A stretch of DNA of 64,000 nucleotides, from positions 10,996 to 74,995 of the forward strand of contig JBMOME010000054.1 in NCBI GenBank assembly GCA_049323095.1, given 5' to 3'. The translations under genes and the position numbers were made by a program. Source of the DNA: Thermodesulfobacteriota bacterium. GTDB lineage: Bacteria > Desulfobacterota > Desulfomonilia > Desulfomonilales > Desulfomonilaceae. Each line of letters starts with the position of its first letter. Position 1 is the stretch's first letter. A model generated the notes under the pieces. The model was not told the DNA's origin and ran no database searches. It saw only the letters and a program-made list of their open reading frames with translations. Positions 1 through 64,000 of the stretch are shown here, piece after piece.

Positions 1-799
1 TCATGAGACGGATCGCCTCGTTACGGTCCATCTCACCGGAAAGGATCATCGCGGCATGGCGATAACCCAAAGACTGTAAGGCTTTAAGATCCCTGGAATA
101 CCCTCGACTGTAAAGGTTACGTACCTCCTCAATTAGCCCCTCTTTTACCATACTGTCAACTCGTTTATCAATCCGTTCGTACAAAACCGTCCTCTCAATG
201 TCAAGACAGGTCAAGAGATGGACATACGGGCATTCTCGGAAGCCATGATTGGCTTGAAATTCCGATATCTTCCGACCCGTTAACGCTATCACCTCCAGCG
301 CCCGGACGATGCGCGGGAGGTTCTCCCTGCTCATATTGTGAGCAGCCTCGGGATCCAGGGCAACAAGTTTCTCGTACAAGGTCCCCGGGCCAAACTGCTC
401 TTCCTCCGCTTTCAAACCGGCTCGTATTTCGGCAGACGACCCTGGAGCATCTACGAGCCCGTGCAGCAGCGTCCTGATGTAGAGCCCCGTCCCTCCGACA
501 ACGAAAGGGACTTTGCCTCTCGAAAGGATGTCGTCCACGCACCGACGCCCCTCTCTCAGGTAATCACCCGCGGAGAAGTCCTCGTCCGGGTCTCTAATAT
601 CAATCATGTGGTGCGGTACACGAGAGCGCTCTTCAGGCGAGGGCTTTGCTGATCCGATGTCCATGTAACGGTACACCTGGATGGAGTCCGCGGACACAAT
701 TTCTCCGCTGAACTTCTCGGCTAGACGCAGTCCAAGCGCCGTTTTTCCGGACGCAGTCGGCCCCGCGACCACCACAATTTTCGGCTTGTCCACACTCAT
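1..799 (-). CDS. miaA: tRNA dimethylallyltransferase MiaA (C-terminal end cut by window edge)
   Basis: Absent from the ORF track because it is open at the window edge. Reverse-strand ATG at 799..797. My translation MSVDKPKIVVVAGPTASGKTALGLRLAEKFSGEIVSADSIQVYRYMDIGSAKPSPEE...GKVPFVVGGTGLYIRTLL has the GPTASGKT P-loop and the SADSxQVYRxMDIGSAKP and GGTGLY motifs of MiaA. The frame stays open to base 2. Confidence 0.9.
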   Translation of the reverse strand, partial: MSVDKPKIVVVAGPTASGKTALGLRLAEKFSGEIVSADSIQVYRYMDIGSAKPSPEERSRVPHHMIDIRDPDEDFSAGDYLREGRRCVDDILSRGKVPFVVGGTGLYIRTLLHGLVDAPGSSAEIRAGLKAEEEQFGPGTLYEKLVALDPEAAHNMSRENLPRIVRALEVIALTGRKISEFQANHGFRECPYVHLLTCLDIERTVLYERIDKRVDSMVKEGLIEEVRNLYSRGYSRDLKALQSLGYRHAAMILSGEMDRNEAIRLM

Positions 800-928
800 G
801 AATCGCACGGAAACCTGGAATAGGTGCGGAAACTATGGCCCATAGGGTCCAAAACCCAGAGGTCGTGCCCCGCATGGGACCATAGTATGGTGATCGATCA
901 CGGCTGACAAGCGCGGCGAAGCGGCTGG

Positions 929-1000
929 AACCGCATCGCTTGAGCGAAGGCCGCGACCGATGCGGTTCCCCCGCGAGGCGCGGGGTCACCGCATCCTACA
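929..1000. repeat. REP-like palindromic unit (GATGCGGTTCCCCGCG...CGCGGGGTCACCGCATC family)
   Basis: Nested inverted repeats: AACCGCATCG (929-938) / CGATGCGGTT (958-967), and GATGCGGT (959-966) / ACCGCATC (988-995) around a CCCCGCG..CGCGGGG core. A roughly 85% similar copy ending in the same CCTACA lies at 23022-23063. Confidence 0.7.
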
Positions 1001-1278
1001 AAGCTGTTCTCGAAAGCTCTCGGCAAATTGGATAGCGCTCCAAAACAAGTCGCGACCCGGGGTTTACCCTGTAAGCCAACCAAGCACCACTTTCAGTAAA
1101 CGTTTTCTCTGTTCAGAAATTCCCCAGAGGGGACTACTCAAGGTACTCCCCCTGCGGGGGATAGCTGCAGCACGGCGCTTTTTTCGCGATCATTTCTGCG
1201 AACCGCTTCAAGAAACCTCAAGCTCGCCGAGCGCAGCGGGGCAGTTTGCCCTAGGAATGAAGTCTTTTGGGAAGGGGT

Positions 1279-1318
1279 CCGGGGGAAACTTTTTTGTAAG
1301 CAAAAAAGTTTCCCCCGG
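1279..1318 (-). terminator. perfect 16-bp-stem hairpin downstream of the hydrolase gene; member of a repeat family
   Basis: GGGGGAAACTTTTTTG (1281-1296), loop TAAG, CAAAAAAGTTTCCCCC (1301-1316). It lies about 27 nt after the stop of minus-strand CDS 1345..2220. The same arm (GGGGGAAACTTCTTT) recurs at 12163-12196. There is no clean U-tract, so terminator function is inferred from position only. Confidence 0.45.
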
Positions 1319-1344
1319 CCATTCTTCAAAAAAATGGGCCGTTC

Positions 1345-2220
1345 CTAGCCGTGGAGGCCGAGTATTTTGAGGGTCCAGTCTTTGAGGATTGTAGTGCAGC
1401 GGTCATCGAGTCGGAGTCGATGTTCGCCGTGTGAGATGATATGGAGTTCAGCGACGCCGGCAGGCGCGTGATCTTTAAGCTGGTACGCATGGTCCACGGG
1501 AACCAGGTCATCAGCGTCGCCGTGAACGATCAGAAGGTATTGTCCTTTGAACTGAGCGATCCACCGCCTGGGCTCGCTCTGTACAAATCCGTCCATCCAT
1601 TTTCCGATGTTGGACGGGAACTCCGGGTCACGGATTATGCCTCTTTCTCGGAAGTCCTTGATAATCTCCGAGGGCTCTTTCTTGAATACATCAAAGCTCG
1701 CGGGGGTTCCGACTACGGCAAGCCCGTAGATACGAGAGGTGTCTGCCGCGACGTTTATGGCGGCCGCGCCACCGCCGCTGAAGCCGATCACGACCAAACG
1801 GGCGGGGTCCACGTGGGGCATGTCCAACGTGTGACGGACCACGGCATCCAGGTCTCGGGTCCATCCCATCATGTCAAAGTTGCCGCCTGAGTCCCCACAT
1901 CCCCTAAAGTTGAAAATGATCGCTGCCAGGCCAAGCGAAGTGAATTGCGCCGCAAGACCTTCATACCCTGGGTCGTTTTGGGGTCTGGCCGCGCCGCTAC
2001 CGGGAATTCCGTGGCAGATGATGAGCGTGGGGTAAAGCCGAGCGGGATGAGCTACGGGGAAATGCGCGGATCCCCGGATCCGAATGCCGTCAACGGTAAT
2101 TGCAAATGGTTTCACTGCGCGTTGTTCAGGAGGGTCTACGTCAATCAAGGCCGCGGTCTTTTCCACGCGCAGCGCGTCGAGCAGCTTCTCGAACCAAACA
2201 CGTATAAGATTCCATTCCAT
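1345..2220 (-). CDS. alpha/beta-fold hydrolase
   Basis: 291-aa ORF. It has the nucleophile elbow GFSGGG, an upstream HGIPGSG, then HGDADDLVP and SHGEHRL, giving the Ser-Asp-His order typical of alpha/beta hydrolases. Confidence 0.8.
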   Translation of the reverse strand: MEWNLIRVWFEKLLDALRVEKTAALIDVDPPEQRAVKPFAITVDGIRIRGSAHFPVAHPARLYPTLIICHGIPGSGAARPQNDPGYEGLAAQFTSLGLAAIIFNFRGCGDSGGNFDMMGWTRDLDAVVRHTLDMPHVDPARLVVIGFSGGGAAAINVAADTSRIYGLAVVGTPASFDVFKKEPSEIIKDFRERGIIRDPEFPSNIGKWMDGFVQSEPRRWIAQFKGQYLLIVHGDADDLVPVDHAYQLKDHAPAGVAELHIISHGEHRLRLDDRCTTILKDWTLKILGLHG

Positions 2221-2223
2221 GTA

Positions 2224-3192
2224 TCAGCAGCACGGGAACGATCTGCCGCAATTATAGCAACAAAGCACCTTTTCTCTGGCCAGTACCAACATGAAAATAG
2301 CAATGGCCATGAATATGCACCCCAGCAACAATGACATTCCCGTGAAATATATAACGAAAAGCCGAGCGGCCGAATAGGCATTGAAGAGCGTGACGCCCCA
2401 CGCTCCTGCGAAGCCCAACAGCAGCATGAGACCTGAAAGGGTGAGCGCGAGAAGACTGCCGCTCCGATCATATACATGCCGGAGTTCCGGATAGAGCTTC
2501 TCCTTACAACTATCGCATACTGCAACTTCTTCGTGGTCTTGGAGGCTTGTCTCTTCCGGGTATTGGAGTGGCATACCCGGGATCACTTCTTCTCGGTCGT
2601 ACTCCGATCCGGGCTGTATCACAGGGAACTCGGGTGTGGGGGCAAGCCCTGCCACGTTGTGGACCGAAGCAGGTCGCGGGCGCTGCCCGCTTGCCGTGCC
2701 TTCACGCACCGGAATCCCTAGGGGCCGGCCGAAGCATGAAACCATCTCCGACTCGTCCGACTCAACGGATCCGGGGCCGTCCGCGGTGGCTCTCTGTGCG
2801 GGTTCGCGAAATTGACGCCTACTGTCCGTAACAGCATATTGATATGGCGGTAGATCCTCCATGAAGTCCTTCATGGAAAGCCCGCATCGAGGACATTGAT
2901 CGAAGGGGCCTGCATCGGTGTACGTGCAAGAAGGGCACACGAATTCCGTAGGTTCGTCCGATTCGGCCTCAATTTGCGGTGCAGCGGCCGCTTGGGATGC
3001 CTGGCGCGCGGACCACTCGTCCTGGTCTATGATATCTCGCTCGATCAACAGCGAGAAGAACCTTTCCAGACCTGCGGAGGTCAGGTTGTATTTGGCCATG
3101 AGGTCCGCGTCGCACGCGCCGCCGCGAAAATCTTCAAGAAAATCTTTGACTCGGATAGTTCGCTTTTCTTGGGTGCTCTGCACCGTGTTCAT
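2224..3192 (-). CDS. hypothetical membrane protein with zinc-ribbon motifs
   Basis: The ORF track gives 2224..3219. I prefer the second ATG (3192) because GAGGTG sits 7 nt upstream. It has CPSC...CPRCG and CDSC motifs and two C-terminal hydrophobic helices. A 3-nt gap to the hydrolase gene suggests co-transcription. Confidence 0.6.
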   Translation of the reverse strand: MNTVQSTQEKRTIRVKDFLEDFRGGACDADLMAKYNLTSAGLERFFSLLIERDIIDQDEWSARQASQAAAAPQIEAESDEPTEFVCPSCTYTDAGPFDQCPRCGLSMKDFMEDLPPYQYAVTDSRRQFREPAQRATADGPGSVESDESEMVSCFGRPLGIPVREGTASGQRPRPASVHNVAGLAPTPEFPVIQPGSEYDREEVIPGMPLQYPEETSLQDHEEVAVCDSCKEKLYPELRHVYDRSGSLLALTLSGLMLLLGFAGAWGVTLFNAYSAARLFVIYFTGMSLLLGCIFMAIAIFMLVLAREKVLCCYNCGRSFPCC

Positions 3193-3362
3193 GATGGTCA
3201 CCTCATACGAGCGCTGCATTCCCTTTTATCAGAAAGAAATGAAAAGATCAAGTTAAATATATACTTAAATCAATTTTCGAGAAACCACATTAGAAAAAGC
3301 AGGCGTACGCGGGAACTCCTCCCGAAAGCCCTGCGCTCTGAAGTCTTTTCCGGAGCCGTCTT

Positions 3363-4046
3363 CTAGGGGCGCGCGCCTTTGTGGCGGTGGATCTGCCCGG
3401 TGACCATATAGATCACGTCTTCAGCTATGTTGGTGGTGTGGTCTGCGATGCGCTCCAGGTGGCGGGATACAATGAGGAGGTGCACGAGCGGCTCAAGGTT
3501 CTCGGGATCGCGGCGAGCTTTTTCCATAAACTGTTTTTGCATGATGTTCTTCATCATGTCCACGTCGTCATCTTCTGCGCAAATATCGTAGGCGAGGTCG
3601 GCATTCATGTTGACCAGTGAGTCGAGGCTCTTCTGGAGCATTCCCTGGACCTTTTGGCACATGGTGAAAAAATCAAAAGGCATTTGTACGCCGGCTTGCT
3701 CCCCGATAGCTTTGGCGCGCTCCGCCACATTAACAGCAAGATCGCCGATGCGTTCCAGGTCGTTGTTCATCTTGATAATTGCGATAATGTATCGGAGCTG
3801 ATCGGCCACCGGTTGGTGAAGGGCCAGAATTTTCAGCCCGTCTTCCTCGATGTCTACTTCCTGATGATCGATTTCTATGTCGCCTTGGATGACCTGATCC
3901 GCGAGTGATGCGTCTCGGCATTCGATTGCCTTGACAGCCATGCGCAGGCGTTCTTCAACCAACGTGCCCAACCCGATGATGCGCGATTTGAGGCGGTCGA
4001 TATCTCTCTGCAGTCTCATACGCATGTGAGCTATTTCTCCCTTCAC
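3363..4046 (-). CDS. phoU: phosphate signalling complex protein PhoU
   Basis: 227 aa with two PhoU helical repeats (DIEIDHQEVDIEE...LERIGDLAVN and DDDVDMM...LERIADHTTN). The start overlaps the phoR stop by 4 nt. Confidence 0.9.
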   Translation of the reverse strand: MKGEIAHMRMRLQRDIDRLKSRIIGLGTLVEERLRMAVKAIECRDASLADQVIQGDIEIDHQEVDIEEDGLKILALHQPVADQLRYIIAIIKMNNDLERIGDLAVNVAERAKAIGEQAGVQMPFDFFTMCQKVQGMLQKSLDSLVNMNADLAYDICAEDDDVDMMKNIMQKQFMEKARRDPENLEPLVHLLIVSRHLERIADHTTNIAEDVIYMVTGQIHRHKGARP

Positions 4047-5815
4047 GCGGGTAAATGGATGGTGAATGTGCTTCCTTCGCCGTGAGAGCTTTTCACACTC
4101 ACCCGGCCGCCGTGGGCATTTGCGATGTGCTTAACGATGGCAAGCCCCAAACCAGTACCGCCTTCTTTGCTGCTTCTGGACTTGTCCACGCGATAGAAGC
4201 GCTCGAAGATTCGGTCCAGGTGCTCCCGTGCGATGCCACAGCCGTGATCGACAACACGTATCTGCACCTCTCCGTCAATCAGTTCCGATTCCAGAATGAC
4301 CGTTTCTCCAGGGTCCGAGCACTTAATCGCGTTGTCCACCAGGTTAGCGACGGCTTGTTCCAGGAGCGTAGAGTTCATTTTGACTTTCAGATTATCCGGA
4401 CAAGTGTGCGACAGCGTAATCTCCTTCTCGGAGGCTTTCCTACTGCACGTCTTAACTACCGCAAGGAGCACATCTTTGACTGCACTTTCTTTGAGAGCGA
4501 TATCTCCCTTTTCGCGCTCCTGCTCGATCCGGGACAGGCTCAGCAAGTCTTCAATGATCATGCTGAGGCGGTTGGTGTGCTTGATAATGATGTCCAGGAA
4601 GCGTTCGGCGTTCTCCGGGTCGTGAATGGCGCCTTCTTTGAGCGTTTCCAGGAAACCCTGGATCGAGGTGATCGGCGTCCGCAGTTCGTGAGAGACGTTG
4701 GCCACGAAGTCACGTCGTATCTTTTCCAGATTCTTCATTCGCGTGACGTCGTTGAGCACAACGAGCACACCAGTTCTGTTGCCTCCTGAATCGTTCAGGG
4801 GCGTCCCATGCGCCTGGAGGTGTCGATCGGGAGCCCCAAGAACTACGATTTCAGCCTCTACGTGATCGGGCGCGGCCAGGGCCTTGTTGACGAACCGTTT
4901 GAGCTCGCTGGTCCGAATGGCCTCCCCGATCGGGCGTCCCTGCGCCTGCTCCCCTTGTATCCCGAAAAGCTCTTCCGCGGCCCTGTTAATTCGGATGAGC
5001 CGCTCCTCATTGTCGAGCACCAGGACCGCCTCCACCATGTCCGACAGCACAGCCTCCAGTTCGTTTCGTTGATTGGTAACGGTCTGCACTCGCTCATGTA
5101 ATTGAGCTGCCATAGTGTTCATGGCCTCTGCCAGAGCGGCGATTTCTTCGGACGCATCCACCTTCAACCGGTACTTCAGATCGCCTCGGGCATACCTTTC
5201 TGCCCCGCCCTTGAGTTCCGCGAGCGGCCTGTTCACCAGATGGGCTACATAAAAGCTGAGCCCTGCTGCGAGAATGATGATCGCCAGTGTGCCCAGAATC
5301 ATGGCCAGAGCAAGCGATCCGGGCGCCTGGATCACGTCTTCCACTCGTTTGCCCATGCGGACCGCGGAAATGACGGTGCCGCGCTGTTCTACCGGAACTG
5401 CCACGAATAGCAGATCCGCGTTCATGCTGAAGCTGTACCGCTGGACAACACCCACCCGCGCCTGAAAGGCTTCTTTGATTTCGGGGCGCAGCGCAAAGGT
5501 TTCCAGACGCGCAGGATCGAACTCAGAGTCCCCCACGACTTGTCCGCTCGCAAGCACAACAGTGACACGAGTGGAGATGCTCGCGCCGACTTGTTTACAA
5601 AGGGTGTCGATTTCGTGAAAGCTTTGAGACGTGAGTTTGTCCGCAATCAGCTGGCGGAAGAGAACAGCTTCTGCTTGGAGCGCGCGGGCGGAGTTGTCGA
5701 GAGCTAACTGTCTGGCTGCATCCCTGGCATACCAGCCCATGGCGGCCAGTGAAAGCGTGATGATAAGTAGATAGGAAGGATAGAGCTGCCACAGCAGCCT
5801 TCGCCGTTGCCGCAT
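4043..5815 (-). CDS. phoR: PhoR-like sensor histidine kinase
   Basis: 590 aa. Layout: TM, an extracytoplasmic region of about 140 aa, TM, HAMP, PAS, the H-box SHELRTPITSI, then ATPase N/G boxes (VDNAIKCS, DHGCGI, GGTGLGLAIV). It sits between phoB and phoU. Confidence 0.85.
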   Translation of the reverse strand: MRQRRRLLWQLYPSYLLIITLSLAAMGWYARDAARQLALDNSARALQAEAVLFRQLIADKLTSQSFHEIDTLCKQVGASISTRVTVVLASGQVVGDSEFDPARLETFALRPEIKEAFQARVGVVQRYSFSMNADLLFVAVPVEQRGTVISAVRMGKRVEDVIQAPGSLALAMILGTLAIIILAAGLSFYVAHLVNRPLAELKGGAERYARGDLKYRLKVDASEEIAALAEAMNTMAAQLHERVQTVTNQRNELEAVLSDMVEAVLVLDNEERLIRINRAAEELFGIQGEQAQGRPIGEAIRTSELKRFVNKALAAPDHVEAEIVVLGAPDRHLQAHGTPLNDSGGNRTGVLVVLNDVTRMKNLEKIRRDFVANVSHELRTPITSIQGFLETLKEGAIHDPENAERFLDIIIKHTNRLSMIIEDLLSLSRIEQEREKGDIALKESAVKDVLLAVVKTCSRKASEKEITLSHTCPDNLKVKMNSTLLEQAVANLVDNAIKCSDPGETVILESELIDGEVQIRVVDHGCGIAREHLDRIFERFYRVDKSRSSKEGGTGLGLAIVKHIANAHGGRVSVKSSHGEGSTFTIHLPA

Positions 5816-6516
5816 CAGATGCTTTCGCCTTCCTCACGGAATCGGTATCCCACACCTCTCACGGTTTCAATATAATCTCCCGCAGCTCCCAGCTTCCGCC
5901 GGAGACCCACCACCTGCACATCGACCGATCGCTCAGTGACAGGATAATCATGCCCTTTGACGGCTCGTATGATTTGATCCCGGCTAAAGACCCATCCCGG
6001 CCTCCGCGCAAGAAAGTGCAGGATCCGGAATTCCGTGGCGGTCAGCGTCATGGATTTGTCCTCGACCAGCACCTCGTGTCGCGAGGGATTTATCACAATC
6101 CCGTGAATTCGGACTACGGTTTGATCTTCCGGCTCTTCTGTTCTCCTTCGCCGCAGGACGACTTTGACCCGGGCCAAGAGCACCCGAGGACTAAACGGTT
6201 TGGTAATGTAATCATCTGCGCCCAGTTCCAGGCCGGTGACAATGTCCGCATCCTCACCTTTTGCCGTGATCATCACGATCGGAACTCTGCTCGTATCAGG
6301 GTTGGCCTTGAGTTCCCGGCACACATCCAGCCCGTCCATTCCCGGCAGCATGAGATCGAGCAAGACCAAATCGGGCCGATCTGCCTTGGCACTCCGAAGG
6401 CCTTTTTCGCCCGTGGCCGCGCAGGTTACCTGATAACCTTCTTTGGTCAAGTTGTATCTTACCAGTTCCAGGATGTCTTCCTCATCGTCCACGACGAGGA
6501 TTTTCTCTTTTGCCAT
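5815..6516 (-). CDS. phoB: PhoB-like OmpR-family response regulator
   Basis: 233 aa. Receiver domain (VVDDEEDI...LLDLMLPGMDG...ITKP) plus an OmpR/PhoB winged helix (LTATEFRIL...VDVQVVGLRRKL...IETVRGVGYRF). It overlaps phoR by 1 nt. Confidence 0.9.
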   Translation of the reverse strand: MAKEKILVVDDEEDILELVRYNLTKEGYQVTCAATGEKGLRSAKADRPDLVLLDLMLPGMDGLDVCRELKANPDTSRVPIVMITAKGEDADIVTGLELGADDYITKPFSPRVLLARVKVVLRRRRTEEPEDQTVVRIHGIVINPSRHEVLVEDKSMTLTATEFRILHFLARRPGWVFSRDQIIRAVKGHDYPVTERSVDVQVVGLRRKLGAAGDYIETVRGVGYRFREEGESI

Positions 6517-6589
6517 AGCCTTTCTCGCAGAATAACAGAGACTTCTTTCCCCATATATTCACCCCGGCTCTAATGATACTTCAATAGAA

Positions 6590-7033
6590 TTACGTTAGCT
6601 TTTCGTGAGGATCTGTCAAAGTCTCCGGCAAGCCTTCGACGAACTCCTTTATTTCGTCACGGACTCGGCGGTAATGGGCCAACTTGGCCTCCTCGCTCAG
6701 TTCTCTTTCTGCGAGAGCGGGGGGATCGTCAAAGCTTCGATGCACGACAATGGCTTGGCCCGGAAAGAGTGGGCAACTCTCACGCGCGTTGTCGCACACG
6801 GTAATTACATAATCGAAATCCAGGTCATCCAGCTCGTCCACGAGCTTCGAATGATGATGAGAAATATCGACCCCCACTTCAGCCATCACCTTGACTGCTC
6901 GCGGGTCCAAGACGCGCTTCTCGATGCCCGCTGAAGCAGCTTGGATGCGGCTGCCTTTCAGGTGACGGACCCAGCCCTCAGCCATCTGGCTCCGACAGGA
7001 ATTTCCGGTGCAAAGAAAGAGGATCTTGAGCAT
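6590..7033 (-). CDS. arsC: arsenate reductase, LMW-PTP (thioredoxin-coupled) type
   Basis: 147 aa. It has the P-loop CTGNSCRSQMAEG and the second cysteine pair in VCDNARESCP. Confidence 0.85.
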   Translation of the reverse strand: MLKILFLCTGNSCRSQMAEGWVRHLKGSRIQAASAGIEKRVLDPRAVKVMAEVGVDISHHHSKLVDELDDLDFDYVITVCDNARESCPLFPGQAIVVHRSFDDPPALAERELSEEAKLAHYRRVRDEIKEFVEGLPETLTDPHEKLT

Positions 7034-7096
7034 GGATTATACCCCATATAATCATTCTGCTCCCGCCGCGGTTAGGACCGTTGCATTGCGCACGCG

Positions 7097-7606
7097 CTAG
7101 TGCAAGCCAAGAAGCTGAGAAATCCTGAGCGCGATGGTCGAAAAAAGCGCGACGGCCTCCATGTCAACCCGATCGGGGCTCCACAAGTATCGGGCCCATC
7201 CCGTCTGACACAGGCCATAGATACCGACCACAATCTGCCCAATGGCTAAAAGACCGGCTGCAAACTGGCCTACTCCCAAGATTAAACCCAAAACCACCTG
7301 CCCTATGCCAAAAAAGCCGACCATAAACTGGCCTGCTCCAATGATTACCCCGATGCCAAACTGGGCCACCGTGACTGCTCCAATCCCGAATTGCCCGATT
7401 GCGACAAAGCCTTTTGCCACTCGAACCCGCCCTGTAGGGTCGCGGCCAAACGCCACATGAACGAGGGGAATGCCAAATAGCTTGGTGCGAGACTTCCATT
7501 CGTATCCGCGCCTGGGCGCTGCGGGTCCAGGTCGGCCGCAATGCGGACATGCAATTGCGCTGTCGCTCACTTGATTGCCGCAGTCCGGGCAGGGTTGGAG
7601 GGGCAT
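7097..7606 (-). CDS. zinc-ribbon membrane protein with GQFGIG-type decapeptide repeats
   Basis: 169 aa. N-terminal CPDCG...CPHCG zinc ribbon, then about six 10-residue repeats (IGQFGIGAVTV / AQFGIGVIIG / AGQFMVGFFG / IGQVVLGLILG / VGQFAAGLLA / IGQIVVGIYG). GAGGA lies 9 nt upstream of the ATG. I chose it over the overlapping ORF 7164..7646, which has no recognisable features. Confidence 0.6.
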   Translation of the reverse strand: MPLQPCPDCGNQVSDSAIACPHCGRPGPAAPRRGYEWKSRTKLFGIPLVHVAFGRDPTGRVRVAKGFVAIGQFGIGAVTVAQFGIGVIIGAGQFMVGFFGIGQVVLGLILGVGQFAAGLLAIGQIVVGIYGLCQTGWARYLWSPDRVDMEAVALFSTIALRISQLLGLH

Positions 7607-7685
7607 TAGTCCGATCCTCGATTTTGAGGTCTCCAGAGTTCAGCAATTGTAACCACTATATCATACGCGGAAAGTGGCCCGATGT

Positions 7686-7713
7686 ATCCACCGATTACGC
7701 AGATTACACAGAT
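7686..7713. repeat. REP unit ATCCACCGATTACGCAGATTACACAGAT
   Basis: An inverted copy with 25/28 matches lies at 40765-40792 (ATCTGTGTAATCTGCGACATCTGTGGAT). Confidence 0.7.
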
Positions 7714-7877
7714 ATTCTATATCATACGCGCACAGAAGCCCGATCCTGAAAACCGCTGGATGGAATCTCCCGACTTGCTGCCGTAGAGTTCGAAACCTTT
7801 TTGGTCTTTCGACTTACGGACTTTTGACGAACGAGCCAAATCATGTCTATACTACCTGTACGAGGGTATAAACGATT

Positions 7878-8036
7878 ATGGACAATCCATGTGAAAAATG
7901 TTCGTCATCTTCGGGCTGTACTGAACGGCTTGACGAAAAGAGAATAGATGACGAGATCAGCGGCGCGCCTATCCTCATCTGGTGCGCAGTTGCCATTGTT
8001 GTCTTCAGCTTGCTTGCTCGGTGGCTCTTCAGCTAA
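7878..8036 (+). CDS. possible 52-aa Cys-rich single-pass membrane peptide
   Basis: Below the ORF-track cutoff. ATG 7878 to TAA 8034-8036 encodes MDNPCEKCSSSSGCTERLDEKRIDDEISGAPILIWCAVAIVVFSLLARWLFS (a CxxC...C head and a hydrophobic tail). Only a weak, distant GAGGG lies upstream. Confidence 0.3.
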   Translation: MDNPCEKCSSSSGCTERLDEKRIDDEISGAPILIWCAVAIVVFSLLARWLFS

Positions 8037-8069
8037 GCATCCTGTTTCACAATTTCGGTGACGGATTCG

Positions 8070-8158
8070 GGTGCCACTGACCCAGCCAAACGCTGGGTCA
8101 GTGCTGTTCTCGGATACGGTTCCAGCACTGACCTGAGCAAGCTCAGGTCAGTGGCACC
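8070..8158. repeat. four-segment inverted-repeat element built on CACTGACC / GGTCAGTG
   Basis: Hairpin 1: CACTGACCCAGC (8075-8086) / GCTGGGTCAGTG (8092-8103). Hairpin 2: CACTGACCTGAGC (8126-8138) / GCTCAGGTCAGTG (8141-8153). Alternative pairings are also possible: segment 2 with 3 (CAGTGCTG 8099-8106 / CAGCACTG 8123-8130) and segment 1 with 4 (GGTGCCACTGACC 8070-8082 / GGTCAGTGGCACC 8146-8158). Confidence 0.7.
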
Positions 8159-8413
8159 CAAGCATCTGTCGAGGCTTCCCACAAACAAAGCACGAATAGC
8201 GCGGCTGGATATCGTGACCGGCGTACCGGGCCCAGATCACTCCGATTCAAAAGACGCCGCATCCTACGGGATAATGTCCAGGGCGCACGCGCAGGTGCGC
8301 CTCCACATCGGTATATGGCCTTCTTCGCTGGACCGGTGGGATCACGTGTCACGACTTGACCCGCGACCTTTTGCCGGTTAAGCAGATGGTATCTTTCTCG
8401 AGCAGGTTCTCTT

Positions 8414-11400
8414 GTGGAGGACGTTTCTTCCGTAACAACCGTCGCTCTCACTGACAGGCAGAAGGAATGCCTGGCCCCGGCGAGAAACGTCCTGATCAGC
8501 GCTGGGGCAGGGTCGGGCAAGACCTTGTTGCTCGTGCGCAAAATGGTGGACCTGTTCTGCACTGTGGGCCCGGAAGGCGCTTACCTTGGGGTGGAAAACG
8601 TCCTCGCGCTCACGTTTACTCGCAAGGCCGCAGGCGAGATGCGCAGCCGGGTATACAAGGAACTGCTCCGCAGGATTGCGAACTGCAGCGATGCTCGGCT
8701 GACGCTACACTTAAAAGAAGTGAAGGATAAGATCCACACCGCGCGGGTTTCTACCATTCACGGCTTCGCTTCGTCCCTGATCAGAAGCTATCCGTTGGAA
8801 GCTGACGCGGATCCGGATTTTGAGATATTCGATGAAGCCATTCAGCCGGGGGTAATCGAACGGGTCGTCCGAGATACACTCAGACGACGCTGGGCCGACC
8901 GGGATACGAAGCTTGAACGCGTGCTGAGCCTCTGGACCTTGCCTACGCTTAGACGCACGCTTCAATACATGCTCGCAGTGCCAATACAGTTCCTGGAAGC
9001 TGCTCGAACGCATCAAACCGAGCCCATCGTTGAACTGCTCCGAGAAGTCCAGTCGCAGAAGTGGGAGGAGTTCCGCCGGAACGCGGACCAGGATGGAGGA
9101 GCTATTGCCTGGGCCAACGAGCTCGCGGATCGGTGCGCAAAGGACCTAGGGAAATCCGCAACCTCATCTGAAACCCAATTGCGCCAAGATTTAGTGCGCC
9201 GGTTCCAAGATGAATTCGTGGAGCCCCTGTTGGGTTTTCTGGGGATACTCTCCGCGGGAAACGCAGATCGCAATGCCCTGGATGACCTCGACGAAAGGCT
9301 CCAAGAAATAGGCACGCGGTTGAACTGGAGGAAGCCGCCGCTGAAAGGCCCATTCGCGGAGCTGAAGAAAGCTGTTCTCCCCTGGTTTGAATCGTTGGAA
9401 CGAGACCAATCCGCACTCCGCTGGATAGACGATCTCTTGGACCTGGCTCAGGAAACTTGGAATCGGTATGAAGCCGAAAAGACTCGGTCAGCAAGACTTG
9501 CCCAGGACGACCTGCTGTTGAGGGCCCATGCCCTGTGCAGCACACACCGCGAACAGGTGCGAGGCGGCATGGGTCACATCCTGGTCGATGAGTTCCAGGA
9601 CACCGATCCCACGCAGTGGGAGACAATACTCTCCCTGGCACACGCGTCGGACGGGCACCCGCAGAACCTGTTTCTTGTCGGTGATGCCAAGCAGGCCATA
9701 TACGCGTTCCGAGGCGCGGACCACACGGTAACCTGGACTGCGCAGGAAGCGCTGCGGCAAGCGGAACCACAGCAATTCCAAGAGCGCTCTTTGGCGGAGA
9801 ACTTCCGATCCCTCCCTGAGCCTTTGCTCTTTACCAACGCGCTCTTCGAGCGGCTCTTTTCTCCTGCTGATTCTCGGCCGGATCCTTATGCAGTGCCGGC
9901 CCAACCGCTCATCCCCAGGCGGGAGAATTCGGCGGACTCGCACTCCTGCGTCGGCTTTCTCCTGACCCAAGCCGAAGAAAAGAAGGACGCGTGGGCTCAA
10001 GAAGCTCGGAGCGTCGCGTCGTTCCTCAAGAGGGTAGCAAAGGGTGCGGATGCAGATTTTGCCCACATCTCCGAGCTGATCGAGACAGGTCAGCCCGCGG
10101 TGGGGATTCTTTTCCGCAAATACAGGCAGATGCCCCATTACATGGGCGAGTTAACTCGATCGGGCCTGCTGTTCAGCGTATATCACGGCCGGACATTCTT
10201 CGAGACGCCGGAGATTCAAACCCTCACGAACCTTCTTGCGTGGCTCGCAGACCCGCTCGATGACGTCGCGCTTCTCGGCATTCTCAGGTCACCGCTCTAT
10301 GCATGGACGGATGAAGAACTGCTCAAGCTTCATGTCTCCTCGGTAGGAAAGATAGGCCCCCTTCAGCAGCGGCTCGAGATTATGGCCTCCAAATTGGGCT
10401 CCGATGGTGTATTGCAAGCCGAGCGAACCTGGCGCGAACTGCAAAAACTCAGAAAGCTGGCGGATCATCTCAGTCTTTCCGAGACCCTCAGAGCAGCCCA
10501 GGATGGCGTGTCCGTCCAGCTCATTCTCGGGCGCGGTCTTCGGGGAGCACAAGCAGCCGCCAACATCGAGAAGTTCCTGGCTATGGTCCGGGCACTGGAG
10601 GCAACCGAGGGCTCTTCCGCTCAGACCATCGTGAAGGCGATACGCGAGCAGAGTGAGGCCGGTCCGGGAGAGGCTGAAGCTGAAAGCCCCGGGGAACAGC
10701 GGGCTGCAATCCAGCTCATGAGCATTCATGCGGCCAAGGGCCTGGAATTTCCACTCGTGATACTGGCCTGTTCCGGCACGGGGCGCAAAGGCAACTCCGG
10801 TGTCTTCCTCAAGCGCATTTCGTTGGCAGGGTCCGACAACCAGGAATCAGTTCGTCGGTTGACCCTATGCGGGATCGATTTCTCCAAAGACGCGGAGCAG
10901 GAGGCTCCGTCACCCACGGTGCTCAAAGAGTTCCTCAAGGAGCATGACCGGCTCCAGTCCGAAGCTGAAGAGAAAAGGCTCTTGTACGTATCGCTAACCC
11001 GTGCCCGAGACCACCTGATCGTGCCGCTGGTAAGCACCAACGGCAAGATCTTCAACGAGGAAGGGTCGCACGCGCGCATGATCCTGGAAAGCATTCCCGA
11101 GCTTGCGGAAGCAGCCTCGCAGGGGGAGGGCACAATCGACTTCGGAGGCATTTCCCTCAAGCTCATGTACGATCACGACTTGTCAGGGGAACACGACGAT
11201 CTTCACGGACCACCATGTGAAGATGAGCTCGAAAAAATCCGCGTTGCGACCTTCCCAGCCCCCAAACCTCTTGCCCAGATCGGGCCCATGCCTTATCCGC
11301 GCAAGGTCCGGGTGAGCGTCAGCGATTTGATGGTCTATGCCCGTTGTCCAAGGCGCTACTATTATGAACGCTTCTTCGCCAGATCAGGCTGGCGCCTGGA

Positions 11401-12133
11401 ACTTGGAAGAGAAGAAAGCGACGACGGAAGCATCGTGGCGGGCGAACGACGGGACCGCGTTACCGAGCCGCTTCTGGTGGGCACCTTGGTCCACAAGATC
11501 CTTGAGACCGATGAGGCGTTCGTGCGCAGATGGGAGCCTGGAGCGCCTCCCCCGATGGAACTCACGGTATTGGTAACTGAATGGATCTCTCGCATGAAGC
11601 TCAACGAGAATTCCGATGAGAAAATCGTTTGTGACGAGGTCCTTAGACATCTCGGGAACCTTTCAGCGAGCGGTGTCTTCGCCGAAACTGCGGTCCGAGA
11701 AGAGATCGTGCTCAGGGAGATCCCTTTTGAGATCGAAGAAGGAGATTGCATCGTAACTGGGGCTCTGGACCGGCTCGCCAGAACAGCCGACGCCGCGTGG
11801 CATCTCTGGGACTACAAAACCACGAGGCTTGCGGGCCGAGCTAAAGAAGATGTGATCTCGGACGAAGCTTACGATGTGCAATTGAGACTGTACGCGTGGG
11901 CAGCCGCTAAGGTTCTGGGGACGCCTGTATCGGACGCAGGTGTGGTCTTTACGGACACGCCTGGACAGCCCTACGTCCGTGTCTCTGTAGATCCGCCACG
12001 TATAAAAGATATGGTATCGGCAATGCTTTCCGAGCTCGCGAACCTGTTCGACAAAGGTATTGACGCCTTCTGCACGAACGAATCTTCACGAGCTTGCGCA
12101 TCGTGCGGCTGCAAGTTCCTTGAGCTCTGTTAA
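8414..12133 (+). CDS. UvrD/Rep-family helicase fused to a PD-(D/E)XK nuclease with a Cas4/AddB-like cysteine cluster
   Basis: 1239 aa with a GTG start. Helicase motifs: SAGAGSGKT, LTFTRKAAGEM, VDEFQDTD, GDAKQAIYAFRGA, ENFRS, IHAAKGLEFP, LLYVSLTRARDHLIV. Nuclease module: VSDLMVYARCPRRYYYE, GTLVHKILE, GALDRLAR...WHLWDYKT, QLRLYAWAA and a terminal CASCGCKFLELC. Confidence 0.9.
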   Translation: MEDVSSVTTVALTDRQKECLAPARNVLISAGAGSGKTLLLVRKMVDLFCTVGPEGAYLGVENVLALTFTRKAAGEMRSRVYKELLRRIANCSDARLTLHLKEVKDKIHTARVSTIHGFASSLIRSYPLEADADPDFEIFDEAIQPGVIERVVRDTLRRRWADRDTKLERVLSLWTLPTLRRTLQYMLAVPIQFLEAARTHQTEPIVELLREVQSQKWEEFRRNADQDGGAIAWANELADRCAKDLGKSATSSETQLRQDLVRRFQDEFVEPLLGFLGILSAGNADRNALDDLDERLQEIGTRLNWRKPPLKGPFAELKKAVLPWFESLERDQSALRWIDDLLDLAQETWNRYEAEKTRSARLAQDDLLLRAHALCSTHREQVRGGMGHILVDEFQDTDPTQWETILSLAHASDGHPQNLFLVGDAKQAIYAFRGADHTVTWTAQEALRQAEPQQFQERSLAENFRSLPEPLLFTNALFERLFSPADSRPDPYAVPAQPLIPRRENSADSHSCVGFLLTQAEEKKDAWAQEARSVASFLKRVAKGADADFAHISELIETGQPAVGILFRKYRQMPHYMGELTRSGLLFSVYHGRTFFETPEIQTLTNLLAWLADPLDDVALLGILRSPLYAWTDEELLKLHVSSVGKIGPLQQRLEIMASKLGSDGVLQAERTWRELQKLRKLADHLSLSETLRAAQDGVSVQLILGRGLRGAQAAANIEKFLAMVRALEATEGSSAQTIVKAIREQSEAGPGEAEAESPGEQRAAIQLMSIHAAKGLEFPLVILACSGTGRKGNSGVFLKRISLAGSDNQESVRRLTLCGIDFSKDAEQEAPSPTVLKEFLKEHDRLQSEAEEKRLLYVSLTRARDHLIVPLVSTNGKIFNEEGSHARMILESIPELAEAASQGEGTIDFGGISLKLMYDHDLSGEHDDLHGPPCEDELEKIRVATFPAPKPLAQIGPMPYPRKVRVSVSDLMVYARCPRRYYYERFFARSGWRLELGREESDDGSIVAGERRDRVTEPLLVGTLVHKILETDEAFVRRWEPGAPPPMELTVLVTEWISRMKLNENSDEKIVCDEVLRHLGNLSASGVFAETAVREEIVLREIPFEIEEGDCIVTGALDRLARTADAAWHLWDYKTTRLAGRAKEDVISDEAYDVQLRLYAWAAAKVLGTPVSDAGVVFTDTPGQPYVRVSVDPPRIKDMVSAMLSELANLFDKGIDAFCTNESSRACASCGCKFLELC

Positions 12134-12162
12134 TACCGATGCGCCTTTAAGAAAATAAGACG

Positions 12163-12196
12163 GGGGGAAACTTCTTTACACAAAGAAGTTTCCCCC
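12163..12196 (+). terminator. 15-bp-stem hairpin after the helicase-nuclease gene (same family as 1279-1318)
   Basis: GGGGGAAACTTCTTT (12163-12177), loop ACAC, AAAGAAGTTTCCCCC (12182-12196), 30 nt after the stop at 12133. There is no U-tract. Confidence 0.45.
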
Positions 12197-12283
12197 GTGC
12201 TTTACTTCTTTGAAAGCGCATTGGTATAAGATCATATCGGGGACTGCGTCAGATAACCCGCTCGAAGGAGGAGTGCTCGCTGC

Positions 12284-12592
12284 ATGGATTTCAAAGCCGC
12301 GCAAGTTCTGTGTATGGCCGTCTCGACTCTCATGGACGAAATGCGGTGGGTCCCGTTTGAATCAGAGCAGATCCACACCCCGACGGTCGAGAGCGAAGAA
12401 GACTGCCACAAGCTCGATATGCTCATGGAAATCTTGGGCACGCTCACCAGATTGATGGACGCGCGAATCAACTATGTGACCAGTGAAGGCAAGTTGATCA
12501 GAGAACGAATTGATACACTCCTGGAAATCGGCAACCGGTACAAGCGAGAACTGGAGGCTCTGAAAGCACTGGAGAGCAAGGCCAATCTTTGA
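12284..12592 (+). CDS. hypothetical 102-aa helical/coiled-coil protein
   Basis: AAGGAGG lies about 10 nt upstream of the ATG. The sequence is acidic and heptad-like (EIGNRYKRELEALKALESKA). I recognise no family. Confidence 0.55.
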   Translation: MDFKAAQVLCMAVSTLMDEMRWVPFESEQIHTPTVESEEDCHKLDMLMEILGTLTRLMDARINYVTSEGKLIRERIDTLLEIGNRYKRELEALKALESKANL

Positions 12593-12647
12593 TCCAGGGG
12601 CTTGCTTGGATTCCAGGGATTGCCTTGCCTCACAGGGCACAATTCAC

Positions 12648-12707
12648 GTCATTCCTGCGGAAGCAGGAATCCATCTGAATCTGGATTCCCGCTTGCGCGG
12701 GAATGAC
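12648..12707. repeat. paired REP units GTCATTCCTGCGGAAGCAGGAATCC / GGATTCCCGCTTGCGCGGGAATGAC
   Basis: Two 25-nt hairpin units in inverted orientation with a 10-nt spacer. The same units occur at 50772-50872 (51-nt spacer), and a single unit lies at 27941-27965. Confidence 0.8.
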
Positions 12708-12945
12708 GGTGAAAGAGCTCGCTATCATGGGTTGCGCGGAATCGCCATACCGTTGCCAAGTTAACCACGAGTTGATTCGGTGCCCACCTGTTCCACGACG
12801 AACGGCATTATTCAAACCTGTTACGCTAATTTAGGAAACTTTTGCTTTAGCAAACGGTCAAATAGAATGTGAATGAGGTAGGCCCCGTTCGCGCCGTGGA
12901 AAGACTGAGTGGATGGACCTCTGCGGCCGGGCGGGGCTTTCGTTT

Positions 12946-13755
12946 CTACCCAAAGCGGCCCGTGACATATTCCATGGTCTTCTTCACTTTGGGATTAGTG
13001 AAGATGGTCGAGGTCTCGCCGTATTCAATCAGCGCGCCCAAGTACATGAAGGCCGTGTTGTCAGAGACCCGGGCTGCCTGCTGCATGTTGTGCGTCACGA
13101 TGACGATGGTGTAGGGCCCTCTCAGATCGTCAATCAAGTCTTCGATCTTGCCGGTAGCAACAGGGTCAAGTGCGGAGCAGGGTTCGTCCATGAGGAGCAC
13201 ATCCGGGTCTGCTGCGATGGCGCGGGCGATGCACAGCCGCTGTTGTTGGCCACCGGAAAGCCCGAGCGCGTTGTCTTGTAGCCGGTCTTTAACTTCATCC
13301 CATAAGGCCGCTTGCTTAAGCGCTCGTTCGACCGTCTCTTCCAAGATGGTTTTATTGCGAATGCCGTCCACTCGCAGGGGATAGATCACATTGGCCGCAA
13401 TGGACATAGGAAACGGGTTGGGCTTCTGGAAGACCATTCCCATTGCTTTCCGCAGGGCGATCACATCCACGTTGGGGTTATAGATATCGGTGTCATTGAG
13501 CAGAATCCTTCCCTCGGTTCTCAGTCCGGCTATGAGATCGTTCATGCGGTTGATAGCGCGCAAGAGGGTGGATTTGCCGCAGCCTGAAGGACCGATCAAG
13601 GCAGTAACCAAGCCCTTTTCCACCTCCATGGAAACGTCGAACAGGGCCTGCTTCTCGGTGTACCAGAGATTGAAGTCCTCTATGGTGAGCAGAGGTCCTT
13701 CCGGACCTTGTTTTATGTGGTAGACGGTTTCTCCGTTGTTGCTCTCGCGCATCAC
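12946..13755 (-). CDS. pstB: phosphate ABC transporter ATP-binding protein PstB
   Basis: 269 aa. Walker [10 protein letters not shown], signature LSGGQQQRL, Walker [12 protein letters not shown], and the PstB-type tail [15 protein letters not shown]. Confidence 0.95.
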
Positions 13756-13765
13756 TCAAACCTTC

Positions 13766-15604
13766 TTAGAAATGACCGGCAAAGAACTTCTTCTTCAAAC
13801 GATTCCTCACCACGATGGAAGCTGCATTCAACGCCAACACCATGCTGATGAGCAGGAATGTCGTCACATACACCATCGGTCGGGCTGCCTCGGAATTCCG
13901 GGACTGAAATCCCACGTCATATATGTGAAATCCCAAGTGCATGAAACTTCGCTCCAGGTGCAGATAAGGGAAAATGCCGTCAATGGGCAATTCCGGCGCC
14001 AACTTCACCACTCCCACCAACATCAGAGGGGCCACCTCTTGGGCTCCACGGGCCATCGCGAGGATAAGGCCGGTCATTATCCCCGGCATAGCCCGTGGCA
14101 ACACTATGTACTTGATAGTTTGCCACTTCGATGCTCCACAGGCCAGGGAGCCTTCCCGCATAGACTGAGGCACCGCGGCCAGGGCTTCCTCGGTGGCGAC
14201 GATGACCACAGGCACGGTGAGCAGCGCAAGTGTTAATGAGGCCCAGAGCAGGCCCCCAGTCCCGAACGTGGGATTGGGGAGCCGCTCGGGAAAGAAGAGC
14301 TGATCTATGCTTCCGCCAACCAGATAGGCAAAGAACCCGAGCCCGAAGATCCCGTACACGATGGATGGAACACCAGCCAGATTATTCACGCAAATCCGCA
14401 CCAGCGACACAACCCGCCCCTGCTTTGCATATTCTCTCAGATACAGGGCAGCTACCACTCCGAAAGGTGCGACAGCGAGCGCGAGGAGCACCGTCATGCA
14501 GAAGGTGCCGAAAATGGCCGGCATAACGCCGCCTTCAGTGTTCGCCTCTCGTGGCTCCTCGGAAAGGAATTCCCACCATCGCGACAGATATATGCGAAGC
14601 TTGTCCGCGGCTGTAAGGGCATTGGCAGGATAGAGGCGGACAATATCCGAGAGTTTGAGCTGCTTCTCTTGACCGTTCACATCTGCCAAGGTGATGGTAT
14701 ACTTCCCGTCCCGCTCTTTGATTGAGTCTGCCTCTTTGGTCAACTCCTGATGCCGAGTCCGCCATCTTTCCGCTTTGGCTTCGTACTCATCCTTGGCCGA
14801 ACGATATTCAGGGCTTTCCTCTCCGTACTTGAGCGCCATTTTCCTCAGCCCCAAGCGCCCTTTTTCCAGGTAGTAGTTCACCTCGCCCATTTCGGTGCGT
14901 TCGATCTCTCGGATCCGAGCCCGCCTCTTCGCGGCCAAGGCTACGGCCTGATCGAGAGTCGCCATGTTCACGTCCGACCCTTGTATGATCTGGCCGTTGA
15001 GGTCCAGTTTCGTGATCCGACCGACGAACGGCCCCCATTCAACGCGTTCCACAAAGAACATGTCTTTGGGCGTGGAGGTTTCGACAATATCGTAGGTGGG
15101 CGTCCAGCGAAAGTCCTCGTTGTATAGATCGAAGTTCCCGATCCGATAAAGGTTTCTCTTGGCAAAACCCTTCTGGTCCTCGATCTCTTTGCGTACGCTG
15201 TCCGGAAGCTCTTTGAGCGCGTCCGGTTCGACCTTGTACACTTCGGTCCGGAAGAGCTCGCCCGCGATTTGCTTGTTGTCTTTGAGTTTCACTACGTAGA
15301 GCGGCTCGGGATAGAAGGTGAGAATACCGTTGTAGACGACGAATATCAGAAAGCCGACAATCATAAGAATGCCGATGACCAGCGCGCCTCCCATACCCCA
15401 GACAAAGGGCTCGCCCGCTGCCCGAAAGTCCCATGCGTAGGATCGTTTTGGCGCCGGGGTCACGGGTGGCCGCTCATCTTCCTCCACTTTCGGCTCCCGG
15501 ACGGGCCCCGCGGCCCTATGCAACGGCACCGCCTGGATCTTTCGAGGTGGCGGGCTCGTCGGTTTGTCGACTTGGCCCGCGGCTGACTTCGGATTAGTAC
15601 TCAT
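13766..15604 (-). CDS. pstA: phosphate ABC transporter permease PstA, long form
   Basis: 612 aa. The C-terminal ~260 aa are a PstA-type permease core (VPQSMREGSLACGASKWQTI...). The N-terminus has one TM followed by a hydrophilic insertion of about 250 aa. Confidence 0.9.
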   Translation of the reverse strand: MSTNPKSAAGQVDKPTSPPPRKIQAVPLHRAAGPVREPKVEEDERPPVTPAPKRSYAWDFRAAGEPFVWGMGGALVIGILMIVGFLIFVVYNGILTFYPEPLYVVKLKDNKQIAGELFRTEVYKVEPDALKELPDSVRKEIEDQKGFAKRNLYRIGNFDLYNEDFRWTPTYDIVETSTPKDMFFVERVEWGPFVGRITKLDLNGQIIQGSDVNMATLDQAVALAAKRRARIREIERTEMGEVNYYLEKGRLGLRKMALKYGEESPEYRSAKDEYEAKAERWRTRHQELTKEADSIKERDGKYTITLADVNGQEKQLKLSDIVRLYPANALTAADKLRIYLSRWWEFLSEEPREANTEGGVMPAIFGTFCMTVLLALAVAPFGVVAALYLREYAKQGRVVSLVRICVNNLAGVPSIVYGIFGLGFFAYLVGGSIDQLFFPERLPNPTFGTGGLLWASLTLALLTVPVVIVATEEALAAVPQSMREGSLACGASKWQTIKYIVLPRAMPGIMTGLILAMARGAQEVAPLMLVGVVKLAPELPIDGIFPYLHLERSFMHLGFHIYDVGFQSRNSEAARPMVYVTTFLLISMVLALNAASIVVRNRLKKKFFAGHF

Positions 15605-15616
15605 TTAGCGATCACC

Positions 15617-18214
15617 CTAGAGCTGCATGGATCTTTTTCTGAAGCGAAGCCGTACAATTTCTGCAACCGTATTGATCACGAACGTCATGGCAAAAAGCAC
15701 CAGGCCGGTGAGGAAGAGCACCCGATAGAGCGTTGCGTCTTTTGGGGCTTCCGGGAGTTCCACCGCGATATTCGCTGACAGGGCACGCAACCCGTTGAAG
15801 ACATTCATATCCATCAGAGGCGTATTCCCCGCTGCCATGACTACGATCATGGTTTCACCCACTGCGCGTCCCATGCCGATCATTACCGCGGAAAACACGC
15901 CGCTCACTGCCGTGGGAAGAATGATCCAGATGGCGGTTTGCCACAAGGTGGCGCCACAAGCTAGGCTCGCAGCTCTGAGATGTTCGGGAACCGCGTTGAG
16001 CGCATCTTCAGCCAAGGTGTAGATGATAGGTATCACCGCGAAACCCATAGCAAAACCGACGATGAGCGTGTTGCGCTGAACGTACGTTCCGACAAAGCCC
16101 CCCCTCGGATCGAATCCCAGGGTTTGCAGCCCTACCGCGAGGAGGTACGAAGACGCAATCGTGACGAATGCTATGCCCAGCCATCGTGCAAGATCCAGAG
16201 CAGCAGCCGCAAAGGGAGGGACCTGCTTCATATATGCGGAAAAACGGGCGCCGAAGAGCCTCGATGCTGCAACACTCACCCCAATCGCCACAACAGGAAC
16301 CAACAACATGAAATAAAAGGGAGCCCCTCCACCGCGGTCTCCATTTGCCCATGCCCTGAAATTCCCGTCGAAGAAGAGCCATTCGAATGTGGGACCAAGG
16401 CTATACGCAGCATAAATCCCTGCCAGGACCACCACGAACATCACGGTCAGCTTCGGCAATCCTTGCATACGCAACGCGAGGGGCGGCGGCAACAACTGCC
16501 ATAGGTAAGCTGCCACAATCATAGAGCAAGGAAGAGCCACAAACGCGAGCAGCACCGCAGCAATCCAGCTCTCCACTATCGGAGCAAGCACCAGGGCTGC
16601 CACAAAACCCATTACGACGGACGGTACCGACGCCATAACTTCGATGACCGGCTTGATTTTGCCCCGCACGTCAGGGCTGACAAATTCAGAGGTATAAATC
16701 GCGGCGAGCAGCGCAATGGGGATGGCAAAAAGCAGCGAGTAGAACGTGGCTTTCAGCGTGCCAAAGATGAGCGGTACCAGCGAAAGCTTGGGCTCAAACG
16801 CATCTGTGGCCCCGGTTGATTGCCAGGTGTAGGACGGTTCAGGGTAGTCTTCGTACCAGACTTTTCCGAAGAGCGTACGCAGCGAGGACTCCGGATGGGG
16901 GATATCCAATTCCCATAAATCGGCCGCGCCTGCCGCGTTCACCGAGAGAAGTCCGTCACCGCGAGGACTGAGCAGTATCCGTTCCGCGCTCTTCGAGTCC
17001 ACCGCGGAACGTCTAATCTTCACCAAAGTGTCTGTGCTGGTCCCATAGCGGACCCACACGCCACCTGCGGCGTCAGCGGTAGCGAACATTTTGCTCTGTT
17101 GGCCCGGACTGAAAGCCACCACCGCGGCAGGTTGAGGGGCGAATACCCTAGTTTTCACCAATACCGAACCGTCCGGCGCAGTGGCGTCGTCGCGCCTCAA
17201 CAGGAAAAAGATGCTCACGGATCCGTCTGAGCCACCCACAACGATCGAGCCTTCCCCGGCAAGATACCTGAAGACATTCAAATCCACGCCATCAGGTGTG
17301 ACCTTTGCCGTCTCGGCAAGCTGGATGTCGGAGACGTCTCTCGTATTGAAGCGGTAGACTTTCCCACTCTTTTCAGCGAAGTAAACCGAGCTTGCCAGCT
17401 CATTCACCAAGGCGTGTCCTATCTCCGCACCGTTTCCCAACTGAGGGAGATCGGTCTTTTCCACATCCGTTTTGACTTTCCTGGTGAAGAGATTGAGCTT
17501 TGATTCGGCCTTCAGTAGGGTCCCGGCGCCCTGGTCGTCGATAGCTGCCAGCACCTTTACCGGGCGCTCTCCAAATCGGCTAAAGCGGTAATCCATGGCC
17601 ACGATCGGCCGCGCGGAGGGAGAAACTGCGATAGGATCCTCCAATTGCAGCTCGATCCACGTTTTGCGTATCTGATTGCCTGGAATGAAAGAAAATACAG
17701 CAGTGCCGTCAGTGCTATCGCGTTCGTTGAGATTCGTGAGGCCGCTGGGAAGATCTCGCCGATTCATGACCTCCGTCTTTTGTTCAACGGTGCCAAACCG
17801 CACAGTGCCGTCTTCAAATCCGAATGCGATGTATCGGCTATCTATTGCTTGAGCAGAGGCCGTGACCGCCTTCGACCCCAAGTCGAATGAAGGGCTCTTA
17901 ATCGGCGCCCCTGTGGCCGCGTGCCACGCGGTCACTAGGCCGCTTCGGTCTACCCTGGCCGCGATAGTCTTGAATTCGTCCACAGAAAGGCCAACGACCG
18001 GCGAGTCAGCCTTCTTGACTGTGTAGCGATCGTGGGCTGCTACTCGGCCTCCCTTGAAAAGAGGAATCGCCTCCGAGACAAGAAAGACCATCATGCCCAG
18101 GACCGCGGCGATAACCAGCACTCCGCCGATACTGATGACTTTGTCCGCGATTTTGTCCGCGACCAGCACTGCTCGGCGTGTCTGCTTAGGTCCGGAGGCA
18201 TGGGTCTGTGCCAT
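15617..18214 (-). CDS. pstC: phosphate ABC transporter permease PstC, long form with a large N-terminal extracytoplasmic domain
   Basis: The ORF track starts at a TTG (18247). I prefer ATG 18214, with AAAGGA 7 nt upstream. The C-terminal ~380 aa are a PstC-type permease (VPEHLRAASLACGATLWQT). They are preceded by one TM and a domain of about 430 aa. Confidence 0.85.
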   Translation of the reverse strand: MAQTHASGPKQTRRAVLVADKIADKVISIGGVLVIAAVLGMMVFLVSEAIPLFKGGRVAAHDRYTVKKADSPVVGLSVDEFKTIAARVDRSGLVTAWHAATGAPIKSPSFDLGSKAVTASAQAIDSRYIAFGFEDGTVRFGTVEQKTEVMNRRDLPSGLTNLNERDSTDGTAVFSFIPGNQIRKTWIELQLEDPIAVSPSARPIVAMDYRFSRFGERPVKVLAAIDDQGAGTLLKAESKLNLFTRKVKTDVEKTDLPQLGNGAEIGHALVNELASSVYFAEKSGKVYRFNTRDVSDIQLAETAKVTPDGVDLNVFRYLAGEGSIVVGGSDGSVSIFFLLRRDDATAPDGSVLVKTRVFAPQPAAVVAFSPGQQSKMFATADAAGGVWVRYGTSTDTLVKIRRSAVDSKSAERILLSPRGDGLLSVNAAGAADLWELDIPHPESSLRTLFGKVWYEDYPEPSYTWQSTGATDAFEPKLSLVPLIFGTLKATFYSLLFAIPIALLAAIYTSEFVSPDVRGKIKPVIEVMASVPSVVMGFVAALVLAPIVESWIAAVLLAFVALPCSMIVAAYLWQLLPPPLALRMQGLPKLTVMFVVVLAGIYAAYSLGPTFEWLFFDGNFRAWANGDRGGGAPFYFMLLVPVVAIGVSVAASRLFGARFSAYMKQVPPFAAAALDLARWLGIAFVTIASSYLLAVGLQTLGFDPRGGFVGTYVQRNTLIVGFAMGFAVIPIIYTLAEDALNAVPEHLRAASLACGATLWQTAIWIILPTAVSGVFSAVMIGMGRAVGETMIVVMAAGNTPLMDMNVFNGLRALSANIAVELPEAPKDATLYRVLFLTGLVLFAMTFVINTVAEIVRLRFRKRSMQL

Positions 18215-18379
18215 GAAGATCCTTTCTGCCCAAAGTGGCTCCGTCAAAAACAGGAAACCCTGCCGTCAATTCGACCGGCAGGTCCCTGTGACAGAAATTG
18301 CAACAAATGCCCGCGAAAAACCATGAGAGCTGTTATAGCCAGTCTCACAAACAATGTCCGATTGCTGCTCTGGCATTGG

Positions 18380-18480
18380 TAGGTGCCGGCCTCCGTGCCG
18401 GCACACTCTTCTGGAAAATCGACTAGCTCGGGCCGGCAGAGCCTGCCCCGGACCTGATCCGGGGGACGCCGGCCCCTACC
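18380..18480. repeat. REP hairpins in the pstS-pstC spacer
   Basis: GGTGCCGGCCTCCGTGCCGGCAC (about 18383-18407), CCCCGGACCTGATCCGGGG (about 18446-18464) and GGGGGACGCCGGCCCCTAC, which is related to units at 37598-37620 and 54466-54488. Confidence 0.65.
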
Positions 18481-18579
18481 CGCTTTCTTCAAGCGCGGGC
18501 TGTCCAAGAGGCCAAGAACTCTGACAACCGGTATATGAGCGCGAAACCGTTCGCCAACCCCGCGCGGGGCGAGCTCTAG

Positions 18580-19551
18580 CTACTTCGCCGCTCCGATCTT
18601 CTTCAGGTCCTCCTGAGCAAGGGCGTTGGATACGGGATAGAAGCCGTCCTTGATCACGATCTTCTGGCCGTCTTTGGCCAGAGAGTACTTGATGAATTCC
18701 GCCATTAGCGGTGAAAGCGCCTCATTGGGCTTCTTGTTGAAATAGATGTAAAGGAAGCGTGCAAGCGGATAATCACCTGCATAAGCGTTCTCTGCAGTCG
18801 CATCGAAGCACTTGTTCGGGTCCTTTCCCAGAGGAACGGTCTTGACGTCAGGAGTCTTGTACCCGACCCCGGAGTATCCTATTGCGTACTTGTCCGTAGC
18901 TACACCCTGAACCACCGCAGACGAACCGGGCTGCTCCTTTACGCTGTCTTTGTAATCTCCCTGAAACAGGGCCACGTCCTTGAAATAGCCGTACGTGCCG
19001 GAAGCGCTGTTACGGCCATACATGGAAATGGGTTTGTCCGCCCACTCTCCTTTGAGACCCAGGTCGCCCCACGTCTTGATGTCCTTGGCCTGACCGCCCT
19101 TTCGGGTCTTGGAGAAGATCGCGTCAAGCTGCTTCAATGTTAGGCACTTAATCGGATTGTCCTTATGCACGAACACTGCCAACGAGTCAACTGCGACCCG
19201 AACCACAGACGGCTTGTACCCGAACTTCTTCTCAAAAGCCTCGATCTCCTTCTGCTTTATCTCTCGGGACATAGGGCCGAACTGAGCTGTTCCCTCGATC
19301 AGCGCCGGAGGAGCAGTGGAGGATCCTTTTCCCTCAATCGAGATCTTCACGTTAGGATAATTCTGCCGAAATCCTTCCGACCATAGGGTCATAAGATTAT
19401 TGAGAGTATCAGACCCGACGGACTTGAGTTCACCCGAGACGCCGCCGGTCTTCTTGTAATCCGGCAAAGCCGGATCCATCTCTACTGCAAAGGCGACAGG
19501 TGCAGACAGAACCAGCACAGCAGCCGCCACCAGGCCGATCTTCCTTATCAC
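18580..19551 (-). CDS. pstS: phosphate-binding protein PstS
   Basis: The ORF-track start (19692) adds 47 residues that do not look like a signal peptide. GTG at 19551 is preceded by GGAGG and yields the signal peptide MIRKIGLVAAAVLVLSAPVAFA. The mature part has PstS-like motifs (GKGSSTAPPAL, GPMSREIK, YGRNSASGTY). Confidence 0.9.
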   Translation of the reverse strand: MIRKIGLVAAAVLVLSAPVAFAVEMDPALPDYKKTGGVSGELKSVGSDTLNNLMTLWSEGFRQNYPNVKISIEGKGSSTAPPALIEGTAQFGPMSREIKQKEIEAFEKKFGYKPSVVRVAVDSLAVFVHKDNPIKCLTLKQLDAIFSKTRKGGQAKDIKTWGDLGLKGEWADKPISMYGRNSASGTYGYFKDVALFQGDYKDSVKEQPGSSAVVQGVATDKYAIGYSGVGYKTPDVKTVPLGKDPNKCFDATAENAYAGDYPLARFLYIYFNKKPNEALSPLMAEFIKYSLAKDGQKIVIKDGFYPVSNALAQEDLKKIGAAK

Positions 19552-19625
19552 TATCAAACCTCCTGAGATATAGTGGCTCACATACCGGCCGGATATAGAA
19601 GCCTGATAGTAGGGTGAGGCTGTTG

Positions 19626-19642
19626 TGTTAGATTTCTGTGAA
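19626..19642 (-). promoter_or_regulatory. candidate Pho-box-like direct repeat upstream of pstS
   Basis: The minus strand reads TTCACA-GAAAT-CTAACA, two hexamers with 11-bp periodicity, about 75-90 nt upstream of the GTG start. It resembles TT(A/T/C)ACA-type PhoP/PhoB half sites. There is only one pair and the match is weak. Confidence 0.25.
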
Positions 19643-19850
19643 GACAAAAATAGAAAACCATAAGTCCCCGCCAATGGGATCGGGGCGCGCATCCATCGTG
19701 AGGAAAGAGAGGCAATTACGTGAGTGCGTTATGAAAGTTGTGGACGGGCGTGGTAGGGCCGGGTTTTGAAGAGGATCTGTCATAAGTCATAATTCGCAAC
19801 CCATTCGGTAGGGGCGGTTCGTGAACCGCCCGAAATCAGGGCGCTTCTCG

Positions 19851-20122
19851 GAGGCTGTCTCCAAAGTCTTGGCAACGGGCACATCGTGCCACGATGGGTG
19901 GCCGGGACGTTATACGTCCCGGTGCCGAAGGCACAGGAGGTTTATTCTCTTGATAGCTTATCAAGCAATAAAGCCAGAAATCGTGTATCCCCCCGAATAA
20001 ACTTCCTGTCGCTGCGCGACCCCGATCCCGCGTCCCGCGGGAACGTCGGGGCCACCCAATTGGGGCCTGTTTCAGTAATGGTGGCACGATCTCGAGTGGG
20101 ATCGTACTTCTGAGACAGCTTC
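19851..20122. mobile_element. MITE-like insertion of about 272 bp with imperfect terminal inverted repeats and a possible CTCG target duplication
   Basis: It starts GAGGCTGTCTC and ends GAGACAGCTTC (10/11 as an inverted repeat). It is flanked by CTCG (19847-19850) and CTCG (20123-20126). The uninterrupted site at 46277-46294 reads GCTTCTCGAAGCGCCC. There is no coding capacity. Internal REP units are present, for example 19896-19930. Confidence 0.5.
19896..19930. repeat. REP palindrome GGGTGGCCGGGACGTTATACGTCCCGGTGCCGAAG
   Basis: A near-identical 35-nt copy lies at 40629-40663 (GGGTGCCCGGGACGTTATACGTCCCGGCACCGAAG). Confidence 0.8.
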
Positions 20123-20197
20123 CTCGAAGCGCCCGTACCCCGAGTTCCGTGCATCGTAAGATTTTGAGACAGCCTGTTGAGACCCGCACCTACAAAG

Positions 20198-21007
20198 CTA
20201 TTCGAGAAGGAAGTCCACCAGTGAACCGGGGGGAACGCCAAAGAGGTACACCACAATGGCCGGGCCGGCGAAAACGTACAACAGCCCTCCCACAACCAGG
20301 AAGGGCCCGAAAGGAATCCGCGTGGTCGAGGCTGCCTCGCCCGCGGCCATTCCAATGACCCCGGCTACAGAGCCGATCAGCGAAGAAACCAGTAGAACGA
20401 AGAACACCCCTACCGGGCCCAAGAAAGCCCCCATCATGGCGAGGAGCTTCACATCACCGCCGCCCAGGCCTTCCGTTCCTCGAACGATTTCGTACACAAA
20501 AGCAGGGACATAAAGCACGAGAGCGCCAAAAACGATTCCCACCAAGGATGAATGCCAGCTTACATCGGGTAAGAAGCCTGCAACGGCAGCGACCAAACCC
20601 ACCGGCAATAAGCCGTACGTGATGGGATCAGGTATGATCATGTGGTCGATGTCAATCCAGAAGACGGCAATGAGAGCTGCGCAGAGGATGAAAAGAACGC
20701 CTAATTCCGCGGCGATCCCCACCTTCAAATAGAGCCCAAGAAAGACAAGAGCTGTGGTGAGCTCCACCAAAGGATAACGAATCGAGAAAGGGTTGCCGCA
20801 ATCGCGACACCGGCCGTTCAACACAAGGTAACTGACAAGAGGGATGTTGTCGTACCATCGAATGGGATGTCCGCACTGAGGGCACCTTGATCGCGGGGTA
20901 ACGATGGATTCGGCCAGAGGCAAACGGATGATCACCACATTGAGAAAACTGCCCACCACTGCGCCAAAGAGAAATGAAAAGATCGCGAAGAAGGTGTGTG
21001 GCGTCAT
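20198..21007 (-). CDS. pilD: prepilin peptidase (A24 family, PilD-like)
   Basis: 269 aa. N-terminal GSFLNVVI..RLP, a CPQCG...CRDCG cysteine cluster, a polytopic membrane core, and the GGGDVKLLAMMGAFLG motif. Confidence 0.9.
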   Translation of the reverse strand: MTPHTFFAIFSFLFGAVVGSFLNVVIIRLPLAESIVTPRSRCPQCGHPIRWYDNIPLVSYLVLNGRCRDCGNPFSIRYPLVELTTALVFLGLYLKVGIAAELGVLFILCAALIAVFWIDIDHMIIPDPITYGLLPVGLVAAVAGFLPDVSWHSSLVGIVFGALVLYVPAFVYEIVRGTEGLGGGDVKLLAMMGAFLGPVGVFFVLLVSSLIGSVAGVIGMAAGEAASTTRIPFGPFLVVGGLLYVFAGPAIVVYLFGVPPGSLVDFLLE

Positions 21008-21134
21008 GCCGATTGGTATCTCGCTGAGTCAATGAACTCTTGTCTGGATTGGGGAAGAGGCCCCGGGAATCATACCAAGCCTGCCTCATTAAGATGAGGT
21101 TGAGGCAGATCGCGGGGCCCTCTCCAAGTAAGCG

Positions 21135-21971
21135 CTATTTCACCGTAAACGTAATAGTTCCTAGCGGGCCGTATGTGGCCTCATATTTGCCTGGCTTCCC
21201 GGGGATCATCTTTCCCAGAGCGCCGGTATATAAGACCTGCCCAGGCTCAATCGTGCCACCGCGCTTCACAACTCCATTCACCAGCCACAGGAGCGCTTCC
21301 CATTGATCCCCAAGCGCGTCCTTGGCCTGTCCCTCATTAACCACGTTGCCGTCGAGCTTCAGAGCCACTTTGATCTGATTCACATCCACTTTGTCCGGAG
21401 CCACGGGCTTCCCCACGAGGTACTTCGCGCTTCCCACCGCGTCCGCCACTATGTCGCCCACTTTGAGATTCTTCATGTCTCCGAATCGCATGTCGGGTAG
21501 TTCGATGGCAGGGGCAACCTCTTTGATCATCTTCTTCAGCGACGCGACATCCTTTACCGGAGCGCTGATCTTCTGACCCGCGATGTAGGCGATTTCCGTT
21601 TCAAGGAAGAGCTTGACGAAATCCTTGGAGTCTATCACCGCGTCGGATGCGACTTTGCCTGACGTGAAAAACGGTCCCAGGAGCGGTTGATCCGATCCAA
21701 AACGCTGCTGAGTCTCTTTAGAGGTCAAGCCGGCTTTGAAGCCTCCAATCTTGTCCCCTTTCGCAAGAAGGGCCGCGGTCAGCTTCTTTTGAAGCGCATA
21801 GCCCTTTTCCAGATTAAGGTCCGGAATCTGCGCGGACGGGAGCGCGAAAGGCTTCACCGACGCACGAGACTCTACAATGCTCTTAACGACCTCGTCTTCC
21901 CCTGCGAATGAGAGCCCCACAAGGGCCAGAACGAAGATCAGCCCACAACAAAGGATAAGACCTCGTTTCAT
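21135..21971 (-). CDS. FAH-family hydratase/decarboxylase-like protein (2-keto-4-pentenoate hydratase type) with a signal peptide
   Basis: 278 aa. AGGAGGG lies upstream of the ATG. N-terminal MKRGLILCCGLIFVLALVGLSFA. The GGFKAGLTSKETQQRFG...PLLGP motif and the ETEIA segment resemble MhpD/XylJ-type hydratases. Confidence 0.65.
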   Translation of the reverse strand: MKRGLILCCGLIFVLALVGLSFAGEDEVVKSIVESRASVKPFALPSAQIPDLNLEKGYALQKKLTAALLAKGDKIGGFKAGLTSKETQQRFGSDQPLLGPFFTSGKVASDAVIDSKDFVKLFLETEIAYIAGQKISAPVKDVASLKKMIKEVAPAIELPDMRFGDMKNLKVGDIVADAVGSAKYLVGKPVAPDKVDVNQIKVALKLDGNVVNEGQAKDALGDQWEALLWLVNGVVKRGGTIEPGQVLYTGALGKMIPGKPGKYEATYGPLGTITFTVK

Positions 21972-22035
21972 GACTTCCCTCCTTCTCGATACAGGTTATT
22001 GCGCTAATTCTTTGAAATAACAAAATCGATCGGAT

Positions 22036-22341
22036 TCAGAATGTCCGGAGCATATATTCAAGCGGGCTCTCTTCATAGAGCTCCTGCCTCCGGCGCAGAT
22101 TTTCCTGGTCAAGCATCCTGTTATGGATGCTCCATCGTCTTATTATCTGTTGTGGGGGAACCCTATAAAACCTCATGGCCCCATATGCAGGAGGGGGCGC
22201 AGGTGAAGGTACAGGCGCATATTGATAGGTGGGGTAATTCTGGGGATAGGGATACCAGTAATACTGGCTCAACGACACTGATGGCAGCGCGAGAATCAGC
22301 AAGCCAGCCACAAGCACAACGCAACATAGTATTCGCTTCAA
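22036..22341 (-). CDS. small secreted Pro/Tyr-rich protein, paralog A
   Basis: 101 aa. TTG start with AGGAGG 7 nt upstream. Signal peptide MKRILCCVVLVAGLLILALPSVSLS. The C-terminus ...ESPLEYMLRTF is shared with the neighbouring gene. Confidence 0.6.
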   Translation of the reverse strand: MKRILCCVVLVAGLLILALPSVSLSQYYWYPYPQNYPTYQYAPVPSPAPPPAYGAMRFYRVPPQQIIRRWSIHNRMLDQENLRRRQELYEESPLEYMLRTF

Positions 22342-22433
22342 AGGCCATTCCTCCTGATCTCATCACAAAAACCGGCCCTGGTGCTAACGGATCTCACTGC
22401 GGTGTTGATCCGGCCCAGCGGACTCACCGGCTG

Positions 22434-22727
22434 CTAAAAGGTCCTGAGCATGTAATCGAGCGGGCTCTCCGGATTAACCGGATTGTCCCTGTCCAAGAGC
22501 CTGTCCGAGTCTCGGTTGTAGCTGTTCCACTTGCGCAACACCGGGGGCTCCGGGAACACGCAGTAGAGACAGGTATAATCGGACAACGGCGGCGCATCAC
22601 GGATCATCGGAACCTGCGGCTGGGCCACGTCCGCCGCGAGCAAGCCTCCCGATGATGCCAGCACAGCCAGGAAGGCGGCAATCGCGCATCCCAGCGTCAG
22701 TGCAGAGACACGTTGTGTCAGTCTCAT
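22434..22727 (-). CDS. small secreted protein, paralog B
   Basis: 97 aa. GGAGGTGG lies upstream of the ATG. It has a signal peptide, and the C-terminus ...ESPLDYMLRTF plus a PP..(I/L)R(R/K)W(S/N)..NR block are shared with paralog A. Confidence 0.6.
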   Translation of the reverse strand: MRLTQRVSALTLGCAIAAFLAVLASSGGLLAADVAQPQVPMIRDAPPLSDYTCLYCVFPEPPVLRKWNSYNRDSDRLLDRDNPVNPESPLDYMLRTF

Positions 22728-22768
22728 CGGTCCACCTCCGGGTCGCCCTCAACCAACCCACTGAAGCC

Positions 22769-22854
22769 TGGTGCGAGAGGGGGGACTTGAACCCCCATGG
22801 GTTGCCCCGCCGGATCCTAAGTCCGGTGCGTCTGCCAGATTCCGCCACTCTCGC
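22769..22854 (-). tRNA. tRNA-Leu (anticodon UAG)
   Basis: The reverse complement is GCGAGAGTGGCGGAATCTGGCAGACGCACCGGACTTAGGATCCGGCGGGGCAACCCATGGGGGTTCAAGTCCCCCCTCTCGCACCA. It has a 7-bp acceptor stem, anticodon stem CCGGA/TCCGG with loop CTTAGGA, a long variable arm, a GGGGG-TTCAAGT-CCCCC T-arm, and an encoded CCA. Confidence 0.9.
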
Positions 22855-23021
22855 CCGGTTCACGTTGCAGACCGTGTGACCAGGCTATTCTAGAATACCT
22901 CTGGGCGTTTGTGTCAAGCTGTGTTCTGCTTCTCCTCCGCAGAAAACGTCATGACACCGTGCTCAGCAGTCTTTGAAAGCCCGGAGGCACTCTTCATTTT
23001 AGATGCGGACGCAGTCCGTAG

Positions 23022-23063
23022 GATGCGGTTCCCCGCGTCCCGCGGGATCACCGCGTCCTACAT
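23022..23063. repeat. REP unit of the 959-1000 family, immediately after the comEC stop
   Basis: GATGCGGTTCCCCGCGTCCCGCGGGATCACCGCGTCCTACA. A hairpin is possible, so it may serve as a terminator for comEC. Confidence 0.65.
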
Positions 23064-23066
23064 GCT

Positions 23067-25568
23067 CTACGGTTGCACACTTCCCCGTTTGCCTCGACCG
23101 GTCCGGAAGGAAAGCGTTTGGCCGTCTGTTTCGAGAGTGACTGCGCCGTCACGACCGGTCCAGAACACATGCATCGCCACATCTTGAAGCCTGCGCAACA
23201 CATCGGGATTCGGGCACGCAGCCTGTTGTCTCTCTTCGCAGGGGATAACGGCAATCTTCGGCCTGACGGCTCTGAGGAACTGCTCGGTGGTGGATGTTTT
23301 ACAGCCGTGATGAGCCACTTTGAGCACAGTAGCTTCCAAGATCTGTCCCGAAGTCAATAGCTCTTCTTCTCCGGCGCGCTCCAGGTCTCCGGAGAAAAGG
23401 AAAGAGACTTTCCCGAAATCGATTCGGCACACAACCGACGCGTTGTTGAGGTCACGAGACAAACAATCCTGCCCTAATATCGGGGCAGGCGGGTTGAGAA
23501 AGGTCACTTGGGCGTTTCCCATCGTGATCGACTGAGCGCCTCGGTCAGCCTGTGCGACAGCTCCGCCTGCGGCTTGCACCGCGGCGAAGAGACCAGTGAG
23601 AAACGGAGGCTCGAACCCTATCCGGTTGTGCCATAAGCGCATCGGAGGGCTTCGAGCAATCACCGCGGCAAGTCCACCCATATGATCCATCTGGGGATGG
23701 GTCACGACGATCTCTTGCGGCCCTCGAATGCCGGCCCATTGAAAGAACGGGAGGAGAATGCTTTCCCCGGAGTCAAAATGAGGATTCTTGACTCCACCGT
23801 CGATGAGGAGCACGTGATCGGGCCGAGCCGTGATCAAGGCTGCATCTGCCTTTCCCACGTTGAGGAAGACGACGCGCAATGGAGGCTCCTCCGGCCCCAA
23901 CCACCGAAGGGCAGCAACCAAAGCCGCGAGAACCAGACCGGCTGTGATAACCGCGACCCATCGCTTCCGTGTGGGCCAACCAAAGCACCAGAGCACCCCG
24001 AATACAGCGCCCAGCGCGATAGAGAACTCCGGAACGCGCAGCTCGGGTAGGGTCACGGTGCTGGCCGGGAGTTCGGCAAAGAAGCGTCCTGCACGAATAC
24101 TCACGTCCACAAGGAGAGCCGCCGGCTCAAGCATAAGCGCTCCTGCTGCGGGCCAAATGATGCCGAGTAGCGCAGCTAATAGGGCCACGGGCAAGGCTAT
24201 AGTGAACAGGGGAACTGCGATGAGATTCGCGGGGAGCGTATAGACCGGGAAGTAATGAAACGTCTGCGCGAGGAAGGGAGCGGTTCCCAACGTGGCTGCA
24301 AAGGAGGTCAGGCACAGGGCCGCGGCATGACGGCTGAACTTCGTCGTCCAGTGTTCATTGCGGCCCGCTCGCATGTCCGGTTCAGTTGCTGCGCTCTGCA
24401 GATCGCTCTGAGTCGGTCCATACCATCGCTTCATCACGTTGGGCACCACGAGCAGGATTCCAAGCACCGCGGCAAACGAGAGCTGGAAGCTGACAGTGAA
24501 GATCGACAACGGATACACCAAGAGGATGATGAATGCTGCCAGAGCCAGTGAATTCAGAGAGTACCATCGACGGTCCAGCATGATCGCGGCGGCCACCACC
24601 AGCCCCATGATCGTGGAACGCACCGCAGGCGCGCGGCCTCCCACGAGAAGGCAGTAAACGACCATTGCCGGAATGGAGGCCGCGGCAGCGAGCTTTCTTC
24701 GCGGTGTCCAGAGAAAGACAGTCGGGTATGGAGCTGTAGCGATCAAAACGAAGATGGATGTGAACAGAGCCACGATACCCACGTGCAAACCGGACGCGGA
24801 CAAGATATGCGCCAGTCCTGACGCGGCAAACGATCGCCGGAGAGAAGAATCCACCTCGCCCTGGTCTCCCAGAACGATACCCTTGAAAACCGCTCTCACA
24901 TCCCCCTGAGAGTGACGCTCCAGGAAGCTGCTCATAGCCTCCCGGAGCTCATACAGGGCCGCGCGCGGCGCGAGCCGTGATCCACGGCTCAGCAACAGAA
25001 TCGAATTCGGCCCTTGGACCGAGGCCTGCCATAGGATTCCGTTGTCTTTGCAGTACATTTCCCAGTCAAATTCCCCTGGATTGCCTCTGTTGCGCGGCTT
25101 CTTAATGCCGGACCGAAACGATACGCGATCTCCTGCGCACAGCGCGGTCTCATTGTCGCGCAGGAAAAGCCTTCCAAACCCTGGGATCGGCTGATTTGCC
25201 ACAGTATCCCGACCCGAGTCGAGAAGAAGGATGCGAAACCGGTCGCCTGATGCGAGCTTATCTCTGACGGTCGCGTGGATAACGCGCTTATCCGCTGGAG
25301 GGCTATAAGCCTCTCCGATGCAGAGGCCGGCCATGGCGCTATAGAACCCGAATGAGCAAAGAAAGGCCGCGGTCGATAGCCAAAGGTATTCACGCTGTCG
25401 GAGCCTCAAGGATCCAAGGAGCATAAAGAGAGAGATCAGAACGGGGACGAGACCCCACGTACCCAGGCATGTCCTGGACGTGTTTGCCGTGAAAATGCCC
25501 GCGACCAGAAATGCAAGAGCCGCGACCGCGGGGTACCGCTCCAGGTGACTGGCCAGCCGAGGCATCAT
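23067..25568 (-). CDS. comEC: DNA internalisation competence protein ComEC/Rec2
   Basis: 833 aa. It has a polytopic competence domain (LSASGLHVGIV...) and a C-terminal metallo-beta-lactamase domain (VTHPQMDHMGG, KVAHHG). Confidence 0.9.
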   Translation of the reverse strand: MMPRLASHLERYPAVAALAFLVAGIFTANTSRTCLGTWGLVPVLISLFMLLGSLRLRQREYLWLSTAAFLCSFGFYSAMAGLCIGEAYSPPADKRVIHATVRDKLASGDRFRILLLDSGRDTVANQPIPGFGRLFLRDNETALCAGDRVSFRSGIKKPRNRGNPGEFDWEMYCKDNGILWQASVQGPNSILLLSRGSRLAPRAALYELREAMSSFLERHSQGDVRAVFKGIVLGDQGEVDSSLRRSFAASGLAHILSASGLHVGIVALFTSIFVLIATAPYPTVFLWTPRRKLAAAASIPAMVVYCLLVGGRAPAVRSTIMGLVVAAAIMLDRRWYSLNSLALAAFIILLVYPLSIFTVSFQLSFAAVLGILLVVPNVMKRWYGPTQSDLQSAATEPDMRAGRNEHWTTKFSRHAAALCLTSFAATLGTAPFLAQTFHYFPVYTLPANLIAVPLFTIALPVALLAALLGIIWPAAGALMLEPAALLVDVSIRAGRFFAELPASTVTLPELRVPEFSIALGAVFGVLWCFGWPTRKRWVAVITAGLVLAALVAALRWLGPEEPPLRVVFLNVGKADAALITARPDHVLLIDGGVKNPHFDSGESILLPFFQWAGIRGPQEIVVTHPQMDHMGGLAAVIARSPPMRLWHNRIGFEPPFLTGLFAAVQAAGGAVAQADRGAQSITMGNAQVTFLNPPAPILGQDCLSRDLNNASVVCRIDFGKVSFLFSGDLERAGEEELLTSGQILEATVLKVAHHGCKTSTTEQFLRAVRPKIAVIPCEERQQAACPNPDVLRRLQDVAMHVFWTGRDGAVTLETDGQTLSFRTGRGKRGSVQP

Positions 25569-25791
25569 CGTTCCCGCCGGGTGTCCCGGGCGCGCGCGTT
25601 CAATGCACGAATCCCTTGAAGATCGTCACTCACGATGGTAATCGATTGCTTGACCTCACCGGTCTGTCCCCACGAGACCCTTGCGGCCTGAAGCGTTCCA
25701 CCGTTCTCGGCGCATGAAGTCTCTTCTCTATCGGCCAGGGCCCTTGCCTGCCGTACGGGAAAGCGTTGTCGGGGTATCCGAGGGAATATCT

Positions 25792-26547
25792 ATGGAATCG
25801 TTCGGAGAATACCTCAAGAGCCTGCGAGAAGAAAAGGGGATGACGCTCGCACAGATGTCTGAGCGGACCAAGGTGGCGGTGACCAACCTGGAACTGCTCG
25901 AAAGAGACCGGTACGATCTGCTTCCTCCCAGGGTATTTGTGAGAGGCTTTGTTCAATCTTATGCCCAAGCCTTGGATCTGGACCCCGACCACGTGCTGCG
26001 CGAATTCGAGAATTTCACCCGACAAGGGGAAGTGCCTAACTACGAACACGAAGAACACCCGTTATTTCAGCGCCACTCGCCGGCTCGACCGTATGGCGGA
26101 AGGAAATGGTTCAACATTGCTCTGACCGCGGCGGGCCTGATAGCGCTGGGCATTCTGATGCTTACAGGCGTAACGCGGCTCTTTTTTTCCGAGCCGGCGG
26201 ACAAGACAGCAGGATCAACCGCGAGGACAGAGGGATCTCCAGTTGCTCGGCAGCTTGTCTCACCTAAGATCTCCGAAGGCCCTGCCTTTGACCAGCCGGC
26301 TCCCAAACAGGCTGGGAAGAAGGTTCTTGAAATCAAGGCGTTGTCTCACACGTGGCTGCGAGTCACCCCGGATGATGGCCCTGCCGAAGAACTCACCATG
26401 TCGCGCGGTGACGTCCAGATCTTCACAGCACGGACCGGATTCCAGATCCAGACCGGAAACGCGGGTGGTATCCGTTTGCGTTTTGATGGGAAAGAGCTGC
26501 CCGTTATGGGCAAGGAGAACCAGACCCTGTCGCTGTCACTACCCTGA
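25792..26547 (+). CDS. rodZ: RodZ-like cytoskeleton protein (HTH + TM + DUF4115-like C-terminus)
   Basis: The ORF track starts at 25681. I prefer ATG 25792, with GAGGGA upstream. N-terminus: MESFGEYLKSLREEKGMTLAQMSERTKVAVTNLELLERDRYDLLPPRVFVRGFVQSYAQALDLD. It has one TM and a C-terminal beta-rich domain (LEIKALSHTWLRV...GNAGGIRLRFDG). Confidence 0.8.
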   Translation: MESFGEYLKSLREEKGMTLAQMSERTKVAVTNLELLERDRYDLLPPRVFVRGFVQSYAQALDLDPDHVLREFENFTRQGEVPNYEHEEHPLFQRHSPARPYGGRKWFNIALTAAGLIALGILMLTGVTRLFFSEPADKTAGSTARTEGSPVARQLVSPKISEGPAFDQPAPKQAGKKVLEIKALSHTWLRVTPDDGPAEELTMSRGDVQIFTARTGFQIQTGNAGGIRLRFDGKELPVMGKENQTLSLSLP

Positions 26548-26570
26548 GCATCGCGTTGGCGCGATGTTTG
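26548..26570 (+). terminator. short hairpin plus TTT after rodZ
   Basis: CATCGCG (26549-26555), loop TTGG, CGCGATG (26560-26566), followed by TTTG. The stem is short. Confidence 0.35.
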
Positions 26571-26630
26571 GCCCTTCCACTGCAATCGACAACCACGTCT
26601 TGACCTACAATACGCTCGGAAAGGCCAACA

Positions 26631-26990
26631 ATGAGCGAACATCAAAAAAAACTGCTCTTGGTTATCCATATTCGAACGCAGGTGGACTTACTCCCCGTAA
26701 TCGAAGGGGAAGGGTGGCATACCGCGAAGGATTTGTTCAGGAAAACGAGCACACTTTTTAACCGGGACTGGAATGGCAAGTACGCGCTCGATTTGGATGA
26801 AAAACCCTGGCTCGTGTCAGAGCAGGAGTTCGCGAAGCTCAAGACGCGAAAAGGGCGCGTAGTCGCACTCGCAGCCGGCAAATACCATGTCTCCGACGAT
26901 GTGCCTCTTTACGTGGATTCAGACGGCACGCCGTACGCGCTGGCGGACGACCTCAAGGGATTCTTGGGCAAGATAGGGATCGAAGCTTGA
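26631..26990 (+). CDS. hypothetical protein (119 aa)
   Basis: Coding-like composition, but I recognise no motif. It lies 66 nt upstream of the DprA-like gene on the same strand. Confidence 0.5.
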   Translation: MSEHQKKLLLVIHIRTQVDLLPVIEGEGWHTAKDLFRKTSTLFNRDWNGKYALDLDEKPWLVSEQEFAKLKTRKGRVVALAAGKYHVSDDVPLYVDSDGTPYALADDLKGFLGKIGIEA

Positions 26991-27056
26991 TTTTCATGCA
27001 TGTACCGTGAAACCTCGCGGTGAATCATCTCCGCCAAGAAGCTCTCCTCACACTGA

Positions 27057-28688
27057 GTGGTAGGATTGGAACAATCGCGCGTTGAGTCAGCCTTGCTTGT
27101 CACGGCAATCCTATCCACAAGGCGGGACCTGGATTGGGCTGTGCGTTCCCGCGTGATCTCACACGTTTGCCCCTTCGACATTGAATCATTGCCTGCCGCG
27201 ACGGATGCGCTTCAGAAGGCTTTTCCAGCCGCAGGCGTCACCATGCCCAGGGGCTTTCGTGTCTCCGCCCGCAGTCGGAACCGATCTGCGGAGCTAGCCC
27301 GAACATGGCTCAAGCAGGGTATCAGCGTCGTTACCGCGGACCAAATACGTTCGCCTGCTGCCACTGAGCATCCGATCCCCGGGATACTCTACGTGAAGGG
27401 CGACGGGTCGCTCTTGAAAAAGCCTTCAGCGTGCATCCTGAATTCGCGGACCCCGCGCGCGGTGGGTCCGACAGACACCTGGGTGCAAGGGTGCAAGATG
27501 CTGTTCCAATCGGTGGAACGCAACCGATGGGTTCCTGTATCCAGCTATGGACGGCTGCCATACGAACTTGTCGCTCGAATGGCTTATGCAAAAGGCCTTC
27601 CGATCATAGTGGCTTGCATGGACGTGCTCCCATTCATGGAACTACCGGAGCGAGCAGCCCAGTTTCGGGAACAGTTCCGCGATCTGTTCACTTGGAAACG
27701 CGCGCTGTTCGTATCGCCGTTTCCGCCTGGGCGAGTGCCTCGCGCACCAGAGCGAGCAACCCAACGAGATCATCTGGTCGCGGCGCTCTCGTGGCGTATC
27801 CTCGCGGGTGAGGTGAGACCTCAGGGAACTATGGAGCACCTGCTCCAAATCGCGGCGCGAAGAGGCATCCCCGTGGAGAAGGCTTCTGAGTTGGGGATCG
27901 GACAGGATTCGAGCGAGACTTGCTCCGTGCTTCCCAATCTGGATTCCTGCGTTCGCAGGAATGACGGGATCTTGCCTCACTTCCCGGATGAGGGAGTTGT
28001 CGAGCACTCTAAACCTCGAACGAAAGAGCACGACCCGAAGGAACGGCCTGGCCCAGTAGGGGCATACCAAGCCTTGCCTCTGGCGAACTGGCCGCCGCGA
28101 GGGGAGTGGCTGGTCCACTACACGCGGGCGTGCCCCGGACCGTGGCCGGAACAGACGCTCGGTGACTACTGCCAAACACTAATAGACGGCCGGCCGAGTT
28201 CTGCCCATTCAGCGTTCCATACGCTGCTACGAATTCTCGAAGAGAGAAAAATTCGCTCGTCCCGCCGCCTTATTCGGGGAGCGTTCCCTTGCGTGTCATT
28301 CACCGAATGCCTGCCCGATGAGGTGCGTAATCTGATCAAGTGGCGTGCCGCGCTCATACGTTGGTCTTTCGAGCCGTACGGCATAGCCATGAGAAGAAAG
28401 GCTCTGGAGGCTCTGAATGTCCGTCCGGCAAAGTACGGCGACGAAGCTTCATTTCGGTCGCTATCAGAGCATGACAAGCATCTTTTCCAGCTTCAGAAGG
28501 AACAGGGCGAAGCCTGGTCGCTCGAAAGAGAGTGGCGAGTGCTCGGAGATGTGGACTTGGATCGCATACCGGCAAATGACCTGCTCGTTGTGGTAGCATT
28601 GCTGGACGAAGCGCGAGTCATTCACACGGATTTCGGATATCCGGTGACGCTGTCCGGCATTACTGCAGCCCAAGCGAAGCGCCTATGA
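27057..28688 (+). CDS. DprA/Smf-like Rossmann (SLOG-type) domain fused to an uncharacterised C-terminal domain
   Basis: 543 aa. The GTG start is uncertain. The N-terminal half follows the DprA layout: GISVVTADQI...IPGILYVKGDGSLLKKPSACILNSRTPR, VSSYGRLPYELVARMAYAKGLPIIVACMDVL, FVSPFPPGRVPRAPERATQRDHLVAALSWRILAGEVRPQGTMEHLLQIAARRGIPV. The canonical GID motif is replaced. The C-terminal ~190 aa read WLVHYTR...CVSFTE...EPYGIAM...EREWRV. Confidence 0.7.
   Translation: MVGLEQSRVESALLVTAILSTRRDLDWAVRSRVISHVCPFDIESLPAATDALQKAFPAAGVTMPRGFRVSARSRNRSAELARTWLKQGISVVTADQIRSPAATEHPIPGILYVKGDGSLLKKPSACILNSRTPRAVGPTDTWVQGCKMLFQSVERNRWVPVSSYGRLPYELVARMAYAKGLPIIVACMDVLPFMELPERAAQFREQFRDLFTWKRALFVSPFPPGRVPRAPERATQRDHLVAALSWRILAGEVRPQGTMEHLLQIAARRGIPVEKASELGIGQDSSETCSVLPNLDSCVRRNDGILPHFPDEGVVEHSKPRTKEHDPKERPGPVGAYQALPLANWPPRGEWLVHYTRACPGPWPEQTLGDYCQTLIDGRPSSAHSAFHTLLRILEERKIRSSRRLIRGAFPCVSFTECLPDEVRNLIKWRAALIRWSFEPYGIAMRRKALEALNVRPAKYGDEASFRSLSEHDKHLFQLQKEQGEAWSLEREWRVLGDVDLDRIPANDLLVVVALLDEARVIHTDFGYPVTLSGITAAQAKRL
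27941..27965. repeat. single REP unit (GGATTCCTGCGTTCGCAGGAATGAC) inside the CDS 27057..28688
   Basis: Same unit as at 12683-12707 and 50848-50872. It is read in frame as DSCVRRND, within the low-complexity linker between the two domains. Confidence 0.8.
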
Positions 28689-28700
28689 AGGATCGGTTGG

Positions 28701-29507
28701 ATGCTTGAGTTGCGGAAATTCGAAGAGATCACCCAGATCAGAATGAGGCCGGTACGGTCGAACCACCCGCCGTACTGGATCTCCAGCTATCTGGTTGATG
28801 GGCTGTTGATCGATACCGGGTGCAAGAACACTGAAGATGAGTTTATGGCAGCGCTCGATGCGCAGGAAGTCCTCGTTGGAGTTAACACTCACCACCACGA
28901 GGATCACGTAGGGGCGAACAAGGCTGTAAAAGACAAGTTCGGGATAGAAATCTTCGCACACCGTGATTCGGTCCCCATTATCGCGAAAGCGCCCGATCTG
29001 CCTCCTTACAGATTCAACTACTGGGGTCGCCGCGAGCCATGCGAGGTTCTGCCGATTGGCGAACGACTGGAGACGCCGCACCATCTTTTCGAAGTGATCG
29101 ATACGCCGGGGCATTGCCGCGGACACGTGGCGCTCGTCGAGAGAGTCAAAGGCTGGTGCTTTACCGGCGATCTGTACATATCGAAAAGGCCCAATGTGGC
29201 CGGTCCGGAAACTAATGTGGCCGACATGATCCGATCCATGAAGCGCCTCCTGAGCTTGGACATGGACGGCATGGTGGTCATCACGTCAGCGCTGGCTATC
29301 GAGAAAAACGGCCGAGAGGCCCTCCGCGAGTGCGTGAGCTACCTCGAAGACCTGTGCGGAACCGCGAAGAATCTCCACAGCCGAGGCATGACTCCCGCAG
29401 AAATGGTTACCCGAATCTTCGGTCGTGAAAACCAGCTCATGAAGCTTACCGACGGCCGATATTCATCCGAAAGACTTATACATCTCGCATTACAAGCAGA
29501 TGTGTAA
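28701..29507 (+). CDS. MBL-fold metallo-hydrolase
   Basis: 268 aa. HHHEDHVGAN (the HxHxDH motif), TPGHCRGH, and a later Asp/His. It lies 12 nt after the previous stop. Confidence 0.85.
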   Translation: MLELRKFEEITQIRMRPVRSNHPPYWISSYLVDGLLIDTGCKNTEDEFMAALDAQEVLVGVNTHHHEDHVGANKAVKDKFGIEIFAHRDSVPIIAKAPDLPPYRFNYWGRREPCEVLPIGERLETPHHLFEVIDTPGHCRGHVALVERVKGWCFTGDLYISKRPNVAGPETNVADMIRSMKRLLSLDMDGMVVITSALAIEKNGREALRECVSYLEDLCGTAKNLHSRGMTPAEMVTRIFGRENQLMKLTDGRYSSERLIHLALQADV

Positions 29508-29589
29508 AGCACGCTTGCTACTCGCCGGCTCGAGTATGCGCGGAAATGTGAGGATTCAGTTGCGCGTGGGATGGAAGCCTATCTCACCT

Positions 29590-29687
29590 GTCATTGCGAG
29601 GACCCCGGATTGGATCCGGGGGACGAAGCAATCCTTTCTTGTACCAAGGGAGATTGCTTCCCCCGCTCTTCAGCGGGGTCGCAATGA
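29590..29687. repeat. 98-nt REP/MITE-like element bounded by GTCATTGCGA / TCGCAATGAC
   Basis: Outer 10-bp inverted repeat (29590-29599 / 29678-29687). Inner hairpins: CCCCGGAT..ATCCGGGG, GAAGCAATC..GATTGCTTC and CCCCGCT-CTTC-AGCGGGG. Confidence 0.75.
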
Positions 29688-29986
29688 CACTCTTTCCTCG
29701 CGTAACTGAATGGATACGCGGAAACGCATTTTCTTATTGACAGGGGCGTGCGGGGTAGTCTAGTAAGTTTCCTGTTAGGAAACCACCTTTCTCTCATGAG
29801 CGCTTCGGAATTCTCCAGAAGACGTGGCTGAGCACGGCTGCTGCACCGGGTTTGCAACAGATGCCGGCCATGGAGGAGCGGCCCGCGGCCGCCTCCCGGC
29901 TCTCATCGCGAGCAAGAGCGCCATGAGTTTCCGAATGGGAAACGACGGCCTCGCCTTACCTCCTGTCGGACGCCGAAAAGGTAGCC

Positions 29987-30235
29987 ATGCTGGGCGAATC
30001 CGAAATCGGGAAAAACATCTACCGCCTTCGTCGGGCCAGGGGATTTGTGCCGGATCAGCCGGCTCGACAATATGAGTACGCGAATAATTACCTTTCCAAA
30101 GTAGAGTACAATGAAGTACGTTCAAGTCGATGCGAAGACGCCCTCATCGATAGATTAATACGGCCCTATTCCGATTTCGAAACGAATTCACAGGCATATC
30201 GGCTGCGTCTTTCGAGCCGAAGAACCAACGCCTGA
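29987..30235 (+). CDS. possible small XRE-like HTH protein (or a remnant of one)
   Basis: 82 aa. IGKNIYRLRRARGFVPDQPARQYEYANNYLSKVEYNE loosely follows the XRE pattern IGxxIRxLRxxxGLSQxxLAxxxGVSxxYISxIExGx. There is no clear RBS. Confidence 0.3.
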   Translation: MLGESEIGKNIYRLRRARGFVPDQPARQYEYANNYLSKVEYNEVRSSRCEDALIDRLIRPYSDFETNSQAYRLRLSSRRTNA

Positions 30236-30310
30236 CCGCCTGGATCTCTGTCCCCTAGCTGGGATCGTCACCTCGTAATTGCGTGTTATCTGCGAAACAG
30301 GAGCAAGAAG

Positions 30311-32305
30311 ATGGAAGGCAAGTCAGTGGGCGAGGGAGCCCTTTTGTGGACTCCGTCAGAGCAATATAAGAAACAATCCAATATGTACCGATACATGGAA
30401 TGGCTCCGAAAAGAGAAGGGACTCTCATTTGACGGATATCCGCAGCTCTGGGAGTGGTCGGTAACCAGCCTTGAGGACTTCTGGGAGAGTGTCTGGCAAT
30501 TTCAGCGAATGATCGCCTCCACGCCCTACCAAGAAGTGCTCTCAGAGAGAAAAATGCCCGGGGCTCGATGGTTTACGGGGGCCAAGTTGAATTACGCGGA
30601 GCACGTGTTTCGAAATAGCACGTCCGCGGCCCCTGCGCTGAGATTCCAATCGGAAATTCAGCCTCTTATGGAGGTCTCTTGGGCCGAGCTTCACGAAAAG
30701 GTCGCATCGGTGGCCACGGCTCTGCGCAATATTGGCGTCAAGGCAGGTGATCGAGTAGTGGCCTATTTGCCTAATATTCCCCAGACTATTATGGCCTTCC
30801 TGGCCTGCGCGAGCATTGGAGCCATCTGGTCCAGTTGCTCGCCAGACTTCGGTGTACGTAGCATCAGCGATCGATTCCATCAGATACAGCCCAAAGTGCT
30901 CTTTGCCGTGGATGGGTACCAGTATGGCGGAAGGCAATTTGATTGCCGGCCCGTGGTCTCATCCCTTCAGCAATCTCTTCCCACTCTGGAGCGCACGATC
31001 CTCGTCCCGTATCTGTATCGAGGAGACCCGCAGGGCGGAATGGAAAACGTGTTGTTGTGGGATGACGTGCTCAAAGAAAAGGGCACGCTCGTCTATGAGC
31101 AGGTGGAATTCAACCATCCCATCTGGGTCGTCTACTCTTCCGGAACTACGGGGTTGCCGAAACCGTTGGTCCACAGCCAGGGCGGGATCCTCATCGAATT
31201 CATGAAGTTCCTCGGGCTCCATGTGGACGTGAAGCCCGGAGACACGTTCTTCTGGTTCAGTACAACCGGTTGGGTGATGTGGAACATCCTCCAGGGGAGC
31301 CTTCTCACTGGCGCCACAGCTGTGACATACGATGGGAGCCCTGGATATCCCAATATGGATGTGCTCTGGGATCTGGCGGAAAAGGTAAGGATGACGGCTT
31401 TCGGCACCAGCGCGGCGTTCATCACCGCGTGTATGAATGAGGGGCTGGAGCCCGGCAAGAGCCGCGATTACAGCGCTCTTAGGGTTATGGGATCCACGGG
31501 ATCTCCGCTTTCTCCGGCAGGTTTTAAGTGGGTTTACGACAACGTGAAACAGGATATCCTGCTGGCTTCAGTAAGTGGAGGCACCGATCCGTGCACCGGC
31601 TTTCTGGGATCGTGCCCGTTGTTGCCGGTCAGAGCCGGCGAGCTCCAATGCATATGCCTGGGCACCAAAGCCGAAGCATATGACGAAAACGGGAAACCTC
31701 TGGTGAATGAGGTGGGAGAGCTGGTCATCAGCGAGCCCATGCCCTCCATGCCCTTGTATCTCTGGAACGATCCGGACAACAAGCGCTATCAAGAGAGCTA
31801 TTTCGAGATGTTCCCTGGGGTCTGGCGCCACGGGGACTGGGTGAAGATCACGCCCGAGGGAAGCGCTGTTATTACCGGGCGCTCCGACTCCACCCTGAAG
31901 CGAATGGGCGTAAGAATGGGGAGCAGCGAGATCTACGGCGTGGTGGATGAACTCCCGGAAGTGACCGAAAGCCTTATCGTCGGCTTTGAGAATCCGCAAG
32001 GCCAATATCTGATGCCGCTCTTCGTGGTGCTTCAATCCGGCTTGAATCTGGACGAAGCGCTCAAGAACAAAATAAAGGCAGCTATCCGAAAGTCCTTGTC
32101 GCCCCGGCACGTGCCTGATGAAATCTACGCTGTGCCGGAAATCCCCAAAACGTTAAATGCCAAGAAGCTCGAAGTGCCGGTGAAAAAGATCCTCTCCGGG
32201 GTTTCGCCCGAAAAGGCGGTGAATGTGGACTCGATGAGCAATCCTGGGTCCATGGAGTTTTTCATTCGCCTAGCTGAGCAAATGTACGGTCCGCGGAAGG
32301 CATAG
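30311..32305 (+). CDS. acetoacetyl-CoA synthetase (acetoacetate-CoA ligase)
   Basis: 664 aa. N-terminus LWTPSEQYKKQSNMYRYMEWL, the AMP-binding motif YSSGTTGLPKP, then TGWVMW, GSTGSPL, GRSDSTLKRMGVRMGSSEIY. Confidence 0.85.
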   Translation: MEGKSVGEGALLWTPSEQYKKQSNMYRYMEWLRKEKGLSFDGYPQLWEWSVTSLEDFWESVWQFQRMIASTPYQEVLSERKMPGARWFTGAKLNYAEHVFRNSTSAAPALRFQSEIQPLMEVSWAELHEKVASVATALRNIGVKAGDRVVAYLPNIPQTIMAFLACASIGAIWSSCSPDFGVRSISDRFHQIQPKVLFAVDGYQYGGRQFDCRPVVSSLQQSLPTLERTILVPYLYRGDPQGGMENVLLWDDVLKEKGTLVYEQVEFNHPIWVVYSSGTTGLPKPLVHSQGGILIEFMKFLGLHVDVKPGDTFFWFSTTGWVMWNILQGSLLTGATAVTYDGSPGYPNMDVLWDLAEKVRMTAFGTSAAFITACMNEGLEPGKSRDYSALRVMGSTGSPLSPAGFKWVYDNVKQDILLASVSGGTDPCTGFLGSCPLLPVRAGELQCICLGTKAEAYDENGKPLVNEVGELVISEPMPSMPLYLWNDPDNKRYQESYFEMFPGVWRHGDWVKITPEGSAVITGRSDSTLKRMGVRMGSSEIYGVVDELPEVTESLIVGFENPQGQYLMPLFVVLQSGLNLDEALKNKIKAAIRKSLSPRHVPDEIYAVPEIPKTLNAKKLEVPVKKILSGVSPEKAVNVDSMSNPGSMEFFIRLAEQMYGPRKA

Positions 32306-32423
32306 CTCTTTCTCTTCTTGAGCAGTGTCTTCTGTATATAGCGTTTACTCAAAGTAATGGCCTACTCACTACCTGTCACCCCGGCAAAGTGCCGCTTAAC
32401 CACATTTTCAAGGAGGCATAGCA

Positions 32424-33476
32424 ATGAAAAGAGGCACGCTGAGCATCTTCTTGGTGGTCGGTTTGGTCTTGCTCCTCACATTTCCAGCGTTGGCACAGGA
32501 AAAGGTCATAAAGTGGAAGGTTCAGGGGTTCGTCCCAGCGGGGATGTTGTATCACGAGACCCTGGAGCGGCTTGCGGAGGAAGTCAAGAAAGCGACCGGC
32601 GGCCGACTTGTTTTTGAAGTCCATCCGGCCGGTGCGCTGGTGCCACCCTTTGAAGGGCTCAAAGCGGTGAGTGACGGCGTATACCAGGCAAACTTCGGGT
32701 ATTCCGCTCAGTGGGTGGGACAGATCCCAGCCGCGCCGCTGTTCACGGCAGCGCCGGGCGGTTTCAACGTGGTCGGCATGCAGATGTGGATTAACCACGG
32801 TGGCGGCAAGGAACTCTGGCAAGAGATGTACGACACGTACAAGTTCAACGTGAAGATCATCCCATGCGCGCCGATCTCGATGGAGAACTACATGTGGGCC
32901 AAGAAGCCCATGAAGAAGATCGATGACTTCAAAGGCGTGAAGATGCGCATGATGCCCCTTATGGGCGACGTGCTCGCCAAGCACGGCATGTCGGTGATCT
33001 TCACTCCCGCGGGCGAGATCATGCCGAACCTTCAGAGGGGAGTGCTCGACGCGGCGGAGTACAGCATCCCCGCGTTTGATAAGACGCTGGGGATCTGGGA
33101 AGTCTGCAAGTACGTCATGCTTCCCGGCATACACCAGCCCTGTTCACAGCTCGAACTGCTGATCAACAAGAAGGCGTATGAAGCCCTGCCTCAGGACTTG
33201 AAGCTCGCTTTGCAGGCGGCCGTGGATGCGTCCAGGCTGAACGAGTGGCTCTGGATGGAACAGAAAAACATCGAGGCCGTGAAGTTCTTCAAAGAAAAAG
33301 GCATCACCACGGTGGAAGTAGATCCGGAGGCTGTGCAAACCTTCACCAAATGGGCCGGCGAATACCTGGACGAGCTGGGCAAGAAGGATGCCTTCTTTGG
33401 AAAGGTATGGAATTCGCAAAAGACGTACGGAGCAGCCTGGTACCCGTACGAAAAGGCCTACACCCTCCCGCATTGA
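32424..33476 (+). CDS. TRAP transporter substrate-binding protein (DctP family)
   Basis: 350 aa. AAGGAGG RBS, a signal peptide, followed by the small and large TRAP permease genes. Confidence 0.85.
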   Translation: MKRGTLSIFLVVGLVLLLTFPALAQEKVIKWKVQGFVPAGMLYHETLERLAEEVKKATGGRLVFEVHPAGALVPPFEGLKAVSDGVYQANFGYSAQWVGQIPAAPLFTAAPGGFNVVGMQMWINHGGGKELWQEMYDTYKFNVKIIPCAPISMENYMWAKKPMKKIDDFKGVKMRMMPLMGDVLAKHGMSVIFTPAGEIMPNLQRGVLDAAEYSIPAFDKTLGIWEVCKYVMLPGIHQPCSQLELLINKKAYEALPQDLKLALQAAVDASRLNEWLWMEQKNIEAVKFFKEKGITTVEVDPEAVQTFTKWAGEYLDELGKKDAFFGKVWNSQKTYGAAWYPYEKAYTLPH

Positions 33477-33611
33477 TGTGCACTGACATAGGGTAACTGC
33501 TCGCGGAAACCCTTGGAGATCGCGTTATGGGTGAGGGGAAGACCCCTCACCCTTCCTCTCCAGCCGCGGGGAAGCGCCTTTCGCAGTACCGAGGGCGCAA
33601 CGGAGGACAGG

Positions 33612-34124
33612 ATGGACAAGGTCTTGCACGCAGTTGACCGGCTCAGTGACATCACGGGTAAGTGCGCGAGCCTGTTGGTCGTGGTTCTCACGCTCGCGAT
33701 CTGTTACGACGTGATCCTTCGGTATATTTTAGCTTGGCCCTGTTTCTGGGCATACGACATGACCATCATGCTCTACGGCAGTTTCGCGATCCTCGGCGCG
33801 GCGTACTGTCACTACCTTGGGGGACATGTGAGGATGGACCTCCTCTACGGTCGGCTATCGACCAGAGGAAAGGCCATTGCCGACATCATCGGATACCTGT
33901 GCCTGTTTTTCCCCCTCATGATCGTGTTGGTTTACAAGTGCGGAGAAAATGCCATCTGGTCTTTAACGCTGGGTGAGCGTTCTTCCGCGAGCGCGTGGAG
34001 GCCCTATATGTGGCCGTTCAAGCTGGTGATCGCATACGCGCTGGCACTTCTCCTGCTTCAGGGGACCGTGGATTTCGTGCGCCGCGTAATCACTGCGGTG
34101 AAGGGAGCAGAGTATGAGTCCTGA
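33612..34124 (+). CDS. TRAP transporter small permease (DctQ family)
   Basis: The ORF-track start 33513 reads through a REP unit. ATG 33612 has GGAGGA upstream. It has four hydrophobic helices and overlaps the next gene by 11 nt. Confidence 0.8.
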   Translation: MDKVLHAVDRLSDITGKCASLLVVVLTLAICYDVILRYILAWPCFWAYDMTIMLYGSFAILGAAYCHYLGGHVRMDLLYGRLSTRGKAIADIIGYLCLFFPLMIVLVYKCGENAIWSLTLGERSSASAWRPYMWPFKLVIAYALALLLLQGTVDFVRRVITAVKGAEYES

Positions 34125-35433
34125 GCTTACCACAGTCCTGATGCTTCTCAGCCTCTTCATCTTACTCCTGGGGTTCCCTGTTGCCTTCGGGATCGGCACC
34201 GTAGGGCTCGTATTCGGTTTGCTCACTTCAGGCCCCGCATATCTGTATATGCTGCCGGCGCGTATCATCGGAGGCACGCTTTCGGAGTACATCCTTGCAG
34301 CAGTGCCCTTGTTCATCTTCATGGGCAACATGATGCAGACTTCTGGTGTCGCGGAGCGGGCCTTCTTCATTCTTCACCGATGGTTTGGGGGGTTCAACGG
34401 CGGCTTGGCCGTTGCCACGCTCCTGCTTGCCATAATTTTCGCAGCAACTACGGGCGTCGTGGGCGCGTCGGAGACCGCGATCGGCCTACTCGCGGTTCCG
34501 GCCATGCTCAAGGCGCGCTATTCACAGTCCCTGATCAGTGGATCCGTATGTGGGGGCGGGACCCTAGGGATCCTCATTCCTCCGAGCGTCATGCTGATCC
34601 TTTATGCACCCATGGCCGGCGTGTCAGTGATTCAGATGTTCGCGGGCGCGGTCGTTCCAGGCCTTCTCCTGGGTCTATCCTACATCACCTACGTAGTGAT
34701 CCGGTGTGCTATCAACCCCTCGTTGGGCCCGAGCGTAGATTCGGAGGAGCGGCTGCCGTTTTTCAGCAAAGAGTCACTGGTCCTGGGATTCACCCATCTG
34801 GTCCCTCCCTTTTTCCTCATCTTCGCGGTCTTGGGGTCGCTGTTCTTCGGGGTTGCGTCCCCGACTGAAGCAGGCGCGGTCGGCGCATTAGGATCGGTGA
34901 TCTTGTGCTTATGCTATCGCCGGCTTACCTGGTACACGCTGCTGGACAATTGCTATTCGACCCTGCGAATCACCGCTATGATCATTTTCATCGCTATGGC
35001 GGCCAATATGTTCACAGGAGCATTCCTGAGCGCGGGTTGCGGCCAGGTCATCACGGACCTGCTCACGTCGCTCGGACTTGGCCGCTGGGGAATATTCCTC
35101 ACCTCATTGTTTATCATCTTTGTTCTGGGCTGTTTTATCGATTGGATCGGCATACTTCTGATTGTCGTGCCCATATTCTCGCCTATGCTCAACAAACTGG
35201 GGTTCGATCCTCTGTGGGTGGGGCTGGTGATCTGTACGAGCCTCCAGATATCGTTCCTGACACCGCCTTTCGCGTACTCGATTTTCTATTTGAAAGGTAT
35301 GAACCTGGGGCTTTCGCTTCACAGTATGTATGTGGGCATCATTCCATTTGTCATGCTCCAGATACTCGTTGTGGCGATCACCATAATTTTCCCGCAAACC
35401 TGCGTATGGCTCCCGCGATGGCTCACTCCATGA
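34114..35433 (+). CDS. TRAP transporter large permease (DctM family)
   Basis: 439 aa, polytopic, with typical DctM N-terminal (LLLGFPVAFGIG) and C-terminal segments. Confidence 0.9.
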   Translation: MSPELTTVLMLLSLFILLLGFPVAFGIGTVGLVFGLLTSGPAYLYMLPARIIGGTLSEYILAAVPLFIFMGNMMQTSGVAERAFFILHRWFGGFNGGLAVATLLLAIIFAATTGVVGASETAIGLLAVPAMLKARYSQSLISGSVCGGGTLGILIPPSVMLILYAPMAGVSVIQMFAGAVVPGLLLGLSYITYVVIRCAINPSLGPSVDSEERLPFFSKESLVLGFTHLVPPFFLIFAVLGSLFFGVASPTEAGAVGALGSVILCLCYRRLTWYTLLDNCYSTLRITAMIIFIAMAANMFTGAFLSAGCGQVITDLLTSLGLGRWGIFLTSLFIIFVLGCFIDWIGILLIVVPIFSPMLNKLGFDPLWVGLVICTSLQISFLTPPFAYSIFYLKGMNLGLSLHSMYVGIIPFVMLQILVVAITIIFPQTCVWLPRWLTP

Positions 35434-35538
35434 AACTCTCTGGTCACGCAGTCTCACGCGAGGAGGACCAGCCGCTGAGGCGCTCGTGGCTGACCCTGTG
35501 ACCGGTGGTCTTCTACATACAGTTGAAAAGGAGCTGAA

Positions 35539-36501
35539 ATGAAGCTGGAAGAAATTCATCGCATATCAGTAGTTGGCGCCGGTCTTATGGGCCACGGTAT
35601 TGCGCAGACATTCGTCATGGCCGGGTACCCGGTGATGTTGTACGACATTGATCGGTCAATACTGGAAAAGGCAACTGCCAACATAGAACAGAACCTGAAG
35701 CTTTTTGCGCGATTTGGCCTCATTGGCGAGGCGGAAATAGGTCCCTGCCTCGACCGGCTCACCACCACGGTGGATCTAAAAGCCTGCGTTCAGGAAGGTG
35801 ACTTCATTCTGGAAGCTGCGACAGAGGACGTGGCGCTCAAGCAAAAGCTTTTCGAGGAGATTGAGTCATACTGCAAGGACAACGCGATCCTCGCCAGCAA
35901 TACCTCTTCGCTCACCATGGCCGAGATGGGCGTCCGTGTGAAGAAAAAGGAACGGCTTGTCATCACCCATTGGTTCAATCCTCCTCACATAGTGCCTACT
36001 GTGGAGGTTGTGAGGGCCCCGTGGACCAGCGACGAGACCCTGGAGACTGCGTACGCTCTCCATAAGAAGCTCAAGAAGCTGCCGGTGAAAATCAATAAGG
36101 AACTGCCCGGGTTCGTAGTGAACAGGATTCAAACTGCTCTGGCCAGAGAGGTCTTTAGCCTGTATGACCAGGGAATTGCCAGCGCTGAAGATATTGACAG
36201 AGCGGTCCGGGGAAGTATTGGCTTCAGGCTTGCCAGCATAGGCCCGCTCCAGACGGTTGACTTTGGCGGCGTGAAGCTCTGGCTCAGGGCATACCAGAAT
36301 CTAGCGCCTGTGATTGAGAGTTCCCCGAGCCCCCCCAAGGCTCTTCAACGACTGGCCGAGGAGGGCCATGAGGGCATCAAGACCGGAAAGGGATTTTACG
36401 ACTATTCCGGAGGAGAGGCGGACGAAGCAATGCAACGGAGGGACCGCGAATTCCTCAACCGGCTCAAAAACCTTTACTGGCAACGTGAAACCGAGAAGTA
36501 A
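35539..36501 (+). CDS. 3-hydroxyacyl-CoA (3-hydroxybutyryl-CoA) dehydrogenase
   Basis: 320 aa. Rossmann VVGAGLMGHGIAQ, NTSSL, HWFNPPH, and GFVVNR motifs. Confidence 0.9.
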   Translation: MKLEEIHRISVVGAGLMGHGIAQTFVMAGYPVMLYDIDRSILEKATANIEQNLKLFARFGLIGEAEIGPCLDRLTTTVDLKACVQEGDFILEAATEDVALKQKLFEEIESYCKDNAILASNTSSLTMAEMGVRVKKKERLVITHWFNPPHIVPTVEVVRAPWTSDETLETAYALHKKLKKLPVKINKELPGFVVNRIQTALAREVFSLYDQGIASAEDIDRAVRGSIGFRLASIGPLQTVDFGGVKLWLRAYQNLAPVIESSPSPPKALQRLAEEGHEGIKTGKGFYDYSGGEADEAMQRRDREFLNRLKNLYWQRETEK

Positions 36502-36528
36502 CGATCGCTTCATGCTCAGGAGGCGCAC

Positions 36529-37491
36529 ATGGCAATACTGATTACAGGCGGAACAGGATTCATTGGAGCCGAGGTGGTTCGACTACTTCTTGAAAAGGGC
36601 GAAAAAAACCTGGTGGTTTTTGACATCAATACCTCGACGAAGTACCTCGACGATGTCAAGGATCAGGTCGAGATCGTTCGTGGAGATCTAGGCAATTTCA
36701 GCCACGTGCTGAACGTGGTGAAGAGCGCGCGACCAAAGACGATCTACCATCTCGGCGGTATGCTTTCCGTGCCGTCCGACGCAGATCCGGCCGCAGCTTT
36801 CCGCGCGAACGCGATGGGCACCTTCCATGTGCTGGAGGCGTCAAAACTCCTTGAAGTGCCTCAAGTGGTCTTCTCCAGCACCATCGGCACGTACGGGCTG
36901 AACATCCAAACAGGCGTCATCGACGATTTCACCTTACAGCGGCCTCAGCTCTTTTACGGCACCACTAAAGTCTTTTGCGAGCACATGGGCCTATTTTACA
37001 AGCGGAAATACGGCCTGGATTTCAGAGGTATCCGGTATCCGTCCATTGTTGGGCCTGGCGTGAAGACCCCAGGGGTGGTTCAATACACCTCCTGGGTGAT
37101 CGAGGAATGTGCGAAAGGCAATCCGTTTACCATACGGGTAAAACCGGAAACCCGTTGCCCGGTGATGTATTTCAAGGACTCCGCGTCTTCCATTGTGAAG
37201 TTGGCTTCCGCTCCGCTGGAAAAGCTCGAGATGGTGAACTACGTGGTTGCGGGCGTGACTCCCATCGCGAGCGCACAGGAATTGGTCGACGTGGTCAAGA
37301 AAAGGATCCCTGGCGCCGATATCCGCTTTGACCCGGATCTAGAGCTTCAGGCCATTCTCGATAAACTGCTGCTGCCGATCGACGATACGCGGGCAAGAGA
37401 GGAGTGGGGCTGGAAACCGGAATACGACCAGGAACGAACCGTGGATGACTTCTTGGAAGAATTGAGGCTGCATCCGCAAAGATACGAATAG
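36529..37491 (+). CDS. NAD-dependent epimerase/dehydratase-family SDR
   Basis: 320 aa. ITGGTGFIGAEV and the YGTTK catalytic motif. AGGAGG RBS. Confidence 0.85.
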   Translation: MAILITGGTGFIGAEVVRLLLEKGEKNLVVFDINTSTKYLDDVKDQVEIVRGDLGNFSHVLNVVKSARPKTIYHLGGMLSVPSDADPAAAFRANAMGTFHVLEASKLLEVPQVVFSSTIGTYGLNIQTGVIDDFTLQRPQLFYGTTKVFCEHMGLFYKRKYGLDFRGIRYPSIVGPGVKTPGVVQYTSWVIEECAKGNPFTIRVKPETRCPVMYFKDSASSIVKLASAPLEKLEMVNYVVAGVTPIASAQELVDVVKKRIPGADIRFDPDLELQAILDKLLLPIDDTRAREEWGWKPEYDQERTVDDFLEELRLHPQRYE

Positions 37492-37544
37492 CGCGAATGC
37501 GGCTTGAACTCATGTTTCTGCGCGTTGAGCTTGAGGTCTTTGTG

Positions 37545-37737
37545 CCTGCCCCAGGTCCCTCTCCCTCAATCCCTCCCGCCGGGGGAGGGAGAGTGCACCG
37601 GCAGGGACGCCGGCGCCTACTGAAAGCGTAACCCCTTCCGCGAGGGGAGTGGAATAAGTCCCCATCCTTCGATGGGAAGGCACAGGGGAATAGAATTAGT
37701 CCCCCTCCCTTGATGGGAGGGGACAGGGGAGGGTGAG
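37545..37737. repeat. cluster of G/C-rich REP units
   Basis: Two direct copies: GTCCCCATCCTTCGATGGGAAGGCACAGGGGA (37658-37689) and GTCCCCCTCCCTTGATGGGAGGGGACAGGGGA (37699-37730). CCGGCAGGGACGCCGGCGCCTAC (37598-37620) is also found at 54466-54488. A related unit lies at about 33528-33565. Confidence 0.75.
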
Positions 37738-37804
37738 ATCGGGTCAGTCTCAACGCGTGACCGCACCGTCTTTTTGCTGAAGAGAGTTTGTCCGAGCTGC
37801 AACC

Positions 37805-38566
37805 ATGCCGAATGAGAATTCACGGGAACCCGCGATTCTGGAAACCACAAACCTGACCAAGCATTTCGGCTCGTTGACAGCGGTCAATGGGGTGGATCTG
37901 CGGATCGGGCCTGGGGTGCAATCCGTCATCGGGCCGAACGGAGCCGGTAAGACCACGCTTTTCAATCTACTGAGCGGGTTCCTGGCGCCCGATAAGGGCC
38001 GTATCTCTTATCAAGGTATGGACATCACCGGGCTCTCGCCTTTCCAAATTTCCCAGATGGGCGTAGGGCGCTCCTTTCAGATAACCAGCATCTTTCCTGC
38101 GCTTTCAGTGAACGAAAACATCCGGGTGGCTGCGCAGTCCAGGCTGTCGGCGCGGTACAATTTCCTCATATCCTGTGACCGGCTTGAAGGAATAGATGAG
38201 GCCGCGAAGCGAATTCTCAAGCAAGTCGGCCTGGAAGCATGGGCGCAAACTCAGGCCAAAAACCTGCCATACGGTCTCCAGAGATGTCTGGACATCGGGA
38301 TTTCTCTCGCGACAAGTCCGCAACTGATTCTTCTGGACGAACCAACCTCAGGGATGAGCAGTGAAGACACGGAGAACATCCTAAAGCTGATCGGAGCGGT
38401 CGCCAAGACCATACCGGTGGTGCTCATCGAGCACAACATAGATGTGGTGCTGGCCATCTCCGACAGAATCGCCGTGCTCTATCAGGGAGTGCTGCTGGCG
38501 GAAGGCACGCCTTCTGAGATCCAGGCAAACAAGGAAGTCCAGGAAGCGTACCTGGGAGGGTACTGA
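37805..38566 (+). CDS. livG: branched-chain amino-acid-type ABC importer ATP-binding protein (LivG-like)
   Basis: 253 aa. GPNGAGKTT, LPYGLQRCLDIG, LLDEPTSGM, and the tail EVQEAYLGG. Confidence 0.9.
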   Translation: MPNENSREPAILETTNLTKHFGSLTAVNGVDLRIGPGVQSVIGPNGAGKTTLFNLLSGFLAPDKGRISYQGMDITGLSPFQISQMGVGRSFQITSIFPALSVNENIRVAAQSRLSARYNFLISCDRLEGIDEAAKRILKQVGLEAWAQTQAKNLPYGLQRCLDIGISLATSPQLILLDEPTSGMSSEDTENILKLIGAVAKTIPVVLIEHNIDVVLAISDRIAVLYQGVLLAEGTPSEIQANKEVQEAYLGGY

Positions 38567-38567
38567 G

Positions 38568-39263
38568 GTGCTGGCGCTCGAAAACGTTCATGCCCACTAC
38601 GGTGACAGCCATATCTTGAAAGGTATGACCTTCCAAGTCGAAGAGGGGCATGTGGCCACGCTCCTGGGCAGGAACGGCGCAGGCAAGACGACCACCTTGC
38701 GTGCCATCATGGGGCTTGTCCCGGTCAGCAGGGGCGTGGTCAGGTTTAACGATGCGGATATCACGAATCACAAACCTTACCAGATCGCGTCACACGGCGT
38801 GGGGTACGTGCCGGAAGAGAGGGCGGTGTTTCCCAGCTTGTCGGTTCATGAGAACCTGACCCTGCCGTCTTCCAAACAAGGGAAAGGGCTCTGGGACCTT
38901 GATAAGATCTTTACGTACTTCCCGGTGCTGAAGCAAAGAACCCACCATAGAGGGTCGCAGTTGTCCGGCGGCGAGCAGCAGATGCTCGCTATCGCGAGAA
39001 TCCTAACCATGAACGTTAAAATGACGCTCCTGGATGAGCCCACCGAGGGTCTGGCGCCGTTCCTGGTACGAGAGATCGCCAAGATAATCCAAGAGATAAG
39101 AAAAGAGCGAGTATCCATACTTCTGGTGGAGCAAAACACGCGGTTCGCGGTTCAAGTGGCTGACCGTCATTTTGTCATATACAACGGCAAAATCGTTTAC
39201 CAAGGCACCAACGAGGAATTCAAGGCGGACGAGGAGATAAAGAAGCGATATCTGGGGGTCTAG
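38568..39263 (+). CDS. livF: branched-chain amino-acid-type ABC importer ATP-binding protein (LivF-like)
   Basis: The ORF-track start 38442 lies inside livG. The in-frame GTG at 38568 follows the livG stop directly and gives VLALENVHAHYG... Motifs: GRNGAGKTT, LSGGEQQMLAIAR, LLDEPTEGLAP. Confidence 0.9.
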   Translation: MLALENVHAHYGDSHILKGMTFQVEEGHVATLLGRNGAGKTTTLRAIMGLVPVSRGVVRFNDADITNHKPYQIASHGVGYVPEERAVFPSLSVHENLTLPSSKQGKGLWDLDKIFTYFPVLKQRTHHRGSQLSGGEQQMLAIARILTMNVKMTLLDEPTEGLAPFLVREIAKIIQEIRKERVSILLVEQNTRFAVQVADRHFVIYNGKIVYQGTNEEFKADEEIKKRYLGV

Positions 39264-39306
39264 CATTCACTGTTTTGAGATTCGAACATATCGAGGAGGG
39301 AAAGAC

Positions 39307-40509
39307 ATGAGAACCAGGCTTAGTTTTGTGATGCCGTTCGTGCTGACTCTGGCGCTGTGCCTTGCGTGCGTGCCGCCGGGTTCGGCCGAGCCCGTGAAAA
39401 TCTCGATCTTGACCGACATGTCGGGTCCTTACGCGGGAATAACCGCGAGTAACGTGGAAGCCGTAAAGATGGCGATTGAGGACTTCGGTGGAAAGGCGCT
39501 CGGAGAGCCGATCGAGTTCATATATCGGGACCACATGTGCAAGCCAGATGTGGCAAATCAGAAGGCCAAGGAACTCTATGAAAAGGAACTCGTGGACGTA
39601 ATCTTCGACGTTCCGAACAGCGCCGCGGGCCTGGCTGTGTCCAATCAAGCCAAGCTGCACAAGAAGCTTTTCTTCAGTGTAGGTTCAGGAACCACGCGGC
39701 ATTCCGGGCCGGACTGCAATCGTTACACCTTTGACTGGGCGTACAACGATTACATGCTGGCAACAGCAGTTGGATTGTGGGCGGCAGACAATCTCGGCAA
39801 GAAATGGTTCACCATCACAGCGGACTATGCATGGGGTCACGATCTGCTCAAGCACTTTTCGGACGCGTTGAAGGCAAAGGGCGGGACCTTGCTGGGAAAC
39901 GAGATGGTGGCTCTGGGCGCGTCGGATTTCAGCCCGTACATCTTAAAGGCGATGAATGCCAATCCCGAGGTCCTCGTCTTGCTCAACGCAGGCAAAGACG
40001 GCGTGAATTCCACCAAACAGGCTGTAGAATTCGGGCTCAAGAAAAAGGCCAAGATCGTGCATGCCCTGCTCTTCATCGACGACATCAAGGCAGCCGGCGA
40101 CATTTTCGCCGATGACTACGTGACCGGCGCCTGGTACTGGAAGAGCGACAATCCCGGATCCAAGGAGTTTGTGGAAAAGTGGAGAAAGAAGTTCAACCGG
40201 CCGCCCAACTGGATGAATGCAGCAACTTACAGCGCGGTGATCCAATACCTGAAGGCAGTGGAACGCGCTAAAACAAAGGAAGTTCAGGCAGTGATCAAGG
40301 CCCTTGAGGGGCATGAGTTCAAAGACCTTTTGGCGAATCCGGGGAAAATCCGCGCTGAAGACCATATGCAGGTCGGTAAAGCCTACATCCTGCGGGTGAA
40401 GAAGCCGTCGGAAGTCAAAGAGGAGTGGGATTACTTCGAAATCGTGGGATCGATCCCGCCCGAACAGGCCTATCAGAACCCGAAAGATACAGGCTGCAAA
40501 ATGGAATAG
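39307..40509 (+). CDS. ABC importer periplasmic substrate-binding protein (type 1 PBP, LivK/amide-binding family)
   Basis: 400 aa. GAGGAGGG RBS, a signal peptide, and a PBP1 layout. Confidence 0.85.
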   Translation: MRTRLSFVMPFVLTLALCLACVPPGSAEPVKISILTDMSGPYAGITASNVEAVKMAIEDFGGKALGEPIEFIYRDHMCKPDVANQKAKELYEKELVDVIFDVPNSAAGLAVSNQAKLHKKLFFSVGSGTTRHSGPDCNRYTFDWAYNDYMLATAVGLWAADNLGKKWFTITADYAWGHDLLKHFSDALKAKGGTLLGNEMVALGASDFSPYILKAMNANPEVLVLLNAGKDGVNSTKQAVEFGLKKKAKIVHALLFIDDIKAAGDIFADDYVTGAWYWKSDNPGSKEFVEKWRKKFNRPPNWMNAATYSAVIQYLKAVERAKTKEVQAVIKALEGHEFKDLLANPGKIRAEDHMQVGKAYILRVKKPSEVKEEWDYFEIVGSIPPEQAYQNPKDTGCKME

Positions 40510-40539
40510 CGGAGTCGAGATCGGGCGTATTTGCTTCGT

Positions 40540-40800
40540 GTAGGGGCGCACGGCCGTGCGCCCCTACCAAAACCTGTTGCCCCGGAGCTATGGCGACAGA
40601 GCGGGTTCATGTAGACCAAATGGGGCGCGGGTGCCCGGGACGTTATACGTCCCGGCACCGAAGACACAACAAGCGAGGATCTTGCTGCACTGGTTGTAGA
40701 ACGACCTCAATTGGGATCGCGACCTTGAGAGAACCTCCGCACGGATGTGGGTGCGGTATCCCAAATCTGTGTAATCTGCGACATCTGTGGATAGAATCTC
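40540..40800. repeat. REP cluster between the binding-protein and permease genes
   Basis: GTAGGGGCGCACGGCCGTGCGCCCCTAC (40540-40567; related copy at 42696-42725). 40629-40663 is a copy of 19896-19930. 40765-40792 is an inverted copy of 7686-7713. Confidence 0.75.
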
Positions 40801-40848
40801 TTCACGGATGTGCGCACGTGCTGAACTTGGACGTGCGAGTAGGAGACG

Positions 40849-41727
40849 ATGAGCGCACAGTTCATCCTTATCCAGCTTTTTAACGGGCTGATCCTCGGAT
40901 CGCTCTACGTGCTTCTGGCGCTGGGGCTTTCCATTATCTTCGGCATGTTGGGGATTATCAATTTTGCCCACGGCGCGTTCTTCATGCTCGGCGCGTATAC
41001 CGCTTACACCCTAACCGCGTACCTGATACCTAACTTCTGGGTCGCGTTGGTCTGTGTGCCCATCATCATGGCGCTTTTCGGAGCCCTGTGCGAAGTGGTA
41101 TTCCTAAGACGGCTTTATGACCTGCCTCCGCTGTACATCATGCTGTTCACTTTCGGTCTGATGCTGGCTCTGCAAGACCTCATAAGGATGTCTTTCGGCA
41201 GCATGGGTGTGCCGTTCAGCACTCCCGATTCGCTTACCGGCGCGGTCAATCTGGGATTCATCTACTACCCCAGCTATCGTCTGTTCCTGATAATCGTCGC
41301 AGCCCTGGCTTCTCTCGGAGTCTGGTTATTCCTCACTAAAACCAAATTGGGCAGCATAATCCGAGCAGGCACGGACAACCCCAGGATGGTAGATGCTCTG
41401 GGAATCAACATCTCACGGGTGATCACCATGGTGGTCGCGCTAGGCACAGGCCTGGCCGGCTTGGCCGGCGTGCTGGCAGCGCCCATTCAGAATGTGCGTC
41501 CCCTGATGGGAATGGATTTCCTCATCGACTGCTTTGTGGTGGTAGTTATCGGCGGAATGGGCAGCCTGGGTGGCTCCATCGTCGGAGGCCTGATCGTGGG
41601 CGAAATCATAGCAATCGGGGTAATGGTGTGGCCGCCTATGGCCACAACCCTTATTTACCTGTTCATGGCCGCATTTCTTCTCGTGCGCCCTAGAGGGCTA
41701 TTCGGCCGCGAGGCATTTCACGACTAA
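40849..41727 (+). CDS. livH: ABC importer permease (LivH-like)
   Basis: 292 aa, polytopic, with INFAHGAFFMLGAY and GGMGSLGGSIVGG motifs. Confidence 0.9.
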   Translation: MSAQFILIQLFNGLILGSLYVLLALGLSIIFGMLGIINFAHGAFFMLGAYTAYTLTAYLIPNFWVALVCVPIIMALFGALCEVVFLRRLYDLPPLYIMLFTFGLMLALQDLIRMSFGSMGVPFSTPDSLTGAVNLGFIYYPSYRLFLIIVAALASLGVWLFLTKTKLGSIIRAGTDNPRMVDALGINISRVITMVVALGTGLAGLAGVLAAPIQNVRPLMGMDFLIDCFVVVVIGGMGSLGGSIVGGLIVGEIIAIGVMVWPPMATTLIYLFMAAFLLVRPRGLFGREAFHD

Positions 41728-41733
41728 TGTACC

Positions 41734-42660
41734 ATGTCACGTTTTAGTGTGATCTTACTAGCGATTGTAATTGCTTTGGCAGTGGCCTTCCCCTGGATTG
41801 CCCCGTACCAGGCATTGGCCAGCGAAATCTTGATCTTTGCCCTTTTTGCTATGGCCTATGATTTAGCGCTAGGATACGCGGGTATGCTCTCATTCGGCCA
41901 CGCCGCGTTTTTCGGAATCGGAGCGTATTCCACAGGCATCATCCTGATCAGGCTCCTCCCATCAATTCCACTGGCCCTCGCCGGAGCGGTAATCGTAAGC
42001 GCTCTGACAGCGCTTTTCGTTGGGTACGCGAGTATCCGCAGACACGGCATCTACTTCACCATGGTGACGCTTGCCTTTGCCCAGATGTTCTACTTCATAG
42101 CCTTCAAGTGGACGGGTCTAACAGGAGGGGATGATGGCTTGCAAGGAGTGCCCAGACCCAACCTCGGCCCAATAGATATGCACCCGGAGATCAACCTCTA
42201 TTATTTTATCCTGATATTGGTGGTGATCTCTATGGTCGCGATGGTGAGGGTCGTGCATTCTCCGTTTGGGGCTGCGTTGCAGGCGTTGCGTGAAAACCGG
42301 GACCGAGCCATGAGCGTGGGATACAACGTTGACCGATTCCGACTGATAGCGTTCATCATATCGGGCTTCTTTTCGGGCCTCGCGGGAGGTCTGTACGCGC
42401 TGCTCCTGAACTTCGTACCTCTGGGATCGTTGCACTGGACCACTTCCGGCGAAGTAGTTGTCATGGCGATCACAGGAGGCATGGGAACCCTGTTCGGGCC
42501 GGTTCTCGGAGCCGTGGGCATTATTTTGCTGCGCGACGTTATCAGTAACTATACCGAGAGCTGGAGCTTCTTCATGGGCTTGATTTTCATGGCCGCGGTG
42601 CTGGGTTTCCGAGGCGGCATAATTGGTATAGTACGCAAAGCTCTGAGGCTGCGTGCATAA
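41734..42660 (+). CDS. livM: ABC importer permease (LivM-like)
   Basis: 308 aa, polytopic, with GYAGMLSFGHAAFFGIGAY and GGMGTLFGPVLGA motifs. Confidence 0.9.
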   Translation: MSRFSVILLAIVIALAVAFPWIAPYQALASEILIFALFAMAYDLALGYAGMLSFGHAAFFGIGAYSTGIILIRLLPSIPLALAGAVIVSALTALFVGYASIRRHGIYFTMVTLAFAQMFYFIAFKWTGLTGGDDGLQGVPRPNLGPIDMHPEINLYYFILILVVISMVAMVRVVHSPFGAALQALRENRDRAMSVGYNVDRFRLIAFIISGFFSGLAGGLYALLLNFVPLGSLHWTTSGEVVVMAITGGMGTLFGPVLGAVGIILLRDVISNYTESWSFFMGLIFMAAVLGFRGGIIGIVRKALRLRA

Positions 42661-42751
42661 TGCGAATTCGCATTCAAAGAAATAATGTAATCCTGGTAGG
42701 GGCGCACCCGCGTGAGCGCCCTGGGCAGGCTTCGGCAAATAGGAATGCGAA

Positions 42752-45847
<3,096 letters not shown>

Positions 45848-46204
45848 ACGGAAACTCCTGAATCCATGCCCGATAGCGGTAATTCAGCTGGCGGGATATC
45901 ACAGCGGTTCGGGCTTGTCAATATTAAAACAAAAAAATGAGATATTATTTACAACGGCTATTTACCTATAGAATTATTATGTATCCATTAACCAATTAGT
46001 AAATTAAGAAAGGCTCATTGTTGTTATTCGCGAAAAACACTAAGGAAATCGCGCGCGATCAAATATTGAGTGCCCGCGGGACAGCGGCCCGGAAGGCAAA
46101 TCCCATCGGCACGGATATCCTGTAAGCCGTACGTAGGAAATAAGTCAGGCGTCGGTAGGGGCAGACCAGCGCGTCTGCCCAGGTCGCTCCAGGGCGCACA
46201 CGCG

Positions 46205-46350
46205 GGAGCCTGTCTCAAAAGTCATAATCTGCAACCCATTCGGTAGGGGCGGTTCGTGAACCGCCCGAAATCAGGGCGCTTCTCGAAGCGCCCCTACTTG
46301 AAATTCCGTGCATCACAGGGTTTTGCGACAGCCTGGCAGGTGCGCCCTAC
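46205..46350. repeat. uninterrupted copy of the MITE/REP-like element seen at 19784-20193
   Basis: See 19784-20193. Its ends resemble an inverted repeat: GAGCCTGTCTCAAAA (46205-46219) and TTTTGCGACAGCCTG (46321-46335). Confidence 0.7.
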
Positions 46351-46401
46351 AGGAAACGGCGCATCGAATAGAGGTCAATACCATGGCCTCGGTTACCGGT
46401 G

Positions 46402-46440
46402 GCAAAAACAAAGAAGGCGGAGAGCTCGAACTCTCCGCCT
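46402..46440 (-). terminator. rho-independent terminator of the outer-membrane protein gene
   Basis: On the minus strand, AGGCGGAGAG-TTCGAG-CTCTCCGCCT is followed by TCTTTGTTTTTGCC, about 38 nt after the stop at 46478. Confidence 0.8.
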
Positions 46441-46477
46441 CGTCGCCTAGCTGTTTATGTTTGAGCAAGTGAATCGA

Positions 46478-48211
46478 TTAGAACTCGCCCACGAAGGCCA
46501 TGTATCCGCCGATCACCGGGTCGATCACACGGTCGGGACGCGTCCCCCAGTTGTTATCCCCGTCAAGATTTGCCGGCGTGTCCCAGCCCGTGACGCCGAT
46601 GTCCTTGCACGCGTAGCTGAACCATTTGCCCGGCTGCCAGTAGCCGATCAGCGCCTCAAACCGGAAGCCCTCCAGGAGCCTCCAGTCAAGCCCGAGGTCA
46701 ACTTCCCAACCAAGGTTGCTGTCGGGAATGCTCGGAACAGCGCCCAGCCCTAGCGCAGCAGCCCCCGCGGGGAAATAGTTGTACACCACGTTCCCGACAA
46801 CAGTAGGGGAAATAAAGCCCCAGGGATAGGACTTGCTCACCCGGTCGGCCCACAGGAAGCTCGCCCAGGTGTTCAGATTCGCGGCAACTGCGTAATCAAC
46901 GCGCGACGCGTAAGCTATAGCATCGTGCAAGCTCCCCTCACGGCTAAATGCGGCGCTGAAGCCGTCATTGCCGCCACCATACTGGTTGGCGAGGAGCCAG
47001 CTGTACGGTCGGATCAGAACGCTATTGCACAGAACCGGCCTGATGATCGCGGTGCCGGCTACACCATGGGGCGGGATAGCGGCCGGGAGCCATCCCTGCG
47101 TGTCATTCAGCGCTCCTGCGCGGCGATCCAATCCTCCGCTCCAGTACAACATACCGCTCACTTTAAGAGGTCCTGCCACAGCGCCGACGATGCCTACGGC
47201 CTTCCAATCTTCAATATACGTCGGCCTCGTCGCCACACCCACGAGCCCTCCGCCAATTGCTGCGGGGCCGCCTGGGCTGGTGTTCATGGCCTGTTGGAAT
47301 TTGTCTATCCTCAGATAATGAGTAGCCTCGGCATTGAGGAAGAATACGCCGTTATTGAACTTCACGTAGTACGAGGCATGATGGTCGGCCCTATCAAAGG
47401 TGAGCGTCGCCTGTCGAACTGCAAGAGTAGCTGCTCTTTCAACACCCCCATGAATAAAGGTGTAGTCCTGAAAGGTCCCCAGATCGATGTTGCCCGCGGT
47501 GTAGGTTATGAATCCCGCCACTTCCGGCGCGCGCACCCCAGACCTGTCACGGATGTCACCCAAGTACGTCTGCCCTGACCTGAACGGGTACCCTGCCAGG
47601 CCGATACGAATAGGTCCGTAAGGCACGACCAAAAGCAACGAGTCGCTCGACAGGTTGTCGGTTCCGTCATATTGGAGCCCGAGTCCGAATGCGAAGGGGC
47701 GCTTGCCCATCGCGACGATACCCCAGGGCGTCTGCGCAGTGAGCCAAAACAGATACCACTGACCGTCCGTGAACGCGACCTTCATGCCGGGATTAACGCT
47801 ATTGGGGTTCTCGGATTCGAGCTGAATCCCATATCGGCCGAGATGGTAGCGTCCCCTCAGACGCACGGCCTGATTGATCCGAACCTCGGGATCGATGTCC
47901 GCCCACATGGTCTGGGACGATGCGTCATGGCCTGTCTTTATCTCAGTTGTGCCCAGATCGGCGCGAGTGCCCAAGTCGTTATTTCCCGCCCAAAAATTGA
48001 TGTTGGTCGCGTTGCCGACGACCGCGCCTTGGTCAACTCTGTCATAGATGCCGAAAAACCCCTGGTTGCCCAGCTGGCCGGCCCAGTACCATTTCCACCA
48101 ATACGCGCCTTCCATATGGAACTCCCACGCGAATGCGGGAGTCACCATGAGACACACGGCCAGTGCTATTCCCAGCACCGGAACTTTTCGCAATATTTTC
48201 GGGCGGATCAT
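46478..48211 (-). CDS. putative outer-membrane beta-barrel (porin-like) protein
   Basis: The ORF-track start is 48238. I prefer ATG 48211, with GAGGAGG upstream. Signal peptide MIRPKILRKVPVLGIALAVCLMVTPAFA. It is aromatic- and Gly-rich with alternating-pattern strands and ends in ...MAFVGEF, a terminal Phe typical of outer-membrane barrels. Confidence 0.7.
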   Translation of the reverse strand: MIRPKILRKVPVLGIALAVCLMVTPAFAWEFHMEGAYWWKWYWAGQLGNQGFFGIYDRVDQGAVVGNATNINFWAGNNDLGTRADLGTTEIKTGHDASSQTMWADIDPEVRINQAVRLRGRYHLGRYGIQLESENPNSVNPGMKVAFTDGQWYLFWLTAQTPWGIVAMGKRPFAFGLGLQYDGTDNLSSDSLLLVVPYGPIRIGLAGYPFRSGQTYLGDIRDRSGVRAPEVAGFITYTAGNIDLGTFQDYTFIHGGVERAATLAVRQATLTFDRADHHASYYVKFNNGVFFLNAEATHYLRIDKFQQAMNTSPGGPAAIGGGLVGVATRPTYIEDWKAVGIVGAVAGPLKVSGMLYWSGGLDRRAGALNDTQGWLPAAIPPHGVAGTAIIRPVLCNSVLIRPYSWLLANQYGGGNDGFSAAFSREGSLHDAIAYASRVDYAVAANLNTWASFLWADRVSKSYPWGFISPTVVGNVVYNYFPAGAAALGLGAVPSIPDSNLGWEVDLGLDWRLLEGFRFEALIGYWQPGKWFSYACKDIGVTGWDTPANLDGDNNWGTRPDRVIDPVIGGYMAFVGEF

Positions 48212-48339
48212 TGTTTCCTCCTCACGATCCGAGGCCAACTATGCAACAGAAGTCCACGGGTAATCCGGGCCTGCAGATCGGCAAGAGATTTCTCTTCACA
48301 GCCGCCTCGCTGCCGCGGGATTATCCCGGAGACGATTTG

Positions 48340-48368
48340 TTTGTATCAGAATTCTTCAAATAAGTCAA
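48340..48368 (-). promoter_or_regulatory. sigma-70-like promoter for the outer-membrane protein gene
   Basis: The minus strand reads TTGACT (48368-48363), 17 nt, TACAAA (48345-48340), in an AT-rich patch. It predicts a leader of about 120 nt. Confidence 0.45.
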
Positions 48369-48681
48369 TTAGAAATCTCCATAAACTAAAGTTATGGTTG
48401 ATATATTACGCGGCCACCACTGTGAGTGCTATCACTAATCTAATAATTTTGCTAGATTATTCTTTGGCTTTTTGCTGAAATTCTCGCGGGCCGGACCACG
48501 CACTTCGGACACATTACCGGCAAGACGCCGGTCCTACTGTTTGGGCGGGGCAACCGTCGGCGCTTTACCCCGCGTAACCAAACGCTTGCAGCCTCAAGGC
48601 GTTTGCGCTTGCTTGTGTACGGTTTTCTTTGGTACATTCTCACTTCATTTCAACGCCGTATTACGAGCTGGGCTGGTCTGA

Positions 48682-49746
48682 ATGAACATGAACAAGGGGA
48701 AGCGGATAGCTCTTGTCTGCGTAATTGCTGCCGCGGGCGTGGGCATCGCGATCTGGTGGCTTTGGTCAAGCCCGCAAGGCTCCACCGACACCAGGATCTT
48801 TGTCAGCGGCAATATAGAGGCCACCGAAGTGGATCTTTCCTTTCGATTGGGTGGCCAGATTGACTACTTGCCAATTGAAGAAGGCGACAGCGTCACCGCA
48901 GGCCAAGTGGTGGCGCGGCTGGACACACGCACCCTCGAAGCACAGAAAAAGGCAGCGGAAGCGGAACGGGCCGCAGCTCAGGCGACTTTGGACGAGCTGG
49001 TAACCGGCTCTCGAGTGGAAGATATAGAGGCGGCAAGAGCAGTATTGAAGGCTTCCGAAAGAAGGCTGGAAAACGCGCGAGCAGATTACGAGAGATATGT
49101 TCCTTTGTACAAACAGGGAGCCATATCCGCGTCCGCTTTCGATGCTCGTGAAACCGCGTACAGAGTAGCCCTTGAGGAACATAAGAAGGCGCGGGAAGAC
49201 CTTACCCAATTAGAGGTCGGTCCTCGGGAAGAGCGAATCCGGGCGGCTCGACACCGCTTGGACCGGGCAAAGTGGGAACTGGAGAAGATTGAGCTGGATC
49301 TCACGTACTCTGTGCTGCAGAGCCCCATCAACGGCGTGGTTCTGGTCAAATCCAACGAAAATGGAGAGGTGGTGCTGCCTGGCGCCACAGTTGCTACCGT
49401 CGCGGGCATCAACGAGGTGTGGCTCAAGGGATACGTGGGAGAAAAATACCTGGGCAAGATCAAGCTCGGTCAGACCGCGGAGATCACCACGGACACCTTT
49501 CCCAACAAGAAGTACCAGGGGCGGTTGACGCTGATTTCATCTCGTGCGGAATTCACGCCCAAGAATGTGCAAACGCCTGAAGAGCGCATCAAACAGGTGT
49601 ATCGAGTGAAAGTTACCATCCCAAACGTCCACCAGGAACTGAAAATCGGTATGCCCGCAGAGGGTTACATTCTGGTGGATTCCGAGCCTCCCAAACCGAC
49701 CGCCGACAACTCTCGGGTCGGCAGCGGTCCGGGTGCGCGACCGTAA
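48682..49746 (+). CDS. HlyD-family periplasmic adaptor (YbhG-like)
   Basis: 354 aa. It has an N-terminal anchor, a lipoyl-like domain, a long coiled-coil hairpin (AQKKAAEAERAAAQATLDEL...) and a beta-barrel domain. Confidence 0.9.
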   Translation: MNMNKGKRIALVCVIAAAGVGIAIWWLWSSPQGSTDTRIFVSGNIEATEVDLSFRLGGQIDYLPIEEGDSVTAGQVVARLDTRTLEAQKKAAEAERAAAQATLDELVTGSRVEDIEAARAVLKASERRLENARADYERYVPLYKQGAISASAFDARETAYRVALEEHKKAREDLTQLEVGPREERIRAARHRLDRAKWELEKIELDLTYSVLQSPINGVVLVKSNENGEVVLPGATVATVAGINEVWLKGYVGEKYLGKIKLGQTAEITTDTFPNKKYQGRLTLISSRAEFTPKNVQTPEERIKQVYRVKVTIPNVHQELKIGMPAEGYILVDSEPPKPTADNSRVGSGPGARP

Positions 49747-49767
49747 GCCCGGACCCACGGCCGTCGA

Positions 49768-50745
49768 GTGTTTCCCATGCCACAAGATCCCATCATAAGG
49801 ACGGAAAAGCTCTGTCGCGATTTCGGACGTCACCGAGCTCTACGCGATTTGGAAATGACGGTGGAACGGGGTGAGATATTCGGTGTGGTGGGGCCCGATG
49901 GAGCAGGCAAAACTACCGCGATACGCATCCTCGCAGGCATCCTCGCGCCCACGTCCGGTAATGCATGGGTGGATGGCATTTCGGTAGTTGAGGATCCCGA
50001 GCAGATCAAAGAGCACATCGCGTATATGCCGCAAAGGTTCGGCTTGTACGAGGATCTGTCGGTAATTGAGAATCTCCTTTTCTATGCGGACTTGTTTCAG
50101 GTCCCCAGGAAGTTGAGACCCGAGCGGATTGAACGCCTGTTTGCCTTCAGTAGGTTGGGCCCGTTCAAGGACCGGCTCGCGGGTGCCTTGTCGGGCGGAA
50201 TGAAGCAAAAGCTGGGCCTCGCGTGCGCCCTGATTCATTCGCCCAGGCTCCTGCTCCTCGACGAACCGACCAACGGCGTTGATCCTGTATCGAGGCGAGA
50301 CTTCTGGAAGATCCTGTACGATCTTCTGCGCGAGGGGATCACCATATTGGTATCCACGGCCTATTTGGACGAAGCGGACAGGACGAACCGCGTCGGGTTA
50401 ATGCACAACGGCACGCTGATCCATTGCGACCAACCACATCTAATTCGGGCTCTGGTTAAAGGCCTGTTTTACGAGCTGGTGACCGAAGACCTGCCCAAGA
50501 CCAAGGAACTTCTCACGGATGTGCCGGGCATTCTGGATCTGAACCTCTTTGGTGAAGGCCTTCACGTCCGAGTCAGCAACGAGCAGGAGATAGCGGACGC
50601 GCGGCGCCTCCTGGAAGAAAAGGGCATGGCGATCTATTCTTTGAGGCGTATTACTCCGGCCATGGAAGATGCTTTTCTCTCAATCATGCAGAGTCAGGAA
50701 TCAAGACAGGACACGCAGGGAGTGTATAGTGATTGCCAAGAATGA
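49768..50745 (+). CDS. ABC transporter ATP-binding protein (first half of a YbhF-like pair)
   Basis: 325 aa. GPDGAGKTT, LSGGMKQKLGLACAL, LLLDEPTNGVD. The start is uncertain (GTG 49768 or ATG 49777). Confidence 0.85.
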   Translation: MFPMPQDPIIRTEKLCRDFGRHRALRDLEMTVERGEIFGVVGPDGAGKTTAIRILAGILAPTSGNAWVDGISVVEDPEQIKEHIAYMPQRFGLYEDLSVIENLLFYADLFQVPRKLRPERIERLFAFSRLGPFKDRLAGALSGGMKQKLGLACALIHSPRLLLLDEPTNGVDPVSRRDFWKILYDLLREGITILVSTAYLDEADRTNRVGLMHNGTLIHCDQPHLIRALVKGLFYELVTEDLPKTKELLTDVPGILDLNLFGEGLHVRVSNEQEIADARRLLEEKGMAIYSLRRITPAMEDAFLSIMQSQESRQDTQGVYSDCQE

Positions 50746-50771
50746 TGTCCGATTCACGGCGGCTGCACCCC

Positions 50772-50872
50772 GTCATTCCTGCGGAAGCAGGAATCCAGTT
50801 CTGACGGTTTGGTACAAAGTTTTCCACTATTCACTCGTTGAGTTCCTGGATTCCCGCGTACGCGGGAATGAC
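50772..50872. repeat. paired REP units (GTCATTCCTGCGGAAGCAGGAATCC ... GGATTCCCGCGTACGCGGGAATGAC) between the two ATPase genes
   Basis: Units at 50772-50796 and 50848-50872. Same family as 12648-12707. Confidence 0.8.
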
Positions 50873-50955
50873 GAATAATGGCTCACTAGCTACGTCCTCT
50901 GGAGATTTCCAATGCATGGCCAAACGGACAGAATCTCGGACAACCGGTGTAATTC

Positions 50956-51936
50956 GTGAATCCATTGAACAATGATATCGCTGTCTTCGCCAAGGATCTG
51001 ACCAAAACCTTCGGGAGTTTCGTTGCTGTGGACCGGGTGAGCTTCGAGGTTGAGCGCGGGGAGATCTTCGGGTTTCTCGGTCCGAACGGCGCAGGCAAGA
51101 CTACGACCATAAAGATCCTGTGTGGGCTTCTGACACCGACTTCAGGCGAAGCATCGGTTGCCGGCCGGGATGTTTCCACCGAGTACGAAGAAGTGAGAAA
51201 GCAGATTGGGTATATGTCTCAGAAGTTCTCAATTTACGAAGACTTAACCGTGGCGGAAAACCTTGAATTTTTCGGCGGGGTGTACGGGCTGAGCGGAAAG
51301 GACCATGAGCAGCGGGCACAATGGGTCCTTGAAATGACCGGGCTCACGGACGAGCAAAAGACCCTCACCAGCGAGCTGCCTCTCGGGTGGAAACAGCGAC
51401 TGGCGTTGGGGTGTGCAGTGCTGCACACTCCACCGATCGTCTTCCTGGATGAGCCTACCTCGGGCGTCGATCCGATATCACGCCGCAACTTCTGGGGCCT
51501 TATTCACGAAATGGCCGCGCAGGGTGTAACCAGTTTCGTGACCACGCACTACATGGACGAAGCAGGGTACTGTAACCGACTCGCGCTCATGTCTCAGGGA
51601 AGAATCATAGCCATGGACAATCCACGCGAGCTCAAGACCCGGTGGATGACCGATTCGGTAATCGAAATGGAGTGCTCTGACGTTCTCACCGCGTTGGATG
51701 TGCTGAAGGACGACCGCTTCTTTTCTGAAGTCGCGGTATTCGGCAACCAGTTGCACATTGTTGCGGATGATCCTGAGCCGGCCAAGGAGCGAGCACGACA
51801 ACTCCTCAAGGCAAAGGGCGTCACCATAGTTCGGGCAGAGGTAGTGTCTCCGTCGCTGGAAGACGTGTTCGTCACGCTCACATCGCAAGACCGCAATAGT
51901 CATTCAGCTCCCGCGGCGTCCGAGAGTCATGATTAA
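50956..51936 (+). CDS. ABC transporter ATP-binding protein (second half of a YbhF-like pair)
   Basis: 326 aa with a GTG start. GPNGAGKTT, LPLGWKQRLALGCAV, VFLDEPTSGVD. Confidence 0.85.
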   Translation: MNPLNNDIAVFAKDLTKTFGSFVAVDRVSFEVERGEIFGFLGPNGAGKTTTIKILCGLLTPTSGEASVAGRDVSTEYEEVRKQIGYMSQKFSIYEDLTVAENLEFFGGVYGLSGKDHEQRAQWVLEMTGLTDEQKTLTSELPLGWKQRLALGCAVLHTPPIVFLDEPTSGVDPISRRNFWGLIHEMAAQGVTSFVTTHYMDEAGYCNRLALMSQGRIIAMDNPRELKTRWMTDSVIEMECSDVLTALDVLKDDRFFSEVAVFGNQLHIVADDPEPAKERARQLLKAKGVTIVRAEVVSPSLEDVFVTLTSQDRNSHSAPAASESHD

Positions 51937-53065
51937 TATCCATCGCACACTGGCTGTCGCACGAAAAGAAACCTGGCATGTGGTGCGAGACACCCATTCG
52001 CTGTACCTCGCGCTGGGAATCCCTGTGATGCTTCTGTTCCTATTCGGCTATGCCCTTTCACTGGATGTGGACAATATCCCGCTTGCAGTCTGGGATCAGG
52101 AACGTTCACCGCAATCGCGGGAGCTTATAGACCGCCTGACAAGCTCAGGCTATTTCCAGCTCGTTCTTTATGCTGATTCTTTTCAGGAGATGGTGCGTGC
52201 CGTCGATGAACGGGTTGTGACCGTTGGTATCACCATTCCTCATGATTTCAGCCGCAATGTGCTCAGGTCCGGCGGCGCGGACGTTCAGGCCTTCCTCGAT
52301 GCGTCCGATTCGACCCGCGCAGGTATCGCGATCACGTATTTCGAAAGCATCTTGGCCATCTTTCTGGACGACCACTTCAAGAAGGAACTGACTCGCCAGG
52401 CTGTCACAAAAGTGCAAATCCCCTTGGAGTCCCGCGTGAGGCTCCTGTACAATCCCGAGCTCCAGAGCCGCATCAACATCATACCCGGGCTCATCGCGAT
52501 CATTCTGATGGTAATAGCCGCGCTGATTACCTCCCAGACCATCGTGCGGGAACGAGAATCCGGCACCATGGAACAACTGATTTCCACCCCGGTGAAGGCT
52601 TCGGAACTGGTGATCGGTAAGCTCGTGCCGTACTTCGTGCTCGGGTATGTGGATCTGTTGATAATTTATCTCATGAGCCAGTTCGTGTTCGCGGTGCCCT
52701 TTCGGGGGAGCGTACTGCTGATGTTTCTCCTCTCCGCGCTCTTCCTGGTGGGATCCCTTTCGCTGGGGCTGCTCATATCCGCGTTTGCCGACAGTCAGCT
52801 CTTCGCGACGCAGTTTGCGCTTCTGGGGACTTTTCTGCCCTCGTTTATCCTATCCGGCTTTGTCTTTCCCATAGCCAACATGCCGTGGGTGATTCAGGCT
52901 TTCTCGTACATCGTTCCTGCCAGGTACTACATCACCATTCTCCGGGGCATTTACCTCAAGGGCGTAGGAGTGGAGGTCCTTATCTTTCCGGTGATATTGC
53001 TGGCCCTTTTCGGGCTGATCACCGCGTTCCTGGCATCCACGAGGTTGGGAAAACAGTTGCAATGA
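51929..53065 (+). CDS. ABC-2 type transporter permease (YbhS/YbhR-like)
   Basis: 378 aa. N-terminal TM, a large extracytoplasmic loop, then five C-terminal TMs. The start overlaps the ATPase gene. Confidence 0.85.
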   Translation: MINIHRTLAVARKETWHVVRDTHSLYLALGIPVMLLFLFGYALSLDVDNIPLAVWDQERSPQSRELIDRLTSSGYFQLVLYADSFQEMVRAVDERVVTVGITIPHDFSRNVLRSGGADVQAFLDASDSTRAGIAITYFESILAIFLDDHFKKELTRQAVTKVQIPLESRVRLLYNPELQSRINIIPGLIAIILMVIAALITSQTIVRERESGTMEQLISTPVKASELVIGKLVPYFVLGYVDLLIIYLMSQFVFAVPFRGSVLLMFLLSALFLVGSLSLGLLISAFADSQLFATQFALLGTFLPSFILSGFVFPIANMPWVIQAFSYIVPARYYITILRGIYLKGVGVEVLIFPVILLALFGLITAFLASTRLGKQLQ

Positions 53066-54321
53066 GCGATTCGCACGGGACCGACCGAACAATCGTGGAT
53101 CCCGCGTTCTTCAAGAAGGCGCTGGACAACGGCCGGCCGCGTGCCGATTCACGCAGTCCTTTCAAGCAAGGATTGTCGAGAATCCGGCACGTCATACGCA
53201 AGGAATTCATTCAGATAGTCCGCAATAAGCAGAATTTCCGAATCCTCCTGATCGCTCCGATCTTCCAGTTAATCCTGTTTGGGTACGCGGTCCGGCTGGA
53301 TGTGAAGGAAGTAGCCACTGTAGTGGTCGATATGGACCGGAGCGTTGTTAGTCGCAACCTGGTGGAGTCGTTCACGCGGTCGGGATATTTTGTCATCAAG
53401 GAATATCTCACATCTTACGATCAGGCCGATTATTACCTGGAAAGAGGTGAAGCCACGGTAGCGCTTCTCATTCCGCCCGATCTGGAGCGTCGCGTCAAAG
53501 CAGACCAGACCACCCAAATCGGTGTACTCGTGGATGGGGTGGACACTACCACCGCAGGAACGGTCTCAGGATGGGCCCAGGCGATCATCCAAGGATACGC
53601 TTTTGAACTGATGCAAAAGGACATCCAGTGGGCTCGAGGCCTCCGATTCAGCCTGAATTCTCCGACGCTTCTCATTCCATCCATTAACGCCAAGCCACGG
53701 GCATGGTTCAATCCCAATCTGGATTCTAAGGATTATTTCGTCCCAGGCACTCTCGTCCTGATCCTCATGTTCCTCGCGGTCACATCAACAGCAATGGTGA
53801 TCGTGCGGGAAAAGGAGAAGGGAACCATAGAGCAGATTATGGTGACGCCAATCAGCAAGTTAGAGCTGATCCTGGGCAAGACCATCCCGTGCTTCATCAT
53901 CGCCGTGGCCAACCTCGTGTTTATGACCATCCTTGCGTTCCTTGTCTTTCAGCCCATCTTCAAAGGTTCTCTCTTCATCTTCATGATGGGAGGGATCGCC
54001 TTCACCATTACGTGCCTCGGCATGGGCATGACCCTATCGGTCTTCTGCCGAACGCAGCAGCAGGCTGTGCTCTCTACGTTCTTCGTCATGCAGCCGGCTT
54101 CGATCCTGTCTGGCTTTGTTTTCCCCATCGACAACATGCCCACAGTGATTCAGTACGTGACGTACTTGAATCCGCTGCGATACTACATAGTCGTCGTGCG
54201 GGAAGTATTCCTCAAGGGAGTAGGCTGGGACCTGCTCTGGCCGCAATTCGTGCCCTTGGTCGCCATGAGCGTGGGGTACATCCTCCTCTCCTCATTCCTG
54301 TTCAAAAAGAAGATCGACTGA
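53062..54321 (+). CDS. ABC-2 type transporter permease (YbhR/YbhS-like)
   Basis: The ORF-track start 52885 lies inside the previous gene. ATG 53062 overlaps its stop (ATGA). It has the same topology as its neighbour. Confidence 0.85.
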   Translation: MSDSHGTDRTIVDPAFFKKALDNGRPRADSRSPFKQGLSRIRHVIRKEFIQIVRNKQNFRILLIAPIFQLILFGYAVRLDVKEVATVVVDMDRSVVSRNLVESFTRSGYFVIKEYLTSYDQADYYLERGEATVALLIPPDLERRVKADQTTQIGVLVDGVDTTTAGTVSGWAQAIIQGYAFELMQKDIQWARGLRFSLNSPTLLIPSINAKPRAWFNPNLDSKDYFVPGTLVLILMFLAVTSTAMVIVREKEKGTIEQIMVTPISKLELILGKTIPCFIIAVANLVFMTILAFLVFQPIFKGSLFIFMMGGIAFTITCLGMGMTLSVFCRTQQQAVLSTFFVMQPASILSGFVFPIDNMPTVIQYVTYLNPLRYYIVVVREVFLKGVGWDLLWPQFVPLVAMSVGYILLSSFLFKKKID

Positions 54322-54405
54322 TTTAGGCGTGAACCGTGCGGAGCCTGGGGAGCTGTGGCGCCAATGCGGTGCCACGTTTTGTGCTCGTGCTTCTTTTGTC
54401 AATTG

Positions 54406-54488
54406 GTAGCGGCCGGCGTCCCTGCCGGCCGATCCACGACCACGACGCCGACCCTTGATTTCGGACCGGCAGGGACGCCGGTCCCTAC
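54406..54488. repeat. inverted pair of REP units forming a long hairpin after the ABC operon
   Basis: GTAGCGGCCGGCGTCCCTGCCGG (54406-54428) and CCGGCAGGGACGCCGGTCCCTAC (54466-54488) with a 37-nt spacer. It may be a terminator or insulator between the exporter operon and tetR. Confidence 0.65.
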
Positions 54489-54556
54489 CGCAGGATGTGG
54501 TCTCCGATGTGACACCGTATTTGGCTGCGGGGCAGCTCGTTGAGGGAGATTTTTCC

Positions 54557-54586
54557 TTGACATGGGCCGTACCGGTTCGTTATAAA
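54557..54586 (+). promoter_or_regulatory. near-consensus sigma-70 promoter upstream of tetR and the megasynthase
   Basis: TTGACA (54557-54562), 18 nt, TATAAA (54581-54586). Confidence 0.6.
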
Positions 54587-54601
54587 CCAATTATGACGAA
54601 C

Positions 54602-54633
54602 TGGTCAGTCATTACGATAACCCTGACTGACCA
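54602..54633 (+). promoter_or_regulatory. candidate TetR operator: perfect 10-bp inverted repeat in the leader
   Basis: TGGTCAGTCA (54602-54611), 12 nt, TGACTGACCA (54624-54633). Each arm is followed by TTACG. It lies between the predicted -10 and the GGAGG RBS. Confidence 0.5.
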
Positions 54634-54654
54634 TTACGTTTTTTGGAGGCAACC

Positions 54655-55614
54655 GTGAGACTCACCACCAAAAAAGAAATCCACGACGTGGTTTCTCGAA
54701 CCAAAGCGCACAAAGACACCTTCGCAATCAAAGAACTTGTTTCCATCCTCCGTACCGAAGTGGAAACGGCTGCGCAGCGTGATGAAACTCCCGAAGAAGT
54801 GGTTCTTCAATTCATGGAAGCCTCGACCGCCGCGCTGATCGATTCACCCATCTACTCAGATGCGCTGGTCCGCACGCTGTACGTCAATGTTCTGGAAGTG
54901 GCTGCAGCCGCTGGCATTCAACGAGAAGGCCTGCTGGAGGATCTGCTCTTCCAGAGCCTCCGACGACCGGTCGAGATCGAAGGAGCCAAACGCAAAAGAC
55001 ACAAAGATGTCCGGGATCGGATCGTGGCCGCGGCGCTCGACGAGTTTTCAGACCGCGGATTTCATCACGCGACCATCGACTCGATCGCCGAGCGCGCGGG
55101 AATCGCCAAAGGCACGGTGTACCGTTATTTCAAGACAAAGGAAGAGCTATTCAATGCGCTCAAAGAGGTCACCGTACGCGAATTTGTGGCTTTCGTGAAA
55201 CAGGAGATCGAGAAGCAGGAGGACATTCTCAAAGTGATCGAGACGGTGATCAAGAACTATCTCGGGTTCTTTGAGACCAACTCGGCGTTCTTCAAGGTGC
55301 TCTTGCAGGAGCAGAAGGACTTCGGGCGGGAGTTCTCCGAGACCTTTATCAACGAACTTATTCTGGCGCTGCCGGGGCTCAAGAGGCGGTGTTGGAGGGC
55401 CTCCCGCAACGGTTATCTCAAGCAAATGAATTATTTCACGGTTTTTTACGGGATCATCGGGTTCCTGAATGGGGTGATCCACAAATGGCTCCACCACGGC
55501 GGCGAAGCGTCTCTCACGGCTGAAATTGACACGATCAAGGAGGTGCTTTTCTACGGGTTTGCCGTGTCGCCGGAAAAGGTGGGCCAAGCACCAAATCTCA
55601 AGGTGATTTCATGA
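54655..55614 (+). CDS. TetR-family transcriptional regulator with an N-terminal extension of about 120 aa
   Basis: The ORF-track start is TTG 54643. GTG 54655 sits 5 nt after GGAGG. The HTH RDRIVAAALDEFSDRGFHHATIDSIAERAGIAKGTVYRYFKTKEELF begins only around residue 120. The stop (55612-55614) overlaps the ATG of the next gene. Confidence 0.85.
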   Translation: MRLTTKKEIHDVVSRTKAHKDTFAIKELVSILRTEVETAAQRDETPEEVVLQFMEASTAALIDSPIYSDALVRTLYVNVLEVAAAAGIQREGLLEDLLFQSLRRPVEIEGAKRKRHKDVRDRIVAAALDEFSDRGFHHATIDSIAERAGIAKGTVYRYFKTKEELFNALKEVTVREFVAFVKQEIEKQEDILKVIETVIKNYLGFFETNSAFFKVLLQEQKDFGREFSETFINELILALPGLKRRCWRASRNGYLKQMNYFTVFYGIIGFLNGVIHKWLHHGGEASLTAEIDTIKEVLFYGFAVSPEKVGQAPNLKVIS

Positions 55615-58600
55615 CAATCAGGCTGCCGTTTGAATTGCGTATACCGCTGTTGTACGTCAATCCGCCCGCTAATGCCGACCCACGGCTCATCGAGGTCGTC
55701 TCAAAGGCCGGGGGCTTGGGCTTTGTCGATCACGCGACCGCGGGACCAGCCGCGTTCTCGGTTCAAGAAGGGACGCCACACGGCGTGCGGATCAGACTGG
55801 ACGCCCTGAAGAACTCCCTGTTTGGCCCTAATGTGAAAGCTTGTCTCATTCCTCTGGAGGATGCGGATGACGTGGCCCGGCTGGACCCGGGTGAACTGAA
55901 GGCGTTCCCGGTTCCTGTGCTCGTCGAGGTCGGTTCCGCGGCTCAGGCCGCTGGAGCGGAAAAGGCCGGCGCAGCCGCTCTCGTTGCCCGCGGGAACGAA
56001 GGACCCGGTTGGGTGAGCGAGCGGAGCGGCCTTGTGCTGCTCCAGGAAATATTAGGCGTGTGCCCGCTGCCGGTCTTTCTCCAGGGTGGAATCGGACTGC
56101 ATACCGCGGCAGGAGCCGTTGGGGCAGGAGCGACCGGTGTGGTGCTGGATGTGCATCTCCTTCTTACTGAGGAATCAGTCATTAACGCCTCGCTCAAGAG
56201 TTTCTTCTCAGCGCTTGGCATCCCAGCGACCGTTACCCTTGGTGAGGCTTGGGGAAAACCGTGTCGCGTGTACTCCAGAGTCGGCACTCGGATGGTACGG
56301 GAGCTGCGCAAGGTTGAAGATTCGCTTGGGCAAGACGAGTTCCACAGTCTCAAGGAGTGCATCAATGCGGCTCTGGGAAAGAACACAGCTTCGCTGGACA
56401 CTGACGATGCTCTCCTTGCCCTGTCAGAAGACATCGTGACCGCAAAGACGCTGGCAGGCGAGTTTGCCAGAGCGCGAGCCATCCTGGAGGAATTTGCTCG
56501 ACGCATGGAATCGCGCTGCGGCACATGGCCGTTTGCCGAAGAATCGGGCCTGTGCAAAGCGCATGGCACCCTTTTGCCCATTGTTCAAGGTCCTATGGCT
56601 CATGTGAGCGACAATCCTGATTTCCTTGCGGCAGTTGCTCAGGGTGGAGCGCTCCCATTCCTAGCCATGGGAAACATGCCTGCTCCCATCGCACGCGAAG
56701 GAATCGAACTGGCGCGCAGCAAAACAAACGGCAAGTTCGGCGTGGGCTTGATCGGCCTGGAGGTGAACCGTCATTGCTACGAAGCTCACCTGGAGATCAT
56801 GAAAGAGAACCCGCCGCCCTTTGCCATCCTCGCGGCGGGCAGTGTGGAGTTGGCCCAACGCATCGAAGAGATGGGCACAGTCTGCTACCTCCATTGTCCT
56901 GCGCCTACGCTGGTCTCTGAAGGGGTCAAAGCCGGACTCAGACATTTTGTCTTCGAAGGATGCGAATCAGGCGGCCACATTGGAGCCTTGGGCAGCCTTG
57001 ACCTTTGGGAAGCTAATCTGCGGGAATTGGAACAAGCAGCCCGAGACGGGATCTCCTTGGCAGAAGTGAGCGTGCTGTTTGCCGGAGGCATTGCCACAGC
57101 CAGGGCGTCTGCTTTTGTGGCCGGCATGGTCGCGGACCTGGCCGCACGAGGACTCCGGGTAGGCCTCCAGATGGGCACCGCGTACTTGGCTACGTCGGAA
57201 GCAGTCTCCACGTGTGCCATTACCCAGACGTATCATGGGCTCACGCTTGAGAGCGACCGCACCGTTGTTATCGGACGGACGGTTAATACCCGCGCGCGGG
57301 CTGCGGCTTCTCCTATGGCATCCCAATTGATCTACCGCGAACAGGAACGTGTCCGTAGCGGCGTGCCCTTGCGTGAACGCAAGGAGCTGTATGAGAAGGA
57401 CAATCTGGGCTCACTGAGGCTTGCTGCTAAAGGATGCGCCATAGATCCATCCACCGCGACCTGGGATTGCCCGGTCTTTTGCGACTTGCCGCCCAAAGAG
57501 CAGTACGATAGCGGCTTGTACCTTATGGGTCAGGTGGTCTCGCTGCTCAATTCGCCGACCACGATTGAACAGCTGCATCGAGAAATCATCGTTCAAGGCC
57601 GCGAGGTCTTCAAACAGGGATCTGTGCACCCTGAACCGCAGCTCCAAGAGATCCCCGAACTGCCTGAGACTCAAATAACGGTCGAAGTGGAGCATCCGCA
57701 CGAGCCCATCGCAATTGTCGGCATCGGGCTAAGATTTCCCGGTTCGGATTCGCCGGAAGGCTTTTGGGATCAGATCAGGAGCGGGAGAAGCGGCATCATC
57801 GACGTTCCGCCGGGACGCTGGGATGATCCTGATTTCTACTATGATCCCGATCCTTCGGTCCCTGATAGGACTTATTCCCGCATTGGCGGGTTTATCGAAG
57901 GTTTCGTGTTCGACCCGCTCAAGTACCGGATACCGCCTGCAGTGGCCCAGAAGATGGACCGCACGCAGCAGATGGCTGTCGCCTGCGTAGGGGATGCGCT
58001 CGCGGACGCGAAGCTCTCGCCTGACGATCTGAAGGGCAAACGCGTAGGCATCATCCTGGGAAACAGCATGGGGGGCGAGACCACGGATTTGTATGCAACC
58101 CGTGTGGGACTTCCGCGGACCCTGGCCTGCCTTGAGCGGTCATTCGAAGGTCTCAATGTGCCGGCTGAGGCTCGTGAAGAGCTTCTGGAACGCTTCAAAG
58201 CTGCATACCTGGCGAACCTGCCTGTAATTACCGAGGACTCGCTGCCGGGCGAGCTTGCCAACGTTATTTCGGGCCGGGTCGCGAACGTTTTCAATTTGGA
58301 AGGACCCAACTTCACCGTGGACGCGGCCTGTGCCTCCTCGATGGCTGCGATCATGAACGCTGTAGCGGGTCTGCGAGACGGCACCATCGATTATGCAGTC
58401 ACCGGCGGTGTGGATGCGGCTATGCATCCCAGCTCGTTCGTGAAGTTTTGCAAGATCGGCGCACTATCCCCTGACGGGAGCAGGCCCTTTGATGCAGGCG
58501 CAAACGGATTCGTCATGGGAGAAGGTTGCGGGATCTTGGTCCTGAAGCGGCTCTCCGACGCAATACGAGACAATGACCGCATCTATTCAACCATTCTGGA

Positions 58601-61600
58601 AGTGGGTTCGTCTTCAGACGGCAAAGGCAAAGGGATCACCGCGCCCAACGCAGCCGGACAGGAGAGGGCCGTACGCGCTGCCCTGGCAACAGGCAACATC
58701 TCGGCGATGTCTTTGGGTCTCATCGAAGCTCATGGAACCTCAACCGCAGTGGGCGACAAGACCGAGCTGATGGTTCTGGACAAGCTCCTGAGAGATGCCG
58801 GCCTCCCAGCGCAATCGGTGGGCATCGGATCGATCAAATCTCAGATTGGGCACTTAAAGGCTGCGGCCGGAGCAGCAGGAGTGCTGAAAGCCGCGCTCAG
58901 TTTGTACCATCAGACTATGCCGCCCACCATTAATGTGAAGAACCCCAACCCCTGCATCGACTGGGAAACTTCGCCGCTCTTTCTCGTTACCGAGCCGCGG
59001 AAATGGGAACCATCGGGCAGTGTTCCGCGGCGGGCCGGCGCGAGCGCATTCGGTTTCGGGGGAACCAACTTCCATATTTGCCTCCAGGAGCATGTTCCGG
59101 GCCTGCGAGTTATCAAAGGCGGCAGACAAGAGCCCCAATCTATATCCGTCTTGCCCCCCGATTGGCCAAAACCCGCTGAATTGCCCCTCTCGGGTGAAGC
59201 GTGGGTGCTCGGGGCCCACGACATGCAGGACCTGGCCGCGAAGATTGCAGCAATCAAGACTGAATTAGTCGAAGGGAATTCCCAGGCGCTTGCCAGTCGT
59301 TGCAGAGAGGCTGCTCCGGCATCTCCACTTCGATGCGGGTTTGCAGCAGTATCTTCTGAAGAAGCGACCAAGAAACTCACCTTGATTGGGGAAGCCATCG
59401 CGGATCCCAAGAAGGCCCCAGCGCTCCGCGCAAGAGGTATCCATTTCAGCGAACGCGCTGTGGAACGATCCGGTGCTGGAATCGCGTTCCTCTTTCCAGG
59501 GCAGGGATCGCAGTATCCATACATGTTCAGGGATTTGGCCGAGCAGTACCCAGTGGTGGCCGAAACTTTCCAAGAGGCTGATGAGATTGTCGCTTCTCTA
59601 GGCCTTCCTCCGCTCACGAGCGTTGTTTTCCCCGACCCTGGCGCTGCTCAGGATACGAGCGCGGCTGCCGATGCCATGAAGGATACCCAGCTCCTACAGC
59701 CCATGATCCTGACTGCAAACACTGCGATGTTCCGGCTCCTGGAACAGATGGGCGTGCGTCCGGTCTCGTGTGCAGGCCATTCCCTGGGCGAGTACGCTGC
59801 GTGCGTCGCTGCCGGAGTCTTTTCGTTCCGAGACGCCTTGGAAGCGGTCGCGGTGCGTGGCAGGGAAATGGCCAGAGTGAGCATCGACGATCCGGGCCTC
59901 ATGATGAGCATATCTGCGGATGCGCGCTTGGTTGAGGAGGTGCTGAGCCAGGTCGACGGATACGTGGTTGCCGCGAACAAGAATTCGCCCAAGCAGACAG
60001 TTATATCGGGCCTCACTCATGCGGTGAAGCAGGCCGCGGAGCTCTTCAAAGCCCGCGGGCTCGAAGGAGCGATCCTGCCGGTTTCTGCCGCGTTCCATTC
60101 CGGTGTGGTCGCCCCCGCAAGAGAGCCCTTTATGGAGACGCTCCGGCGTCTCACCGTCAAACAACCGACCGTGCCGGTTCTATCAAACGTGACCGGCGAC
60201 TTCTATCCGGTCGGTCCCGCGGCCCCGGGCAAGATCCGGGATTTGCTCGGCAAGCAGTTTGCCGCGCCTGTGGAGTGGGTAAAGACCTTGCGCAAGATGT
60301 ATGCAGAGGGGATACGCATTTTCTTGGAATGCGGCCCCAAGCGGGTTTTGACCAACCTTACTCTGGATACACTTCCTGGCGACGTGCTGGCCCTGGCCAC
60401 CAATCACCCGAAGAAGGGCGGCATTATGCAGCTCATGGAGGCTCTGGCTGCTCTTTCCGTGGAAGGCGTGAATTTCGACCTGGCTGGGCCTCAGGCTGCC
60501 GCAAGTCAACGTAAAGAGCGGCCTGTGTTGATGCTGGTGAAAGAGACGACCCAGACGGCATCAAAAGAGGCCGTGCCTGCTCTCGCGACTGCGTCCAATC
60601 CGCTCGATCCGCTGCTCGATCCGCAGCTCCGCGAAGTCGCGTCAAAGGCCGAATTCCCGCGATATCTCGAATTGCAGGCAGAGCCTATCCGCGCGCTGAT
60701 CAAGACCGGGTTCGATACGTATCTCAAGAGCATCCTGCCGATGGAAAAGACCGTTATCCAGGTCAAGTCCGAAGGTATGGACTTCCAGCCCGTAGTCATC
60801 AGCGGGATATCGGCAGGGCTGCCCAGCGACGTGCGTTTCCCCTTTGATCGAGAGACCATGGACGACCTGATCCTGGGCCGCAATTTCATCAAGCGCGTCC
60901 CTGAGCAGGGCCTGCACGACATGGTCGAAAAGAACATCGAGCGCCTGTACAAAGGCCCCGACGGCGAAGCAGAACTGCATCTGGTGCAGGATACCGACGG
61001 TGTGATCAAACTGGCCGGGTACTTCAGCGAATATCATCTCGCGCAAGAATACGGCATCGATCAGCGCTTGGTCGGCTCTATGGATGTCACGACACAGCTT
61101 GCTCTGATGGCAGGCATCGAAGCGCTTAAAGACGCGGGTATTCCATTAGTGCGGCAAACCCGCACCACGAGCACTGGTCTTGAGCTGCCCGATGCGTGGG
61201 CGCTCCCTGAACCGTTGCGGGCTGAAACCGCGGTGATCTTCGCTTCAGCCTTTCCTGGATTAGTCTCCCTGGTGGATGAGCTTACCCGCGAGGCCGCGAG
61301 TCGATACGGCTCAGGGGCTCGCAAGAGACTGATTGAATTCTACACAGGGCTGATCGGTCGGGTGCAAGATGACAAGGAGCGTGATGCCATAACCGCATGG
61401 TTCTCTGAGGAATTCGGCAGGATCAACCATGTGGAATCGGAAGAAGTTTACTCATTCAACCGGAGTTTTCTCTTGCGGGTCCTGAGCATGGGTTCGGGGC
61501 AATTGGCTCAGTTCATCAGGGCTCAAGGTCCCAATAGCCATGTAGATGCGGCCTGCGCAAGCACCACCCAGGCGATTCTGTTGGCTCGTGACTGGATCCG

Positions 61601-64000
61601 TACGGGCCAAGCAAAAAGGGTCTTGGTAGTGGCGGCCGACGATGTGGCCGGCAAGACGCTCTTCCCGTGGATAGGGTCCGGTTTCCTCGCGATGGGCGCG
61701 GCCACGACAAAAGAAAGTGTTACCGAAGCTGCGCTTCCCTTTGATGACCGAAGGAATGGATTGATACTAGGTTCCGCGGCTGTGGGCCTAGTCCTGGAAA
61801 AGGAGAGTCTCACAAAGAAACGGGGCATGGAAGCCCTGGCCGCGATCGAAGCCGGTATCAGCGCGAACAGCGCGTACCACGGGACCCGCCTTGACCAAGA
61901 CCATATCAGTGCTGTCATGCGCCGCATGATCGAGAAGTGGGAAGAACAGACCGGGCGCTCGCGACAAGAACTGGCCAAGGACGTGGTCTTCATGTCCCAC
62001 GAAACCTATTCGCCCAAACGCGGTGGCAGCTCCGCGGCGGAAATACAAGCGCTGCGTGAGACCTTCGGCGATAGCGCCAGAGAGATCCCTATCGCCAATA
62101 CCAAAGGATTTACCGGCCATACCATGGGCGCGGGAGTCGAGGATGTGGTCGCGATCCGGTCGCTCCAGAAGTGCCTGATACCGCCCATTCCCAACCTGAA
62201 GCAGCCCGATCCGGAGTTCGCAGACATGAATCTCAGCCGTGGCGGTTCATGTCGAGCAAACCACGTCTTGAGACTGGCCGCAGGTTTTGGTTCGCAGATC
62301 GTGATGGCTGTTTACAAGATCCTCAGCCGTCAAGAAAACCGAATCACCGACCTTGCCGCACACCGGCAGTGGCTCAAGGAGATCACCGGCTATGCCGATC
62401 CGGTGATCGCGGTGGAAGAGCGCACCCTTCGCGTGGTCCAACGCGGAGCCGCAGGTGCTGCGATGCAGAAGGCAGCTGTTGCGGAGGCGGAGGTTGCAGC
62501 TAAGCCGACCGCGGGACTTACTGCAGATGCTGCAGAAGTCAGGGAAAAGATCCTGACGCTCCTTTCGGACAAGACCGGGTACCCGCCGGACATGCTCGAT
62601 ACTGGCCTTGACCTGGAAGCAGACCTTGGCATCGATACGGTGAAGCAGGCAGAGTTCATCTCCGACGTTCGAGAGACATTCGGCATTCCGCGCATTGAAG
62701 GGCTCAAGATCGCGGATTTCCCGACCATCGAGCACATCATTCGTTTCGTGCTTGAACACACCGGCCGACAATCGGATTCCACCCAGGGAACCGCGGCCGG
62801 CGGTCAGGATATTGAAGCCATCCAAACTACAATCCTGCAATTGCTTTCGGACAAGACCGGGTACCCGCCCGATATGCTCGATCCTGACCTTGATCTGGAA
62901 GCCGATCTCGGCATTGATACGGTGAAACAGGCTGAATTCATAAGTGAGGTGCGGCAACGGTTCGGTATTCCTCGCATCGAAGGCCTGAAGATTGCTGATT
63001 TTCCGACCATTCGGCACATTGTGGGCTTTGTGAAAGAGCGGAGCAGGCACGAATCACCCGTGCAGGAAGACGCCAGTAAAACCAGCGACGAGGAAAAGAC
63101 TTCGCTAGCCGAACCAGAGGTCCGTCTGTACGAAGCCAGACTTGTCCGAGTGCCTAAACCGGTCGAGATGCCCTCGCCGGAAGCTGACCAAGTGGTTATA
63201 GCCGGAAGCTCAGCGGAACTGGCCGATGCTCTGGAAGAGGAGCTTCACCAGCTCGGGTACGACAACGTGCAGCGAATCTCCAACCCGGCCCAAATTGAGC
63301 AGCACGCGGCGACTCGCATCGGCGTTGTGAACCTGTTCCCATTGAGCAAGAACGCGCAGGGGCTCAAAAACACTTTCGACCTGTACGTGAGGCTCGCGAA
63401 GTCGTATGAAAAGGGCCCATCATTCCTGGTGACCCTGGTCTCCCAAGACGGCGCTTACGGTTTTGATTGCCCCACTACCGATGGATACCTGTCAGGAGCC
63501 GCGGCCGGAGCCACGAAATCCTTTGCGCGGGAATTTCCGGAGAGCACGGTGCGATTGCTCGATGCCCATCCGGATCTCGATCCGACTCAAACGGCGCAAT
63601 TTCTGGCTCGTAGTCTCAAAGAGAGCTTCCCGTTGGAGACGGGAGTTGCTGGAGACGGGTGGCTTCGGGCAATCAGACTGGTTCCAACTATGGGACCCCA
63701 GGAAGAGGCCCCGCTCAGCGCAGGAGATGTGATTCTGTGCAGCGGAGGCGCGCGGGGCATCACCGCGTCATGCCTGACGCATCTTGCGAGGCAAGGCTCC
63801 TTTACGTTTGTGATCCTTGGCCGAACTGCCTTGTCAGACAGGGCAGAACAAAGGGCCCAGTATGGCCCTGAGCAATGGCAGCAAGAGAAGACCCGCATCA
63901 TAGACCGCATGAAGCGAGAAAGTGCCACGCCGACTCCGGTCGCGGTTGAACGGGAGCTGTCCCGGCTTCAGGCAGAAGCCGAGGTTTTCCGCACCCTGAC
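55611..64000 (+). CDS. type I PKS / PUFA-synthase-like megasynthase, first 2796 codons (3' end beyond the window)
   Basis: Not in the ORF track because it is open at the window edge. I translated the frame codon by codon and found no stop. Domains read from motifs: an NMO/ER-like barrel without GGH (about 55640-56170); a PfaD-like enoyl reductase (PIVQGPMAHVS, FEGCESGGHIG, about 56571-57240); KS (DAACASS, Cys codon 58329-58331; EAHGTSTAVGD; SQIGHLKAAAG; about 57701-59090); malonyl-type AT (FPGQGSQY; GHSLGEY, Ser codon 59781-59783; AAFHS; about 59478-60360); a second KS (DAACAST, Cys codon 61554-61556; about 60790-62320); two carrier domains (about 62530-62760 and 62812-63040); and KR (SGGARGITA, 63741-63764, continuing to the edge). 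Confidence 0.9.
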   Translation, partial: MTIRLPFELRIPLLYVNPPANADPRLIEVVSKAGGLGFVDHATAGPAAFSVQEGTPHGVRIRLDALKNSLFGPNVKACLIPLEDADDVARLDPGELKAFPVPVLVEVGSAAQAAGAEKAGAAALVARGNEGPGWVSERSGLVLLQEILGVCPLPVFLQGGIGLHTAAGAVGAGATGVVLDVHLLLTEESVINASLKSFFSALGIPATVTLGEAWGKPCRVYSRVGTRMVRELRKVEDSLGQDEFHSLKECINAALGKNTASLDTDDALLALSEDIVTAKTLAGEFARARAILEEFARRMESRCGTWPFAEESGLCKAHGTLLPIVQGPMAHVSDNPDFLAAVAQGGALPFLAMGNMPAPIAREGIELARSKTNGKFGVGLIGLEVNRHCYEAHLEIMKENPPPFAILAAGSVELAQRIEEMGTVCYLHCPAPTLVSEGVKAGLRHFVFEGCESGGHIGALGSLDLWEANLRELEQAARDGISLAEVSVLFAGGIATARASAFVAGMVADLAARGLRVGLQMGTAYLATSEAVSTCAITQTYHGLTLESDRTVVIGRTVNTRARAAASPMASQLIYREQERVRSGVPLRERKELYEKDNLGSLRLAAKGCAIDPSTATWDCPVFCDLPPKEQYDSGLYLMGQVVSLLNSPTTIEQLHREIIVQGREVFKQGSVHPEPQLQEIPELPETQITVEVEHPHEPIAIVGIGLRFPGSDSPEGFWDQIRSGRSGIIDVPPGRWDDPDFYYDPDPSVPDRTYSRIGGFIEGFVFDPLKYRIPPAVAQKMDRTQQMAVACVGDALADAKLSPDDLKGKRVGIILGNSMGGETTDLYATRVGLPRTLACLERSFEGLNVPAEAREELLERFKAAYLANLPVITEDSLPGELANVISGRVANVFNLEGPNFTVDAACASSMAAIMNAVAGLRDGTIDYAVTGGVDAAMHPSSFVKFCKIGALSPDGSRPFDAGANGFVMGEGCGILVLKRLSDAIRDNDRIYSTILEVGSSSDGKGKGITAPNAAGQERAVRAALATGNISAMSLGLIEAHGTSTAVGDKTELMVLDKLLRDAGLPAQSVGIGSIKSQIGHLKAAAGAAGVLKAALSLYHQTMPPTINVKNPNPCIDWETSPLFLVTEPRKWEPSGSVPRRAGASAFGFGGTNFHICLQEHVPGLRVIKGGRQEPQSISVLPPDWPKPAELPLSGEAWVLGAHDMQDLAAKIAAIKTELVEGNSQALASRCREAAPASPLRCGFAAVSSEEATKKLTLIGEAIADPKKAPALRARGIHFSERAVERSGAGIAFLFPGQGSQYPYMFRDLAEQYPVVAETFQEADEIVASLGLPPLTSVVFPDPGAAQDTSAAADAMKDTQLLQPMILTANTAMFRLLEQMGVRPVSCAGHSLGEYAACVAAGVFSFRDALEAVAVRGREMARVSIDDPGLMMSISADARLVEEVLSQVDGYVVAANKNSPKQTVISGLTHAVKQAAELFKARGLEGAILPVSAAFHSGVVAPAREPFMETLRRLTVKQPTVPVLSNVTGDFYPVGPAAPGKIRDLLGKQFAAPVEWVKTLRKMYAEGIRIFLECGPKRVLTNLTLDTLPGDVLALATNHPKKGGIMQLMEALAALSVEGVNFDLAGPQAAASQRKERPVLMLVKETTQTASKEAVPALATASNPLDPLLDPQLREVASKAEFPRYLELQAEPIRALIKTGFDTYLKSILPMEKTVIQVKSEGMDFQPVVISGISAGLPSDVRFPFDRETMDDLILGRNFIKRVPEQGLHDMVEKNIERLYKGPDGEAELHLVQDTDGVIKLAGYFSEYHLAQEYGIDQRLVGSMDVTTQLALMAGIEALKDAGIPLVRQTRTTSTGLELPDAWALPEPLRAETAVIFASAFPGLVSLVDELTREAASRYGSGARKRLIEFYTGLIGRVQDDKERDAITAWFSEEFGRINHVESEEVYSFNRSFLLRVLSMGSGQLAQFIRAQGPNSHVDAACASTTQAILLARDWIRTGQAKRVLVVAADDVAGKTLFPWIGSGFLAMGAATTKESVTEAALPFDDRRNGLILGSAAVGLVLEKESLTKKRGMEALAAIEAGISANSAYHGTRLDQDHISAVMRRMIEKWEEQTGRSRQELAKDVVFMSHETYSPKRGGSSAAEIQALRETFGDSAREIPIANTKGFTGHTMGAGVEDVVAIRSLQKCLIPPIPNLKQPDPEFADMNLSRGGSCRANHVLRLAAGFGSQIVMAVYKILSRQENRITDLAAHRQWLKEITGYADPVIAVEERTLRVVQRGAAGAAMQKAAVAEAEVAAKPTAGLTADAAEVREKILTLLSDKTGYPPDMLDTGLDLEADLGIDTVKQAEFISDVRETFGIPRIEGLKIADFPTIEHIIRFVLEHTGRQSDSTQGTAAGGQDIEAIQTTILQLLSDKTGYPPDMLDPDLDLEADLGIDTVKQAEFISEVRQRFGIPRIEGLKIADFPTIRHIVGFVKERSRHESPVQEDASKTSDEEKTSLAEPEVRLYEARLVRVPKPVEMPSPEADQVVIAGSSAELADALEEELHQLGYDNVQRISNPAQIEQHAATRIGVVNLFPLSKNAQGLKNTFDLYVRLAKSYEKGPSFLVTLVSQDGAYGFDCPTTDGYLSGAAAGATKSFAREFPESTVRLLDAHPDLDPTQTAQFLARSLKESFPLETGVAGDGWLRAIRLVPTMGPQEEAPLSAGDVILCSGGARGITASCLTHLARQGSFTFVILGRTALSDRAEQRAQYGPEQWQQEKTRIIDRMKRESATPTPVAVERELSRLQAEAEVFRTL

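Follow-up and report, generated by a model that had tools for sequence, protein, structure and literature searches.

The analysed stretch of DNA (64 kb, hereafter the window) carries eight consecutive genes at this locus, all of them present according to ORF calls and family profiles (Table 1): a gene for a porin-like outer-membrane barrel, the five genes of an ABC exporter, a tetR gene and a megasynthase gene that runs past the window end. The run of eight genes and the gene identities proposed in an earlier note on this DNA were borne out by the ORFs, by Pfam and NCBIfam profiles and, for the barrel, by a structure model. The genes fall into three transcription units, namely the porin gene, the exporter operon and the tetR–megasynthase operon. 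Rfam and tRNA scans of the 64-kb window gave a sole match, one tRNA-Leu far from the locus, and thus no riboswitch or sRNA that would join the operons. One further ORF, at 55943-56581 on the minus strand, was rejected as a gene, since it lies antisense inside the conserved synthase frame.

Table 1. Genes, regulatory elements and motifs of the locus, in window coordinates
Feature	Position	Strand	Basis
Terminator-like hairpin and T-run, just past the porin stop codon	46414..46441	-	hairpin scan
Porin-like outer-membrane beta-barrel, 577 aa	46478..48211	-	ORF, signal peptide, AlphaFold/Foldseek
HlyD-family periplasmic adaptor, YbhG-like; first gene of exporter operon	48682..49746	+	Pfam, NCBIfam
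ABC ATPase 1 (DrrA/RbbA-like nucleotide-binding domain)	49768..50745	+	Pfam, NCBIfam
REP-like inverted-repeat pair in the 210-bp spacer between ATPase 1 and ATPase 2	50771..50873		repeat scan
ABC ATPase 2	50956..51936	+	Pfam, NCBIfam
ABC-2 permease 1; 8-nt overlap with ATPase 2	51929..53065	+	Pfam, NCBIfam
ABC-2 permease 2; ATGA overlap with permease 1; last gene of exporter operon	53062..54321	+	Pfam, NCBIfam
Intrinsic-terminator-like hairpin, then TTTTGTGCTC; 33 nt past exporter operon	54354..54376	+	consensus match
REP-like inverted repeat (hairpin of the earlier note)	54405..54489		repeat scan
Predicted sigma-70-like tetR–synthase promoter: TTGACA, 17-nt spacer, TTATAA	54557..54585	+	consensus match
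Candidate inverted-repeat operator ACGAACTGGTCAGTCA ... TGACTGACCATTACGT, between promoter and tetR	54596..54639	+	repeat conservation
TetR-family regulator, 319 aa	54655..55614	+	Pfam TetR_N; NCBIfam; exact-match gene call
Iterative type I FAS/PKS-like 'secondary lipid' megasynthase; runs past window end	55611..64000	+	ORF, Pfam, NCBIfam
Carrier-domain motif 1, DLGIDTVKQAEF; Thr ACG 62637-62639 at the canonical Ser position	62622..62657	+	motif alignment
Carrier-domain motif 2, DLGIDTVKQAEF; Thr ACG 62919-62921 at the canonical Ser position	62904..62939	+	motif alignment

The porin-like protein was matched by no Pfam or NCBIfam model and is classified only by structure prediction. Its gene likely starts at the ATG at 48211, 6 nt downstream of a GGAGG (the listed ORF begins at TTG 48238), and its product has a signal peptide ending in AFA, followed by WEF, and a C-terminal Phe residue. 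The AlphaFold model (pLDDT 77) contains 18 long strands and finds AlgE, MOMP, OprD, ScrY and OmpF among PDB structures by Foldseek, which backs the outer-membrane barrel called earlier. The fold is porin-like and not TolC-like, with no OEP domain in Pfam searches and no periplasmic alpha-helical tunnel in the model. The terminator-like hairpin directly 3' of the stop codon indicates that the porin gene is monocistronic.

The slot between the SNF2 helicase gene (42752-45847) and hlyD, in which the porin gene lies, is occupied by a member of the same family in three loci (the window, L091 and L115) and is empty in four others (L088, L098, L121 and L122). In L091, it holds a paralogue with only 28% identity, surrounded by DNA that is ~85% identical and genes that are 90-96% identical to those of the window; the porin gene body was swapped between the two. 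This porin family is lineage-specific and multi-copy, and its paralogues sit in unrelated contexts, by FeoAB, transposases, phosphate-binding-protein genes or sugar-modification genes. Judged from these sequence comparisons, the porin is not a conserved partner of the exporter. HlyD-family adaptors dock on TolC-type ducts, and it is very unlikely that the porin-like barrel instead provides the outer-membrane exit of the exporter as part of an envelope-spanning machine. Such a role would agree with the divergent adjacency to hlyD, with the recurrence of the family in the slot of three loci and with AlgE, a polymer export barrel, being among the best structural matches, but it conflicts with an 18-strand porin fold devoid of a helical tunnel, with the four empty slots and with the scattered genomic contexts of the paralogues. 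The divergence of the porins amid nearly unchanged flanking genes further argues against a specific protein–protein interface. A TolC-like outer-membrane factor is therefore not supplied by the neighbouring porin, and the exporter presumably pairs with a TolC-type duct whose gene may lie elsewhere in the genome.

The first product of the exporter operon matches HlyD_D23 (E 9.5e-21) and HlyD_3 in Pfam and, as its top NCBIfam match, PRK03598 (260 bits, under the 393-bit equivalog cut-off); its orthologues are annotated as YbhG or HH_YBHG (PF25881). Both ATPase genes belong to ABC_tran with best matches of the DrrA/RbbA type, both permeases match ABC2_membrane_3 (E 2e-50 and 2.5e-48), and the genes overlap or abut within the operon. 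All equivalog models score under their cut-offs for these genes; the combination of the adaptor, two nucleotide-binding domains and two ABC-2 permeases bears out a YbhGFSR-type exporter. The 'split ABC ATPase' described before indeed comprises two ATPase genes, which are separate genes in the same frame with four stop codons between them. A fused YbhF interrupted by a frameshift or a stop was rejected, given the four stops in the spacer and the unfused state of the genes in all relatives seen. The REP-like element of this spacer has further copies at 12647-12708 and 27939-27966 in the window, and the whole spacer is missing in the closest relative, L091, where the gap is 7 bp. Exporter homologues with 35-43% identity were found without the synthase in L100-L117. 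At least 120 rows of HlyD orthologues (identity >=59%) compare with ~20 clusters of orthologues of the synthase N-terminus (identity >=53%), and exporter orthologues thus appear far more numerous than those of the synthase.

Several elements separate the exporter operon from tetR. Downstream of the intrinsic-terminator-like hairpin lies the REP hairpin, with arms at 54405-54428 and 54466-54489 that are 92% complementary and a core of which the window has further copies at 37598 and 18386, where 0.08 chance matches would be expected. This hairpin is real, and the caveat of the earlier note, that the REP region divides the exporter operon from tetR, was justified. The predicted promoter of the tetR–synthase operon has a -35 element that is invariant across 14 orthologous loci, and the promoter together with the inverted repeat is kept in 14 loci from 10 lineages, whether the exporter is nearby or not; the inverted-repeat operator is kept in each of the 10 related lineages with a tetR gene. 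This candidate operator occurs as a single copy in the 64-kb window, at the tetR promoter only, and was found upstream of neither hlyD nor the porin gene in the window or in six related loci (L091, L088, L115, L121, L122 and L098). A two-mismatch half-site in L098 was rejected as part of a different palindrome, TTAACTGGTTAGTTAA.

The GTG start of tetR was confirmed by the exact-match gene call. Its product has a TetR_N domain (E 1.4e-18, Pfam) and a conserved N-terminal extension of ~115 aa, and the rest most resembles acyl-CoA-sensing regulators of the FadR/FasR type, with all scores under the family cut-offs (72 bits against 200 for the FadR-type model NF053878; 55 against 330 for the FasR-type model NF053731). 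The top PDB matches, 5gpa, 3whb and 6o6p, cover residues 113-301; the last of these belongs to the entries 6o6n/6o6o/6o6p, which are structures of FasR. The tetR stop and the synthase start overlap as ATGA in the window and in orthologues, and upstream of the synthase tetR is the partner that is conserved. With this conserved overlap, the promoter and the operator, control of the synthase by TetR, as suggested in the earlier note, is very likely.

A TetR-family regulator, CecR (YbiH), controls ybhGFSR in E. coli (PMC12998191, PMC7190983), and CecR is among the weak NCBIfam matches of the TetR described here. It is nonetheless highly improbable that this TetR is the regulator of the exporter and stands before the synthase incidentally. 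The CecR model gives 23.6 bits (cut-off 365) against 72 bits for FadR, the operator lies only at the promoter of tetR itself, and tetR stays joined to the synthase start where no exporter is nearby. No dedicated CecR/YbiH-like TetR precedes the exporter, the only TetR of the locus being encoded downstream and coupled to the synthase.

The megasynthase begins at ATG 55611 and comprises at least 2796 aa in the window and 3531 aa on an identical public contig. Its domain order is ER'-ER-KS-AT-KS2-ACP-ACP-KR followed, beyond the window, by DH and a fused C-terminal PPTase. Profile matches include TIGR02813 (PfaA) and TIGR03151, and the protein combines a PfaA-like KS-AT-(tandem ACP)-KR core with an ER of the FabK/NMO type. 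The second KS keeps its active-site Cys (DAACAST) and is therefore not a chain-length factor. The dehydratase domains are of the PKS type only (PS-DH, PKS_DH_N), and domain searches of the megasynthase revealed neither a PfaC-like pair of KS and chain-length factor with FabA-type dehydratase/isomerase nor a thioesterase or any other function recognisable as serving release or export.

To our knowledge, textbook carrier proteins all bear Ser at the attachment site. Both carrier domains in the window contain LGIDTVKQAEF, as do all copies in the synthase clade (31/31 across 15 loci), and in an alignment with the PigH carrier domains this Thr falls on their Ser. The canonical LGIDS(I/L) motif, with its phosphopantetheine Ser, is not found in this synthase clade; among distant homologues, LGIDS is present in 44 of the 44 in which the motif could be detected. 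The cluster members of the Thr-type synthases carried hardly any taxonomic labels beyond 'bacterium' and one Thermoplasmatota MAG. Within the searchable library, the literature searched held nothing relevant on Thr-type carrier motifs or threonine phosphopantetheinylation. We tentatively propose, at somewhat less than even odds, that these proteins represent a class of PUFA-synthase-like enzymes, large and so far undescribed, in which the invariant Thr would be the prosthetic-group site of tandem carriers primed by the PPTase of the same chain, as a private pair insulated from the other PPTases of the cell, and whose product might be cargo of the neighbouring ABC-2 exporter where both are kept together. 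If the Thr is phosphopantetheinylated, the known chemistry of carrier priming would be extended and an orthogonal carrier/PPTase pair would become available for engineering.

The genomic association of the exporter and the synthase was compared among Desulfomonilaceae orthologues with ~9-10 kb of upstream sequence, which provided ~10 informative lineages. The exporter stands beside tetR, at a spacing of 0.3-0.7 kb, in two lineages only, represented by the window with L091 and by L088. In four lineages, unrelated genes that differ from one lineage to the next separate the two. The gap widens to 3.4 kb in L095, which is closely related to L088, to 7.3 kb in L002, where it is filled by HMA2, MetK and a P-type ATPase, and to 8.5 kb in L080, L089 and L090, with a Mo-oxidoreductase, MarR, a flavodoxin-like protein and PadR. 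In L081, the exporter is inverted and 5.8 kb off, with rubrerythrin, an M48 peptidase, a cyclase and MMPL between. Among the remaining loci, L001, L005, L007, L008 and L087 have no exporter in the 9-10 kb upstream of tetR–synthase, and none of ~70 synthase homologues from other phyla has it upstream. The synthase therefore does neighbour the exporter in some relatives, so that the outcome named in the earlier note as refuting its proposal, homologous synthases never found next to these exporter genes, was not strictly observed; the link is nonetheless weakened.

In L081, the MMPL gene, from a lipid-transporter family, adjoins tetR, which hints that such synthases may recruit transporters.

In 5 of the ~10 informative lineages, scattered over a star-like tree, the 10 kb upstream of tetR–synthase contain the exporter, and gene content downstream of the synthase is not conserved between these lineages; the linkage thus proves more durable than gene order in most of the neighbourhood. 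A functionally unrelated gene, that of the SNF2 helicase, stands divergently beside hlyD in L091, L088, L098, L121 and L122 and is at least as constant a companion of the exporter; this control rests on the window/L091, L088, L098 and L121/L122, the upstream side of the exporter being out of view in L002, L080, L090 and L081. With such a helicase as an equally constant neighbour, the recurrence of exporter and synthase looks like an inherited chromosome backbone.

The proposal that all eight genes form one dedicated make-and-export unit is not supported, because the operons have separate control elements, the synteny is patchy and the porin slot is variable. A version of it that leaves out the porin is unlikely. 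In this version, the ABC-2/HlyD exporter of this subclade would move the lipid made by the synthase from the inner membrane in the manner of DevBCA-HgdD, and selection would hold the neighbourhood together despite separate transcription. Direct adjacency in the window, L091 and L088, the persistence of the exporter nearby in five otherwise rearranged lineages and the lack of a thioesterase or recognisable release function in the synthase are consistent with this version, as is the existence of ABC-2 plus HlyD exporters for lipids or glycolipids (DevBCA, PMC6161253). Against it stand the unrelated housekeeping genes between the operons in four lineages and the inversion of the exporter in one, its absence from the 9-10 kb upstream in five lineages as well as near every distant homologue, the equally conserved SNF2 neighbour, the absence of an operator common to both operons, the apparently far larger number of exporter orthologues and the low score of the adaptor with the DevB model TIGR02971 (76.9 bits, cut-off 129).

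The most plausible scenario, to which we assign a probability of roughly 65%, is that three independent units lie side by side on a backbone inherited within Desulfomonilaceae and that the exporter is not dedicated to the synthase. The porin gene would have its own promoter and terminator, in a slot that is variably empty or holds different paralogues. The five genes of the YbhGFSR/RbbA-type ABC-2 efflux operon would most likely serve general efflux or envelope maintenance. The tetR–megasynthase operon would be self-contained, with TetR translationally coupled to the synthase and most likely repressing its own operon by binding the conserved inverted repeat that closely follows the promoter; by analogy with TetR proteins of the FadR/FasR type, an acyl-CoA or acyl product probably lifts this repression. 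The 3531-aa synthase carries the full set of activities needed to extend a chain iteratively with complete reduction, and its carrier domains are presumably primed by the PPTase domain of the protein itself.

That an exporter and a synthase lie side by side, and do so repeatedly among relatives, is thus no evidence of a biosynthesis-export unit here: an unrelated helicase accompanies the exporter just as faithfully, and the two operons have control elements that are separate and conserved. The module that is defined consists of tetR and its conserved candidate operator, together with a reducing synthase that is a single protein and includes its own PPTase. The synthase gene measures 10.6 kb, and the module is small enough for cloning in one piece from an uncultured lineage of sulfate reducers.

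In mycobacteria, fas and acpS are organised in an operon. The present arrangement resembles the FasR/fas-acpS system in having a TetR beside a type I synthase linked to a PPTase, and FadR of Bacillus and FasR give the best full-length matches of the window TetR, all under cut-offs; the extra conserved N-terminal ~115 aa set it apart from both. The exporter shares with E. coli YbhGFSR and its paralogue YhiI-RbbA/YhhJ the YbhG-like adaptor, two nucleotide-binding domains and two ABC-2 permeases in one operon, whereas the nucleotide-binding domains that are fused in YbhF/RbbA are encoded here by separate genes, with no CecR-like regulator upstream. Heterocyst glycolipids are made by the products of hgl polyketide synthase genes and exported by DevBCA-HgdD (PMC6161253), a system alike in concept, as the product of a Pfa-like synthase leaves through an ABC transporter with an HlyD-family adaptor. 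DevBCA works with HgdD, a TolC-like duct, whereas the outer-membrane protein encoded beside the present exporter is a porin. The adaptor falls short of the DevB model, and the exporter is adjacent in 2 of ~10 lineages and near no distant homologue. The closest parallels of the megasynthase are the Pfa-type 'secondary lipid' synthases, above all the 5'-ER types J, L, M and N (Shulse & Allen 2011, PMC3098273), with which it shares the FabK/NMO-type ER, the PfaA-like KS-AT-tandem ACP-KR core, an associated PPTase and the TIGR02813 match. It differs from them in being a single 3531-aa polypeptide with a degenerate extra N-terminal ER-like domain and a fused PPTase, in having a second KS with cysteine and a PKS-type DH in place of PfaC-like FabA dehydratases, and in bearing Thr for Ser in its carriers and a dedicated tetR ahead of its gene.

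The genes at 46478-64000, which the earlier note had proposed as a single make-and-export unit, comprise all eight listed members and none extra; the shared unit itself is only partly supported, as the genes resolve into three transcription units. The most plausible scenario, to which we assign a probability of about 0.65, is that three independent units stand together by descent: an exchangeable porin gene, a general efflux operon of the YbhGFSR-like type and a tetR-synthase operon that is self-contained and autoregulated. Its basis is the gene content, the gene overlaps, a conserved promoter and operator, and the distribution of neighbors among related loci (L-numbered contigs, with L091 being the closest relative).

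Features of the porin-exporter-synthase region and its flank
Feature	Coordinates	Strand	Remarks
SNF2-family (SNF2/RapA-like) helicase gene	42752-45847	-	1031 aa; synteny control
Strong terminator-like hairpin	46414-46441		after the stop codon of the porin-like gene
Porin-like gene	46478-48211	-	577 aa; signal peptide …AFA/WEF; C-terminal Phe; own Shine-Dalgarno sequence, ATG at 48211
Exporter genes	48682-54321	+	HlyD-family adaptor (hlyD), two ABC ATPase genes, two ABC-2 permeases
REP-like element, CGTCATTCCCGCG..GCGGGAATCCAG as paired hairpins	50771-50873		inside the 210-bp spacer between the ATPase genes; other copies at 12647-12708 and 27939-27966
Terminator-like hairpin with T-run	54354-54376		first element after permease 2
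REP-like repeat	54405-54489		between terminator-like hairpin and promoter-like site
Promoter-like site, TTGACA-17-TTATAA	54557-54585		after REP-like repeat, before inverted repeat
Inverted repeat (putative operator), ACGAACTGGTCAGTCA…TGACTGACCATTACGT	54596-54639		between promoter-like site and tetR
TetR-family regulator gene (tetR)	54655-55614	+	GGAGG after the inverted repeat, then GTG start
Giant synthase ORF	55611 to past window end	+	ATGA at 55611-55614, synthase ATG overlapping tetR stop
Carrier domains, both DLGIDTVKQAEF	62622-62657 and 62904-62939	+	Thr codons 62637-62639 and 62919-62921

Neighboring exporter genes adjoin or overlap each other (an 8-nt overlap of ATPase 2 with permease 1, and an ATGA shared by the two permeases), except at the spacer between the ATPase genes, which is absent in L091, where the gap is 7 bp. 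The REP-like element in this spacer may influence the polarity of the operon or the stability of its mRNA. The hairpin reported earlier between the exporter and tetR is confirmed, and the repeat family to which it belongs has further copies in the window. Among family models, the adaptor matches YbhG best (260 bits, under the model's cut-off), and the ATPases and permeases are closest to the DrrA/RbbA and ABC-2 families; overall, this is a YbhGFSR/RbbA-like system in which the nucleotide-binding domains are unfused, and its TolC partner would be encoded elsewhere.

Pfam and NCBIfam searches with the porin-like protein gave no match. Its model is an 18-stranded barrel (pLDDT 77, pTM 0.78) with AlgE, Campylobacter MOMP, OmpF/OmpC, OprD and ScrY as the best PDB matches, which makes it an outer-membrane porin and not a TolC-type duct. 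The family is multi-copy and specific to this bacterial group, and its paralogues adjoin feoAB, transposases, and genes for phosphate-binding proteins or sugar modification. The slot between the SNF2 helicase gene and hlyD is devoid of a porin in L088, L098, L121 and L122, while in L091 and L115 it is occupied by paralogues 28% identical to the window porin and 47% to each other. The window and L091 are collinear, with a DNA identity of about 85% to either side of the porin gene body, which itself (window 46051-48195 versus L091 3455-5450) shows no detectable DNA similarity; the gene's 5' end and upstream region are kept at 72%. The two loci differ by a porin cassette swap. A cassette that can be swapped in this way does not sit easily with a specific docking partner of the adaptor, and it is very improbable that the porin, for all its position beside hlyD, serves as the exit duct of the exporter.

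We searched with the synthase N-terminus and inspected the upstream gene contexts. Synthase orthologues with 60-72% identity were found only in Desulfomonilaceae/Syntrophaceae-type MAGs, grouping into about 11 lineages whose tree is star-like, and homologues with 30-38% identity are spread over many phyla. In every lineage but the basal L008, tetR lies directly upstream of the synthase with the identical stop/start overlap. The distance from the exporter to tetR varies: about 0.3 kb in the window and L091, 0.7 kb in L088, 3.4 kb in the closely related L095, 5.8 kb in L081 (inverted, with rubrerythrin, M48 peptidase, cyclase and MMPL genes between), 7.3 kb in L002 (HMA2, MetK and P-type ATPase) and 8.5 kb in L080, L089 and L090 (ferredoxin, Mo-oxidoreductase, MarR, flavodoxin-like protein and PadR). 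No exporter was found in the 9-10 kb upstream in L001, L005, L007, L008 and L087, nor were adaptor or ABC-2 permease genes of such an operon found within 10 kb of about 70 homologues from other phyla. In L081, a frameshift-split gene of the MMPL family of lipid transporters (6361-8765) lies directly upstream of tetR-synthase and offers another transporter candidate for this enzyme.

Reverse searches with permease 2 and with the adaptor revealed exporter homologues (35-43% identity) standing alone in many metagenomic contigs with 10-kb flanks. At least 120 orthologues of the adaptor reached 59% identity, compared with only about 20 synthase clusters above 53%; this rough comparison suggests that the exporter is much more widespread. 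In L121 and L122, it is followed by the Mo-oxidoreductase/MarR block, with no tetR-synthase within the visible 5.6 kb. The SNF2 helicase gene is divergent from hlyD in L088, L098, L121 and L122 and lies just past the porin gene in the window and L091 (68% identity to the window protein in L088 and L098, 93% in L091). It neighbors the exporter in all four other lineages examined (L091, L088, L098 and L121/L122); therefore, the exporter keeps the company of an unrelated housekeeping gene at least as faithfully as that of the synthase. A make-and-export system without the porin would fit the recurrence of exporter-synthase linkage in five lineages and a synthase in which no release or export function is obvious, yet this recurrence is as expected from a slowly eroding ancestral gene order, the erosion showing in unrelated insertions at the exporter-tetR junction that differ between lineages, and we consider such a system unlikely.

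Returning to three independent units, the tetR promoter/operator region is alignable across 14 loci from 10 lineages, with TTGAC, GTCAGTC and the second half-site invariant whether or not an exporter is nearby. Within the 64-kb window, the half-site occurs only upstream of tetR. The operator is absent upstream of hlyD both in the window and at five of six related loci examined; the sixth, L098, has there only a two-mismatch half-site of a different palindrome. Thus nothing suggests shared TetR control, and regulation of the exporter by this TetR, close as the two are in the window, is even less credible than the duct role of the porin. Palindromes upstream of hlyD, TTAACTGGTTAGTTAA in L098 (3380-3402) and TAATCTA…TAGATTA in the window (48430-48470), may be operators for another regulator. 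The TetR protein has an N-terminal extension of about 115 aa (54655-55000) that is kept in all orthologues and has no family match; the remainder best matches models and structures of Bacillus-type FadR and mycobacterial FasR, all under family cut-offs. TetR would repress its own tetR-synthase operon, and an acyl ligand would relieve this repression.

The full length of the synthase ORF, read from a public contig that is identical (no mismatch in 9540 nt), is 3531 aa. Its domain order is ER'(partial NMO)-ER(FabK-like)-KS-AT-KS2-ACP-ACP-KR-DH(PKS type)-PPTase, with the active-site cysteine of KS2 retained and no thioesterase seen in the domain analysis; its product would be a saturated or partly reduced long chain. 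The N-terminus (55611-56480, residues 1 to about 290) is a partial, degenerate NMO/ER-like domain preceding the complete ER, matching only the C-terminal half of the profile. By analogy with thraustochytrid PUFA synthases, whose ER domains are heterodimeric (PMC13311796), it may be a pseudo-dimer partner of the ER.

Both carriers have Thr at the phosphopantetheinyl-Ser position, in alignment with the PigH carrier-domain DS (PDB 5y08). This Thr is kept in 31 of 31 carrier copies from 15 loci (the window, L001-L008, L080, L081, L087, L088, L090 and L091), encoded by all four Thr codons and accompanied by synonymous changes throughout the motif, which places the selection on the residue. The motif is detectable in 44 distant homologues, and all of them have the canonical LGIDSIKRVEI. 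In a full-library HMMER search, 101 of the best 150 representatives were Thr-only, a count biased by the Thr-type didomain query; these proteins of 2000-4000 aa carry up to six tandem carriers. The Thr motif is therefore widespread in uncharacterised megasynthases, and a search of the available literature found no report of it. A PPTase-like C-terminal domain is present in 14 of 14 Thr-type proteins reaching at least 1000 aa past the last carrier, as well as in one Ser-type protein. If it is Thr that the fused PPTase primes, the chemistry would be new; otherwise these carriers work in another way.

Among known systems, the exporter and the porin are ordinary members of their kinds. The synthase, a single polypeptide, is related to the Pfa-type 'secondary lipid' synthases in the catalogue of Shulse & Allen (PMC3098273), and the tetR-synthase module, with its Thr-type carriers and fused PPTase, is a new variant of Pfa-like synthases and the part worth following.
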